From NCBI GenBank assembly GCA_037134355.1, contig JBAXMJ010000005.1, positions 1 to 53,581 on the forward strand: a DNA stretch of 53,581 bases, in the 5' to 3' direction. Below are positions 1 to 53,581 of this stretch, in pieces. The notes below the pieces were generated by a model. That model made no database searches, was not told the origin of the DNA, and was given only the letters and a program-made list of their open reading frames with translations. Each line of letters opens with the position of its first letter. Position 1 is the stretch's first letter. The DNA is from a bacterium (GTDB lineage Bacteria > Verrucomicrobiota > Kiritimatiellia > CAIKKV01 > CAITUY01). Made by a program: the position numbers and the translations under genes.

Positions 1-647
1 TGAAACTCATCCCATAATGACCGGAACAAGCGTAAGTCATGGGCGTGGATGTTGTGCATGACCACTCGCAAGATGGCGCCGGTTTGCAACGAGAACTGAA
101 CGAGGAATTTGATGAGCGGGAAGCCGCATCCTTTCTTTTGTGCAGAGTGCTGAGGATAGGCTTCCTGATTTTCGGCAGTGTCGGGAAGTTGTGTTGTGGA
201 TCCATCCACAACTTTAATACGCCGACCTTGTAGAGCCGTCGGTTTCGGGGCGCGTTTCTCAAGCGTCTCGCCGGTCAAGCGCATGATGGCTTCGAGTCGC
301 TCTTCCTTGAGCTTCAGTCTGCCTTGTATATAGGCTGACGTCCCCTCGTCAGGCACAGACTGGTGTTTCAATCGCCGCTCAGACTGAACGCGCCGGACCA
401 CTTCACGGCAAGCCGTGCCGGGGTTCAGCAATTGCCACAGGAAGCATTCAAGGGTCAGTCTGAAGGTGAAGATCCTCGAACGACTGTGATCTTTGGATTT
501 CTCCGGATTGAATGTGTTCGCAGGAACCAGTGCGGCAAGGCGTTCATCGAGTTCCTGCAACGTATTGCCTCGCAACTGCTTAACAGCCTTTTTGCCCATA
601 GGGCCAAGGCGACGTCTCCACTCGCGGAAATAAGGTGTATGGCTCAT
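1..647 (-). CDS. IS4-family DDE transposase, N-terminal part; runs off the left edge, so it is absent from the ORF track
   Basis: Manual translation from ATG at 647: MSHTPYFREWRRRLGP...RSRIFTFRLTLECFLWQLL...CREVVRRV...TSAYIQGRLKL...RRIKVVDGSTTQLPDTAENQEAYPQ...GCGFPLIK. Open to position 1. The DG-S/T...PDT..N...GFP motifs are typical of IS4-family transposases. Confidence 0.9.
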   Translation of the reverse strand, partial: MSHTPYFREWRRRLGPMGKKAVKQLRGNTLQELDERLAALVPANTFNPEKSKDHSRSRIFTFRLTLECFLWQLLNPGTACREVVRRVQSERRLKHQSVPDEGTSAYIQGRLKLKEERLEAIMRLTGETLEKRAPKPTALQGRRIKVVDGSTTQLPDTAENQEAYPQHSAQKKGCGFPLIKFLVQFSLQTGAILRVVMHNIHAHDLRLFRSLWDEF

Positions 648-671
648 AGGGCGGTATATATACCGCCCTAT
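646..671. promoter_or_regulatory. Perfect 26-bp palindrome ATAGGGCGGTATATATACCGCCCTAT overlapping the transposase start codon
   Basis: Read directly; it equals its own reverse complement and lies between the two divergent IS genes. Confidence 0.75.
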
Positions 672-695
672 TGACAAATATGCTAGATTATTCAC

Positions 696-1031
696 ATGAA
701 ATTCAACGAAATAGAACTGAAGCAGCAATACAAACAACTGGCCAAGGATCTGGCCAAAACTGGATGGATCAGCCACGGCTATGTGCAGGATCGTGGCCCT
801 GGTGCGGGCGGTCCCTGCTACCAATGGAGTCGAAAGGTTAGAGGAAAAACCGTTTCGGTTGCCTTATCCAAAGATCAATATGTGTGGCTCAAATCAGCCA
901 TAGAGAATTGGCGCAAAGTTCAGCAGTCTCTTAAACTTATGGAAAATATTTCACTGACCATGCTATTTAAAACAGTCCCAGACACACATCGTCGTAAACC
1001 GTTGTCAAAGAAGGTTATGGGGATTAACTAA
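696..1031 (+). CDS. DUF6788-like small basic IS-associated protein
   Basis: 111 aa with GPCYQWSRKVRGKTVSVAL...LKSAIENWRKV, a pattern typical of DUF6788 proteins next to transposases. Confidence 0.75.
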   Translation: MKFNEIELKQQYKQLAKDLAKTGWISHGYVQDRGPGAGGPCYQWSRKVRGKTVSVALSKDQYVWLKSAIENWRKVQQSLKLMENISLTMLFKTVPDTHRRKPLSKKVMGIN

Positions 1032-1163
1032 GTGCCATTCCTTCCTGTCCGTGGCGGCCCCCGACAAGTGTTCCGGAATAGCGTTCTGAGCTGACATAGC
1101 AGGTTTATCCTTGTTGCTTGTGCCATTAATGAGGCGTTTGCGTAATTCGGATCAGTCGCTCGT

Positions 1164-2990
1164 TCATGACTTCTTCACGCACACTCCATCCCGACTCATT
1201 TCAATACCCCGGATGTCCATCAGCGCACCAGCGGCGAGAGCACGAGGACGCAACACCACCGAGACCAGGCCGGCGGGTAGTTCGACCGCCCCCAGCGAGA
1301 CACTTCGGTAGTCATTCCACCCTGCCGTGGCCTGAACCACGCCCGGGATCCGGACAATGCCCTTGTTCGCCATGGCGGTGCGCACCGCCGGGTCGTCGGT
1401 TAAATGCAGTCCGCCGCAGCGGGAGGCGTTATCGCCTGGACGTTTGATTTCGAGCAGGTACGGGCTGCCGGCCAAGTCGGCGGGGCAGGCCTGGTTGATG
1501 ACGATCTCGTAGTGCCCGCTTTCCGTGACTTCGAGCAGCCACTCAGCGTGGGCCTCCGCCTGATCCCACATGCCAATGCGCCCGGGCTTTTCGGCGGCGG
1601 GGTAGAAGCGCGGGCAGCCAGGCTTCGGAGTGTAGAGTGCCGCCCATTCGGCCGTGAGCACATACCACCCGTCAGCTTCAGTCCGGATGATGCCATCCAC
1701 GACCGCCGTCCCGCGCGTCCGCACGTCGAGTATTGTCTGCGGCCAGGAGATTGCGGCGGGCGTCAGGATCACCCGCAGGTCCGTGCCCGTTTGCTCGAAC
1801 TTCAGCGTGACGCCATCGAACGTGCTCACCGCTTCAACCGGAGCCTTGACCCCGGCAAAGGTGACGGCAACTTCGCCCGTGGTGGACGCCAGCGGATCAC
1901 CCTCGGCGGAGAGTTCATCCAGCAGGCGCGTCTGTTCGGTGAGAAAGAAGTAGACGTGGTCTTCGCGTTTCAGCGTCAAGCCCAGCGGGTTGACGCGCGG
2001 GTGCAACTCGGCGCGGGCGCCGAAAAACGCACGCTCGTGCCGACGAACGAAACAGCCCAGCCCTCGCAGCGTGGCGACGGACTGCGCGTCAAGCGAGCCG
2101 TCCGGTTTCGGCCCGACATTCAGCAGAAAATTGCTGCCATGCCCGACCGTTTCCAGGAAGTACTGCCGCAGGTAGACGGGCGACTTGAAGACCGTGTCGC
2201 CCGGCACATAGCCCCAGTGGTCATTGACAGTCTCGCAGATCTCGAAGACGCCCGGATCCTGTGTGTTGAAGTTCGGGATGCCAGCCAGTGTGGGCCGGCC
2301 GCTCGGCGTCGGCACGCCGGACTTCTCGCCCACCCAGTAGTCGGCGCACATGATCGCTGCGTCGGGGTGCAGGCCGTGGATGATGCTGACCGTCCGGTCG
2401 AAATCGTAATTCAGGTTGCCGCCCGCGCCGGTGTCGAACCACATGCCGGTGATCGGGCCGTACTTCGTGCAGAGCTCGCGGACCTGGCCTTGATAATAGT
2501 CGAGGTAGCCCTGCCAGCGCTGATGCAGATAGGGGCGATGAGGTTCCCGGTCGTAAGGCACGAAGTCTGGGTGATGCCAGTCCCACAGCGAATAGTAGGG
2601 GTGGAAACCGATGCCGTGCTGGCGGCACGCCGCGGCGAGTTCGCCGATGAAATCGCGCCCCCCGGCGCTTTTCACGGTGGTGTAGTCGGTCAGCGCGCTG
2701 TCGAACAGGCAAAAGCCATCGTGATGCTTCGCGGTCATGACCACATACTTCATCCCGCACTCGGCGACCAGCCGCGCGATGGCGTCGGCATCGAATCGTT
2801 CGCCCCGGAACTGCTCGCGCAGCGCCTCGTACTCGGCGGCTGGAAGCTGCTCGCTGTGCAGCACCCACTCGCCACGCCCGAGGATCGAGTACAAACCCCA
2901 GTGGATGAAGAGGCCGAACTTGCGGTCGGCAAAGAGTTCCTGGGCGCGCGTTCCGCTAGGCATCGCTGCATGTATCTGCTGTCGAGTCAT
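1164..2990 (-). CDS. Alpha-L-fucosidase (GH29) with C-terminal beta-sandwich/CBM-like domain
   Basis: KFGLFIHWGLYS, AKHHDGFCLF, WFD nucleophile motif, LLNVGP. Confidence 0.9.
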   Translation of the reverse strand: MTRQQIHAAMPSGTRAQELFADRKFGLFIHWGLYSILGRGEWVLHSEQLPAAEYEALREQFRGERFDADAIARLVAECGMKYVVMTAKHHDGFCLFDSALTDYTTVKSAGGRDFIGELAAACRQHGIGFHPYYSLWDWHHPDFVPYDREPHRPYLHQRWQGYLDYYQGQVRELCTKYGPITGMWFDTGAGGNLNYDFDRTVSIIHGLHPDAAIMCADYWVGEKSGVPTPSGRPTLAGIPNFNTQDPGVFEICETVNDHWGYVPGDTVFKSPVYLRQYFLETVGHGSNFLLNVGPKPDGSLDAQSVATLRGLGCFVRRHERAFFGARAELHPRVNPLGLTLKREDHVYFFLTEQTRLLDELSAEGDPLASTTGEVAVTFAGVKAPVEAVSTFDGVTLKFEQTGTDLRVILTPAAISWPQTILDVRTRGTAVVDGIIRTEADGWYVLTAEWAALYTPKPGCPRFYPAAEKPGRIGMWDQAEAHAEWLLEVTESGHYEIVINQACPADLAGSPYLLEIKRPGDNASRCGGLHLTDDPAVRTAMANKGIVRIPGVVQATAGWNDYRSVSLGAVELPAGLVSVVLRPRALAAGALMDIRGIEMSRDGVCVKKS

Positions 2991-3071
2991 TGGTTTTGTC
3001 CCTTTCTTATGTCTGCTTCATACACAGCCGAATCAACGTTGGCGCCTGTGAAGGCTCTTCTGACTGACCCG

Positions 3072-5294
3072 TTAGGATTCCTGCTTTGCCGGGATCAGTT
3101 CCACATCCTTCTCGCGGCTCCCGGGTGTGACTGCCAGCCTTTCCAGTTTGCCGTTCCGGAACGTACCCTCGACGGTGGTATGGTACGGAGCGTGAAGCTT
3201 GAAATCAACATCCCAGTCCGACGGCCATGCCGGCAGCAGCAGAATGCGTTTTCCTTCTGTCTGCATGAGCATGGCCTGGACCGCCATCAGGAGATTGCCG
3301 CCGTGATCCTGATCTGGAATCCAGTCGTAATGCTTGTCCCAGAACGCGAGGAAACGACTGCCCTTGTCCTGTTCCTTAGCATTGGCAACTACCATTGACT
3401 TGACCTCATCCGTGAGGCCCAGACAGGCGGCCATGCCGGATGCCTGCTGCCAGCCGCCAAAGGATTTCTCGATACGCACGGCATACGTGTCGCGGCCGAT
3501 TTCAAGATCTTTCTTCCCAACGCCATACAGGCGGAACGGGTAGACCGGGTAGAGTTCGGGTGATTCGCAATTCCCGCGTTCGCCGAACTTCTCGGCCGGC
3601 ACGATATACTTCTTCCCGTCGCGTTCGACCATCGGCAGATCAGGAACGGCTTGCTGAAGCCGCTGCCGGCGCGCGCGTGTGGCCGCGTCGGCAGCACCGG
3701 CTGGCAACGCCAGCAGCCGCTGCACGACGGCGTGAAGGCCTGCGATATCGGGCGTCGCATTGGTGACGCCCTCTTGATAGGTCTCCACGGCCTGTGACGG
3801 AGTGATGACCAGCTTGCCGGCCGCATCGCGGGCGAACCGTGTGTCAAAGTGGAGCAGCATGGCATCCGCCCATGGGAGCAGCATTTCCTTGAGAAACTTC
3901 TCATTCTGCGTGTGTTCATAATAATCGAGCATCAGCATGGCCAGCTCAAGTCCGCTTGACCAGATCCAGCGGATGAACGGATTTGACATGTCGGAGACGT
4001 GGCGGCCTTCCCGCTGCCACCCGTAATCGCCGTTACTGAAGAGTCCCCAGAATGACATGGTCTCGGGCAGGAAGGCGCCATCGCAGTTGAACCAGATGCG
4101 GTTCCGCGCCTTCGCCAGCGGCAGAGTGTCTGTATACATCTTGAACAGCGGCATCATCAGGTCGTAATCACCGGCGGCCAGCATGGGCCAATAAGGGAGC
4201 CTGGTGTTCTGATACCAGTAGTCGCCACCCCAGGCGCGATAGTCAGGATCGGATTTAACGGTGTCGCCCTCCCGCCACTCGACGGTGAATATTGAGCCAT
4301 TGAACTTGATCGGGTACGCGCCACGTCCGCCACAGGCACTGATCCAACGCTGCAGCGTGTACGCGGCGGTAACGCGATCCGTATCCGGACTCCCGGCGAT
4401 GCGCACCCAGCTCCGGTCCCAGAAGGCTTTCCACCACTGTGCATGCAGCTGGCGGGCCCGCGGCACGGGTACGCGGTCGATGTCGCGCATGCTGGTATCC
4501 AGGAGCTGCAGCCAGTCAGCCGCCGTTGCCGTTTGGGCGGTCAGCGGGAAGATGGAGATGCCATGGGTGTGGGAGGCTTGTCCGGACTGAAGCGTGCAAG
4601 GATCCTTCTTGACCAACCCCTGGCCGATGATGGCGGCACCGAACGTACGGTTGGCCAGCGGGTCGGCCAATTGGCCCATCAGGGACTCGAGCCCTTGCAG
4701 TTTCATGCCGATCGGCCAGACGGAGTATTCGTTGCGATGATACCAGGCGAGACGGCCGGCCACGTCAGCAACGGTATCAGGCGTGATGAAGCATTGCGCC
4801 TCAGGCGGCCGGTTCGCGCCGTCAAGTCCGCTCATGTGCCAGCAACTGAACCACTCGAAGTCGTGGAAGGTGCGCTTCTGCGTTCGCCACAGTTCAAGTT
4901 TGACGGTCGCTTCGCAAGGCTGGGCGCTCTCGGTCACGACCCGGATGACCGGACGGTTGGCATCAACCCAGATCAGCAGTCTTGTGAAGGCCGGGCCTTC
5001 GCCGCATGAGACTTCTATGACGCCTTCGCGGAGTTTCAACTCCTGACGGAACGCCGCGGCCGCTCGCAGCGGGCCAGGAGACAGGCTGATCCGAACACGT
5101 CCCAGCTTGACGATGCGGCTGTTCTCATCCCATGCATCGGTCTTGCTGATCAGCAGGAGCAGATCGCCATTTTCCTCGATCCATACATTGGCCCCGATGT
5201 CGCCATTTCCGATCGGCATAGAGCCGGCTGAGTTTTTACTGGGTGTGGACCAAACGACGTTAGAATTCGACAAAACCTGATCTGTCTCATTCAT
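3072..5294 (-). CDS. DUF5703 / GH95-like glycoside hydrolase (start at 5294 preferred; ORF track gives 5369)
   Basis: SMPIGNGDIGANVW, PIKFNGSIFTV, DYRAWGG.YW.QNTRLPYW, PDQDHGG, LLPAWPSDW.V.FKLHAP. AAGGAA RBS upstream of the ATG at 5294. Confidence 0.8.
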   Translation of the reverse strand: MNETDQVLSNSNVVWSTPSKNSAGSMPIGNGDIGANVWIEENGDLLLLISKTDAWDENSRIVKLGRVRISLSPGPLRAAAAFRQELKLREGVIEVSCGEGPAFTRLLIWVDANRPVIRVVTESAQPCEATVKLELWRTQKRTFHDFEWFSCWHMSGLDGANRPPEAQCFITPDTVADVAGRLAWYHRNEYSVWPIGMKLQGLESLMGQLADPLANRTFGAAIIGQGLVKKDPCTLQSGQASHTHGISIFPLTAQTATAADWLQLLDTSMRDIDRVPVPRARQLHAQWWKAFWDRSWVRIAGSPDTDRVTAAYTLQRWISACGGRGAYPIKFNGSIFTVEWREGDTVKSDPDYRAWGGDYWYQNTRLPYWPMLAAGDYDLMMPLFKMYTDTLPLAKARNRIWFNCDGAFLPETMSFWGLFSNGDYGWQREGRHVSDMSNPFIRWIWSSGLELAMLMLDYYEHTQNEKFLKEMLLPWADAMLLHFDTRFARDAAGKLVITPSQAVETYQEGVTNATPDIAGLHAVVQRLLALPAGAADAATRARRQRLQQAVPDLPMVERDGKKYIVPAEKFGERGNCESPELYPVYPFRLYGVGKKDLEIGRDTYAVRIEKSFGGWQQASGMAACLGLTDEVKSMVVANAKEQDKGSRFLAFWDKHYDWIPDQDHGGNLLMAVQAMLMQTEGKRILLLPAWPSDWDVDFKLHAPYHTTVEGTFRNGKLERLAVTPGSREKDVELIPAKQES

Positions 5295-5385
5295 CCTGGG
5301 TTCCTTGTTGGTTTGGGTACATAGCGCACTCCGTTTTCTGCTGGAATCGTCGCTTTTCATAATTCTCATACAATAGATTTGATAA

Positions 5386-5414
5386 AACGTATATCGTCAC
5401 GGAATATCCGTCAA
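5386..5414 (-). promoter_or_regulatory. Putative sigma70 promoter for the glycosidase pair (TTGACG-17-TACGTT) with a short inverted repeat ACGGA-ATA-TCCGT over the spacer and -35
   Basis: Consensus match and 17-bp spacing read from the sequence. Confidence 0.45.
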
Positions 5415-5490
5415 GAATACTTGCGATTTTTAGGGAGGTGTGAGGTGTGAGGTGGGGCTAAGTTCAGCGATGTGGCCTTTTTGTGAACTT

Positions 5491-5656
5491 TTTGGAGTGC
5501 GGTGGCTCGACGCCGCTTTCACGCGACCGGCCAGCCCTGAGTCTATCGAAGGGCTTGACGGTCGCGGCGTTGCCAGGGCGACCCCTGTTGACTTTGAGAG
5601 GAGCAGCGCGTCAAGCCGCGCTGGAGAAAAGCGGCGTCGAGCCGCCGCACTCCAAA
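5491..5656. repeat. REP-like inverted repeat pair with a nested internal hairpin
   Basis: TTTGGAGTGCGGTGGCTCGACGCCGCTTT (5491-5519) pairs with AAAGCGGCGTCGAGCCGCCGCACTCCAAA (5628-5656): 29 bp, one mismatch. Internal CGCGACCG..AGCCCT-GAGTCTATCGA-AGGGCT..CGGTCGCG. Confidence 0.85.
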
Positions 5657-5710
5657 GCTCATGCAACCTGAAGCCGGGAATGCGGGTTTTGTGGCACCTA
5701 CACCCTGCCC

Positions 5711-5998
5711 TCACGCCATGCGGTCGAGCATGTCTAGGCTCACGGAGTAAAGGAGGGGCTCGCCCTCCTGCCAGCGGCGGAATTCCTCGATCATGGTGTC
5801 GGCCATGCGGACCACCTCGTCGCCGTGCGCACCGGCGAGATGACTGGAGAGCTGGACATTCGGTAGCTCGTAGAAGGCACTCCCCGCCGGGGCGGGCTCG
5901 GGATCGGTCCATGAACTGCACACCGTCACCCGCCTTTGCAAAAGCGCTTTTGCAAACCCTTTAACCGACCCCGCCGCATAGAACACCGCGCGCAAAGG
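5711..5998 (-). pseudogene. D-2-hydroxyacid dehydrogenase remnant with a large internal deletion
   Basis: The N-terminal-domain segment LRAVFYAAGSVKGFA..LL.R.VTV.SSW is joined directly to the C-terminal segment TDPEP...LPNVQLSSHLAG...MA. The NAD-binding middle region and the start are missing. Confidence 0.7.
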
Positions 5999-6280
5999 CT
6001 CGATGACCCATCCACCAGGTGCCGAGGCAGGCGGGCCTGTGGTTGGACTCACCCGTACCCCCTGATTTCGTGTAAGCACCGTGGGCACAGGAGCGGATCG
6101 GCTTCCCAGACCTTCTTGATGAGTTCGCGCCACTTCGCTGAAGGGATGCGGCGGGGCTTGTGGCCGGAAACATCGATCACCTCGACGGCCTTGACCACCC
6201 CGGCCTTGGCCTCCTCGGCGGTGAGCTTGGCCCGCTGGCCGCGCATCTTATTGGAGTACCACCCATAATATCGGACCAGT
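5996..6280 (-). pseudogene. IS91-like (Y2) transposase C-terminal remnant
   Basis: LVRYYGWYSNKMRG...WRELIKKVWEADPLLCPRC.HEIR, then a frame change to GVRV..TGPP...WVIEP. Confidence 0.7.
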
Positions 6281-6361
6281 AATTGCCGATTGTCGATTGC
6301 CAATTGATGATTATTGGGTGCACTCCTCCAATCGACAATCAACATTCGGCAATCATCAATT
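6281..6361. repeat. Inverted array of degenerate 7-mers: (ATTGnnR)x4, spacer, then the reverse complement
   Basis: ATTGCCG ATTGTCG ATTGCCA ATTGATG ATT ... AATCGAC AATCAAC ATTCGGC AATCATC AATT. Confidence 0.85.
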
Positions 6362-6510
6362 AAATGCCGGGTTGTTTGACCTCCATCTTCTCGATGGAGA
6401 CTCGACCAAGCATTCATGGGCGATGCGGAACGGGAAACAGGATCGTCTCGGTCAACAGGGCGCCAAAGAGGTGGTCTTTCTTCTGGTGACAAGACGGACA
6501 GAACCAGCGG

Positions 6511-7434
6511 CTAGTGGGAATCGATCCCCCAGAGCATCGTGAGACTGTGATCGAGCGTGGGCAGGATCTCGGCAAGATACTCTTCGACGGCCTTGACGCT
6601 GCCGGGGAGTGTGTAGACCAGGGCCGTCCCCATCACTCCGGCAATACTGCGGCTCAACAGGGCACTCGGAAAAGTCTGGCCGTATTTCATCCGGATGAAG
6701 TCCATGATGCCGGGGATTTCTTTGTCCAGCATCGGACGGACCGTGTCGGGCGTGATGTCCCGGGGGCCGATGCCGGTCCCCCCCGTAGTGAAAACAAGAT
6801 CCATCTTATCGGCCATACACGCCTTGAGTTCCCGGCGCAGTCCCGCCACATCATCGGGCAACAGCCTCGAGGTCACGTCGATACGCCACCGGCTGGCGGC
6901 AAAATGACGGCGAAGCGCCCCGTCAATGGCCGGACCGCTTCGGTCGGTGTAGTCGCCACGGCTGGCCCGATCACTCAAGGTGATGATCCGAACCCGCAGG
7001 TGGCCGGGACTGTGTTCCATCGTGTCGCCGGGACGGATTTCGCCGCTCTGAATGACGCGCGCAAACAGGCCCTGCTTAGGCATGATGCAGGATCCGACTT
7101 CCTTAAAAATGGCACAGCCGTCGCCGTGACACTTCTTGCCAATCTGAGTCACTTCCAACTCAACCGCCCCGATCCGGAGGCGATCTCGCAGGCAGACCTG
7201 CTCCAGATCAATACCGCTGGTGGTGATGTTTTCGGCAAACTCGCCGGGATGAAAGACACGTCCAGCCTTTTCACCAAGCCGAGCCATGCTCTCCTGGGCT
7301 AGAAGGCTGATCTGACGGTGCCAGTCCCCGCTATGGGCATCACACGAAATCCCAGTACTGTTAACCGTAGCCACTGCAACGGGATGTTTGGCTACACCCT
7401 TGGCATCCGAAATGTTGACCGATACAACCTTCAT
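6511..7434 (-). CDS. MOSC domain-MogA/MoaB fusion (Moco biosynthesis)
   Basis: N-terminal DAH...HRQISLL..E, FAENI, QIGKKCH; C-terminal ITLSDRAS.G...DRSG, TTGGTG.GPRDITPD, TLPGS. Confidence 0.9.
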   Translation of the reverse strand: MKVVSVNISDAKGVAKHPVAVATVNSTGISCDAHSGDWHRQISLLAQESMARLGEKAGRVFHPGEFAENITTSGIDLEQVCLRDRLRIGAVELEVTQIGKKCHGDGCAIFKEVGSCIMPKQGLFARVIQSGEIRPGDTMEHSPGHLRVRIITLSDRASRGDYTDRSGPAIDGALRRHFAASRWRIDVTSRLLPDDVAGLRRELKACMADKMDLVFTTGGTGIGPRDITPDTVRPMLDKEIPGIMDFIRMKYGQTFPSALLSRSIAGVMGTALVYTLPGSVKAVEEYLAEILPTLDHSLTMLWGIDSH

Positions 7435-7916
7435 GCACCCCCCACAGGAGTCTTAATCTTCTCGACCAGACGAATGTCCGTCAGCGTCATCGTCTTGTCC
7501 ACCGCCTTGCACATGTCGTAGACCGTCAGCAGCGCGACAGACACAGCGGTCAACGCCTCCATCTCAACCCCCGTCCGATCCGTGCATTTGACTTCGCTCG
7601 TAACGGCAACCCCGTCACGCCGCAAGGTAGCCGTCACGGCCACCTTTGTGAGCGGAACCATATGGCAGAGGGGAATCAGGTTCGCCGTCTGCTTCGCGGC
7701 CTGGATGCCGGCCAGTTCGGCTGTCACCAGGACGTTGCCCTTGGCAATGGTGCTGGCACGGATCAGCCCCACCGTCGCGGGCTTCAGGGCAATCCAGCCG
7801 GAGGCGGTTGCCACACGGTGTGAAAGACCCTTTGGCGAAACATCCACCATCCGGGGCCGCTGCTGTTCATCGATATGGGTCAGTTTTTTCATTGTTATCT
7901 CCATCGACCGGGTCAT
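7431..7916 (-). CDS. moaC: Cyclic pyranopterin monophosphate synthase MoaC
   Basis: LTHID...RMVDVS.K, KGNVL..A.LAGIQAAK.T..LIPLCH, TGVEMEALT, YDMCKAVD. Confidence 0.97.
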   Translation of the reverse strand: MTRSMEITMKKLTHIDEQQRPRMVDVSPKGLSHRVATASGWIALKPATVGLIRASTIAKGNVLVTAELAGIQAAKQTANLIPLCHMVPLTKVAVTATLRRDGVAVTSEVKCTDRTGVEMEALTAVSVALLTVYDMCKAVDKTMTLTDIRLVEKIKTPVGGA

Positions 7917-8710
7917 CCGCCCAGGGCATGAATCCCCATGTCGCTCCTGTTTCCGGCCTCGGGTTTGTTCTCCACGGCCAGCCGGAGCGCCGTCTCGATT
8001 CCGTGTTCACGGATGGAAAAGAAAGTATTATCAAATAGGCAGGGAAATATCCGCCCGTCGCTTGACACACGCAAGCGGCTGCAGATTTTGCAATGCCCGC
8101 CCTCACTCCCCGTGATAGGCCAGAACCGTCCGGTTTTCAAGTCCATCCGGCGAATGAAGCGCACCTCCAGGCCACTGTCCCGCGCATAATTGGCCACGCC
8201 CCGGGCATCGGACTCATCCGGCGAGTCCGTCACGACGCAGTTGAGTTTGACGGGTTGCAATCCAGCGCTCCTTGCCGCTTCGATGCCTGCGATGACCCGA
8301 CTGACATCGCCGCCCCCGGTGATATCACGGAAACGGGCGGGATCCATCGTGTCCAGGCTGATGTTGATTCTCTGCAGTCCCGCCTCACGCAGCGGCAGGG
8401 CATAATCACGCAGGAGTATGCCATTTGAAGTCATGCACAGGTCCTTGATTCCGGGAATTTCCGCCAGCATACGAACCAGATCCAGAATGCCGCGCCGCAC
8501 GAGCGGCTCGCCGCCAGTCAACCGGACTTTGGTGACGCCCATCCCGACGGCTACGGCAACCAGGGCGCGAATCTCCTCGAAGGACAGGATCTGATCCCGA
8601 CCGACAAAGGGGATTCCCTCTTCTGGCATACAGTATCCGCAACTCAGGTTGCAGCGATCCGTAACCGAGATGCGCAAATATTGAATTCGCCGGTTAAATC
8701 GGTCGAACAT
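7913..8710 (-). CDS. moaA: GTP 3',8-cyclase MoaA (compact, 265 aa)
   Basis: YLRISVTDRCNLSCGYC, RLTGGEPL, C..C.RLR...DG...PCLF, C-terminal GG. Confidence 0.93.
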   Translation of the reverse strand: MFDRFNRRIQYLRISVTDRCNLSCGYCMPEEGIPFVGRDQILSFEEIRALVAVAVGMGVTKVRLTGGEPLVRRGILDLVRMLAEIPGIKDLCMTSNGILLRDYALPLREAGLQRINISLDTMDPARFRDITGGGDVSRVIAGIEAARSAGLQPVKLNCVVTDSPDESDARGVANYARDSGLEVRFIRRMDLKTGRFWPITGSEGGHCKICSRLRVSSDGRIFPCLFDNTFFSIREHGIETALRLAVENKPEAGNRSDMGIHALGG

Positions 8711-9872
8711 GGACCCGGCTTCCTTTCATCAATTCCCTGACCACGGCGGGAATCACGAGCAGGCCCTCGGCACGGGCGACCGCATGAATGTGGGCGGATC
8801 CATGATACTCCAGCGGCACCACAACGCCCGGTTCGGAGAACACAACCGGAATCGTCGTTTGCCGTTCCCCTTTCTTCACGGCTACATCGCACCCGAGTTC
8901 CGCCACCGACAGACGAGGAGTGTAGGTATGCCCCATCAGACCATACAGGAACGGCTTGAGCAACAGTTCGAACACGACATAGGTAGACACCGGGTTTCCG
9001 GGCATTCCACAGCAGAATCCACCACCCCCTACGCCAAAAATCGTGGGCTTGCCGGGCTGCATGGCCACGCTTCTGAATAACAGGGTGTAACCGGCTTCTT
9101 CCAGTACCTCGGGGACGAAGTCATAGGCGCCTGCCGAAACTCCGCCGGACAACAGGAGCAGGTCGCTCTCCGCCCCACCCTTGCGTGCGGCCTTCAGCAG
9201 ATCCTCGCGGCGGTCCCCCACGATCCCGTGATAGGTGGCAAGCGCCCCCATGGCGTGAATCTGTGCGGACAATTGGTAACTGTTTGTATTGCGGATCCCC
9301 GCCGGTGGCGGTTGCTGCCAGGGCTCCACCAGTTCATCCCCGGTGGCGATCAAGGCGACCCTAGGCCGGCGGTAGACCAGAACCCCGGGTTGACCGATGG
9401 CGGCACATAGGACCCCCATCCGGGCCGGCGATAAAATGACACCCCGCTCCAGAACCTTGTCGCCAACCCTCACGTCCTCGCCTTTCGGGCAGATGTTGGA
9501 TGAGGATCGCGAACCGGTGAAGCGAATCCGATCCGTGCCGGTCGATTCTGTCTCTTCCACCATGATGACGATGTCGGCGCCAACCGGGACGGGGGCACCG
9601 GTCATGATCCGGGCACACTCGCCGGGACCGATGCATTTTTGAGGCAGGTGTCCGGCTGGGATTTCCTCGATAATCTTGAGGCTCAGCCCCAGATCCTGCC
9701 GCCGGCAGGCGAACCCGTCCATGGCCGACTTATCAAAGGGCGGCATATCCACGTCGCACACCACGTCCTGAGCGAGCACACGCCCGGCGGATTCCTGCAA
9801 GGGCACCGTTTCGGTACCGAGTACCCGCACCGAAGAGGTGATGATTTCATAGGCTTTATCAAAAGAGATCAT
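8694..9872 (-). CDS. moeA: Molybdopterin molybdotransferase MoeA
   Basis: PPFDKSAMDGFA, IMTGAPVP.GAD, TGDEL, SGGVSAG.YD, QPGKP, PGNPVS. Confidence 0.96.
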   Translation of the reverse strand: MISFDKAYEIITSSVRVLGTETVPLQESAGRVLAQDVVCDVDMPPFDKSAMDGFACRRQDLGLSLKIIEEIPAGHLPQKCIGPGECARIMTGAPVPVGADIVIMVEETESTGTDRIRFTGSRSSSNICPKGEDVRVGDKVLERGVILSPARMGVLCAAIGQPGVLVYRRPRVALIATGDELVEPWQQPPPAGIRNTNSYQLSAQIHAMGALATYHGIVGDRREDLLKAARKGGAESDLLLLSGGVSAGAYDFVPEVLEEAGYTLLFRSVAMQPGKPTIFGVGGGGFCCGMPGNPVSTYVVFELLLKPFLYGLMGHTYTPRLSVAELGCDVAVKKGERQTTIPVVFSEPGVVVPLEYHGSAHIHAVARAEGLLVIPAVVRELMKGSRVHVRPI

Positions 9873-11008
9873 AGCGGGCTCCCTCCGGTGGCGTTCGCCG
9901 TCACGGCGCCATGATAGTCTTCCGGGGTATTCAAGTTCCGATACCAGTCGGACTCCGGCATAGTGACGGTCTTAACTTTGACAAGTTCGAAGAGGTCGGA
10001 CATCCGGCGCCCGCCACGCAACAACACCTGTTCAGCACTCGCGCACACCGACTTCCGGTAAACAGCAAGGAGGGGCTCGGGTCTCCTATCGAGTGAGTGC
10101 GGCATCACAATATCATACCCTTCGGCAGCCTGGATCATCCTCATCAGGAAGTGGGGATCCAAGGTGGGAATATCGCAGGCTGTGACAAAATTCAAGTCAT
10201 GGCGGGATTCCGCGAGGCAGGACAGCAAGCCCATCAGGGGCCCCATCCCGGGCTCGCGGTCGGGAACCACGCGGCGCTGGAGAAAAGCGAACTTGGCCGG
10301 GTCATTCGCGCCGATGAACACGTCATCAAACCAGGGCTCTAATTGCCGGACGATATGCTCAATCATGGGGCGACCTGCCACGGGCAGGAAATTCTTATCC
10401 TGTCCCATCCGGCGACTCTGGCCCCCGGCGAGGACAATTGCCGCGGCATCCTGTCTGATATGCCAGCACCCGGCGGAAAAGGTGATTCGATCTGGGGACA
10501 GGTCCCAACCCGTGCCATCAAAGTCGAGGATACGATCCGCTACGTCCATGACGCGCTGGCAGGATTCCTTGATCCGGGCGTTGCCTTTTTCGCGGAGTAC
10601 CAGGAACGCGGCCGGGGTAAGCACGCGACGGGCGGAATTGGATTCCCAGATGGCTGGCTGGCCGTCGGGAATCAGCTTAAGGGTAGCTTCGATCCCTTCG
10701 GCAAGGTGCGCATCTCGCACCCTCAGCCAGAACACTTTTGAGGCGCCCGCTTCCAGAAGACGGGTGGTGTCCTTGTTCGGCGGCCCGTCATGAACTTGCG
10801 CGAGGTCGTATCGCCCGTGAAAATCACCGCAGACGCCACACCCAACCTCCCCGCGCGGACAGGCTCCGCCGCTCTCTTCCTTGATGGTGGTGACCTTGAC
10901 GGCAACCAGGGATTGGGTCGATGCATAGCGACGTATCAGGTCACAAGCCAGCAAAGTTTTTCCGGCGTTGCGACCAGCCGAGCCAATCATCAGGATATCC
11001 GGGCGCAT
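9869..11008 (-). CDS. mobA: P-loop (MobB-like) domain fused to Moco guanylyltransferase MobA (start at 11008 preferred)
   Basis: N-terminal IGSAGRNAGKT; C-terminal LAGGQSRRMGQDK, GPLMG, ACDIP, EPLLAVY, NLNTPED. Confidence 0.85.
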   Translation of the reverse strand: MRPDILMIGSAGRNAGKTLLACDLIRRYASTQSLVAVKVTTIKEESGGACPRGEVGCGVCGDFHGRYDLAQVHDGPPNKDTTRLLEAGASKVFWLRVRDAHLAEGIEATLKLIPDGQPAIWESNSARRVLTPAAFLVLREKGNARIKESCQRVMDVADRILDFDGTGWDLSPDRITFSAGCWHIRQDAAAIVLAGGQSRRMGQDKNFLPVAGRPMIEHIVRQLEPWFDDVFIGANDPAKFAFLQRRVVPDREPGMGPLMGLLSCLAESRHDLNFVTACDIPTLDPHFLMRMIQAAEGYDIVMPHSLDRRPEPLLAVYRKSVCASAEQVLLRGGRRMSDLFELVKVKTVTMPESDWYRNLNTPEDYHGAVTANATGGSPL

Positions 11009-11027
11009 GATCACACGGCATGATACC

Positions 11028-11213
11028 CTAAAAGCATCCCAGTTGGCACTGCCGTATCTTGATGTTTTCCTTGTCACACAGTGCACCCACCCGTTTGGGT
11101 GTCACCTTGAGCTTTTCAGCAATCTGCAAGGCTTTTTTGCAGGAAAGAATCGGCTTTCCGTTCCGATTCACCACAGCCTTCAACACTTCGCTTTTGAGGA
11201 GATTTGTTTTCAT
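11028..11213 (-). CDS. Small Cys-containing hypothetical protein
   Basis: 61 aa, LSCKKA..IA......VG.LCD...IKIRQCQLGCF; packed tightly in the operon. Confidence 0.8.
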   Translation of the reverse strand: MKTNLLKSEVLKAVVNRNGKPILSCKKALQIAEKLKVTPKRVGALCDKENIKIRQCQLGCF

Positions 11214-11215
11214 GA

Positions 11216-11674
11216 TCAGAACACCTCGGGGTAACCGATATCAAGGAACAAGTCCTCGAGCGTGCTTTTGTGTCCGAGTTCCATGTTTACCAGGTTTTCA
11301 AAAAGGGTCAGCATATCAGGATCGGATGTGAATCCGGCCATGCTCCGGTAGAGGAACGCTGCCTGCTGTTCGTTTTTCATGGCCAGAGCAACGGCATCAC
11401 GTAGCGGCATGTCGGGCTTGAACTCCGGCAGCGGCTCGGACTCGGCGACGTGGTAATCGGCCATCGGCTTGAACTTGGCCTGCGTCAGGGGGCCCGTCTT
11501 CAGGGTTGATAGAAGGGCCTTGTGCTTCAATTCCTCTTTGGCAAGCGACTCGAAAATTTCCTTTACCGCTGGACTTTTCACCCGCCCGGCAAGGGCTGTG
11601 TAGAGTTTGTTCGCGGCAGTTTCCCGGCTGATGGCCAGGTCGAATATGGTATCGAGAGTGTGTTTTTCGCTCAT
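11216..11674 (-). CDS. Ferritin-like / rubrerythrin-family diiron protein
   Basis: Duplicated E...Y...ExxH helical motifs (EELKH, MELGH). Confidence 0.88.
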   Translation of the reverse strand: MSEKHTLDTIFDLAISRETAANKLYTALAGRVKSPAVKEIFESLAKEELKHKALLSTLKTGPLTQAKFKPMADYHVAESEPLPEFKPDMPLRDAVALAMKNEQQAAFLYRSMAGFTSDPDMLTLFENLVNMELGHKSTLEDLFLDIGYPEVF

Positions 11675-14403
11675 TAGGGCCTCGCTTGTCGTTGTACGGT
11701 TTGAATAAAGGGCACTCCGTCGGACACTTTTTCCACCTTAATCGCACACGCCTTGTATTCGGGCGTCTCGGTGACGTTGTCGTAGGCGCTATTGGTCAGC
11801 ACATTCGCATGGGCCTCATGGAAGTGGAAGGCGCACCAACAGACACCCTCGGGCGAACGGTCGGTCACCCACGCCTTGAGCGTGATGGTTCCGCGACGGC
11901 TTGTGGCCTTAACCACATCGTGGGTCTTAATCCCCATCCGCGCTGCATCCACCGGGCTGATTTCAAGTAACTCCTCGGGGAAAATGGTTTCAAGTCCGAC
12001 CGAGTTCCGGGTCTGCGTCCCGGTATGATAATGCCACAACCGTCGCCCCGTACTCAGCATGAAGGGATATTCGGCATCGGGCACTTCGGCAGGCGGCCGG
12101 TTATCGGTCCTGCAGAATAAGCCCTTGCCCCGCGTGAATTTTCCGTGCAAGTGAAGGATCGGCGTTCCCGGGTGATCCGTTGTCGGGCACGGCCATTGAA
12201 GCCCGAGCTCCTCAATACGTTCATAGGTGATTCCGGCCATGCTGGTGGCGGTCCTGCGCATATCCTCCCAGGTCGCCTCGGCCGAGGTGAAGCGCAGGTC
12301 AACGCCCATCCGCTTGCCCAGTTCCTGCATGATCCACCAGGTGGGTTTGGCCTGACCGGGCGGATTGACGGCCTTGCGAAGGCGTTGCACCCGGCGCTCC
12401 ATGTTGGAGTAGCAGCCGTCATCCTCGTTGAAACACACGTCCGGGAGCACGACATCAGCCATCTCGGTGGTCAGATTCGGGAAGATATCCACCACCACGA
12501 AAAATTCCAGTGCCTTGATCTCCTTGATGGTTTTATTCATGTCCGGCTCGGTTTGGACCGTATTGTCGCCCACGCAGAACAGAATCTTGGTCTCGCCGGT
12601 CGTCGCCTTGTGCATCATGGTGGGAATCTTGTACCCCGGCTTGATCGGAAGCCCGCTTACGCCCCAGCACTGGGCCATCTTCGCGGCCACCTTCGGGTCT
12701 TCCACCGGCTGATACGTATGATACACATTGGGCAACGCGCCCATATCGCAGGCTCCCTGCACGTTATTCTGCCCGCGTAACGGGTTCACGCCGCCACCAC
12801 GCTTACCCAGGTGGCCCAACACCATCTGCAGGTTGGCGATGGTCTTCACGTTGTCGGTGCCGCAGGTGTGCTCCGTGATGCCGAGACAGTAGATGATATT
12901 GACGTTCTTCGCCGTGCCCAGGATCCGGGCGATGGTCTTCATGGTGTCAACGGGAACGCCGCAAATCTCTGAGGCCTTTTCGACCGGATACGGCTTGACC
13001 CACTCCCGAATATCATCGGGATTCTCAGTATTGGCGCGCATAAACGCCTCGTTCTGCCATCCGTTTTTGAAAATCTCATTAATAATGCCGTTCAGAAAGA
13101 CCACATCCGTGCCTACACGCTGCTGCGCATAGAGCGAAGCCCAGCGCACCAGGTCGATTTTCCGGGGATCCACCACAATCAGGGTGGCGCCATTCTTGGC
13201 GGCACGCTTGACATAATACGAAACGACCGGGTGCGCTTCCGTCATGTTGGAGCCAATTACAAAGAGGACATCGGCTTCCAGAATATCGGCAATGGAATTG
13301 GTCGCCGCACCGCTGCCAAAGGCGGCGGCAAGACCCGCTACCGTGGGGGCATGGCAGGTGCGGGCGCAATGATCCACGTTATTGGTCTTGATGACCGCCC
13401 GGGTGAATTTCGCCACGGCGTAATTGTTCTCGTTTGTGATACGCCCGGACCCCAGGGCGGAAAAGACATCGGGGCCGTGCTTGTCGACAATGGCCTTGAT
13501 GCGCCCGGCGGTGTAATCAAGCGCCTCGTCCCAGCTTACCGGAACCAGTTTGCCATCCTTCCGGACCAGAGGGTGGGTCAGGCGTTTGGGGCTGGCGTGG
13601 AACTCAAAGCCGTACCGGCCCTTTACGCAGAGCATTCCGTTGTTGGGCGCGATGTCCCGGCCCGTGACGCGAACCACACGGTTACTGGCGCGGTCCACAT
13701 GCAGGGTGATCTGGCACCCTACTCCACAATACGGACAGGTGGTGTTTACTTTGTCGAGCTGCCAGCTGCGGCCTTTGCCCACGGTCTTCTTATCAACCAG
13801 GGCACCGGTGGGGCACAATTGGACGCACTCGCCACACTGCACACAACTCGACTTGCCCATGGGAAGATCGTCGTCGCAGATGACCTTGGTGTCGTGACCC
13901 CTGAATCCAAAATCCAGCACCTCATTGCAAACGACCTGCGTGCACCCGGCAATACAGCGGCCACACTTGATACATTTCGCGTTGTCACGGGTGACGAACT
14001 CAGCGCTATCGTCAATGTCTACTGCAGGTTCCACAGTAAACGAAGGTCGTTCAATACCCAGTTCATAGGCGGCATTCTGCAGTTCGCAATCGCTGTTTTT
14101 CTCGCAGGCGAGGCAATCATGCCGACCCGAGGCCAGCAGCAGGTCAACGACCAGACGCCGGGCAGAGCGGATGGCATCGGAATCAGTCTTTACGACGAGG
14201 CCGTCCTTTACTTCAACCGTGCAGGACGTCTGCAGGCCACGCATGCCTTCCACCTCAACGAGGCAGAGTCGGCACTTTCCGGCGGGGCCGGTATGGGCGT
14301 GGTAGCACAAGGTGGGGATGTGGATGCCGTGTTGACGCGCCGCCTGAAGGAGGGTCTGGCCCGTCTGCACCTCAAGAATCCGGCCATTCATGGTAATCTT
14401 CAT
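11674..14403 (-). CDS. fdhA: Formate dehydrogenase alpha subunit (Mo/W-bis-PGD, Cys-type) with NuoG-like N-terminal FeS domains; true start 14403
   Basis: IPTLC..CRLC, H.CLACE...CELQ, two CxxCxxC, TTCPYCGVGC, CVKGR, DHCARTCHAPT (TGC = Cys), LRGQNNVQGACDMG, PEYKACA. ATGA overlap with the upstream gene. Confidence 0.95.
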   Translation of the reverse strand: MKITMNGRILEVQTGQTLLQAARQHGIHIPTLCYHAHTGPAGKCRLCLVEVEGMRGLQTSCTVEVKDGLVVKTDSDAIRSARRLVVDLLLASGRHDCLACEKNSDCELQNAAYELGIERPSFTVEPAVDIDDSAEFVTRDNAKCIKCGRCIAGCTQVVCNEVLDFGFRGHDTKVICDDDLPMGKSSCVQCGECVQLCPTGALVDKKTVGKGRSWQLDKVNTTCPYCGVGCQITLHVDRASNRVVRVTGRDIAPNNGMLCVKGRYGFEFHASPKRLTHPLVRKDGKLVPVSWDEALDYTAGRIKAIVDKHGPDVFSALGSGRITNENNYAVAKFTRAVIKTNNVDHCARTCHAPTVAGLAAAFGSGAATNSIADILEADVLFVIGSNMTEAHPVVSYYVKRAAKNGATLIVVDPRKIDLVRWASLYAQQRVGTDVVFLNGIINEIFKNGWQNEAFMRANTENPDDIREWVKPYPVEKASEICGVPVDTMKTIARILGTAKNVNIIYCLGITEHTCGTDNVKTIANLQMVLGHLGKRGGGVNPLRGQNNVQGACDMGALPNVYHTYQPVEDPKVAAKMAQCWGVSGLPIKPGYKIPTMMHKATTGETKILFCVGDNTVQTEPDMNKTIKEIKALEFFVVVDIFPNLTTEMADVVLPDVCFNEDDGCYSNMERRVQRLRKAVNPPGQAKPTWWIMQELGKRMGVDLRFTSAEATWEDMRRTATSMAGITYERIEELGLQWPCPTTDHPGTPILHLHGKFTRGKGLFCRTDNRPPAEVPDAEYPFMLSTGRRLWHYHTGTQTRNSVGLETIFPEELLEISPVDAARMGIKTHDVVKATSRRGTITLKAWVTDRSPEGVCWCAFHFHEAHANVLTNSAYDNVTETPEYKACAIKVEKVSDGVPFIQTVQRQARP

Positions 14404-16268
14404 TTTGTTTTTCCGTTCCGGCGCACGGCCTTGAACTTGCACACGTTGTAGCAGGTCCCGCAACGGGTGCAGACTTTCTGATCGATGACATGGATTCCCT
14501 TGGCCACACCGGCAATGCAGGCCACCGGGCAGCGGCGGGCGCACGCGGTGCACCCCACGCAGGCCTCGGCGTCGATGTCGTAGGTCACCAGCTTGGTGCA
14601 TTTCCCTGCAGGGCATTTCTTATCCAGGATATGAGCTTTATACTCATCCATAAAATGGCGGAGAGTTGACAGAACAGGATTGGCGGCAGTTTGTCCCAGT
14701 CCGCACAGGGAAGTACTCTTGATTGAATTGCCCAGCGTGGAGAGGCGTTCCAGATCGGCCATTTCCCCCTGCCCGTTGCAAATGCGGGTGAGAATTTCCA
14801 ACATGCGCCGGGTTCCCTCACGGCAGGGAACACATTTACCGCAGGATTCCTCCCGAACGAAATCTACGAAAAACCGAGCCACATCCACCATGCAGGCATC
14901 CTCGTCAATCACGATGAGTCCACCTGATCCCATGATGGCGCCGAGTTCATTGAGCGATTCGTAATCCAGAGGGACTTTCAGGTATTCGGCAGGAATACAC
15001 CCGCCTGAGGGCCCGCCAATCTGCGCCGCCTTGAAGGACTTGCCATCCTTGATTCCGCCGGCGATATCAAAGACCACGTCGTTCAGCGGGGTTCCAACCG
15101 GGACCTCCACCAATCCCGAGATGTTGACTGCCCCGGCCAGGGCAAACACCTTGGTTCCCTTGCTTTTGGCTGTGCCGTAAGACGCAAAGGCGTCGCCCCC
15201 GTTGAGGATGATGAAGGGAATATTGGCAAAGGTTTCCACATTGTTCAGGACAGTGGGCTTCTTCCATAGCCCCTTCTGGGCGGGGAACGGGGGGCGTGGC
15301 CGGGGTTCCCCTCGCCTGCCCTCGATCGAGGCCATCAGGGCGGTCTCCTCCCCGCACACGAAGGCGCCGGATCCCTTGCGGATTTCCAAGTCAAAGGCGT
15401 AACCGGACCCGAGAATATTCTGCCCTAGCAGTCCCGCCTCACGCGCCATTTCGATGGCACGCTGCAATCGTTCGACGGCGAGGGGATATTCAGCGCGAAC
15501 ATACACATACCCCTGAGAAGAACCGATGGCGAATCCGCCAATGAGCATCCCTTCAATCACACTGTGCGGATCACCTTCCAGGACGCTGCGATCCATGAAG
15601 GCGCCCGGATCCCCCTCGTCAGCGTTGCACAGCACGTACTTCACGTCGCCGGGGCTTTGGCGGGCTGCCGCCCACTTGATATGGGTGGGGAACCCCGCGC
15701 CGCCGCGGCCGCGAAGCCCTGATTTTTTGACCTCCTCGATGACGGCGTCAGGCGTCATCGAGGTGAGCATCTTAGACAGGGCCTGATAGCCATTACGACC
15801 GATGGTGTCGTCAAGACTGTTCGGATCAACAATCCCACAGTTACGCAGGACGATTTTGGTTTGCCGCTTGAAAAAGGGAATGTCGCTTTGAACCGGGACG
15901 GATTTCTGCTTGGGCCCTTCTTTCCACGTCAGGCGTTCAACAATCTCGCCCTTGAGGAGGTGTTTTTCGACGATCTCGGCAGCATCGGTCACGGCCACGT
16001 GCTGGTAATAGACATTGTCCCGGCCCATCAACAGAATCGGCCCACCTGAACAAGGCCCCATGCACCCCGTTTCAACAATGGATACGGTCTTGTCGAGTTT
16101 GTGTTTCTTGAGTTCCGCCAGCAGGGCCGTTTTGACGGCCATGGCGCCCGAGGCAATACAGCCTCCGCCAGCGCACATGAAAATTTTATCTTTCGTTTCG
16201 GTATTGATGCATGCGCGCCGGGCGTCTAGGTCGGCGGCTGTGGCGAGTACCTTGGGGGTCTTTTTCAT
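14400..16268 (-). CDS. HydB/HylB/NuoF-like NADH-FMN subunit with N-terminal thioredoxin-like [2Fe-2S] and C-terminal 2x[4Fe-4S] domains
   Basis: SGLRGRGGAGFP, NADEGDPGAFMDR, GAFVCGEETAL, GGPSGG, ESCGKC.PCREG, C-terminal CVGCTACARRCP and CTRCGTCYNVC. Confidence 0.95.
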   Translation of the reverse strand: MKKTPKVLATAADLDARRACINTETKDKIFMCAGGGCIASGAMAVKTALLAELKKHKLDKTVSIVETGCMGPCSGGPILLMGRDNVYYQHVAVTDAAEIVEKHLLKGEIVERLTWKEGPKQKSVPVQSDIPFFKRQTKIVLRNCGIVDPNSLDDTIGRNGYQALSKMLTSMTPDAVIEEVKKSGLRGRGGAGFPTHIKWAAARQSPGDVKYVLCNADEGDPGAFMDRSVLEGDPHSVIEGMLIGGFAIGSSQGYVYVRAEYPLAVERLQRAIEMAREAGLLGQNILGSGYAFDLEIRKGSGAFVCGEETALMASIEGRRGEPRPRPPFPAQKGLWKKPTVLNNVETFANIPFIILNGGDAFASYGTAKSKGTKVFALAGAVNISGLVEVPVGTPLNDVVFDIAGGIKDGKSFKAAQIGGPSGGCIPAEYLKVPLDYESLNELGAIMGSGGLIVIDEDACMVDVARFFVDFVREESCGKCVPCREGTRRMLEILTRICNGQGEMADLERLSTLGNSIKSTSLCGLGQTAANPVLSTLRHFMDEYKAHILDKKCPAGKCTKLVTYDIDAEACVGCTACARRCPVACIAGVAKGIHVIDQKVCTRCGTCYNVCKFKAVRRNGKTK

Positions 16269-16783
16269 GCCGTCGGTTTCCTGTACTGGGCCAGAATGTC
16301 CTTGATTTGCCCGGGTTGCACGAATTGGTGGACATCGTCATTAACCATCACAGCCGGGGCCAGTCCGCAGGCACCAAAGCAGCGCCCCACATCCAGCGAG
16401 AAAACGCGGTCGGGTGTCGTCTGGCCCACTGAAATTTTCAGTTCCTGCTCCAGAGCCGCGAGAACGGCCTGACCGCCACGCACATAACACGCTGTGCCCA
16501 TACACACCCTGATCACATATTTGCCGCGAGGGACTTGAGAGAAAAATGAATAGAAGGTGACCACGCCGAAGACCCGGCTATAGGGCTCATTCAGGCCTTC
16601 ACTGATCGTCCGCAAAACGTCCTTGGGCAGGTAGCCGAAGAGAGCCTGGGCGATCTGGAGCACGGGAATGAGCGCGCCCGGTTTGTGCTGATACTCCTCG
16701 ATCACCTGCGCGAGCCGCGCGTGGTTGTCGGCATCCGACGCCGCCATGCCTCCGCAGGTGCATTTTTTTTCAGTCTTAACCAT
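16265..16783 (-). CDS. HydC/HylC/NuoE-like [2Fe-2S] subunit
   Basis: VTFYSFF, VCMGTACYVRG, CFGACGLAP. Confidence 0.95.
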   Translation of the reverse strand: MVKTEKKCTCGGMAASDADNHARLAQVIEEYQHKPGALIPVLQIAQALFGYLPKDVLRTISEGLNEPYSRVFGVVTFYSFFSQVPRGKYVIRVCMGTACYVRGGQAVLAALEQELKISVGQTTPDRVFSLDVGRCFGACGLAPAVMVNDDVHQFVQPGQIKDILAQYRKPTA

Positions 16784-16856
16784 GACATTACCTCGCCGCT
16801 TTCTGAATCAGAAAAGAAGCCTCGCACACTACCACTATGTGGTATCCTCGTCAACT

Positions 16857-17903
16857 TCACGCCCCCTGGGCAAGAAAACAATCGCGCACATCCCGCAACA
16901 GAGCAAAAACGCGTCCGGCCTCAAGTGGGCTTAAACTCCCGGTGCCACACGACGGGGTAAGCATGGCGCGATCCAGTAGAAGTTCGCGCGAAAATCCTTT
17001 CCGGATCATCGCCTCGAAACATCCTTCAAGGCGTTGCACCAAAGTTTCCAGCGTCTCCTTGCCAAGCGCAGCGGTCGTCGGGATAATTCCCCAGGCAATG
17101 CTCCCTCCCCTGTCAAATAAAGCCCTGATATCGTCCGCATACAGGGAGATACTGGTGCCATACTGGTAGGCGTCAAAATTGATGACCTGGACACCACTGC
17201 GCACAATGACACCCCAGTCGCTGTTCCCGCAGACATGAATGGCCGTGATGCCCCCTGCCCCGGTAATCGCCTCAAATACTTCACCCAACATCGCCTGAAC
17301 CTCCGGCTCGGAGAGGTAGATGTACGTACTGCTGCCAAATGCCGAGAGTACAGGCTCATCGACGAACATGAGTACACGGTCTGAGGCGAAGGGCTTGAGG
17401 CGACCGATCTGCCATTGCACCTTGCGCACTATCGTCTTCACGACCGCGTCACGCAGGTCGGGATCCGCGAAAAGCGGATTGTCCTGCTCATCATAAATGC
17501 TGGTGCATAAGGTAACCGGGCCTGTGGTTTGCCCCTTAACCACGGGCCATTGCTTTCCGTGAGCCATGCGCTCAAAGGCATACAATCCGGAAGCGATGTC
17601 CTGTGACAGGGCAAAGTGCGAGGGATCCTCCTCCATGAACCGATGATAAAACGCCTCGACTTCCTCCATTCTCCCGGTCATGTCCAGAAAGATCTTTTTA
17701 CGATCGGCATCAATCCGGACACACGGCAAGCCCTTGCTGTCCTGGGGAATCATTTCCTCTCCAAAACACCGTTTGGGTATCTGAGGCCAGAATGGAATAC
17801 TTAAATCCGCCCCAAGCAGGAACGAAACAGCCTCCTTGCTGTCTGTGAAGGGCACGCTACCAATGCCTGTTGTGGACAGGCGTGGACTAAAGTCAAAATC
17901 CAT
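16857..17903 (-). CDS. Core (single-barrel) cobalamin-independent methionine synthase-like protein (MesB-like)
   Basis: TGIGS.P, PFWPQ.P, KGQ.TGP.T, FVDEP; Zn-ligand motifs IHVCG and LTPSCG.G. Confidence 0.75.
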   Translation of the reverse strand: MDFDFSPRLSTTGIGSVPFTDSKEAVSFLLGADLSIPFWPQIPKRCFGEEMIPQDSKGLPCVRIDADRKKIFLDMTGRMEEVEAFYHRFMEEDPSHFALSQDIASGLYAFERMAHGKQWPVVKGQTTGPVTLCTSIYDEQDNPLFADPDLRDAVVKTIVRKVQWQIGRLKPFASDRVLMFVDEPVLSAFGSSTYIYLSEPEVQAMLGEVFEAITGAGGITAIHVCGNSDWGVIVRSGVQVINFDAYQYGTSISLYADDIRALFDRGGSIAWGIIPTTAALGKETLETLVQRLEGCFEAMIRKGFSRELLLDRAMLTPSCGTGSLSPLEAGRVFALLRDVRDCFLAQGA

Positions 17904-17973
17904 AAATAGATCCTTTTTTGATATTCAGAACAATATCTATCGAGCCCTTATTTTTCAAACTATTCATACAGAT

Positions 17974-18720
17974 TCATCTTGCAAAGAGGAGTTTAAACCC
18001 TGCCACGGTAAGAACGACTGCCAGTAACCGCTTGATAAGAACTGGCGAGAACTTTCTGCTACCGAAGTATGATCCTGCCGTACCGCAAACCAAGGCAGTG
18101 GCGACAAACGACCATGCGAAGGCTGGGAAGTATTTTGTGGCATTGAGGTTCCCTGCGAGTCCCGAAATGGAGTTTGCAAGGATGAACAACGCGGAAACGG
18201 CGGATGCCGTCTTTGTACTCGCCCATCCCATCAGGAGAACGAGGGGGGTGAGGAATATCCCTCCTCCGGTTCCCGTACAGCCTGCCAGAAGGCCCAATCC
18301 CGCTCCAACGCCACAGGATACAGGCTTCGATGGCGGCCGAATATAAGACTTCTCTTTCGGGTCTATGACGAACTTCAGGGCTGAGAGTATTAGCACCACA
18401 CCCACCAACATCTTGAACAGGTGAGCGGGGAGGTTGAGGTAGCCACCTAAGAAGGCAAAAGGAATCGACAAGACGGCAAACGGCCAGAACAGACGCCAAG
18501 AGAAGTGCCCCGCTCTCCAAAATTGCCATGATCCGATGCACGCCACCATAATATTCAAGACTAACGCAGTGGGCTTAATCGCGTCGGGTGCCATGCTGAA
18601 CAGTGTCATAACCGCGATATATCCGGACGCGCCTGCATGTCCCACAGCTGAATACAGGAACGCCACTATACCAATGCATACGGTCATGCAAACGAGATGC
18701 TCTGGAGTCATGGCATTCAT
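17974..18720 (-). CDS. TSUP (TauE/SafE) family membrane transporter
   Basis: AVGHAGASGY, G.TGTGGGIFL.P; about eight hydrophobic segments. Confidence 0.9.
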   Translation of the reverse strand: MNAMTPEHLVCMTVCIGIVAFLYSAVGHAGASGYIAVMTLFSMAPDAIKPTALVLNIMVACIGSWQFWRAGHFSWRLFWPFAVLSIPFAFLGGYLNLPAHLFKMLVGVVLILSALKFVIDPKEKSYIRPPSKPVSCGVGAGLGLLAGCTGTGGGIFLTPLVLLMGWASTKTASAVSALFILANSISGLAGNLNATKYFPAFAWSFVATALVCGTAGSYFGSRKFSPVLIKRLLAVVLTVAGFKLLFAR

Positions 18721-19028
18721 TCCTTCTCGCGTTCATTCAGAAGAAAGCGATCAAGCTGATGCTCTTCCCTCATTGCGTGAACAATATAAACCGTTTTCCC
18801 GTCAAACCGATAGAAGATCCGGCATGGAGGCACAACAATTTCCCTGTACGGGGTTTCGGGTAATTCCCGTGGCTTCTTTCCGGAATGAGGGAATCGCTCA
18901 AGCCGGCCTACACTTTCAATAACCTTCTGAACCCATCGGCCTGCCGCCATAGGATTATCCATCGCAATGTAGCCTGCAAGGTCATCAAGATCGTCCAAAG
19001 CTGGTTCGGTCCAGATCAGGCGAGCCAC
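18717..19028 (-). CDS. RelE/ParE family toxin
   Basis: LIWTEPALDDL..L..YIA.DNP, LERFP.SG, YREI...PCRIFYR. Confidence 0.9.
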   Translation of the reverse strand: MARLIWTEPALDDLDDLAGYIAMDNPMAAGRWVQKVIESVGRLERFPHSGKKPRELPETPYREIVVPPCRIFYRFDGKTVYIVHAMREEHQLDRFLLNEREKE

Positions 19029-19273
19029 TTTGAGAGCCTCCGCTTGGCTTCGTCGTGGGACACCGTTCTTTTCTCCAGGATTGCGCGTTCCCCCTGCGCA
19101 ATGCCCTCGAGGATTTTCATTCGGCCCTGCATCATCTCAAACATCGAAACATCAACGAGATAAGCAGAAGGAGCGCCGTGCTCTGTAATCAGAACAGGGA
19201 TGCCTGAATCATGTAAATCAGCAAGGATTCTGGTTGCTTGCCGCTTTAGCGTAGTCACGAGTTCTGTTTTCAT
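19016..19273 (-). CDS. Phd/YefM family antitoxin
   Basis: VTTLKRQAT, PVLITEHG.PSAYLVDV; overlaps the toxin gene. Confidence 0.9.
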   Translation of the reverse strand: MKTELVTTLKRQATRILADLHDSGIPVLITEHGAPSAYLVDVSMFEMMQGRMKILEGIAQGERAILEKRTVSHDEAKRRLSKWLA

Positions 19274-19308
19274 AATGTGATACTATAGTGATACATTTAT
19301 CAGCGCAA
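19274..19308 (-). promoter_or_regulatory. Putative TA promoter/operator
   Basis: TTGCGC-17-TAGTAT ending 6 nt before the ATG; imperfect palindrome AATGTGATACTATAGTGATACATT containing two GTGATAC copies. Confidence 0.5.
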
Positions 19309-19414
19309 GTTCATTATCATTTTTTATGCATCGCGGTAGGGACACCCGTTAATGGGAGGACGGCGCCAGTAGCTTGACGCCATAATGCTCTCTCCTATCG
19401 GCAAGGCTTCTTCC

Positions 19415-19443
19415 TGCACAACCCGCATTATGAGGGTTGTGCA
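19415..19443. other. Hairpin with 10-bp perfect arms just downstream of ahbD
   Basis: TGCACAACCC-9 nt-GGGTTGTGCA. No U-tract on the minus strand, so a terminator role is uncertain. Confidence 0.4.
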
Positions 19444-19454
19444 ACACACCAGTA

Positions 19455-20579
19455 CTATGACCTGGCAGGACTGGCGGGGCCTCGCTTGGGCTCGTAGAAG
19501 CAATCGGGGTCCTCTGACAGATAGTCTTCGGTGGCGGCATAGGCGCGGGCGCGACAGCCTTCACAGATGACGCGATAGCCGCAGGCGCCACATTTCCCTT
19601 TGAGCTTGTCGGGATCTCGCAGGGCGTTGAAGACCTCGGAATCTCGCCATATCTCGCCGAAGTCCTGCTTGAGCACATTGCCTACCTGCAAATCGAGGTA
19701 ACCACACGGCTGGACATCGCCGGTTCGCGAAATGAAACAAACTGCTGAGCCTGCCAGACAGCCGCGAGTCATGGCCGCCATACCGTTGGCATTACCGGGA
19801 TGCCCCTGCCCTTGGCCCGGATGTCCGTGACCATGGGGCGCGCCGGGCGGCGGAAGCCCCTTCTCTCGCGCAACTTCCCGCATGATCCGGTAATACTGGG
19901 GCGCACAGGTGGCCTTGATGTGAATGCGGTCCTTGAGTTCGATGGACTTCTCGAACAGCCAGCGCAGGAATTTCTCCAACTGCGCCGGGGCCAGACGGAT
20001 ATCATCCGTGATCTCGGCACCACAGCCGACCGGCACGAGGGAAAACACATGGAAGGCGTCCGCCTTGCGTTCAAGGAGCATGTCCAACAGCGCATCCACC
20101 TCATCAATATTGTGCCTGGCCACGGTGGCATTCACCTGGAGGGACAGTCCTGCACGAGCCATGGCATCGTAACCGCGCAGCGTCGCCTCGAAACTGCCGG
20201 GTACCCCGCGAAACTTGTCATGGGTGGCCGCCGTAGCACCATCAAGGCTCACGCTCACGCGCTTGATACCCACGTCGGCAATCTTGCGCGCCAGGGCATC
20301 ATCCACCAACGTGCCGTTGGTCGCCAGGGCGACCCGACTGAACATGCCCACGCATTCCCTCGCAATTTCGAAGAAATCCTTGCGCACCAGCGGTTCGCCG
20401 CCGGTTAGAATCATGATCGGATCGCCCGTCTTGCGAATCGAGCGGGCCACCTCCAGGATCTGGGACGTCGACAGTTCTCCTGCGACAACCTCATCCTGCG
20501 CCTCAGCTCGGCAATGGCAGCACTTCAGGTTGCACTTTGCCGTCAATTCCCAGAACACCAGTCTCAGGTCGTCCTTCAT
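19455..20579 (-). CDS. ahbD: Radical SAM/SPASM heme b synthase AhbD-like
   Basis: FWELT..CNLKCCHCRA, VPVGCG, KATCAPQYYRI, His/Gly-rich insert, RGCLAG, CEGCRARA; follows ahbC. Confidence 0.85.
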   Translation of the reverse strand: MKDDLRLVFWELTAKCNLKCCHCRAEAQDEVVAGELSTSQILEVARSIRKTGDPIMILTGGEPLVRKDFFEIARECVGMFSRVALATNGTLVDDALARKIADVGIKRVSVSLDGATAATHDKFRGVPGSFEATLRGYDAMARAGLSLQVNATVARHNIDEVDALLDMLLERKADAFHVFSLVPVGCGAEITDDIRLAPAQLEKFLRWLFEKSIELKDRIHIKATCAPQYYRIMREVAREKGLPPPGAPHGHGHPGQGQGHPGNANGMAAMTRGCLAGSAVCFISRTGDVQPCGYLDLQVGNVLKQDFGEIWRDSEVFNALRDPDKLKGKCGACGYRVICEGCRARAYAATEDYLSEDPDCFYEPKRGPASPARS

Positions 20580-21763
20580 GATATCCCGATCTCCTCATCC
20601 GTCAGGTAGCAATCCGGCTCGGCTTCCCAAACATCCCCGGTGACCGCCTCGGCCCGCACCCGGAAGTTCCCGTTGCAGATATCCAGCCACTTGCAGGCGG
20701 CGCAGCGTCCCTTGAGGTAGCGTTTGCGTTCCCGCAGTTTGCCCAGAAGCGGCTCCGTGGCATCCGTCCAGATGGCGCTGAACGGCCGCTGCTTAACATT
20801 GCCGAACGAATAATGCCGCCAGAACTGGTCCGGATGCACCGACCCATCCCAACTCACGCACCCGATGCCGGTTCCACTACTGTTGCCGCCGTTCATCTTC
20901 AGGAGCTTGAGCACCTCGGCCGCCCGCACCGGATCCTCCTTCAGGAGACGCAGGTAGAGGTAAGGGCCGTCGGTATGGTTGTCCACCGTCAGCACTTCCA
21001 CTGGCTTGCCCTTGTCATGCAGTGCCTTGGTACGATTCATAATGAGGTCGACCGTGTTCCGGGTTTCATCATGGGACATGCGGCTATCGTGAATCAGTTT
21101 GCTCCCGCGCCCGGCATAGACCAGGTGATAGAAACAGACCCGGGGAATCCCCTCCCGTTCGACGAGGTCGAGAATCTCACCCACATCCTTGTAGTTTTCA
21201 CGGGTCACCGTGAACCGGAGCCCGACCTTCACCCCGGTCTTCAGGCAGTTCTGGACGCCTTCCAGAGCCATCCTGAAAGCCCCCTTCATGCCACGGAACC
21301 GGTCGTTGGTAGCCTCCATCCCGTCCAGACTGATGCCGACGTAGGAGAGTCCGGCTTCCTTGAGCTGGGCGGCCATCGAGGGGGTAATGAGGGTGCCGTT
21401 CGTAGAGACCACGGCCCTCATTTTTTTTCCGGTGGCGTGCCGGATCAATTCGAAGATATCCGGGCGCATAAGGGGCTCGCCGCCGGAGAACAAAATCACA
21501 GGGGCGCCGAAATCGGCAAGATCATCCAGCAACCGGACGCCGTCCTCGTGTGACAACTCATTGGGATAATCCTGATCGCGGGACTGGGAGTAGCAGTGGA
21601 CGCAACGCAGGTTGCAGCGCCGTCCCACATTCCAGACCACGACCGGCTTCTTGTCCTTTGAAAACTGAAGCAAATGCGATGGCAGATCCTTTGCCAATCG
21701 CCCGTATCGAAGCGGATCCGATGATTCGACCGTGCCACAATAAAGCTTGGATATTCCAATCAT
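20576..21763 (-). CDS. ahbC: Radical SAM 12,18-didecarboxysiroheme deacetylase AhbC
   Basis: Characteristic N-terminus MIGISKLYCGTVE.SD.LRYGR...PSHLLQFS.DKKPVVVWN; CNLRCVHC; YHLVYAGRG; LTVDNH.DG. Confidence 0.92.
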   Translation of the reverse strand: MIGISKLYCGTVESSDPLRYGRLAKDLPSHLLQFSKDKKPVVVWNVGRRCNLRCVHCYSQSRDQDYPNELSHEDGVRLLDDLADFGAPVILFSGGEPLMRPDIFELIRHATGKKMRAVVSTNGTLITPSMAAQLKEAGLSYVGISLDGMEATNDRFRGMKGAFRMALEGVQNCLKTGVKVGLRFTVTRENYKDVGEILDLVEREGIPRVCFYHLVYAGRGSKLIHDSRMSHDETRNTVDLIMNRTKALHDKGKPVEVLTVDNHTDGPYLYLRLLKEDPVRAAEVLKLLKMNGGNSSGTGIGCVSWDGSVHPDQFWRHYSFGNVKQRPFSAIWTDATEPLLGKLRERKRYLKGRCAACKWLDICNGNFRVRAEAVTGDVWEAEPDCYLTDEEIGIS

Positions 21764-23103
21764 AGTATTTTCCTGTCAGGGTTTTCCTGCGTTGAGCCGG
21801 AGGCTTCCCCCTTTTGGGCGCCCTCTTCTTCCGGCTTAAATCCGAACAAATCATTCACCACCCGGGCATACTGCTCCCACTCACCATTGCGGGACGCCCG
21901 TTTCAGCGCCTCGCGCGGCTCTGCCAGCATCTTGTTGACGATCTTCTGCGCCATGACGCGAATTTCCTCACGGGAGGGCTCGGGAAGCGCGGAGAGCTTT
22001 TCCTTGGCCAGTGCCCGCTGTAGCGCCGCCTCGCAGATCTGGCGACCGTGCTCATCAACCCTGCGCAGCAGGAGCCGCAGCCCGCTGCTTTCAAATTGCA
22101 GGGCCAATTCCGAAGTGCCTTGCCGCACCAGATGCCACGCCTGCTCAACGGCCTCCTGCCGCTTCGACAGGTTCTCGGCTGCCACACGCTCCAGATCATC
22201 GATGGTGTAGACGTAGACATTCTTAATAAGACTGGCCGCGGGATCGATATCGCGGGGAACGGCGATATCGATCAGAAGCATCGGGCGTCCCCGTCGGGTC
22301 TCGCTGGCGCGCTGGACAGACTCCGCCTGGATGACAAGATGCGGGGCGCTGGTGGAGCTGATTACGATATCGGCCTTGGCCAGGTAATCATCCAGAAGTT
22401 CGAAGGGAAGGGCGCGGCCGCCGCACCGGTTCGCGAGGTTTTCCCCCCGCTCAAGCGACCGGTTCAGCACGAGAACCTCCCGGGTGCCACGGTCCATCAG
22501 GCTCTTGAGCGCCAGTTCGGCCATCTCCCCGGCTCCAACGATCATGACTGTTTTGGAGCGCAGATCCTCAAAGATCTTCTCGGCAAACTCGACCGCCAGC
22601 GAACTGATGGAGACCCGCCCACGACAGATATCCGTTTCCGTATGCACCCGCTTTGCGGTCTTGAAGGCATGCTGGAACAGCGGGTGAAGCACCTTGCCGG
22701 TGGTACCGGCCTCTTCCGCCAATACCAGGGCCTGCTTGACCTGTCCCAGAATTTCCGTCTCGCCGACCACCAGGGCGTCGAGGCTGGCGGCCACGGCGAA
22801 CAGGTGTTCGGCCGCCTGGAGATCGTGTTTGACATAGAAAAATTGCTCAAGCCCGGCGACATGCTCATTCGCATCCCGGGTGAGAAGCGCCTGGATCAGC
22901 CGGTCTTTATGCAGCGCCACATCCACGCCCGCCACATAGAGTTCGGTGCGGTTGCAGGTCGATAACAAAACCAGTTCAGCACCGGGAAATTCGGAAAGGA
23001 TGCGTTGCAGGGTGGCGGGAATTTGACCCGCTCGAACCGAGGCCTGCTCCCTTAATTCCACCGAGGCGGTGTGAAAGCTGATTCCTATGACTGAAACCAT
23101 CAT
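21760..23103 (-). CDS. hemA: Glutamyl-tRNA reductase (true start 23103)
   Basis: LSTCNRTE, LD.LVVGE.EILGQVK, VGAGEM, DIAVPRDID. ATGA overlap with the upstream gene. Confidence 0.95.
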   Translation of the reverse strand: MMVSVIGISFHTASVELREQASVRAGQIPATLQRILSEFPGAELVLLSTCNRTELYVAGVDVALHKDRLIQALLTRDANEHVAGLEQFFYVKHDLQAAEHLFAVAASLDALVVGETEILGQVKQALVLAEEAGTTGKVLHPLFQHAFKTAKRVHTETDICRGRVSISSLAVEFAEKIFEDLRSKTVMIVGAGEMAELALKSLMDRGTREVLVLNRSLERGENLANRCGGRALPFELLDDYLAKADIVISSTSAPHLVIQAESVQRASETRRGRPMLLIDIAVPRDIDPAASLIKNVYVYTIDDLERVAAENLSKRQEAVEQAWHLVRQGTSELALQFESSGLRLLLRRVDEHGRQICEAALQRALAKEKLSALPEPSREEIRVMAQKIVNKMLAEPREALKRASRNGEWEQYARVVNDLFGFKPEEEGAQKGEASGSTQENPDRKIL

Positions 23104-23945
23104 GTCCCCACCACCCCCGTCCGGACCCGCAGGAAGGAATGGATCGACTCGACGAGAAGCGGAACCCCCACGAAGGCAAATAGCACCAGCACCAGGCCGA
23201 TCACCGTCAACATCGCCACGCCCCGCCCATGACGGTCTGAGCTGGCCCGCATATGAACGAGCACCGCAAAGAAAATCCACGCCGCTGTAACGGCCGCGAC
23301 CTTGGGATCGGTGAGCCATTTATCTCCCACGCCAGACTGGTAGGCCAACATGATGCCGCCGATCGAGGCCACTGTCAGGAAAAGGAATGCCAAGCCGACT
23401 AACCGGCTCATCACATGATCCAGCGTTTCCAGGGAAGGAAGCTGCTCCCAGACGGCCCCGAACTGTTTGTTCTTCAAGTTATAGTCCTGAATGAGGTAGG
23501 CGGCCGCATTGATGCTGGCCAGACTGAAGACCGCATAGGCCGCATAGCCCATGATCACATGAACGATCAGCAGGAACCCCTGGTTGGGGGGCGGAACACC
23601 GGCTGGCACCCCATGGGCAGGAAGCCCCCATAACAGAATCACCGTGACAAAAGGCAGAAGCAGTCCGGATATGCCCCGCGCAAACCGGCGCGGCTTCATC
23701 AGGAGATAAGTGCCACTCAAGGCCAGAGCGTACCAGGTCAACCCGTCAAACCGGCTGAAGGCAGGCAAACATCCCGCCTTGACGACACGCATGACCATCA
23801 CCGCCAGGAAAATGAGGGCTCCCCCGGCCATCAGACTCAGCTCGATTCGCTCCCTCCGGATCCCCGGCTTGAGCAACGAAACCAACGCAAAAAGGGAGGC
23901 CACGGCGTAAACAACCAGTCCGATAATTGCCAGGATCGTTTCCAT
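23100..23945 (-). CDS. CcsA/HemX-like membrane protein (cytochrome c assembly family)
   Basis: Multiple TM segments, HV...Y, QD..LK.K, LPSLETLD, W..DPK; adjacent to hemA. Confidence 0.85.
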   Translation of the reverse strand: METILAIIGLVVYAVASLFALVSLLKPGIRRERIELSLMAGGALIFLAVMVMRVVKAGCLPAFSRFDGLTWYALALSGTYLLMKPRRFARGISGLLLPFVTVILLWGLPAHGVPAGVPPPNQGFLLIVHVIMGYAAYAVFSLASINAAAYLIQDYNLKNKQFGAVWEQLPSLETLDHVMSRLVGLAFLFLTVASIGGIMLAYQSGVGDKWLTDPKVAAVTAAWIFFAVLVHMRASSDRHGRGVAMLTVIGLVLVLFAFVGVPLLVESIHSFLRVRTGVVGT

Positions 23946-24103
23946 AAGTGGATCATATTACGCCACTTTTCAACACAATCTCAAGAAAAATGCCATCAGG
24001 ATGAAGAACACGGAATACCGGACTATTTTTGTCAAATTAACACTTGAAACGTAAAATCGAATATGCAAAATATCTCGCGATCAAAGAATAATCTATCGTC
24101 TCT

Positions 24104-24517
24104 ATGGGCATTATGGACAAGACGGCATTACTGGATCTGATTTATGTGATGACATTTTTTGCTGGTGGCCTGGTTCTGGCCATCAGTCCGATGGTCTTGG
24201 CGCATCTTCTGGCGCCCCGGCGCACGCGGTCGGTCTCGGGAAAAACCTTGGATGTCATTGAGTGCGGCGTTCCGACGATTGGCGCCACCTGGATCCGATA
24301 CGGAGTCGTGTATTATCTTTACGCCCTGATATTCGTGGCGTTTGCCGTGGATGTCCTTTTCCTGTTTCCCGTCGCCGTCATCTACAATGAGACTCCGGGT
24401 CTGACCGAACTTTTTGAGTTCCTCCTCTTTGTAGGAATCCTGACCCTTGTTATCGTGTATGCCTGGAAGAAAGGAGTGTTCACTTGGACGAGCAAACTCA
24501 AGTCCCTCCCGGATTGA
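24104..24517 (+). CDS. nuoA: Complex I subunit A
   Basis: [25 protein letters not shown]. Confidence 0.93.
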
Positions 24518-24999
24518 TTCATTTCTCGGTACTGGACGAGGTTCTGGATCTGGCCCGCGCGAATTCGTTGTGGCCGATGACCTTCGGACTGGCCTGTTGC
24601 GCCATTGAGATGATGGCCACCGGGGCCGCACGCTTTGACATGGCCCGGTTTGGATGCGAAGTCTTTCGTCCCTCACCCCGCCAGTGCGATCTCATGATTG
24701 TCTGCGGCACCATCAACAAGAAGATGGCACCTGCCGTGGCCACACTCTATGACCAGATGCCCGAACCCAAGTGGGTGATCGCGATGGGGAACTGTGCGAT
24801 CTCGGGGGGGCCCTTTGTCTTCCCCGGCCAGTACGCCGTCGTTGAAGGGGCCGACAAACTATTCCCCGTCGATGTTTACATACCCGGATGTCCGCCCCGG
24901 CCGGAAGCGCTCATCGAGGGAATCCTTGAATTGGAGAAAAAACTCACCGGCAAGCGCCGCTGGCCGGTTGCCCCACCCCAGTTAAGGGAGACTCCATGA
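24484..24999 (+). CDS. nuoB: Complex I subunit B
   Basis: [11 protein letters not shown] (tandem Cys), [13 protein letters not shown]; TTG start with AAGGAG RBS. Confidence 0.95.
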
Positions 25000-25436
25000 C
25001 CCTTGCTGAGTTATCAACCCAACTCCAGGCACTCCAGGGATCGACGGTTACCGCGACGGATCACTCCAAACAAGGCGTGAATCTGGATGTAACCATCACT
25101 TCAAACATGATTCCAGAAGTGGCCCGCCTCATGGGTGAGGCCAAGTTTGCCCTGGAGGCCATTACCGGAGTGGACTGGTTGGCAGAACAACAGATTGAGA
25201 TCGTGTACGACTTTACCTGTTATGCCACCGGTGTGCGTGTGGCGGCTCGAACCCGGGTCTCCCGCGAAACTCCGGAAGTAGCCTCAATCTCAGCTGTGCA
25301 TCCGGGTGCAAACTGGCATGAGCGCGAATCCCATGATTTCTTCGGGATCACGTTCACCGGGCATCCCGGACTGATCCCGCTTCTGCTTCCCGAGGATGCT
25401 GATTTCCATCCGCTTCGAAAGGACTACGGAACGTGA
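24996..25436 (+). CDS. nuoC: Complex I subunit C (short)
   Basis: ITGVDW, ANWHERE..DFFGI.F.GHP, HPLRKD; ends just after this motif. Confidence 0.93.
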
Positions 25437-26551
25437 GCATCGAGGCGAAAAGCATCCATCGCGAAACCTTCGTCATCAATCTGGGGCCCCAGCATCCGGC
25501 CACCCATGGGGTTTTGCGCATCAAACTGACTATGGATGGCGAATATATCGATGACGCCGAACCGATTATTGGATACGGCCATCGCATGCACGAGAAGATG
25601 GGCGAAAACCGCACCTATGCGAAATTTCTCCCGAATACGGCGCGAATGGATTATGTGGCCGCCCTGTTCAATAGCTTTGGTTATGTCGGAGCGGTTGAGC
25701 GTCTGGCGGGAATCACCGTGCCGGAGCGCGCTGAATACATCCGCGTCATCACCGCTGAACTCAACCGGGTTGCCAGTCATTTGCTCTGGGCAGGCGCCTT
25801 CCTGATCGATCTGGGCGGATTTACACCCCTGCTCTACACCTTTGATGACCGCGAACAGATTCTGGATCTTCTGGAATCCGTCACCGGCGCCCGCCTCACC
25901 TTCTGCTACTACCGGTTCGGCGGTGTCTGCAACGATATTGATGATGAGTTTGTGGCAGGAACGCGGCAGTTTATCACCAGACTCCGCAGCCGTATGCCGA
26001 TGTACCACGCCCTGATTACCAAAAACATCATCTTCCGGAAGCGCTGTGAGGGAATCGGCCCCATTACCGCGGACGTGTGCCGCCGTTATGGTGGCACCGG
26101 CCCAGTGTTGCGCGGGGCCGGGGTCGCCTACGATGTACGCAAGGCGGAACCCTACTCGGCCTATCCTCAGTTTGACTTCAACGTCCCGGTCTATCCGGAA
26201 AGCGACTGCATGGCCCGTTACCTGGTCCGCATGGACGAGATAGTGGAAAGCCTGAGGATCATCGAACAGGCGCTCGACAAGTTGCCTGCTGGACCCGTCA
26301 TGGCGGAGAAAGTTCCCCGCTTCCTCAAGCCGCCCAAGGGCGAATGTTACTTCAACGTTGAATCCGCACGGGGCAGTTTCGGCGTCCGCGCCATCAGCGA
26401 TGGAACGGACAAGGCGTATCGGATGAAGTTGCGGTCCCCGTGTTTTTCAAACCTGAGCCTTTTCCAGGAGTGTTCGCGCGGCATGTTGCTGGCGGATGCG
26501 CTGGCCCTGCTGGGCAGCCTGGATCTGGTCATACCGGACATTGACCGATGA
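25433..26551 (+). CDS. nuoD: Complex I subunit D
   Basis: GPQHPATHGVLR, RMDY, ELNR..SH, C-terminal DIDR; no NiFe CxxC motifs. Confidence 0.95.
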   Translation: MSIEAKSIHRETFVINLGPQHPATHGVLRIKLTMDGEYIDDAEPIIGYGHRMHEKMGENRTYAKFLPNTARMDYVAALFNSFGYVGAVERLAGITVPERAEYIRVITAELNRVASHLLWAGAFLIDLGGFTPLLYTFDDREQILDLLESVTGARLTFCYYRFGGVCNDIDDEFVAGTRQFITRLRSRMPMYHALITKNIIFRKRCEGIGPITADVCRRYGGTGPVLRGAGVAYDVRKAEPYSAYPQFDFNVPVYPESDCMARYLVRMDEIVESLRIIEQALDKLPAGPVMAEKVPRFLKPPKGECYFNVESARGSFGVRAISDGTDKAYRMKLRSPCFSNLSLFQECSRGMLLADALALLGSLDLVIPDIDR

Positions 26552-27558
26552 TGACATTACTCCACAACGACTTTGTTCTGGAAATAATCCGACTGGTGCT
26601 TTATGCGGTCGGCTTGATTGCCTTTGCCGCATTCAACGCCGCGTATCTCTCCCTGCTGGAGCGGAAAATCCCCTCGTGGTTCCAGCTCCGCTACGGCCCC
26701 AAGGAAGTCGGCTGGTGGGGACTCCTGCAACCTGTTGCCGATGGAATCAAATTGCTCACCAAGCAGCTTCTCGTGCAACGGGGTGCGGATGTGGTGCTCT
26801 TCAAGCTGGCGCCGGCCATGGTGATCATTCCGGCCATCATGTGCCTCGCGACCATTCCCTTCAGCGAGACGCTTGTGCCGCGCAACATCAACCTGGGACT
26901 CCTGGTGATCTTCTCCTTCTCCGCCATCCACGTCATCGGAACCATGCTCGGCGGCTGGGCGTCCTACAACAAATATGCCAGCATCGCGGCAGCCCGCGTA
27001 GTGGCCCAGAACATTGCCTACGAAATCCCCCTGCTCCTCATTCTCGTGTCGCTGGTCATGATCACCCATTCTTTCAATCTCCACACGATTGTCGACCAGC
27101 AGGCGGGCGGCTTCTGGCACTGGAATGTGCTGCGCCTTTCCGCGAGCCCGCTGATGCCGGTGGCGTTCATCATCTATTTCATCTGTATGCTCGCGGAATC
27201 AAACCGGGCCCCCTTTGACATGGTTGAGGCCGAGAGCGAACTCATTGCGGGTGCCTTCACCGAATATTCCGGCATGGGATTCGGCCTTTTCTTTATTGCC
27301 GAATACGCCAACATCGTCGTGGGCTGTGCCCTGGGCACCATCCTGTTCCTGGGGGGCTGGCACTGCCCGTTCGGACTTCTGCCGGGCTTGCACTGGTTCC
27401 TGATCAAGATGTATTTCCTGTGTTTCACGGTCATCTGGGTCAGGTGGTCGTTCCCCCGCACGCAGTTCTATGGATTGCTGAACCTGTCCTGGAAAGTCCT
27501 GATTCCCATTGCCCTGGCCAACCTGATGATCACCGCCATAATGCTCAAACTTTTTTAA
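26548..27558 (+). CDS. nuoH: Complex I subunit H
   Basis: ERK....Q.R.GP, QP.ADG.KL..K, NRAPFD..EAESEL..G..TEYSG. Confidence 0.95.
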   Translation: MMTLLHNDFVLEIIRLVLYAVGLIAFAAFNAAYLSLLERKIPSWFQLRYGPKEVGWWGLLQPVADGIKLLTKQLLVQRGADVVLFKLAPAMVIIPAIMCLATIPFSETLVPRNINLGLLVIFSFSAIHVIGTMLGGWASYNKYASIAAARVVAQNIAYEIPLLLILVSLVMITHSFNLHTIVDQQAGGFWHWNVLRLSASPLMPVAFIIYFICMLAESNRAPFDMVEAESELIAGAFTEYSGMGFGLFFIAEYANIVVGCALGTILFLGGWHCPFGLLPGLHWFLIKMYFLCFTVIWVRWSFPRTQFYGLLNLSWKVLIPIALANLMITAIMLKLF

Positions 27559-27562
27559 CACC

Positions 27563-28003
27563 ATGTGGAACTACTTCAAACTGATTGCAACCGGATCCTG
27601 GAGCCTGGCCGTGGGAATGTGGATTGTCCTCCTCCACGCGTTCAAGCGTCCGGTGACCGTCCAATATCCCTATGAAAGCGTCACGCTGCCCGCCCGCTAC
27701 CGCGGACACATTGAACTCAAGCGCGAGGCGGCCGGCGGCCAACCGAAATGCGTCGCCTGCCTGGCCTGCCAGCGCGCCTGCCCCTCGGGCTGTATTGCCC
27801 TGGATGGCGTGAAACCCGAGGGGGCGACGCGCAAGGTACTGACCCGGTACACGCTGAATTTCACCACCTGCAGCCTGTGCGGCCTCTGCGTGGAAAGTTG
27901 CGCTTTCGATGCACTTCAGTTTTCAAAGGACTACAACCTGGCCTCGGTTCGCAAGGAGGACTACCAGATGGATCTACTCACCCCCGGGGAGAAACACTCG
28001 TGA
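27563..28003 (+). CDS. nuoI: Complex I subunit I
   Basis: TVQYP, CVACLACQRACP, CSLCGLCVESC. Confidence 0.93.
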   Translation: MWNYFKLIATGSWSLAVGMWIVLLHAFKRPVTVQYPYESVTLPARYRGHIELKREAAGGQPKCVACLACQRACPSGCIALDGVKPEGATRKVLTRYTLNFTTCSLCGLCVESCAFDALQFSKDYNLASVRKEDYQMDLLTPGEKHS

Positions 28004-28539
28004 CCTTCACGCCGGACACCGTCTACGCTCTGATTGCCGCCGTGCTGTTCGCCGGATTTGCTGCCGTCACCCTACTGGGAGCCATCATGGCAGTTGCCGC
28101 CCGCAGCCTGGTTCGCAATGTTACCGGTCTGGCTCTCTCCTTCCTGGGACTTGCCGGTCTCTACTATTTCCTGCACAGCCCCTTCCTGGCGCTGATGCAA
28201 ATCCTGATCTATGTCGGCGCCATCTGCGTGACCATCATGTTCGCCATGATGCTGGCGGAGCTGCATGAGGAAACACGGTCGTGGTTTATGACCATCCTCA
28301 CGGGGGTGGGAAGTTTCGTCGCGGCCTGCGCGTTCGCCGTTCCCCTGATTCTCCTGGTGCGCCGCTCCTCCTGGATGCCCGCTCCCGCCGCGCAGGTGAA
28401 TATCGGCTCCATCGAGGATCTGGGGCGGGCATTGTTGACCCGGTATGGCTTTGCCTTTGAATTGATATCCGTCGTGTTGCTTCTGGCGATTCTCGGAGCT
28501 CTGGCAGTGGCACGTTCCGGAAGGAAACCAAACTCATGA
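28000..28539 (+). CDS. nuoJ: Complex I subunit J (GTG start at 28000)
   Basis: QILIYVGAI, FELIS..LL.A..GA; GTGA overlap with nuoI. Confidence 0.92.
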   Translation: MTFTPDTVYALIAAVLFAGFAAVTLLGAIMAVAARSLVRNVTGLALSFLGLAGLYYFLHSPFLALMQILIYVGAICVTIMFAMMLAELHEETRSWFMTILTGVGSFVAACAFAVPLILLVRRSSWMPAPAAQVNIGSIEDLGRALLTRYGFAFELISVVLLLAILGALAVARSGRKPNS

Positions 28540-28862
28540 ATTTCATACACTTGAGCGAACAACTGAACGTTTACCTGATGATCGGCGCCCTGCTTTTCGC
28601 AATCGGCATTTTTGGCTTTCTGCGACACCGCACGCTGGTGGGCATGCTGATTTCCGGCGAATTGATCCTCGCGGGAGCCTCGCTTAACTTCATGGCATTC
28701 GGCCATTTCCGCGCCGCCGATCCCATCACCGGCCAGGCCTTCACATTGTTCATCATCGGCATTGCCGCGGCCGAGGCCGCCATTGCGCTGAGCATCATGA
28801 TCGCGGTCTACCGGAATTACCGATCCATTGAAACAAGGGACCTGAAAGAGATGGAAGGCTGA
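28536..28862 (+). CDS. nuoK: Complex I subunit K
   Basis: LF.IG..G, EL.L....LN, GQ.F.LF...AAAEAA. Confidence 0.95.
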   Translation: MNFIHLSEQLNVYLMIGALLFAIGIFGFLRHRTLVGMLISGELILAGASLNFMAFGHFRAADPITGQAFTLFIIGIAAAEAAIALSIMIAVYRNYRSIETRDLKEMEG

Positions 28863-28867
28863 CACGT

Positions 28868-30346
28868 ATGCCCGTTCCCACTGAATCCCCCCTTCTGATC
28901 GCCGCGCTGCTGGCTCCGCTGACCGGCGCGGTTCTGGTCATGCTGAACAAGCGGCGTCCCAACGTTCGCGAGAGCTGCTCCTTCCTGGCCGCGGTCGTGC
29001 TCTTTGGTCTCGTGGGCGCCATGCTTAAGCCGATTCTGGCAGGACAGACCCTCGTCTATCATCTTTTCACGCTTCTGCCCGGAGTGAGTGTAACCCTCAG
29101 GGCTGATTCCTTCTCGATGGTTTTCGCCCTGGTGGCCTCGTTCCTGTGGATCATCACCGTCTTCTACTCCATGGGATACATGCGGGGACTCAAGGAACAT
29201 GCCCAGACCCGTTTCAATGCCTGTTTTGCTCTCGCCCTGTTTGGCGCCATCGGGTGCGCGTTTTCGGACAACCTGTTCACGCTCTATCTGTTTTATGAAG
29301 TCGTGAGCATCACCACCTATCCGCTGGTGGCACACCATCAGGACCAGGAAGGTTACGAGGGCGCGCGAAAATATCTGGTGTACCTCACGGCCACCGCCAA
29401 GGGGCTTGTCCTGCCAGCGATGATCTTGACCTATGTCCTGTGCGGAACCCTTGATTTCTCAAACAACATGCACAGCGGCATCTTCCCGACCGGCACCAAC
29501 CGGGTTCTGGTCACCATCACCTATGTGTGCATGGTTCTCGGCTTCGCCAAGAACGGCATCATGCCTTTCCACGGCTGGCTCCCGGGCGCCATGGTGGCCC
29601 CTACCCCCGTCAGCGCCCTGCTGCATGCCGTGGCCGTTGTCAAAGTCGGCGTCTTCGCGACCACGCGAGTCATGCTCTATGTGTTCGGCGTGAACACGAT
29701 GGACGCCTTCAACCTGGGCATCCCGACGGCCTATTTCGTTTCGTTCACCATCCTGGCCGCGTCGTTGATCGCCCTGAGCAAGGACAACCTGAAGGCGCGA
29801 CTGGCCTATTCAACGGTCAGCCAGCTCTCTTATGTCATTCTGGGCGTTGCGCTTCTCACGCCGGCGGGCATTGAGGGCGGCATCGTTCACATCGCGAACC
29901 ATGCATTCGCGAAGATCACGCTCTTCTTCTGCGCCGGAGCGATTTACGTGGCCTCGCACCGCAAGAACATTTCCGAAATGAAGGGACTGGGCCGCGCCAT
30001 GCCCTGGACCTTTGCCGCCTTCGCCATCGCCTCGTTGAGCATGATCGGGGCTCCGCCCGTGGGAGGATTCATCACCAAGTGGTATCTACTGGTGGGCGCA
30101 ATCAACGCACAGCAATTGGGAATCGTGATCGTTCTCCTGACCAGCACAATACTCAATGTAGCCTATTTCGCACCGGTCGTTTACCAGGCCTATTTCGGAA
30201 CCCCGCCCGCCGGTGACTCACATAAGGGAGTCAAGGAAGCCGCTCCCGCCATGCTGGTTCCGATCCTCATTGCGGCAACGATTTCAATTGTCGTAGGCGT
30301 CTATCCCGACTTTTTCATCACCCTCATCAAGGGAGCGCTCCTATGA
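28868..30346 (+). CDS. Antiporter-like subunit 1 (MrpD-family size, NuoL/MrpA-type motif, no lateral helix)
   Basis: 492 aa; WLPGAMVAPTPVSALLHA..VVK.G, RLAYSTVSQL, NHAFAK; ends after the membrane core. Confidence 0.9.
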   Translation: MPVPTESPLLIAALLAPLTGAVLVMLNKRRPNVRESCSFLAAVVLFGLVGAMLKPILAGQTLVYHLFTLLPGVSVTLRADSFSMVFALVASFLWIITVFYSMGYMRGLKEHAQTRFNACFALALFGAIGCAFSDNLFTLYLFYEVVSITTYPLVAHHQDQEGYEGARKYLVYLTATAKGLVLPAMILTYVLCGTLDFSNNMHSGIFPTGTNRVLVTITYVCMVLGFAKNGIMPFHGWLPGAMVAPTPVSALLHAVAVVKVGVFATTRVMLYVFGVNTMDAFNLGIPTAYFVSFTILAASLIALSKDNLKARLAYSTVSQLSYVILGVALLTPAGIEGGIVHIANHAFAKITLFFCAGAIYVASHRKNISEMKGLGRAMPWTFAAFAIASLSMIGAPPVGGFITKWYLLVGAINAQQLGIVIVLLTSTILNVAYFAPVVYQAYFGTPPAGDSHKGVKEAAPAMLVPILIAATISIVVGVYPDFFITLIKGALL

Positions 30347-30600
30347 TCATTATTGCCCTCATTGAGTTCCTGAAAAAACACCTCAGGCTGGTGATCTGGA
30401 TCTGCGCGATTCTCCTGGCCTTGCTGGTTGTGGGAGATTTCTTTCTGGTGGACAAGGAACACGCCCATACCCCGCCGGAGCACTGGCTTGGGTTCTGGTC
30501 AGGTTTCGGATTCATCGCCTGTCTGCTCATTATCTTCGTCTCCAAGTGGTATGGACACCTCGGCATCATGAAACGTGAGGATTATTATGGCGATGAGTGA
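30343..30600 (+). CDS. Small two-TM membrane protein of the kind found in Mrp-type clusters
   Basis: 85 aa; GF.S.FGF.AC......SK......R.EDYY; overlaps both neighbours. Confidence 0.85.
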   Translation: MIIIALIEFLKKHLRLVIWICAILLALLVVGDFFLVDKEHAHTPPEHWLGFWSGFGFIACLLIIFVSKWYGHLGIMKREDYYGDE

Positions 30601-32380
30601 GCTCTGGATCCATCCTTCCGTAATCCTTCTGGTAGGCGCACTACTGGTTCCGTTTGTCCGTGGCAAGGCGCGAAACGCCTTGTTGCTCGGGATTCCGCTG
30701 CTGGCCTTTGCGCGTATTGCTAGCCTTGCCCACGGAACCTTCGGCACGGTTCAGTTCCTGGACTTGACGCTGACCTTCGGGCGAGTGGACAGACTGAGCC
30801 AGGTGTTCGGCTACATCATGGGGCTCATGTGCGTCCTGGGCAGCCTTTACGGAATGCACGTCAAACGGGCCGCCGACCATTCAGCCGCCTGGTGTTATGT
30901 GGCCGGTTCGCTGGGCGTGATCTATGCGGGAGATTACCTGGTCCTGTTCCTGTTCTGGGAGCTGATGGCGTTTTCCTCGGTCTTCCTGATCTGGTTGCGG
31001 GGAAGCAAAACCTCCCAGGGAACGGGTTATCGCTACCTGATGGTTCACGTGGTGGGCGGACTCTGCCTTTTGGGTGGCATTATTCTCCGGTATCAGGCAA
31101 CTGGCGGAGACTATTCCTTCGGATTAGTTGATGTGGCCCATCCGGATCTCTCCACCTGGCTGATCCTCATCGGGTTTCTCCTGAACGCCGCCGTGCCGCC
31201 CTTCCATGGATGGTTGCCGGATGCCTACAGCGGAGCCACAGTCACCGGCTCGGTATTTCTTTGCGCCTTCACGACCAAAACGGCCATCTATGCCCTGTGC
31301 CGCGGGTTTGCCGGAATGGAAATTCTCCTGCCTCTCGGGGTCATCATGGCCATCTACGGCGTGGTCTACGCCGTGCTGGAAAACGATTCACGAAAACTTC
31401 TCGCCTATCACATCATCAGCCAGGTCGGCTACATGGTGGCAGGGGTCGGCATCGGAACCCAAATGGCCATCAACGGGGCCTGCGCCCATGCCTTCGCGCA
31501 CATTCTTTACAAAGGTCTGCTCTTCATGGGAACAGGTTCCGTGCTGATGATGACCGGGAAGAGCAAGTTCACCGAGCTGGGCGGCCTTTACAAAAAAATG
31601 CCCTGGGCCTTTGCCTTCACCCTGATCGGCGGCTTATCCATCTCGGCCTTCCCGCTCTTCAGCGGATTCGTCAGCAAATCCATGATCGTGTCGGCGGGAT
31701 TTGAGGAACACAAAAACACGTGGGCATTCCTGTTGATGCTCGCCTCGGCGGGAACGTTCCTCCATACCGGACTGAAGGTGCCGTACTTCATCTGGTTCGG
31801 GAAGAACAACTGCAGCAAGGAAACCTGGGATCTTGCGAAGGATCCCCCGTGGAATATGATCGCAGCCATGGCGATCATGTCCTTCTTCTGCATTTTCATC
31901 GGCTGCTATACGCCCTATCTTTACCAGATGCTGCCCAATCAGCCGGTGGATTATCATCCCTATACGGCCTACCATGTTTCCGAAACGCTCCAGATCCTGC
32001 TCTTCACCGCCGTGGGCTTTTTCCTGTTTGTGAAGAAACTGGTCCCCACCCCCACCATCAGCCTGGATGTGGACTGGCTCTATCGCATGAGCGGACGGGC
32101 AGTCCGATGGATCGCCACCAAGCCGCTGCAGGCGGTTGATACCTGGGTGAGTGAAGGGTACCGCGTCTTCGGCCTGGTCTGGCTGGTCATATCGGCCAAG
32201 GCGTCCGCCGCATTCGACTGGAATGTGATTGATGGCGTGGTGGACGGCCTGGCCCGAACGGTACGAAGTTCCGGCGACCGCATCCGGCATCTTCAGACAG
32301 CGCAATTGCAGGTCAATCTATTCAGCGCCGTGGCCATGATGGTCGTGCTGTTAATCTTCGTGATGGTCAGCTTGAGGTAA
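30587..32380 (+). CDS. Antiporter-like subunit 2 (MrpD-like core) with a NuoL-like C-terminal lateral helix
   Basis: LNAAVPP.HGWLPDAY, FTTKT, LAYHIISQVGYM; tail D..VIDGVVDG......G..IR.LQT..LQ followed by one TM segment. Confidence 0.88.
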   Translation: MAMSELWIHPSVILLVGALLVPFVRGKARNALLLGIPLLAFARIASLAHGTFGTVQFLDLTLTFGRVDRLSQVFGYIMGLMCVLGSLYGMHVKRAADHSAAWCYVAGSLGVIYAGDYLVLFLFWELMAFSSVFLIWLRGSKTSQGTGYRYLMVHVVGGLCLLGGIILRYQATGGDYSFGLVDVAHPDLSTWLILIGFLLNAAVPPFHGWLPDAYSGATVTGSVFLCAFTTKTAIYALCRGFAGMEILLPLGVIMAIYGVVYAVLENDSRKLLAYHIISQVGYMVAGVGIGTQMAINGACAHAFAHILYKGLLFMGTGSVLMMTGKSKFTELGGLYKKMPWAFAFTLIGGLSISAFPLFSGFVSKSMIVSAGFEEHKNTWAFLLMLASAGTFLHTGLKVPYFIWFGKNNCSKETWDLAKDPPWNMIAAMAIMSFFCIFIGCYTPYLYQMLPNQPVDYHPYTAYHVSETLQILLFTAVGFFLFVKKLVPTPTISLDVDWLYRMSGRAVRWIATKPLQAVDTWVSEGYRVFGLVWLVISAKASAAFDWNVIDGVVDGLARTVRSSGDRIRHLQTAQLQVNLFSAVAMMVVLLIFVMVSLR

Positions 32381-32383
32381 AGT

Positions 32384-33880
32384 ATGGATGTCTTTCTTTT
32401 TAATGGTTCGTGGCCGCTCCTGAGCGTCCTGATTTTTCTACCTCTGGCAGGCGCCTGCCTTCTGCCGTTGATGAGGGGAGCCCGGGCCGCCAAGATCTGG
32501 GTTTTGGGCGTGACGCTCGTCAACGCCGCACTTTCGCTCAAGCTCTACACCGGCTTTGATCTCTCGACCGCCCAATACCAGTTTGCCGAGACAGCCCGAT
32601 GGATCCCCTCGTTGAACATCTGCTACACATTGGGGGTCGACGGAATCAGTCTGCTTCTGGTGATCATGACCACCCTCTTGATGCCCCTGTGCGTGCTGTG
32701 CTCGTGGAATGCGATCGGAACGCGCGTCAAGGAGTTCCTTGCGTGCATCCTGGTAATGGAAACCTCGATGCTCGGAGTCTTCCTGTCGCTTGATTTTGTG
32801 CTGTTCTATATTTTCTGGGAAGCAATGCTGATTCCAATGTTCCTGCTGATCGGCGTCTGGGGCGGGCCACGAAAAATCTACGCCTCAGTTAAGTTTTTCC
32901 TCTACACGCTGGCGGGGTCGGTACTGTTGCCGGTGGCCATCATCGCGCTCTACCTGCACAGCGCGCCGCACACCTTTTCGATCCCGGCCCTAATGGGTCT
33001 GCCGCTCGCCGCCTCGCTCCAGAAGTGGCTGTTCCTGGCGTTTTTCATCGGGTTCGCCATCAAGGTTCCGATGTTCCCGTTCCATACGTGGCTTCCGGCG
33101 GCCCACGTGGAAGCCCCGACGGCGGGTAGCGTGCTCCTGGCCAGTGTGCTCCTCAAGATGGGAACCTACGGGTTTCTCCGGTTCTGTCTCCCCATCACCC
33201 CGCTGGGCGTCGAGGCGTTCGCGCCGGTCGTCATCGGGCTGTCGATCGTCGGAATTATCTACGGCGGTCTCACGGCGCTGGCCCAGACAGACATGAAGCG
33301 CCTGGTGGCCTATTCCAGCGTCGCTCACATGGGCTTTGTCACCCTTGGAATCTTTGTCCTGAACACCAACGGGGTTGAAGGCGCCATGCTCCAGATGATT
33401 AACCACGGGATCACCACCGGCGCTCTTTTCCTGTGCGTCGGCATGATTTACGAACGCACCCACAGTCGGGAATTAGCGAACGCAACAGGCATCGGAAAAG
33501 TCATGCCGATCTATGTCACCGCCCTGGCCGTATTCAGCCTTTCCTCTCTGGCCTTTCCCGGCACCAACAGTTTTATCGGCGAGTTCCTGGTGCTTGCCGG
33601 GACATTTGCCTTTTCCGGTAAGATTGCCATGCTGGCCATCCCGGGCGTAGTTCTGGGCGCCGCCTATATGCTGCGCATGATCCAGCGCATCATCTGGGGT
33701 GGGGTTTCAAACCCCGACACCTCCGCGCTTAAGGATTTGAACACGAGGGAAATCATCACTCTTGCACCGTTGCTGGTCCTCGTTCTGTGGATCGGCCTGG
33801 CGCCCACGGGGTTTATGGACACATTCCACGCCAGTGTCGCCCACCTGCTCCAACAATTTCATACGGGACTTAAACTCTAG
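32384..33880 (+). CDS. nuoM: Complex I subunit M
   Basis: GVDGIS, FWEAMLIPM, IKVP.FP.HTWLP.AHVEAPT.GS..LA..LLKMG.YG. Confidence 0.95.
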   Translation: MDVFLFNGSWPLLSVLIFLPLAGACLLPLMRGARAAKIWVLGVTLVNAALSLKLYTGFDLSTAQYQFAETARWIPSLNICYTLGVDGISLLLVIMTTLLMPLCVLCSWNAIGTRVKEFLACILVMETSMLGVFLSLDFVLFYIFWEAMLIPMFLLIGVWGGPRKIYASVKFFLYTLAGSVLLPVAIIALYLHSAPHTFSIPALMGLPLAASLQKWLFLAFFIGFAIKVPMFPFHTWLPAAHVEAPTAGSVLLASVLLKMGTYGFLRFCLPITPLGVEAFAPVVIGLSIVGIIYGGLTALAQTDMKRLVAYSSVAHMGFVTLGIFVLNTNGVEGAMLQMINHGITTGALFLCVGMIYERTHSRELANATGIGKVMPIYVTALAVFSLSSLAFPGTNSFIGEFLVLAGTFAFSGKIAMLAIPGVVLGAAYMLRMIQRIIWGGVSNPDTSALKDLNTREIITLAPLLVLVLWIGLAPTGFMDTFHASVAHLLQQFHTGLKL

Positions 33881-33898
33881 ACCGGGAAGCAATTCACC

Positions 33899-35323
33899 AT
33901 GATTCTGAAACTGTTTTCGCCTGAACTTGTAGTCATTCTCGGCAGTCTGATCGTCTTCACGGTCAGCCTCGGCCAGGGACGGGCAAGACTGGCCGCCGCC
34001 GTCACGACCGTCACCGCACTGCTGGCATTGGCCCTGAGCCTGGTTTCGCTTGCCTGGCACGGGGAACTCTTCCAGCACGCCCTGCGGATCGACCTGTATT
34101 CCCAATTGTTCAAGGTGTTTATTTTGCTGGGTCTGGCCGGGGTGGCCATTTTCGGAAACCTGCTCAAGGATATCCGCGACGATGTCCGGCCTGAGTATTT
34201 CCTGTTTCTGCTGCTGGGCACGTTGGGGATGATGATTCTGGTGAGCAGTATTGAGCTGATCACCTTATTTGTCGCCCTGGAACTGGCCTCCTACGCCCTT
34301 TTCCTTCTTGTGCCGTTGCGCCAGGAACGGCCCGGCCTTCGCATCCAGATGGAGTCCGCGGCCAAATATGTGATGTTTGGAATTGTGGCGACGGGCATCA
34401 TGTTGTTTGGCATGAGCTATATTTTCGGACTGACCGGATCCACCTATTTCCATGATATTGCCCCCGCTCTCCTGCAACGCTGGAACGATCCATCCGCCAT
34501 CGTCGGAATTCTTCTTGTTCTCGGGGGACTTTTATTCAAGTTGGCGGCGTTCCCCATGCACCTGTGGGCGCCGGATGTCTACCAGGGAGCTTCCAATGAA
34601 ACGACGGCCTTCATCGCCGGAGTTCCCAAGGCCGCCGTGATGGCGGTGATGATCCGATTTTTATTGTGTGCGAATCCCTCCGACCATGTCCTGGCTGCGG
34701 TACTCACCGTAGTCGCGATTGCCTCGATGGGCTTTGGAAATCTGGCGGCGCTTGCTCAAAAAGACATCAAGCGTATGCTCGCCTATTCCAGCATTGCCCA
34801 TGCCGGGTATGTACTGCTGGGCCTGGTCACTTTGCGCAACACCGGTTACGCGGCGTCGATCTTCTATATCCTCGGGTTTGTGGTCATGAGTCTGGCGGCA
34901 TTCCTGGTCATCTGCCTCGTATCCCGCACCGGAGAGAATGTGCTGATTGACGATCTTTCCGGACTGCATTCCCGTTCGCCCCTGGCAGCCTTGATCCTGG
35001 GCGTCAGCATGTTTGCGCTCGCCGGGATCCCGCCCTTTGCAGGATTCATGGGCAAGTTCTTCCTCTTGACCGAAGCACTCCGGAGCGGCCTGATCATGCT
35101 GGTGATCGTGGCGGCGGTGAATACCGCCATCGGCATCTACTACTACCTGACCGTTGTGCGGGTCATGTATTTCTCCGGAGCCGGCACTCGCCAACCCGTC
35201 AGGTTGGGAACTATCAATTCTGCATTGGGTCTGGTGCTGCTGGTCATTGTTGTGCTGCTGGGCGTCATGCCCTCCTTCCTGCTGGACCTCGCCCTCACCG
35301 CTGTCCGCGCCACAGCGCGATAA
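33899..35323 (+). CDS. nuoN: Complex I subunit N
   Basis: E.A.KY, FKLAAFP.HLWAPDVYQGA, KRMLAYSSIAHAGY, AGIPP..GF.GK. Confidence 0.95.
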   Translation: MILKLFSPELVVILGSLIVFTVSLGQGRARLAAAVTTVTALLALALSLVSLAWHGELFQHALRIDLYSQLFKVFILLGLAGVAIFGNLLKDIRDDVRPEYFLFLLLGTLGMMILVSSIELITLFVALELASYALFLLVPLRQERPGLRIQMESAAKYVMFGIVATGIMLFGMSYIFGLTGSTYFHDIAPALLQRWNDPSAIVGILLVLGGLLFKLAAFPMHLWAPDVYQGASNETTAFIAGVPKAAVMAVMIRFLLCANPSDHVLAAVLTVVAIASMGFGNLAALAQKDIKRMLAYSSIAHAGYVLLGLVTLRNTGYAASIFYILGFVVMSLAAFLVICLVSRTGENVLIDDLSGLHSRSPLAALILGVSMFALAGIPPFAGFMGKFFLLTEALRSGLIMLVIVAAVNTAIGIYYYLTVVRVMYFSGAGTRQPVRLGTINSALGLVLLVIVVLLGVMPSFLLDLALTAVRATAR

Positions 35324-35398
35324 CAGCACATCTCATCGAATCCCGAACCCTATAGGGGATTGTTGCGTTACCGGTCCGAACGACGTACTATTCCTGCT

Positions 35399-36889
35399 AT
35401 GGAACGTGCCGATGCCGAACTGATGTGCGAACTCCTGCCCACCCGGCCCCAACCGGAAATCGGCAAAGTCCTGGTCACGGGGGCAACCGGCTACATCGGT
35501 GGGCAACTGGTTCCTGCGCTCCTCACCCGGGGTTACTCGGTTCGCATCATGGTTCGCGCCCCCTCCCCTGAACTCGCCCATCGCTGGAAAAACACCGAGA
35601 TTGTTGTCGCGGATGCACAGAACCTCGACCAGGTTGAGATGGCGATGGAGGGCATTGATACGGCGTATTTTCTGATCCATTCGCTTCTGCTCGGTCCGGA
35701 AAAACTCGAACGCGTTGAAATCAAGGTGGCGGAGAATTTTCGTACCGCTGCCGCAAACAAAGGAGTCCGCCGCCTTATCTATCTGGGAGGACTCGGCGAT
35801 GAACAGGGCGGACACTCCACGCACCTCCGAAGCCGGATGGCCGTGGGAGCGGCACTGCAACAGGGCCCGGTGCCCGTCACCATACTGAGGGCCGCCATCA
35901 TCATTGGCGCCGGCAGCGCGTCCTATGAGATTCTCCACAATCTGGTCAGGAAATTGCCGATCATTCCCATTCCTTCCTGGGCTCGCACCCGATGCCAACC
36001 CATCAGTATCCATGATGTCATCCTGCTCCTGGTCGGCGTTCTTGAGACGCCGGAGACCGTTGGACATTCCTTCGATATCGGGGGCCCCGACATCCTCAGC
36101 TACGAGGATATGATCCGGTCGATGGCCGCCATTCTTGGGCGGAGACGCTGGTTTCCCATTTCTCCGCCCTTGCCCATCAAACTTACATCGTACGTTATCA
36201 GTCTGCTGACACCGGTACCCCTCGCCATCACCTGGTGCCTGATGGAGGGCGTCGTCAACGAGGTGGTTTGTCGTAAGAATCGCATACTGGAGCTGATTCC
36301 CTTCACTCCGATGACGTACCGGAACGCCGTCATGATGGCCATGACGCGGGAAGAACAGGATCGGATTCATACGCGTTGGTCAGACGCCTATCCGCCGGCC
36401 TGGGAACTGGCGATTAAACTGAACGAGCTCGGTACCGCTCCCCGCTACACCACGGAGTATTCCCTCAAGACAGCCAAAAGCCCGACCGTCCTCTTTGAAT
36501 CCATCTGCCGGATCGGGGGCGATGAGGGGTGGTTCAATTCAAACTGGCTCTGGCGGCTCAGAGGGTTACTGGACCGGATGCTCATGGGGGTCGGAACCTC
36601 CCGTGGCCGCCGGAACCAGACTCAACTGCGGATTAATGATGTGGTCGATTTCTGGCGGGTGGAACAACTCCAGCCCGATGCGATGCTGCTCCTGCGTGCG
36701 GAAATGAAATTACCCGGTCTGGCCTGGTTACGATTCACGATTGAACCGGGCGATCACGGGAACCGCCTCGGGGTCAAGGCATTCTTCCACACCGACCGAG
36801 TTTGGGGGAAACTCTACTGGTATGCGTGTCTTCCGTTCCATCATTTCATTTTTAATGATTTGATCCTGCAGATCGAAAAACGCAGTTAA
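35399..36889 (+). CDS. Atypical SDR / NAD(P)-binding oxidoreductase with C-terminal DUF2867-like domain
   Basis: VLVTGATGYIG, IYLGGLG, HL.SR, G.GS.S.E; C-terminal GG..GW...WLW.LRG..D, DFWRVE, AEMKLPG.AWL. Confidence 0.88.
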   Translation: MERADAELMCELLPTRPQPEIGKVLVTGATGYIGGQLVPALLTRGYSVRIMVRAPSPELAHRWKNTEIVVADAQNLDQVEMAMEGIDTAYFLIHSLLLGPEKLERVEIKVAENFRTAAANKGVRRLIYLGGLGDEQGGHSTHLRSRMAVGAALQQGPVPVTILRAAIIIGAGSASYEILHNLVRKLPIIPIPSWARTRCQPISIHDVILLLVGVLETPETVGHSFDIGGPDILSYEDMIRSMAAILGRRRWFPISPPLPIKLTSYVISLLTPVPLAITWCLMEGVVNEVVCRKNRILELIPFTPMTYRNAVMMAMTREEQDRIHTRWSDAYPPAWELAIKLNELGTAPRYTTEYSLKTAKSPTVLFESICRIGGDEGWFNSNWLWRLRGLLDRMLMGVGTSRGRRNQTQLRINDVVDFWRVEQLQPDAMLLLRAEMKLPGLAWLRFTIEPGDHGNRLGVKAFFHTDRVWGKLYWYACLPFHHFIFNDLILQIEKRS

Positions 36890-36893
36890 CCGG

Positions 36894-37814
36894 TCACCCG
36901 GCGGAAGCCGTCAATCCCGCGGAGAAGCCCTTCACGAATTTATCGATCGAGGGGGAAAACTCCTGCTTCATAAATTCACGCCAGGCCGCCTGTACCGGCG
37001 GGAATCCCTCGAGAAGTGCATCGGCCTTTGCGCACAGTTCCCCGATATAGACCACTGGGTCCGCCGGGGCTCCGGCACGGTCGAATTTCCATCCCGATGC
37101 CGCCGTAACCTTGGGTTTTAAGGCGTCACGTCCAAGCGACTTGTCCGAAGACGCCTGATCACCATACCCGTCAAACAAATCATCTGCCAACTGGTAGGCC
37201 GTCCCGGCCAGATAGCCGCATTCCCGCAAAATGGGGCCCAGTTCAGGCGATTGGCTTCCCGCCAGATATCCGACAAAGGCGAATAGCGATCCGGTTTTCC
37301 GCCGGGCAAGAGAGACGGAAAGCGGCCAGTCTGGCGTTTCGCGCCGGACCAGCTCCTGCTCGACTTCAGCCTCACACATTTCCCTGGAGCGATTGACGAA
37401 CTCGGGAATCAACTCGCGTGATTCTGATTTCATAATCAGGGAGAACGCCAGGCACACCATCAAGTCGCCAACCAGAACGGACCCGGAGGTTCCACGACTG
37501 ATCCAGAACGCGGGCGAGCCCCGTCGCATGTCGGCCCCGTCAATCACATCATCGTGAAGCAGGCTGGCCGCATGCAGCATTTCGATAGCGGCCGCCCCGC
37601 ACGTAAGAGTCTGACGGGGAACGCCCGCTGCAGTGCCGATCCGTAATGCTAACCGGCTTCGAAGCATTTTCCCCCCGTAAAGGGAGCCGGACACCTGATT
37701 GAGCAAGGGCTTGAGGCTTGTTCCCTCCAATACATCCCGGATCGTCTCTTTTACATCGGCAACATATTGTTCAACATCCACAGCCATTTCCTTCGTTAAA
37801 GTTCGAGCGTGCAC
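36894..37814 (-). CDS. Polyprenyl diphosphate synthase family protein
   Basis: GKMLR, EMLH.ASLLHDDVID...RRG, KTGSLF, YQLADD..D. Confidence 0.92.
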   Translation of the reverse strand: MHARTLTKEMAVDVEQYVADVKETIRDVLEGTSLKPLLNQVSGSLYGGKMLRSRLALRIGTAAGVPRQTLTCGAAAIEMLHAASLLHDDVIDGADMRRGSPAFWISRGTSGSVLVGDLMVCLAFSLIMKSESRELIPEFVNRSREMCEAEVEQELVRRETPDWPLSVSLARRKTGSLFAFVGYLAGSQSPELGPILRECGYLAGTAYQLADDLFDGYGDQASSDKSLGRDALKPKVTAASGWKFDRAGAPADPVVYIGELCAKADALLEGFPPVQAAWREFMKQEFSPSIDKFVKGFSAGLTASAG

Positions 37815-37841
37815 CGTGTCACTTTCCTCACACGGGCGGGG

Positions 37842-37870
37842 ATTATAGTCAGCCCCCCTCTTCTGCGCAA
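37842..37870 (-). promoter_or_regulatory. Sigma70 promoter of the polyprenyl synthase gene
   Basis: TTGCGC-17 bp-TATAAT on the minus strand. Confidence 0.65.
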
Positions 37871-38057
37871 TAACACAAATACTCTACGGGGCAGAAGAAG
37901 GGCGAATGACTTAAGTGTTGACTTTAAAAAACAAACGCACCATAAAGTTCGCGTTTTTTGACCGGAGGTTCTCAGAATCTCTACGGCTCGGGTTCTATTC
38001 CTAAAGAATCCGACGAGCGGGCAGTTTTTTTGTCCAACAATTGGGAGTGCGACTATT

Positions 38058-39971
38058 ATGCAGATACAAGAAGCTTTGATCGCCTTGCTGGTTTTAGGTC
38101 CCTTGGTTTTCGGGCTTTTAATGTTAACCGGAATCAAGGGTATTCTCCGGAACGCCGTGGTTGCCATGGCCGGAGTGGTGACCATCGGGGCGGGAGTTGC
38201 CCTTCCCTTCTATAGCGGGGCAACAGCACCCGATGTCGGATTGCCTGCCCTCATCACGACGGCGGGAAATTGGATTGAACCCCTGATTATCCTGACCGTT
38301 CTCGCCATCGGGTTTTCCATTCGCAGTTGGCCGGTTCGGATCATGGCCTTGATCCAGTTGGGACTTTGCGGAGCTGGGCTGATCATGGCCCGTCATGAAG
38401 CCGTCGAGGAAACCAAGCTGGTGGTGGACTCCCTGGCCCTGATTATGGTTCTCATTGTTTCGGTGATCGGAAGCCTGATTGCCCTGTATGGCATCGGCTA
38501 TATGAACGTCCATGAACACCATGCCCCCGCCACGGCGACCTCGACCAACCGGTTTTTCTTCGTTTTGATCTCTTTCCTGGGCCTGATGAATGGACTGGTT
38601 CTGGTGGATAACATGAAGTGGCTGTCGATTTTCTGGGAAGGCACCACGCTCTGCTCCTTCTTTTTGATCGGACATGACGGAACGACCGAGGCGAAGGCGA
38701 GCGCCCGCCGGGCCATCACGATTAATGTTTTCGGCGGATTAGCGATGTCGCTAGGTGTTTTTCTGGCGGCCCACACGGCCGGCTCTGAAAGTTTATCAGT
38801 AGTCCTGACCAAGGGGCCCCTGATTCTACTACCCCTCGGATTGTTTGCGCTGGCCACGATGACCAAATCGGCTCAATTGCCCTTCCAGAGCTGGTTGCTG
38901 GGCGCAATGGTCGCCCCCACGCCGGTTTCGGCTCTCCTTCATTCCAGCACCATGGTCAAGGCGGGATCTTATCTCATTCTCCGTCTGGCCCCGTCCCTTC
39001 AGGGAACCCCTCTGGCCCCCGTCATCGCCATTGCGGGAGCCTTCACCTTCGTCGTCACCAGCGCCCTGGCAGTCGGACAAAGCAACGGCAAAAAGGTGTT
39101 GGCATATTCCACCATCGCCAATCTGGGCTTGATCGCCTGTTGCGCCGGTATCGGCACTCCCCTTGCCTATGCCGCCGGAGTGACCATCCTGATCTACCAC
39201 GCTGTATCCAAAGCCCTGCTTTTCCTGTGCGTGGGTACGATTGAGCAGACGATCGGCAGTCGCGACATCGAGGATATGGGCGGACTGCTCTTCAAGATGC
39301 CGCTGACCACCAATGTTGCCATGATCGGAATGGCCTCGATGATGATGCCGCCCTTTGGCATGCTGGTCGGGAAATGGATGGCTATCGAAGCGGCGGTCCG
39401 GAATCCAGTGGTACTGATTCTGCTTGTTCTGGGTAGCGCCCTGACGATCTTCTTCTGGGCAAAATGGCTGGGCCGTATCACCACGACCTCTTATCACGAG
39501 ACCTACAAAATCGAGACCGTCAGCCCCTGGATGCTCTCCGTCCTGACCTTGATTGGAACGGGTGTGATCGCGATTTCTGTCTGTGCGACGCTGATCTATG
39601 CCAAGGTGATCAAGCCCATCAGCCTGGCTACATTCGGCATGGACACCTGCCCGGGCAACATCTCGATCCTCGATTCGGTTCATTCCTTTTTAGGATGGCC
39701 GATGTATGTGGTTTTTGGAACGATCGTACTGGCCCTGCTCGCCGGGGTACTGCTCTTCAAGCCCTCCCAGATCCGCCTGCCGTTCCTATGCGGCGAAAAC
39801 CTGGATCTTGACGATCACAGCTTTACATTCCGGGGCATCGCAGACGCTCCAACGTCGGCGGCGCTGACCAGCTATTATCTCCCGTTGTTTGAGGAATCTA
39901 AAATTACCAGCTGGGGCAATCCCCTGGCAGCCTTGATCATTCTGAGCCTATTTGGAGTACTGTTCATATGA
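38058..39971 (+). CDS. echA: Ech hydrogenase antiporter-like subunit A
   Basis: KSAQLPFQSWLLGAMVAPTPVSALLHSSTMVKAG; first gene in the echABCDEF order. Confidence 0.92.
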   Translation: MQIQEALIALLVLGPLVFGLLMLTGIKGILRNAVVAMAGVVTIGAGVALPFYSGATAPDVGLPALITTAGNWIEPLIILTVLAIGFSIRSWPVRIMALIQLGLCGAGLIMARHEAVEETKLVVDSLALIMVLIVSVIGSLIALYGIGYMNVHEHHAPATATSTNRFFFVLISFLGLMNGLVLVDNMKWLSIFWEGTTLCSFFLIGHDGTTEAKASARRAITINVFGGLAMSLGVFLAAHTAGSESLSVVLTKGPLILLPLGLFALATMTKSAQLPFQSWLLGAMVAPTPVSALLHSSTMVKAGSYLILRLAPSLQGTPLAPVIAIAGAFTFVVTSALAVGQSNGKKVLAYSTIANLGLIACCAGIGTPLAYAAGVTILIYHAVSKALLFLCVGTIEQTIGSRDIEDMGGLLFKMPLTTNVAMIGMASMMMPPFGMLVGKWMAIEAAVRNPVVLILLVLGSALTIFFWAKWLGRITTTSYHETYKIETVSPWMLSVLTLIGTGVIAISVCATLIYAKVIKPISLATFGMDTCPGNISILDSVHSFLGWPMYVVFGTIVLALLAGVLLFKPSQIRLPFLCGENLDLDDHSFTFRGIADAPTSAALTSYYLPLFEESKITSWGNPLAALIILSLFGVLFI

Positions 39972-40834
39972 CTATTCCCACAACACCCCTGACTCTGGTT
40001 CTGGCAATTCTTGTGGCTCCCTTTTTCGGAGCCCTACTCTCCGGCATTGACCGCCGGATCACGGCGCGCGCCCAGGGCCGCATGGGTCCCCCCATCCTGC
40101 AACCGGTCTATGACACCATCAAATTGTTTCGGAAGGAACCCATCCTGCTCAACTGGATGCAAATCGTCTACGCCTACCTGCACCTTCTATTCATGGTCAT
40201 GGCGTTTCTGATGCTTGTATTCGGGAAAGACAGCCTGATGTTCCTGTTTGTCTTCGCCTTTTCCACCCTGGCTCTTGTTCTGGGGGGAATGTGCGTGCGC
40301 TCGCCCTACAGCCGCATCGGAAGCCAGCGCGAGATTATGCTGATGGTGGCCTACGAACCGATCCTGATTCTCATCATGATCGGATTTTATATGGTTAACA
40401 ACCACAGCTTCCTGCTCTCCGCACCCCTGTCGGCTGCGCGCCCGATGCTCCTTTCTTTACCTCTTCTTTTCGTAGCCTTCCTGGTCGTGCTGGCCATCAA
40501 GCTTCACAAATCCCCGTTCGATATCGCCACATCCCATCACGCCCACCAGGAAATTGTGAAGGGGATCACGATCGAATACTCGGGCCCCCATCTGGCTATC
40601 CTGGAAGTCGCCCACTTCTATGAAATGGCCCTTCTGTTTTGCTTTATCGTGCTGTTCTGGGCGTCCCCCATCTGGATCGGAATTCTTCTGGCAAGTGCCA
40701 GTTTCTTCCTGATGACGGTCGTCGATAACGCCTTCGCCCGCTTGACTAAAATGTGGATTTTCAAATTCATGTGGACCAGCGTGCTGCTGCTCGCCATGAC
40801 TAACGTTATCTTGCTCTACTGGGCTTCAAAGTAA
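39968..40834 (+). CDS. echB: Ech hydrogenase membrane subunit B (NuoH-like)
   Basis: GIDR.ITAR.QGR.GPP.LQP, KSPFD...SHHAHQE.VKG...EYSG. Confidence 0.93.
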   Translation: MTIPTTPLTLVLAILVAPFFGALLSGIDRRITARAQGRMGPPILQPVYDTIKLFRKEPILLNWMQIVYAYLHLLFMVMAFLMLVFGKDSLMFLFVFAFSTLALVLGGMCVRSPYSRIGSQREIMLMVAYEPILILIMIGFYMVNNHSFLLSAPLSAARPMLLSLPLLFVAFLVVLAIKLHKSPFDIATSHHAHQEIVKGITIEYSGPHLAILEVAHFYEMALLFCFIVLFWASPIWIGILLASASFFLMTVVDNAFARLTKMWIFKFMWTSVLLLAMTNVILLYWASK

Positions 40835-40846
40835 GAAAGGCCAACC

Positions 40847-41365
40847 ATGACCGTCGTTCCAAAATTCAACAAATCACCCTGGGTGGTTCACTTCAATTGC
40901 AACAGTTGCAATGGGTGCGACATTGAGTTCCTCGCCTGCCTGACCCCGCTTTATGATCTCGAGCGCTTTGGAATCCTGCATGTCGGGAATCCCAAGCACG
41001 CCGACGTCCTCGTAGTCACCGGATCCGTCAATCACCGGAATGCGCGCGTCCTGAAAAACGTATATGACCAGATGCCCGACCCCAAAGTGGTGGTGGCCAT
41101 GGGCGTGTGCGCCTCGACCGGGGGGATTTTCGCCGATGGCTACAATGTGCTGGGCGGAGTGGACAAGGTGATCCCGGTGGATGTCTTTGTTCCCGGCTGT
41201 CCGGCGCGGCCCGAAGCCATGATTGATGGTGTCCTCAAGGGCGCTCAGGTTCTTCAGGCTAAACACAGCGGAAAAACACCGCTGGCGGAAAAAAATGTGC
41301 TCACCCGAACCCCCACCCCCTTCGCTGCCCCTGCAGTGTTGGAGAAAGGCGCTTCCCATGCTTAA
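40847..41365 (+). CDS. echC: Ech hydrogenase small subunit C
   Basis: SCNGCDIE, GNPKHAD, G.CA..GG, PGCP.RPE. Confidence 0.94.
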   Translation: MTVVPKFNKSPWVVHFNCNSCNGCDIEFLACLTPLYDLERFGILHVGNPKHADVLVVTGSVNHRNARVLKNVYDQMPDPKVVVAMGVCASTGGIFADGYNVLGGVDKVIPVDVFVPGCPARPEAMIDGVLKGAQVLQAKHSGKTPLAEKNVLTRTPTPFAAPAVLEKGASHA

Positions 41366-41768
41366 TCATGTTTCAGAAATAACCCTTGATCAGATTTCCA
41401 CCGAAGTGTGGAAGCTGAAACAGGACGGGCACCGGTTCGTGACCATGACCTGTTGCGACCGGGGCGAAACCCACGACATTCTCTATCATTTTGACAAAAA
41501 TTATGAATTGAAGCACCTTCGGGTCGCCCTTCCGAAAGGCACGGCGCTTCCCAGTATCTCAGCCCTTTTCTTTGCCGCACTTCTGGTTGAAAACGAAATG
41601 AAGGATCTCATGGGCGTCCAGGTGAGCGGAATGGCCATTGATTTCCAAGGGCGGTTCATGCTGGCCGAGGGCGCGCCGGTCGCGCCTCTGAATAAATCGA
41701 TTCCCGGAATCGGCATTCAAATACAAGACAAGACCCCCTCCGCCCCGGAAGGAACGGTAAAATCATGA
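41358..41768 (+). CDS. echD: Ech hydrogenase subunit D (start 41358)
   Basis: RFVTMTC, YHFD, PSIS..F..A.LVENE.KDL.G, IDF.G. Confidence 0.9.
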   Translation: MLNHVSEITLDQISTEVWKLKQDGHRFVTMTCCDRGETHDILYHFDKNYELKHLRVALPKGTALPSISALFFAALLVENEMKDLMGVQVSGMAIDFQGRFMLAEGAPVAPLNKSIPGIGIQIQDKTPSAPEGTVKS

Positions 41769-42847
41769 TTCGTCGCAATACTATTCCCTTTGGCCCCCAG
41801 CACCCGGTTCTTCCGGAGCCCATCCAGCTCCATCTGGTGATGGAAAACGAAAAGATCATTCAAGCACTCCCTGCGGTTGGGTATATCCACCGTGGACTCG
41901 AAAAAATCGCCGAGAAGAAAGACTACATTCAGGACGTCTATCTGGCGGAGCGCATTTGCGGGATCTGCAGTTTCATGCATTCCCAGAACTACTGTCAGGG
42001 TATTGAGGAACTGATGAAGGTTCAGATTCCCGACCGCGCCAAGTACCTGCGCGTGATCTGGGCCGAAACGCATCGTATTCACAGTCATTTGCTTATCCTC
42101 GGCCTGCTGGCCGATGCGTTCGGGTTTGAGAACCTGTTTATGCGCCTCTGGAAGGTGCGTGAACAGATCCTCAATATCATGGAAAAAACAACGGGGGCAC
42201 GCGTCATCCTTGGCGTCTGCGCTATCGGCGGCGTCAAGCGCGACATTACCCCAGAACTGAGCGATTATATCCTGCGCGAACTGGAAGCCGTTGAGAAACA
42301 GCTTCCCGAGCTGATGGATTCCCTGCTCAAGGACTATAGCGTTAAACAGCGCCTGATCGGCGTTGGCGTCCTCCCGAAGGATAAAGCCCACGAACTGGGC
42401 GCGGTGGGGCCTGTAGCTCGCGCCAGCGGTCTGAGAATGGATCTCCGTGAGACCGGTTACGCCGCCTATGGCGATCTGGACTTCAAAATGGTGGTCGGGG
42501 AGGCGGGCGACTGCTATGACCGAACCATGGTTCGGGTGAAGGAGCTTTACACCTCGCTCGACCTGATCCGCACCGCCCTCAAGCGCATGCCCCAGGGGCC
42601 GATCTCAGTCGCGGTCAAGGGAAGCCCCCCCGCCGACGAGGTACTCGCCCGGATCGAACAGCCGCGTGGCGAATTGAACTTCTATATTCGTGGAAATGGA
42701 ACGCGGAATCTGGAACGCTTCCGGGTCCGGACCCCGACTTTCGCCAATCTCCCGGCCCTGCTACACCAGCTGACAGGCTGCGAGCTGGCGGACGTCCCGG
42801 TGATTGCCATTTGTATTGACCCCTGCATCAGCTGTACGGAGCGATAA
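41765..42847 (+). CDS. echE: Ech [NiFe]-hydrogenase large subunit E (group 4e)
   Basis: PFGPQHPVLPEP, ERICGICS, DPCISCTER-stop; no cleavable C-terminal extension. Confidence 0.96.
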   Translation: MIRRNTIPFGPQHPVLPEPIQLHLVMENEKIIQALPAVGYIHRGLEKIAEKKDYIQDVYLAERICGICSFMHSQNYCQGIEELMKVQIPDRAKYLRVIWAETHRIHSHLLILGLLADAFGFENLFMRLWKVREQILNIMEKTTGARVILGVCAIGGVKRDITPELSDYILRELEAVEKQLPELMDSLLKDYSVKQRLIGVGVLPKDKAHELGAVGPVARASGLRMDLRETGYAAYGDLDFKMVVGEAGDCYDRTMVRVKELYTSLDLIRTALKRMPQGPISVAVKGSPPADEVLARIEQPRGELNFYIRGNGTRNLERFRVRTPTFANLPALLHQLTGCELADVPVIAICIDPCISCTER

Positions 42848-42851
42848 AATT

Positions 42852-43154
42852 ATGGTTAACCTCATCAATAGTATTTTCCGGAAACTTACGACTCCCACAG
42901 AGTGCCTTCGCTATCCCTTCGTGAAACGGGAGTTGCCCGAAGGAACGCGCGGCCGGATCGACATCGAGATCGACAAGTGCACCTTCTGCGGAGCCTGCGA
43001 GAAGCGGTGCCCGTCAAATGCGCTTAAGGTGACCCGCGATCCCAAGTCGTGGACCTTGAACCCCTACTCCTGCATCATCTGCGGGTATTGCATCGAAGTG
43101 TGCCCCAAGAAGTGCATCATCGCGCACAAGGAACACTACTCACCGAACGTGTGA
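42852..43154 (+). CDS. echF: Ech hydrogenase 2x[4Fe-4S] subunit F (start 42852)
   Basis: YPF..R....TRG, CTFCGACEKRCP, CIICGYCIEVCPK. Confidence 0.93.
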   Translation: MVNLINSIFRKLTTPTECLRYPFVKRELPEGTRGRIDIEIDKCTFCGACEKRCPSNALKVTRDPKSWTLNPYSCIICGYCIEVCPKKCIIAHKEHYSPNV

Positions 43155-43165
43155 GTTGATACTCA

Positions 43166-43245
43166 TCGTAATCGTAATCCTAATCGTAATCTTAATCCTC
43201 ACGCTGCAAAGAGGATTACGATTAAGATTATGATTAAGATTACGA
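43166..43245. repeat. Inverted array of 6-mers, (TAATCN)x5, 10-nt loop, (NGATTA)x5; possible bidirectional terminator between echF and bioB
   Basis: TCG TAATCG TAATCC TAATCG TAATCT TAATCC TC / GA GGATTA CGATTA AGATTA TGATTA AGATTA CGA. Confidence 0.88.
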
Positions 43246-43254
43246 GTCCGAAGA

Positions 43255-44259
43255 TCACGCATCCGTGATTTCAACCACCTCGAACCCGGCCATGTCCAGC
43301 ATGCGTCTGTCCGCCTGGTAGCCTTGCCCCGGCGTGGTCAGATAGCCTGAGGTAAACATCGAGTTGGCCGGATAGAGCGCCAGCACCTGCAACGGGCCGA
43401 GACAGGCTTCCCGTCCCCCGGCAATCCTGATCTCCCGGGAAGGATGAACAAACCGGAACATGGCCAGGGTGCGCAACACGTCGCCCGATGAAATTCGGGG
43501 ACGATTCATAAGCCCTGTTCCCGGACGGGGATCCAGAAAGTTCAAGGGGATAGAGTCCGCTTTTACGCCACGCATGGCCAACGCCAGATCCACCCGATCC
43601 TCCTGAGTCTCCCCCATCCCCATCAGACCGCCACTGCAAAGCTCCATGCCGGCCGCCTTCACCCGTGCTGCCGTGGCCTTTCGTTCCGCGTAAGTGTGGG
43701 TCGTGCAAATGGATGGAAAGAACCGTTCCGAGGATTCCAGATTGTGATTGTACCGGTCCACTCCTGCGGCCTTGAGTTCCGCCGCCTGCTCATTATTCAG
43801 GATTCCCAACGACACACAGATTGACAACGGGTACTCACGCTTAATCCGCCGGACCGCCCGGATGATGCGGTCAAGATCCTCCCGAACCGGGGATCGCCCG
43901 CTGGAGACGATGCAATAGCGGATGGCACCCATGGCCTGGGCTTCTTTCGCTCCCTGAAGCAGCTCCTCCTCGCTCTGGAGCGGATAACAGGGCACCTCGC
44001 CCGTGCTGGCGCTGGATTGACTGCAGTAGGCGCAATCCTCGCTGCAACCCCCGCTTTTGGCGTTACGGATGACATGGAGACTGACTTTCCGGCCAAAATG
44101 ACGCAGACGAACCAAGAATGCGGCGTGCAACACACTCAGGAGTTCATTCTTGTCGGAATGAAGAATCGCCAAAGCCTCATCATGTTGAATCTCGTCTCCC
44201 GCCAACACGCGGCGGCTCATGGCAACCCAATCATTTTTCGCATCATGTAAAGTAGTCAT
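43255..44259 (-). CDS. bioB: Biotin synthase
   Basis: NAKSGGCSEDCAYCSQS, YNHNLE, ELCSGG, R.AGGRE, YLTT.G. Confidence 0.96.
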   Translation of the reverse strand: MTTLHDAKNDWVAMSRRVLAGDEIQHDEALAILHSDKNELLSVLHAAFLVRLRHFGRKVSLHVIRNAKSGGCSEDCAYCSQSSASTGEVPCYPLQSEEELLQGAKEAQAMGAIRYCIVSSGRSPVREDLDRIIRAVRRIKREYPLSICVSLGILNNEQAAELKAAGVDRYNHNLESSERFFPSICTTHTYAERKATAARVKAAGMELCSGGLMGMGETQEDRVDLALAMRGVKADSIPLNFLDPRPGTGLMNRPRISSGDVLRTLAMFRFVHPSREIRIAGGREACLGPLQVLALYPANSMFTSGYLTTPGQGYQADRRMLDMAGFEVVEITDA

Positions 44260-44318
44260 AAGCGGCCATTATGGCTCCTCTCTTGCATTCTCATCAACTG
44301 TTTTGTATTCCTCTGTGC

Positions 44319-45665
44319 ATGTCGACAGCGAGCCTCCCAACCTTAATCGTCAAACGAAACGGCAATCTGGTTGCCTATGACCGCGAGCGCATCACCACGG
44401 CGATTTTCAAAGCTACCGCTTCGACAAAAACACCGGATCGGAAACTGGCGGAATCTCTGTCTGCAAAGGTCGAGGAAACCCTTCTAGCCGCCTATCACGG
44501 CGCCATGTTGCCCTCTGTTGAGGACATCCAGGATATTGTCGAAAAGGTCCTGATCGAAAACCGGCAAACCAAGCTGGCGCAGAATTACATCGCCTATCGC
44601 CGGGAACGCGCCATGCTTCGGGCTACCAAGGCCTATTCCTTTGAAGTGACGGATAACATACCCTACAAGAAGATTTACGAAATCCTGCTGTGGAACATGG
44701 CGCATCGCTGCGAGAGTGTCGAATCCCTGAATGACCTAATCCGCAAAGGACACTTTGCCGATCTTGTCCGGGCGGCGGAGGATCGGTTTGCTGCAGAGGC
44801 CGGGCTAGCCGCCGAGGCAATGCTCGCGAGAGCTAAGGATCTCCGGCTGGTCATCATCGCCGGCCCCTCCTCCTCGGGCAAGACCACCACCACCATCAAG
44901 ATCGGAGAAGCCCTCCAGGCTGTGGGACTGAGTCTCAAGGCCATCAACATCGACAACTACTTCTTTGACCTCGTTAAGCACCCGCGGGATGAGTTCGGGG
45001 ATTATGACTATGAGAGTCCCCAGTCCCTCGACCTCGATTTGATCAATGCCCACCTGGGTGATTTGCTAGCCGGAAAAACGGTTAAAACACCCTTCTACAA
45101 CTTTAAGACCGGGATTCGGACGCTGGATGTCAATGAAATGCGTCTGGCTGACAATGAAATCCTCCTGCTCGACAGCCTTCATGGCCTTTATGACGACATG
45201 ACCCGGGCGGTTCCTGCAAACCATAAATACCGGCTTTATGTTGAAACCCTGGGCCAATTACGGACAGCCGACGGCACGTTCATGAGGTGGGCCGACAACC
45301 GGCTCCTGAGGCGGATGCTTCGCGATAAGAACCACCGTAATCTCCAGCCCATGGGGACACTCACCCACTGGCACTATGTCCGGCGAAGCGAGCTCAAATA
45401 CATTATTCCTTTCATCGCCCATGCTGATTTCGTGCTGAATACCGCACTGCCCTATGAGCTTCCCGTTTTGAAGGCACGGCTGTGGGACTTCATTCCGGAA
45501 GCCATGGAACGTTTCCGCCAGGATCCAAACCGGCAGGACGCCTTTGTGCGGGCCAAGCGGGTTCATGACCTTCTGGCCCCCATCGAGGCCGTCCAGGATG
45601 ACCGGATTATTCCGGGAAATTCACTGTTGCGCGAATTCATCGGCGGAAGTGAATACCAATACTGA
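44319..45665 (+). CDS. ATP-cone domain fused to a uridine kinase/PRK-like P-loop kinase (start 44319)
   Basis: IVKRNG.L..YD.ERI..AI, VEDIQDIVE..L, Y..YR..R; AGPSSSGKTT, RLLRRM.RD. Confidence 0.85.
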   Translation: MSTASLPTLIVKRNGNLVAYDRERITTAIFKATASTKTPDRKLAESLSAKVEETLLAAYHGAMLPSVEDIQDIVEKVLIENRQTKLAQNYIAYRRERAMLRATKAYSFEVTDNIPYKKIYEILLWNMAHRCESVESLNDLIRKGHFADLVRAAEDRFAAEAGLAAEAMLARAKDLRLVIIAGPSSSGKTTTTIKIGEALQAVGLSLKAINIDNYFFDLVKHPRDEFGDYDYESPQSLDLDLINAHLGDLLAGKTVKTPFYNFKTGIRTLDVNEMRLADNEILLLDSLHGLYDDMTRAVPANHKYRLYVETLGQLRTADGTFMRWADNRLLRRMLRDKNHRNLQPMGTLTHWHYVRRSELKYIIPFIAHADFVLNTALPYELPVLKARLWDFIPEAMERFRQDPNRQDAFVRAKRVHDLLAPIEAVQDDRIIPGNSLLREFIGGSEYQY

Positions 45666-45678
45666 CAGGAGTTTCCTC

Positions 45679-46674
45679 ATGATTCTGGTAGTGAGTTTAT
45701 CGCCGAGCTGGCAACGCACGTTGGTCTTTCCGAAATTTTCGCCGGGTGAAGTCAATCGCGCCACTGATGTGATTGAAACCGCCTCAGGCAAAGGCGTAAA
45801 TGTGGCGCGAGTGGCAACGCAGTTAGGCGCAAAAGTCCGGCTACTGACCACGGCGGGGGGGCCCCGCGGCACATTGTTTCGGAAAGCACTGAAGATCGAT
45901 GGCGTTCCCGCCACGATTATTTCAACGGCCGGGGAAACACGACTCTGCCAGACACTTATTGGACTCGCGAATACCCCTCACCTAAATCCTCTCCCACAAG
46001 GGGAGAGGAAATACGAAGTTACTCTGCACCCTCTCCCCTTGCGGGAGAGGGCTGGGGTGAGGGGTTCTGTCCCGATCATCACCGAGCTTGTCGAACCCCC
46101 CGCCACCCTGAACCCTGCCGAAGTCGATGCCGTCCTATCCGCCTATTCGAGGGCGCTACGGAAGGCCTCTCTGGTTGTCTTGATCGGCAGTATCCCCAAA
46201 GGGTGCGGCAATGGGTTTTACGCCAAACTGACGAGACAGGCGAATCGACTCCACATTCCGGTTCTTGTGGATGCCCAGAGAGAGCTTTTGATCCAGGGCA
46301 TCCGGGAGCACCCCAGTCTGGTCAAAATCAACCGGGCTGAACTCGCTGAAGCCACAGGAACAACGAATCTGGCCGGGGGGGTCAAGCAACTTACAAAGTG
46401 GGGCGCCAAACAGATCGTCATCACACAAGGCTCCAAACCCGCCATCGCTTTTGACGGCAAGGGTTCCTGGAAAATCATTCCGCCAAAAATCGATGTGGTG
46501 AATTCAACAGGCTGCGGTGACGCCATGATGGCAGGAATCGCAACCGGCCTGCACCAAGGGAAAAGTCTCGAGAACGCCCTTAAATTAGGCGTAGCCTGCG
46601 GTGCCGCCAATGCCATGACCGTAAAATCAGGGGATTTGCGCCTGCGGGATGTCCGCAAACTCTCCCTCCCGTAA
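45679..46674 (+). CDS. 1-phosphofructokinase-like PfkB carbohydrate kinase (start 45679) with an in-frame repeat insertion
   Basis: SGKGVNVAR, GETR, KIN..EL, TQG..., NSTGCGDAMMAG; AGGAG RBS. Confidence 0.88.
   Translation: MILVVSLSPSWQRTLVFPKFSPGEVNRATDVIETASGKGVNVARVATQLGAKVRLLTTAGGPRGTLFRKALKIDGVPATIISTAGETRLCQTLIGLANTPHLNPLPQGERKYEVTLHPLPLRERAGVRGSVPIITELVEPPATLNPAEVDAVLSAYSRALRKASLVVLIGSIPKGCGNGFYAKLTRQANRLHIPVLVDAQRELLIQGIREHPSLVKINRAELAEATGTTNLAGGVKQLTKWGAKQIVITQGSKPAIAFDGKGSWKIIPPKIDVVNSTGCGDAMMAGIATGLHQGKSLENALKLGVACGAANAMTVKSGDLRLRDVRKLSLP
45973..46065. repeat. REP-like palindromic element (93 bp) inside the PfkB coding sequence
   Basis: ACCCCTCACC-TAAAT-CCTCTCCC-ACAA-GGGGAGAGG ... 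CCTCTCCCC-TTGC-GGGAGAGG-GCTGG-GGTGAGGGGT. Confidence 0.9.
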
Positions 46675-46702
46675 TTACCACCACGGCCCGGGATCAACAC
46701 CC

Positions 46703-47872
46703 TCACCCAACCGGCTTGGGCAGGAAAATTTCCTGGAAGAAGTTGCGGGCGTACCGGTCGGTCATTAGGGACATGTGATCGATGACGATCTGGGAGAGGG
46801 ACGGGCGATCGCGCTTTCCGTACATCTTCTCAATAAAGTGATGAACTTCCCGAACGGCCAGGGGGTCCTTGTCCAGCACCACACCCCACTGGTTCTGACG
46901 CCGTGATGACAATTCCCTCTGCTCAAAATCAAATATTGTTGTCAGCATGTTCTCGGCACGAATCGCATATTCGTTGAGCAACGGGTGAAAATAGATGTTC
47001 TTGCAGTTATAGGCATACAGTTGCCTGAACGCCTCAAAAACATCATCAGAAAACCCGATCTGGTCCGGTGTCTTGAGATTGGTGCGGATCATATCCGTAA
47101 CCAGATTATTAATAATCGTGCGGTTATCCTCCCCCAATACCTTGATCACGGCCTTGGGAAGAGAAGGCATTTTTCCGAAAACACTCAAGGCATCCTCATA
47201 ATCCCGCCCCGAATAGGCGATTCGGTCCGCCAACCTGACCACACAGCCCTCCATCGTAAGAGGAACCACCCCGCGACGGCGGATCTTTCCCAAGGCTGGC
47301 CCCGGCTTGGCTCGGGGGGTAAGGGTTTGTTCCGTACTTTCCCCGCAATGACAGACAATGCCGTCCCGGACTTCATACGTCAGATTCAGCCCCCGCTCCT
47401 CTGTGGAGGGACGGAACGCCAGTTGATCCACGACGCGAAGACTGTGGAGCTCATGGGAAAATGACTGGGAAGAATCGTTCCGCTTCCACAGTTTATCCAA
47501 CACGGTTTCGCCAGCATGCCCGAAGGGGCCATGGCCTAGGTCATGACCCAGGGCAATGGCGTAGGCCAGATCCTGGTTCAATCCAAGGGCCCTGGCGACG
47601 GTCTGGGCGATCGAGGCCATGTAGAGGGAATGGTCAACCCGGGTGGACACATGGTCACTTTCAGGGGAAAAAATGACCTGGGTCTTGTAGCGCAACCGGC
47701 GAAAGGCGGTACAATGCAGAATCCGGTGGGCATCCCGCTGAAAACACAACCGAATCGGGTCTTCCGACTCCTTCCGTTCACGGCCACGACTGGTTGAGCT
47801 CGGGGTGGCCAGGGGATGATCCAGGATTTTATCTTCACGATCCTGGGCGAGTTCTCTAAGCGTCTTTGTCAT
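46703..47872 (-). CDS. dgt: dGTP triphosphohydrolase-like HD protein
   Basis: FQRD..RILH..AFRRL..KTQV, TR..HS, GHDLGH.PFGHAGE, GLNLT.EV.DG, ADRIAY, MTDRYA. Confidence 0.92.
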   Translation of the reverse strand: MTKTLRELAQDREDKILDHPLATPSSTSRGRERKESEDPIRLCFQRDAHRILHCTAFRRLRYKTQVIFSPESDHVSTRVDHSLYMASIAQTVARALGLNQDLAYAIALGHDLGHGPFGHAGETVLDKLWKRNDSSQSFSHELHSLRVVDQLAFRPSTEERGLNLTYEVRDGIVCHCGESTEQTLTPRAKPGPALGKIRRRGVVPLTMEGCVVRLADRIAYSGRDYEDALSVFGKMPSLPKAVIKVLGEDNRTIINNLVTDMIRTNLKTPDQIGFSDDVFEAFRQLYAYNCKNIYFHPLLNEYAIRAENMLTTIFDFEQRELSSRRQNQWGVVLDKDPLAVREVHHFIEKMYGKRDRPSLSQIVIDHMSLMTDRYARNFFQEIFLPKPVG

Positions 47873-47915
47873 GGCGCATTTCTATATCAACCCCAACCCC
47901 GCCCGTCCAGAGCGA

Positions 47916-48240
47916 TCAATTAGTGTGACCAAGCTTTTTCGGGCTCCCGGCTCGCAGTCTCTTAAAGTTTCTGGCCGAAACAACCGGTTTTCCGGTCTGG
48001 GCCTCGATATCCTTACGCGTCCGCCCCGCGACTGCTCCACCGTCATGGGCATCCTTTTTTAGCGGCACCAACCCTTGTGTATCCCGATCACGGTGCAGTT
48101 CGGTGGTGGTTGCCTCCGCCAGCATGGCCGGAAATCGTTGAAGCGTTGCTTGCCATCAGGAGCGATTATTTTCAATTGTCCGATTTTTTCGGACACTTCA
48201 AAATATCCTTCAACTAGATCTTCTTTTTCAGGTCATTCCG
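47916..48240 (-). pseudogene. Bro-N/antirepressor-like gene remnant (frameshifted, internally deleted)
   Basis: The N-region NDLKKK/VEGYFEVSEKIGQLKIIAPDGKQR lies out of frame directly before the C-region MLAEATTTE....D.QG....K.A..GG.VAG..RK.IE..TGK.VVS..NF. Confidence 0.65.
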
Positions 48241-48278
48241 TTCATCAAAATAGAACCACTGGATATATCCCACGCCTG

Positions 48279-48470
48279 TTATTTGTTTGCACACATTGAA
48301 TTGGTTAGACCAATTGGATACATCTTTTCCTCATACAACTCTACAAGCTTGCCCCACCGTTCCAATTCAGCCTCCTGCGGTGAACCCGCCTCGGCATCCA
48401 TCAAGACAGAAACACGAGCCAAAGCGGCTTCGTATTCTGCCTCGTTCCGAATTGCCTTGGGATACATCAT
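48279..48470 (-). CDS. HigA-like antitoxin N-terminal module without HTH (short or truncated)
   Basis: PKAIRNEAEYEAAL.R...LMDA..GSP...ELE....LVE.YE...YPI; GGAGG RBS. Confidence 0.65.
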   Translation of the reverse strand: MMYPKAIRNEAEYEAALARVSVLMDAEAGSPQEAELERWGKLVELYEEKMYPIGLTNSMCANK

Positions 48471-48497
48471 GAAACCTCCACAGCAAAGAGACCGCCA

Positions 48498-49310
48498 TCA
48501 CACATCAAGACCAGCTTTGTTGGGCCGATGAAGCCCAATGACCTGCTTGATACTGTCTTTCCACTTGATCAGGGGATCTTTTCGATGGCGATGGTACAGC
48601 GCTCGAATATTGTCGTCCGACTGGATGGCAATAAGTTCTTCGGCACGCCTCAAGGCCGTTGCGTCACCCGGGCAGTTGAACGGAATGATCTGGCGAAGCC
48701 TGTTCGCCTTTCCCAACCAGATGGAGTCCGTCACATAAGGCCGAACATCCGTGATAACATCGTCAATGGCACCATCCAACATTGGCTCACAAGACACGCT
48801 GGTCTCGAAGCCCTGCTTATAGGCGTATTTCAAGCTTTCCAGGCGATCACGGTAAGCGGGAGCGCCCGGCTCCCAAAAGCCCAGCACCTCATCGTTCACC
48901 GATCCGATAGAATAGCGGAGCACGATCTGCTCCTTGTAGCGCGCCAATTCCGAACACAGCCGCTCCACGCATACCGGCCGGGGTTTGGAAACAATCAAGA
49001 GATCGTTTCCGACGGCCAGCATCTTCTTCAGCACCAATAGACAGGCATCGATATTGGTCTCTGTAATATCATGTGCCGTAGGAAACATAATCCGACCAGT
49101 CCGTCGCGAAAATCCCTTATCAAGGTTATGTGGTCGGATTTTAGTTTTCTTCCACGACACTGCCGTCATTCGCTTGAAGCGGAGCGCCATGGACTTTGCA
49201 TAGCAATACCGGCAATCGTGTTCACATCCATCCTGAATGTTCACATTGCTGGCCGCCCATTCCTGGGTGCCATGCGGGACTGGATGCGTCTCACTTGATA
49301 TAGTAATCAC
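48498..49310 (-). CDS. Radical SAM-like protein (DUF5131/SPL-like), function unknown
   Basis: N...GCEHDCRYCYA near the N-terminus, MFPT.HD, LIVSKP, SVSCEPML. Confidence 0.75.
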   Translation of the reverse strand: MITISSETHPVPHGTQEWAASNVNIQDGCEHDCRYCYAKSMALRFKRMTAVSWKKTKIRPHNLDKGFSRRTGRIMFPTAHDITETNIDACLLVLKKMLAVGNDLLIVSKPRPVCVERLCSELARYKEQIVLRYSIGSVNDEVLGFWEPGAPAYRDRLESLKYAYKQGFETSVSCEPMLDGAIDDVITDVRPYVTDSIWLGKANRLRQIIPFNCPGDATALRRAEELIAIQSDDNIRALYHRHRKDPLIKWKDSIKQVIGLHRPNKAGLDV

Positions 49311-49744
49311 GCAGGGATCATCTTCTTATGAACTTCATCCACACGGGGACTCAGGCGAACACCGTTCCAGATTCGTTCCAGTACATCCTGCGGCAAATCC
49401 TGATGATGCCGCAAATCCCCAGCAGTGAATTTCTGAACCAATTCATCCACGCCTAATTCAAATACCTGATTGCAGTCAAAGACAGTTTCTTTCGAGAAGT
49501 CGGCATAGGTGCCTGGATCAACAACCACAAGCGTTGCGGGAGGAAAACTCCGTCGTCGTTCCCTCACCTTTTCAACTTGGGAGGACCCCACAGCCATAAT
49601 CAGCACCTTACTTGATTGTGGGTCAGCGTTGATAATCGCGAAGAAATGAGGTTCACCTGATGAAAGTTTCCGGTGCTCGAAGTAGTACACCGTTCCAGGC
49701 CGAAGTGTCAGACGAAGCGCGAAAGGCAAGCCAAGCGTTGTCAT
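49307..49744 (-). CDS. Hypothetical protein, possible PemK/MazF-like toxin (start 49744)
   Basis: PGTVYYF...HFFAIIN......IMAVGSS...FSKETVFDCNQV beta-rich pattern; directly downstream of the Panacea gene; GAGG RBS. Confidence 0.55.
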   Translation of the reverse strand: MTTLGLPFALRLTLRPGTVYYFEHRKLSSGEPHFFAIINADPQSSKVLIMAVGSSQVEKVRERRRSFPPATLVVVDPGTYADFSKETVFDCNQVFELGVDELVQKFTAGDLRHHQDLPQDVLERIWNGVRLSPRVDEVHKKMIPA

Positions 49745-49749
49745 CCACC

Positions 49750-50349
49750 TCAACTCCAGAGTTCGTGGATGGCACACAGTTCCTGCAGTTCTTCACGCCG
49801 GACAGACCGTCCTTGTTCGTCCAAAGGATAACATGGCTCAATTCCGGTGGCAGGGTCGTCCAGAAAATCATCATAGCTCATTTTGGCCCGTGAGCAGGTT
49901 TCGCTACCAAGTGTAGCCTCATGTCGTTTCCATTCAGGATATTGATGCGTCAAGTCAGCCAGGGCAAACTCGTCCAGTGCGCCAAACGACTTCCAAGCGA
50001 AGGAGACCGCCTCTAAATCCGTCTGCGAGAACACGATATCATCAACCTCGTTAACCGAGGAATATTCATACCGGTTGACAGAATTCAGGTACTGGCCGGC
50101 ATAGGCTTTTTCGACATCGGGCCGAAAATCGCTTCCTTCGACCAAATCTTTCCCGCCAGAGGGGACCGGCCCGTAATTCATCGCAAAGTATTCGTCGTTG
50201 GTAATTGGACGCCCATACTTGCGCAAATGGAATCGATCGGCAAAGAAGAGCAACTTTAGCGCCTTCATCTTATTGATATGCCCACCACTTTGCCGGGCGA
50301 AATAATTCAAAGCCTGCGTGGCTTTCTTATAGGAAAAACTCATTGCCAT
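49750..50349 (-). CDS. Panacea (DUF4065/SocA-like) antitoxin
   Basis: KA.KLLFFADR.HL..YGRPIT.D.Y.AM.YGPVPS, L..LTH.YPEW. Confidence 0.88.
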   Translation of the reverse strand: MAMSFSYKKATQALNYFARQSGGHINKMKALKLLFFADRFHLRKYGRPITNDEYFAMNYGPVPSGGKDLVEGSDFRPDVEKAYAGQYLNSVNRYEYSSVNEVDDIVFSQTDLEAVSFAWKSFGALDEFALADLTHQYPEWKRHEATLGSETCSRAKMSYDDFLDDPATGIEPCYPLDEQGRSVRREELQELCAIHELWS

Positions 50350-50403
50350 ATCAAAAACCTATCATATTCACTCGAACGGGCACCAGACTCAAATAACAAC
50401 AAG

Positions 50404-50432
50404 ATTCTGCACGATACGATCTGTCCCGTCAA
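50404..50432 (-). promoter_or_regulatory. Putative sigma70 promoter upstream of the Panacea operon
   Basis: TTGACG-17 bp-CAGAAT on the minus strand. Confidence 0.5.
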
Positions 50433-50540
50433 TATGCGGCGACTCTGATATTTGCATCAGCGAAACCGTTACTGTCTCGTTTATTGATCGTCGAAAAGCC
50501 GCATCGCTGATACCTGTCCAAGGTTTTGTGATCAGCCCAG

Positions 50541-51239
50541 CTACTTCCGCAATTTGTCAATTACGACCCAATCACCAGGGGCGCGCTCATACTGCCAGAA
50601 GGTCCAGCCGTTACAGGTTCGCCGTTTGCACGCGAGTGCGGCGGCCATGGACGGGGAAGTATAGACTTTGCCGTCAAAACGAACGGTTCCGTCACGACGA
50701 ACACGGGCGGTGAGGATTTCGCCCTTGAATCTGGCGCGTAGCAACATGGGAGTGGAGATGTATTCCGCGAGAGCAGGGGTGCGACCATTATGCTCTGCTT
50801 CAACGGGAGGTTCGGGCTTTTTTTCTTTCCGACTACCGCCAAACAGGCCATCCATCTCCGACAGAACGCATTTCTTGATATCCCGGCGGAACCTCCGGCG
50901 CAGGTCCTCCGATTTCGCAAACTTCCCCTTCTGCTTGTTGCCCGAGGGTTTGACTGTCCGCAACATCAAGGCCTCAAGTTCTCGCAGGTGATTGTCGCCG
51001 ACAGTCAGGTAGACCGAGAATTGGTCCCATGACCCGCCATGCCGATCCTTGAGATGTTGTTTCAGGCGATTCCGGAGGTTGGTCGCCAGCCCGACATAGT
51101 AAAGCTTCCCCCGGCGATATAACGCATAGATCCCCTGCCGCCCCCGCGCATACTGCCCGATAATATCCTGATGCCGCTCCAACGCCTGCCGGGAGATGTT
51201 CTCCAAGTGTCGACAAACTAACTGCGTGCGTCTTTTCAT
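50541..51239 (-). CDS. GIY-YIG nuclease domain fused to a C-terminal RAMA (DUF4357-like) domain
   Basis: GIYALY....LYYVG.A.NL..RL..H...E; C-terminal A.V..DG.V.FDG..Y.SPS.AA.......NGW.FW. Confidence 0.8.
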   Translation of the reverse strand: MKRRTQLVCRHLENISRQALERHQDIIGQYARGRQGIYALYRRGKLYYVGLATNLRNRLKQHLKDRHGGSWDQFSVYLTVGDNHLRELEALMLRTVKPSGNKQKGKFAKSEDLRRRFRRDIKKCVLSEMDGLFGGSRKEKKPEPPVEAEHNGRTPALAEYISTPMLLRARFKGEILTARVRRDGTVRFDGKVYTSPSMAAALACKRRTCNGWTFWQYERAPGDWVVIDKLRK

Positions 51240-51281
51240 TAGTCTTCTCCCTGTTGTTGGCTCCCCGTCCAGGCGGAAGCC

Positions 51282-51941
51282 TCATCCAGCTTCGTTTCCA
51301 GAATATATTGCAATATCCCTCCACATAGGGGTAACAATCAAGCCGCCATCTTTATCACCATATGTCTCAAATTTGCCAGCACTCACGGATCGCGCGGCCA
51401 CCGCGCAAAGTGCAGCGTCAACATAGTCGATATTCGAAAGCAAACTGATATCTATGCCGTGTTCCAGCAGGACTTTCCGCCGATTCACGCACTTCTTCCG
51501 TGCCGGTAATATTCGCCCGGAAAGGGCACAGGCGACCGCCTGCGGGAATGTCTCAAGGCAAAACTTACCTTTGTTATCTCGCCCGTCGAAAAGCCGAAAG
51601 GTCTTTTGCAACTGACCATACAGATTTTCTCCGTTCAGCATCCATTGATAGAATGGGTTGCTTTCGGCCTTCTCTCGCTTTGGGGTAGCAAACGTGGAGA
51701 TTTTACGTGAATGAGCGAGTTTACGCTCCGCCGGACGCGCGTGCCCTGTGAGACTCCATCGACATGGCGCATCAACAGCTACAATGGTGCACCCAAGCAG
51801 AAGACACCATTCGGTCATTTCCGTGGCATTGAGAGCCGATTTACGCGCCAATACTTGCCCGCCAAATAGGGCTACCGCATGGAACCCCTTTTTAGGGCCA
51901 CCGACATCAATGCCAACGACAATATCTTTAAGTCTCTGCAT
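51282..51941 (-). CDS. DUF429 predicted RNase H-fold nuclease
   Basis: VGIDVGG, VAVDAP, R.AE, ETFP, DAALCA, G....G.I..P. Confidence 0.82.
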   Translation of the reverse strand: MQRLKDIVVGIDVGGPKKGFHAVALFGGQVLARKSALNATEMTEWCLLLGCTIVAVDAPCRWSLTGHARPAERKLAHSRKISTFATPKREKAESNPFYQWMLNGENLYGQLQKTFRLFDGRDNKGKFCLETFPQAVACALSGRILPARKKCVNRRKVLLEHGIDISLLSNIDYVDAALCAVAARSVSAGKFETYGDKDGGLIVTPMWRDIAIYSGNEAG

Positions 51942-52014
51942 GTAAATCCTTCACACGCTCATCATTATGCCCCTCAGTTGAGAAAAAATTTGAAATCTGA
52001 ACAGCGACCTATGT

Positions 52015-52860
52015 TTAGTCCGTTTTCTTCTCCACTGTAATCCCCAGCTCATCATAAACAGCCTGCGGTGGCTGAACGAAGGTCCACTTAACGTTCGTTC
52101 GCGTCCTTTGCTTTGTCTCCTCTTTAGCAGTCATGAAGACCATTCGTGCGGATGGATTACGCTGCCGAACCTCTTGGGTAAGAGCCCAGTAGAATGCATC
52201 GATATCAACTAGTTCAGGATAGAAGCACCTTGCCATAAAACTACCGTAATCACGCCGCAGGCGGTGATAATATTCTTCCGTGAGACTGATGAGATCCAGC
52301 TGGCCCTTGTCAGCAGAAAGCTTTGATCGTTTCCAGCCGTTATAATCTCGAACAAGGGATGAAGCTTCATGCGTGATGGAAATCCGTATAGAGTGGATAT
52401 CCTCACTGCGATTGAAATTACCGATTGGCAGCGCAACGTGCTGAGCATAATTCCGGAAATCCAAAAAAAACGACACAGCCCATGAATTCTCACAAAACTG
52501 ACGAAAAAATGACTCATACTCTTTGAGCTTGTCGTTATTCTTTCTATATCGCTGACGATATGACACTTCAAAATGCTCTATCACACCATATGCCGAAGCC
52601 AAAAAGTTAAACAGCAGGCGGTCTAGCACCAGATGACAGTCATCTTTTCGTGGCCCTGCGGACAGGAGTTCTCTCTGGTACTTCACCCAATCGTTATAGT
52701 TAAATTCAAGAATATGAAATAATTTAAATCGCCCCCGCGCCTCAGAGAAAATTGGCGTGGCCCTCTTATCGAAGACAATTTCTTGCTCGGTTAACGGACG
52801 GATCTCGGAGAAGTTGTTTCGCGCACCATCCCATGCCACAAGTTGAATATCGTGCTCCAT
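52015..52860 (-). CDS. Hypothetical helical protein with a HEPN-like RxxxxH motif
   Basis: NFLAS...IEH ... FRNYAQH; visibly more AT-rich than the central block. Confidence 0.6.
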   Translation of the reverse strand: MEHDIQLVAWDGARNNFSEIRPLTEQEIVFDKRATPIFSEARGRFKLFHILEFNYNDWVKYQRELLSAGPRKDDCHLVLDRLLFNFLASAYGVIEHFEVSYRQRYRKNNDKLKEYESFFRQFCENSWAVSFFLDFRNYAQHVALPIGNFNRSEDIHSIRISITHEASSLVRDYNGWKRSKLSADKGQLDLISLTEEYYHRLRRDYGSFMARCFYPELVDIDAFYWALTQEVRQRNPSARMVFMTAKEETKQRTRTNVKWTFVQPPQAVYDELGITVEKKTD

Positions 52861-52932
52861 AATTAGTTACTCCGGACTTGCAAGCAGATGCACTTTAAGA
52901 TCGTTCGCTGAAATAAACTCCTGCCGCAAAGA

Positions 52933-53581
52933 TCAACCATCACTTTCCTCGCCTTTGGACTCCTGGACCGCTGGACTGAATTCTTCAACCGTTCGCTTCC
53001 ACCACTCCGGAATTTGAACCGGGGCACCTATTTTCTGTAATCGATCCGGCAATCCTCTCAAGTAGCCGATTGCCTGTGGATTCAACGGACGTGATGTCGC
53101 AGCAGCCCAGATTGCTGATCTCAACACATCATCTTTGAGCAACAACTGGATGGCTTGCCCCTCTCCATAGTTGGCCTCTTTCTCAAGTTTGTAGTCGAAC
53201 CAACGGAGCATTTCATATGCATTTTGGTGAACGTTTAAGTCTTCATTCGCTTCTGCTAAAACCTTTAATACCTCTTCACGAAGGCCACCCCATAATGGGC
53301 CCTTCGCATCCAAAAGCAAACGGCCAAGCTCGAAACTTCCATCTGCCCCCTGATAAACTTGAACAATGAAGCCTTGCTCATGGAAACGAGATAGAATTTG
53401 CATCGCATATCTCGGAATCACAATCTTGCCGAGTTGCACGCAGAGATCCTTGATAAGCTTGTTTCCAAAATGGATACCAAATGAATCCGACAAGGGCTTC
53501 AAGATGCGAACCAGAGGCGTTACGTCTGGGCGTGTAAATTTGTTTCTGTAAATTGAGTTGAGCTTGAAAAGGCGGGTCAAA
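52933..53581 (-). CDS. C-terminal part of a hypothetical protein (5' end outside the window)
   Basis: Frame is open to the right edge; no recognisable motif. Confidence 0.7.
   Translation of the reverse strand, partial: LTRLFKLNSIYRNKFTRPDVTPLVRILKPLSDSFGIHFGNKLIKDLCVQLGKIVIPRYAMQILSRFHEQGFIVQVYQGADGSFELGRLLLDAKGPLWGGLREEVLKVLAEANEDLNVHQNAYEMLRWFDYKLEKEANYGEGQAIQLLLKDDVLRSAIWAAATSRPLNPQAIGYLRGLPDRLQKIGAPVQIPEWWKRTVEEFSPAVQESKGEESDG

Follow-up and report, generated by a model that had tools for sequence, protein, structure and literature searches.

A Bfu-type formate dehydrogenase, a headless complex I, and an Ech hydrogenase encoded in separate, probably native units of one PVC chromosome region

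The locus analyzed here encodes, within 37 kb, a formate dehydrogenase (FDH), a complex I without NADH module, and an Ech hydrogenase, which raises the question of whether these modules form one ferredoxin-centered unit, as the first-pass annotation had proposed, or separate units that lie side by side. The stretch of DNA studied, referred to as the window, comprises 53,581 nucleotides. Of its 184 open reading frames (ORFs) of at least 80 residues, 57 candidates were chosen for a Pfam scan and 37 of these were also scanned with NCBIfam. The comparison set consisted of 80 related nuo loci with limited flanks: 42 extend at least 5 kb beyond nuoN, and 52 and 38 extend at least 1.5 kb and 3 kb, respectively, upstream of nuoA. 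Since these upstream flanks reach approximately 3.4 kb at most, the relatives could have an FDH operon at the distance found in the window (7 kb) without its being noticed.

The minus strand carries the following genes, listed in the order in which they are met from position 23945 down to 6511, together with a palindrome.

19455–23945, minus: CcsA/HemX-like membrane protein, HemA, AhbC, and AhbD (Pfam, NCBIfam)
16857–19273, minus: Phd/YefM antitoxin, ParE toxin, TauE/TSUP transporter, and a 348-residue protein (Pfam; GC3)
16830–16844, no strand: perfect palindrome TACCAC-N3-GTGGTA, within the 74-nt spacer upstream of hydC
16265–16783, minus: HydC/BfuC, a NuoE/HoxE-like 2Fe–2S subunit (Pfam PF01257, E = 5.5e-50; NCBIfam)
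14400–16268, minus: HydB/BfuB, 622 residues (Pfam, NCBIfam, alignment to PDB 7t2r_B)
11674–14403, minus: FdhA/BfuA (Pfam; TIGR01591, 762 bits, cutoff 666)
11216–11674, minus: rubrerythrin-like di-iron protein, 152 residues (Pfam PF02915, E = 1.3e-16)
9869 to about 11008 (ORF to 11086), minus: MobA fusion with a MobB-like P-loop N terminus (Pfam, NCBIfam)
8694–9872, minus: MoeA (Pfam, NCBIfam)
7913–8710, minus: compact MoaA ending in GG (Pfam, NCBIfam, translation)
7431–7916, minus: MoaC (Pfam, NCBIfam)
6511–7434, minus: MOSC + MoaB-like protein (Pfam, NCBIfam)

The FDH operon thus reads hydC–hydB–fdhA–rubrerythrin, and the genes for a molybdenum/tungsten-type cofactor (6511–11008, minus) adjoin it. 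FdhA likely starts at residue 72 of its ORF, has a cysteine at the Sec position, and consists of a NuoG-like N-terminal part (2Fe–2S and 4Fe–4S domains) followed by a molybdopterin FDH. HydB contains, from the N to the C terminus, a thioredoxin-like 2Fe–2S domain, an FMN/NADH site, a NuoF 4Fe–4S domain, and a 2x[4Fe–4S] domain. Its residues 29–616 align with the B subunits of solved bifurcating Bfu enzymes at 694 to 827 bits (827 bits for 7t2r_B, with aligned Cys motifs), whereas the nonbifurcating FdsB aligns over a shorter core alone and at 378 to 413 bits. The solved relatives of HydB are 7t2r, 7q4v, 8a6t, and 7p5h.

The Bfu family is defined by extra clusters in BfuB, and the part of PMC9304861 cited here lists Fdh-Bfu among the members and gives redox potentials. 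The Fdh-Bfu of the BfuABC family described there and the enzyme of the window have in common the N-terminal 2Fe–2S and C-terminal 2x[4Fe–4S] domains of BfuB, the presence of BfuC, and the fusion of BfuA to a pyranopterin FDH domain. In contrast, the window couples a rubrerythrin-like gene to fdhA, the two ORFs overlapping by one base, and bifurcation is here predicted from the genes. The HydB alignment supports the earlier assignment of this FDH as bifurcating-type. Judged by its architecture, such a soluble enzyme would use flavin-based bifurcation or confurcation to couple formate/CO2 to both NAD(H) and ferredoxin. It differs from formate hydrogenlyase (FHL), in which an FdhF-type FDH is encoded with and wired to a group-4 hydrogenase: the FDH of the window is NuoG-fused, comes with HydB and HydC, and is encoded 21 kb away from ech on the other strand.

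The palindrome before hydC is the single exact match to TACCAC-N3-GTGGTA in the window, where it was not found in the regions upstream of nuoA or echA. Two exact copies lie in the gap between hydC and nuoA of one related locus, L009, and no exact copy was found in the other 80 loci. We regard the motif as a candidate operator of the FDH operon.

Several genes in this part of the window needed closer annotation. The N-terminal 190 residues of the MobA fusion contain a motif resembling a P-loop and match MobB weakly (E = 0.005); this MobB-like part was omitted from the first list of genes, as were the rubrerythrin-like gene and, on the plus strand, an 85-residue ORF and an SDR-DUF2867 gene. AhbC matches TIGR04546 at 692 bits (cutoff 650), and the likely start of HemA is at about 23103. 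The 348-residue protein, previously called MetE-like, has no match in Pfam, NCBIfam, or the PDB; its Atlas neighbors are clusters of the “methionine synthase II (cobalamin-independent) family” (score 0.97). Because proximity in the Atlas stands without a family match, the name is kept as a lead and not as a family assignment.

The complex I operon starts on the plus strand beyond the heme genes.

24104–28862, plus: nuoA, B, C, D, H, I, J, and K (Pfam, NCBIfam, translations)
28868–30346, plus: MrpD1, antiporter-like, 492 residues, without C-terminal extension (NF006236, 809 bits, cutoff 663)
30343–30600, plus: s85, 85 residues, two hydrophobic stretches, overlapping both neighboring genes
30587–32380, plus: MrpD2, 597 residues (NF009310, 739 bits, cutoff 564)
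32384–33880, plus: nuoM (Pfam, NCBIfam)
33899–35323, plus: nuoN (Pfam, NCBIfam)

In this 13-gene operon, NuoL is replaced by MrpD1, s85, and MrpD2, and nuoEFG are missing between nuoD and nuoH, in agreement with the description of the complex as headless. NuoB has the tandem-Cys N2 motif and NuoD lacks the NiFe cysteines (translations), residues that we take to define the site of a quinone-type Q module. MrpD2 joins an antiporter-like core to a NuoL-type C-terminal extension, which comprises an amphipathic stretch and ends in a hydrophobic helix, and 597-residue relatives were found. Both MrpD-like subunits retain invariant Glu, Lys, and His columns in alignments across related loci. The small protein s85 has no Pfam family, and the Atlas returns hypothetical clusters only, but it is present in all 77 loci in which both MrpD genes occur, and its alignment of 65 rows has 12 invariant columns. 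All 13 genes are visible in 53 loci. For the MrpD2 extension, we follow the description of the lateral helix (HL) in the part of PMC9040806 cited here.

Three known systems resemble this operon. In the green complex I of rhizobia (Sinorhizobium meliloti pSymA; abbreviated S. meliloti below), two MrpD-like subunits likewise take the place of NuoL, and nuoM and nuoN come next. The small “hypothetical protein” encoded between the MrpD-like genes of S. meliloti pSymA is 48% identical to s85 (E = 6e-16), and a pSymA MrpD-like protein is 50% identical to MrpD2 over 99% of its length. The gene orders differ: nuoJ-K-MrpD-hyp-MrpD-M-N-A-B-C-D-E-F-G on pSymA, with nuoEFG included, and A-B-C-D-H-I-J-K-D1-s85-D2-M-N in the window, without E, F, and G. 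The headless (NUO11-type) complex I of sulfate reducers, green sulfur bacteria, and cyanobacteria has, like that of the window, no NADH module and a quinone-type NuoD/NuoB, whereas the window has four antiporter-like subunits and s85 in place of L, M, and N. Finally, an extra pumping subunit also occurs in the 2M complex I of Nitrospira and in Complex_I_3 of ‘Ca. Manganitrophaceae’, for which the cited part of PMC9040806 makes the same energetic argument, namely that more pumps go with a larger redox span or with reverse flow; those enzymes have a second NuoM and a 26-residue insertion in the lateral helix, whereas the window has a single NuoM.

A complex I that has a quinone-type Q module and four rather than three antiporter-like subunits, and whose operon encodes no NADH module, would most likely take electrons from a low-potential donor, for example reduced ferredoxin, and reduce menaquinone. 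Donors of this kind have been proposed for headless complex I in the cited parts of PMC4287179 and PMC4758237. Electron transfer from ferredoxin (−500 mV) to menaquinone (−74 mV) would yield approximately 82 kJ per electron pair, compared with approximately 40 kJ from NADH (−280 mV), and would thereby pay for the extra pump. No NdhS-like ferredoxin-binding subunit or other donor-binding subunit was identified in the window, and no menaquinone genes were found there.

One could argue that the complex is an ordinary NADH:quinone oxidoreductase whose NuoEFG are encoded elsewhere, as nuoE, F, and G come after nuoD in the homologous pSymA cluster and the window covers 53.6 kb of the genome. We consider this unlikely. 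The gap between nuoD and nuoH is at most 461 nt in all 64 loci that show both genes, so that none has room for nuoEFG between them, and among the flanks of the 80 loci NuoE/F-like ORFs occur in L009 and L033 only. The same absence is reported for Desulfovibrio in the cited part of PMC4287179, where the ferredoxin proposal is also cited.

Beyond nuoN, the window continues with two single genes and the ech genes.

35360–36889, plus: SDR/NmrA-like NAD(P)-binding domain + DUF2867, 37 nt after nuoN (Pfam)
36894–37814, minus: polyprenyl diphosphate synthase, tail to tail with the SDR gene and head to head with echA (Pfam, NCBIfam)
38058–39971, plus: echA, 637 residues (Pfam, NCBIfam)
39968–40834, plus: echB, 288 residues (Pfam, NCBIfam)
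40847–41365, plus: echC, 172 residues (Pfam, NCBIfam; cysteines inspected)
about 41373–41768, plus: echD, about 131 residues (Pfam, NCBIfam)
41765–42847, plus: echE, 360 residues (Pfam, NCBIfam)
42804–43154, plus: echF, 116 residues (Pfam, NCBIfam)

The product of the SDR-DUF2867 gene appears NDUFA9-like by sequence: most of its 21 PDB matches are NDUFA9 chains, the best being 9g83_P (E = 1.2e-13), and entries of the 9g83 group also hold a bacterial NuoF. In L070, a protein of this architecture is encoded approximately 80 to 100 nt before the nuo operon. Homologs of the polyprenyl synthase (47–49%) lie before nuoA in L007 and L018, and a gene for ETF-QO directly follows nuoN in L007, L012, and L018, a quinone context in these relatives.

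The six ech genes (38058–43154) include one for a NuoL-like and one for a NuoH-like membrane subunit, and the subunit sizes agree with those that we take to be typical of Ech. Both NiFe Cys pairs of EchE are intact, and homologs at 81% identity carry the JGI name “ech hydrogenase subunit E”; the best PDB matches are MBH 6cfw_L and FHL 7z0s_E. These features support the view that Ech is a real [NiFe] enzyme. As a group-4 hydrogenase, it would link ferredoxin and H2 to an ion gradient. The echABCDEF order and the NiFe cysteines of EchE are as in the group 4e Ech of, for example, Thermoanaerobacter kivui (cited part of PMC9356269), although the window has no hyp or ferredoxin genes nearby. The earlier statement that the window lacks ferredoxin, hyp, fdhD, and formate transporter genes holds among the 57 ORFs scanned, in which Pfam gave no match to Hyp, FdhD, formate/nitrite-transporter, or stand-alone ferredoxin families; the sole large intergenic gap (47873–48497) contains no ferredoxin-like ORF. 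The module contents themselves were borne out by Pfam, NCBIfam, and translations.

The position of ech beside a complex I operon was seen in none of the sampled relatives: ech follows nuoN in 0 of the 42 loci with at least 5 kb downstream, and no ORF in any of the 80 loci has an Ech subunit as its best match. Similarly, heme genes (HemX/HemA) precede nuoA in 0 of the 38 loci with at least 3 kb upstream. In L003, the closest relative with flanks, nuoN is directly joined to a bioB-like gene that is 63% identical to the one at 43255–44259 in the window. In the window, this gene comes after ech, and a segment with the SDR, prenyl synthase, and ech genes sits between it and nuoN. Because the polyprenyl synthase gene between nuo and ech is on the minus strand, the two cannot be one transcript, and gene orientations indicate at least four transcription units in the 37 kb.

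Of the 52 loci whose upstream part is at least 1.5 kb long, one has the FDH operon next to nuoA. In this locus, L009, an orthologous operon (77–85% identical) lies divergent from nuoA at a distance of approximately 240 nt, whereas in the window the heme/TA/TSUP segment parts the two. Genes for molybdopterin enzymes or Bfu-like proteins also occur near the nuo operon in L016, L033, and L043/L055/L066. The window and L009 are not sister rows in the nuo tree, and the proximity of FDH to nuoA in both could stem from a long-standing functional link and not from coincidence.

Such a link can be elaborated: the Bfu-type FDH might serve the headless complex I as its dedicated input partner, either docking in place of NuoEFG, in a formate-driven equivalent of the predicted Nuo-Bfu enzymes, or acting via a private ferredoxin; the palindrome might co-regulate both where they share a divergent promoter, as in L009; and s85 might act as a structural subunit and so allow two MrpD-type pumps to stand in for NuoL. 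This combination is a long shot. Even less probable is the stricter version in which HydC, HydB, and FdhA are the missing input module itself, docking on NuoB/C/D/I to form a formate-driven, menaquinone-reducing pump. FdhA does have a NuoG-like N terminus, HydB and HydC are homologs of NuoF and NuoE, the shared gap of L009 holds its two palindromes, and “Nuo-Bfu” enzymes with BfuABC replacing NuoEFG have been predicted (PMC9304861, cited part). However, the adjacency is confined to that one locus, the predicted Nuo-Bfu clusters described there keep the Bfu genes inside the operon, which the window does not, and the closest solved relatives of HydB are soluble enzymes.

The first-pass annotation had also suggested that the cluster was acquired laterally, and neither composition nor phylogeny bore this out. 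GC3 is 0.66 to 0.73 in the modules and 0.65 to 0.76 in the flanks, and tetranucleotide correlations (r = 0.73–0.91) match both flanks. Only the TA/TSUP segment (GC3 of 0.59 vs 0.66–0.76 elsewhere) and the 48.5- to 53.6-kb end are compositionally odd. In the nuo tree, L003 is the sister row of the window (support 100), and the pair falls within a clade of nine rows (support 100) inside a PVC clade of 25 rows (support 100) of Lentisphaerota, Kiritimatiellota, and Verrucomicrobiota, the labels of the metagenome-assembled genomes (MAGs) that hold the nearest relatives. With L003, the window has the nuoN/bioB-like junction in common. MrpD2 is 66 to 72% identical between PVC bacteria and Thermodesulfobacteriota, which fits an ancient exchange of the whole nuo operon between phyla; the even composition would be compatible with an old transfer. 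Hence, although the three modules plausibly use ferredoxin, lie within 37 kb, and include an FDH operon found again next to nuoA in L009, it is very improbable, given the lack of conserved linkage, the separate transcription units, the single palindrome, and the native composition and phylogeny, that the 37 kb are one formate/H2/quinone hub that was acquired as a block beside polysaccharide genes.

We conclude that the genes for low-potential electron handling in the window probably form three separate transcription units, all of known types and native to this part of the chromosome in an uncultured PVC bacterium, and that their adjacency is likely a local, lineage-specific quirk and not a conserved or imported unit. 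For this uncultured sugar-degrading bacterium, it means that three module kinds already known, namely a Bfu-type FDH, an Ech hydrogenase, and a headless complex I that has an extra pump, are encoded close together, with ferredoxin as a plausible common currency of the three.

The ORF survey yielded 184 ORFs of at least 80 aa, of which 57 candidates were compared with Pfam and 37 with NCBIfam; in these comparisons, the gene list of the first-pass annotation proved correct. The genes are arranged as follows.

23945 to 6511, minus strand: CcsA/HemX-like protein, HemA, AhbC, AhbD, Phd/ParE, TauE/TSUP, a 348-aa protein, HydC-HydB-FdhA, a rubrerythrin-like protein and five Moco genes
Plus strand: nuoABCDHIJK, an MrpD-like subunit of 492 aa (MrpD1), an 85-aa ORF (s85), an MrpD-like subunit of 597 aa (MrpD2), nuoM and nuoN
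After nuoN: an SDR-DUF2867 gene, a polyprenyl synthase gene (minus strand), then echABCDEF

The earlier list lacked the 85-aa ORF, the SDR-DUF2867 gene, the rubrerythrin-like gene and the MobB-like N-terminus of MobA; this N-terminus was also considered as FdhD, which was ruled out in favor of a weak MobB-like match. As had been reported, Hyp proteins, FdhD, a formate transporter and a free ferredoxin are absent from the 57 ORFs scanned, and none lies in the single long intergenic gap. MoaA looks short, yet its C-terminal Cys motif and terminal GG are both retained. A search of Rfam at its gathering thresholds returned no match in the window, hence there is no Moco riboswitch, and ARAGORN found no tRNAs in the window. 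The 348-aa protein, previously named MetE-like, has Atlas neighbors in “methionine synthase II family” clusters (score 0.97) and no match in Pfam, NCBIfam, or the PDB, which makes the name a lead only.

FdhA scores 762 bits against the FDH-alpha equivalog of NCBIfam (cutoff 666), carries a Cys at the position of Sec in selenocysteine enzymes, and aligns nearly end to end with the NuoG-fused FdsA of solved NAD-dependent FDHs (6tg9_A, residues 4–893). Its start is most likely residue 72 of the ORF, overlapping the hydB stop. The best solved relatives of HydB are B subunits of bifurcating enzymes, namely 7t2r_B (827 bits, residues 29–616), 7q4v_B, 8a6t_B, and 7p5h_B, and also 8oh5_B and 9n5u_B; in the residue alignment with 7t2r_B, the N-terminal, central, and C-terminal Cys motifs are all aligned. 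Assignment of HydB to the Fds type was ruled out, FdsB chains scoring 378 to 413 bits in alignments that end at residue 543. In Schut et al. 2022 (PMC9304861), the Bfu family is defined by extra clusters in BfuB together with BfuC, and its members include 82 that are FDH-linked and 13 that are rubrerythrin-linked. The window has exactly these defining features, and because HydB contains the extra BfuB clusters and is accompanied by BfuC (HydC), the earlier description of a “bifurcating-type FDH” is well founded as architecture; judged from sequence, the enzyme would also be bifurcating in activity. The rubrerythrin-like ORF (11216–11674) encodes a di-iron protein that lacks a rubredoxin domain, and it shares one base with the 3′ end of the fdhA ORF. 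A perfect palindrome, TACCAC-N3-GTGGTA (16830–16844), lies inside the 74-nt gap before hydC and has no other exact match in the window. Two exact copies (3257–3271 and 3352–3366) precede the orthologous hydC of the related locus L009, in the hydC–nuoA gap, and the other 80 loci have none. The palindrome is a candidate operator of the FDH operon.

A genome scan with MrpD2 as query confirmed 572 relatives at one genome per species, and 80 related nuo loci were kept from it. All 13 genes of the nuo operon are visible in 53 of the 80 loci, and since the nuoD–nuoH gap does not exceed 461 nt in any of the 64 loci showing both genes (64/64), nuoEFG do not lie between them. NuoD lacks the NiFe cysteines, and NuoB has the tandem-Cys motif. 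Both MrpD-like proteins pass their NCBIfam equivalogs (809 bits against a cutoff of 663, and 739 against 564), and both have invariant Glu, Lys, and His columns in alignments, which we take to be the channel residues of antiporter-like subunits. Scored homologues of MrpD2 number more than 8000, with about 70% identity persisting in Geobacteraceae, Opitutaceae, and Verrucomicrobiia; the PDB offers no close structure for it (best match, 134 bits). NuoM follows MrpD2 in 69 of the 80 loci and precedes MrpD1 in five (L043, L045, L055, L066, and L067), which have far more divergent NuoA-K. In these five Desulfocapsa-type loci, the MrpD1–s85–MrpD2 trio is about 68 to 72% identical to that of the window and NuoA-K only 28 to 59%; the trio apparently travels as a cassette.

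The small protein s85 (30343–30600) has two hydrophobic stretches, is nameless in the family libraries, and is present in all loci with both MrpD genes (77/77); its alignment (A1) has 65 rows and 12 invariant columns. It is probably an unrecognized subunit of this MrpD-pair variant of complex I. A complex prediction for MrpD1 (8–487), the MrpD2 core (8–446), and s85 (3–83), with a 65-row alignment as input for each, scored 0.05 against a mark of 0.32 and gives no verdict either way. On the Sinorhizobium meliloti plasmid pSymA, the same trio is found between nuoK and nuoM. Its small protein, 84 aa long and annotated “hypothetical protein” (8763–9017 of that locus, L081), is flanked by the two MrpD genes and is 48% identical to s85 (E = 6e-16). 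This nuo record is the rhizobial “green complex I” described in PMC9040806 and PMC7415380. The genes of the pSymA operon are rearranged and include nuoE, F, and G. The window operon is thus a headless relative of green complex I with standard gene order. It otherwise fits the headless type of complex I.

The SDR-DUF2867 gene (35360–36889) lies directly 3′ of nuoN. The best PDB matches of its product are NDUFA9-type subunits of complex I (9g83_P, E = 1.2e-13; plant NDUFA9, 1e-11), but an unrelated monooxygenase, 5f5l, scores about equally (E = 2.5e-13). In one related locus (L070, 554–2092), a protein with this domain make-up and 43% identity is encoded just before the nuo operon; none was found in any other of the 80 loci. 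Further downstream, the order and sizes of echABCDEF are consistent with Ech; EchE has both Cys pairs, and the EchC cysteines are present. The closest solved chains of EchE are the large subunits of MBH and FHL. Homologues at 81% identity bear the JGI name “ech hydrogenase subunit E,” and those carrying taxon names begin at about 62%. An AT-rich long hairpin (43156–43254) with 35-nt arms (86% complementary) and TAATCN hexamer repeats lies between the convergent echF and bioB-like genes; it may serve as a two-way terminator or be a repeat element.

The first-pass annotation had joined FDH, nuo, and ech into one ferredoxin-centered hub of about 37 kb. Linkage in relatives was assessed by assigning every ORF of the 80 loci to its best-matching window protein. 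In no locus does any ORF have an Ech subunit as best match; the sequence beyond nuoN extends 3 kb or more in 48 loci and 5 kb or more in 42, and echA of the window starts 2.7 kb after nuoN. HemX, HemA, AhbC/D, TSUP, and the MetE-like gene are likewise found in none of the 80 loci, 38 of which extend 3 kb or more ahead of nuoA. L009 alone, among 52 loci whose upstream sequence spans 1.5 kb or more, has the FDH operon adjoining nuo; there it is divergent from nuoA at about 240 nt (FdhA 83% identical over the visible 225 aa, HydB 85%, and HydC 77%). The upstream flanks of the loci extend only about 3.4 kb, so that an FDH operon placed as in the window, 7 kb from nuoA, would be missed. Among looser associations, L033 has a Bfu-like HydC/HydB pair (about 50%) lying 5 kb after nuoN, and L016 has an FdhA-like gene (45%) near the nuo operon. 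L043, L055, and L066 encode the C-terminus of a molybdopterin enzyme ahead of nuoA, the gene ending about 600 to 730 nt upstream. The gene immediately after nuoN encodes an ETF-quinone oxidoreductase in L007, L012, and L018; two of these, L007 and L018, also have a polyprenyl synthase (47–49%) and a histidine kinase ahead of nuoA. The oxidoreductase and synthase as neighbors fit a quinone-linked role. A scan of 33800–44400 was uninformative: promoter-like sites numbered six (expected 5.5) and terminator-like sites 19 (expected 10.5, sd 3.0), with none placed at a boundary that would tell. The sequence holds nothing that binds FDH, nuo, and ech into one regulated or conserved unit, and this part of the earlier proposal is not borne out. 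The three may well share one ferredoxin pool.

The proposal of lateral acquisition fared no better. GC3 is 0.66 to 0.73 per module, compared with 0.76 in the left and 0.65 in the right flank, and tetranucleotide correlations among modules and flanks are 0.73 to 0.91. A FastTree phylogeny of concatenated NuoD, MrpD1, MrpD2, and NuoM, comprising the window and the 58 loci with all four proteins (22 incomplete loci were excluded), places the window as sister to L003 (support 100), both within a nine-row clade (100) labeled Lentisphaerota, Kiritimatiellota, Verrucomicrobiota, or without phylum. Its sister is an Opitutae-type clade of 16 rows, and the joint 25-row clade (100) includes one Chloroflexota-labeled row. 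Given this placement, the nuo operon looks inherited within the PVC group. That Chloroflexota-labeled row, L072 (Candidatus Limnocylindrales), nests within the Verrucomicrobiota clade through either mis-binning or transfer. In L003, the closest relative with flanks, a bioB-like gene directly follows nuoN and is 63% identical to that at 43255–44259 of the window. Compared with this junction, the 7.8-kb SDR/prenyl-synthase/ech segment would be either an insertion in the window or a deletion in L003; the window has no direct repeats flanking the segment and therefore no insertion signature. The comparison of flank and cluster taxonomy draws on three sources, namely the phylogeny of the nuo genes, the junction seen in L003, and composition.

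Two segments are GC3 outliers. The MetE-like/TSUP/ParE/Phd segment (16857–19273; 0.59) is missing between hydC and nuoA in L009 and is possibly a later insertion. The last 5 kb (48498–53581; 0.545) encode radical SAM/DUF5131, SocA/Panacea, GIY-YIG+RAMA, and DUF429 proteins and three proteins of no family; these genes look like defense or mobile elements, and no tRNA lies at the edge of the segment. At the left edge of the window, an open-ended ORF (3–824) beside fucosidase and GH95-like/DUF5703 genes has a weak DDE transposase match (E = 0.0013).

Beyond the observed folds, cofactor-binding motifs, and operon structures of the modules, we infer catalytic roles for them. The FDH would interconvert formate and CO2 with NAD and ferredoxin, and Ech would interconvert reduced ferredoxin and H2 with ion translocation, a conversion demonstrated for a purified Ech according to PMC9356269. 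The headless complex would oxidize a low-potential donor and reduce menaquinone, and could also run backwards. For Desulfovibrio nuo operons without nuoEFG, ferredoxin has been proposed as donor (PMC4287179). With the potentials tabulated in PMC9304861 (ferredoxin −500 mV, menaquinone −74 mV, and NADH −280 mV), we compute about 82 kJ per electron pair to menaquinone from ferredoxin versus about 40 kJ from NADH, which would rationalize a fourth antiporter-like pump.

Each module falls within a known kind, the FDH within Fdh-Bfu, the hydrogenase within Ech, and the nuo complex within complex I carrying two MrpD-like subunits. In a small, keyword-bound literature search, no description was found of the headless form with its MrpD pair, of the 85-aa protein, or of this gene neighborhood, nor any paper on PVC bacteria in which an MrpD-pair nuo operon adjoins ech or a Bfu-type FDH. 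Should the ordinary reading hold, the window would be a further example of how PVC anaerobic polysaccharide degraders balance reductant, here with Ech and a ferredoxin-type complex I alongside a bifurcating FDH. The MrpD-pair complex I without nuoEFG is widespread, as the confirmed relatives attest, and has the unannotated 85-aa protein as its constant companion. With a cultured member, the electron source of a headless complex I that has an additional pump would become testable.
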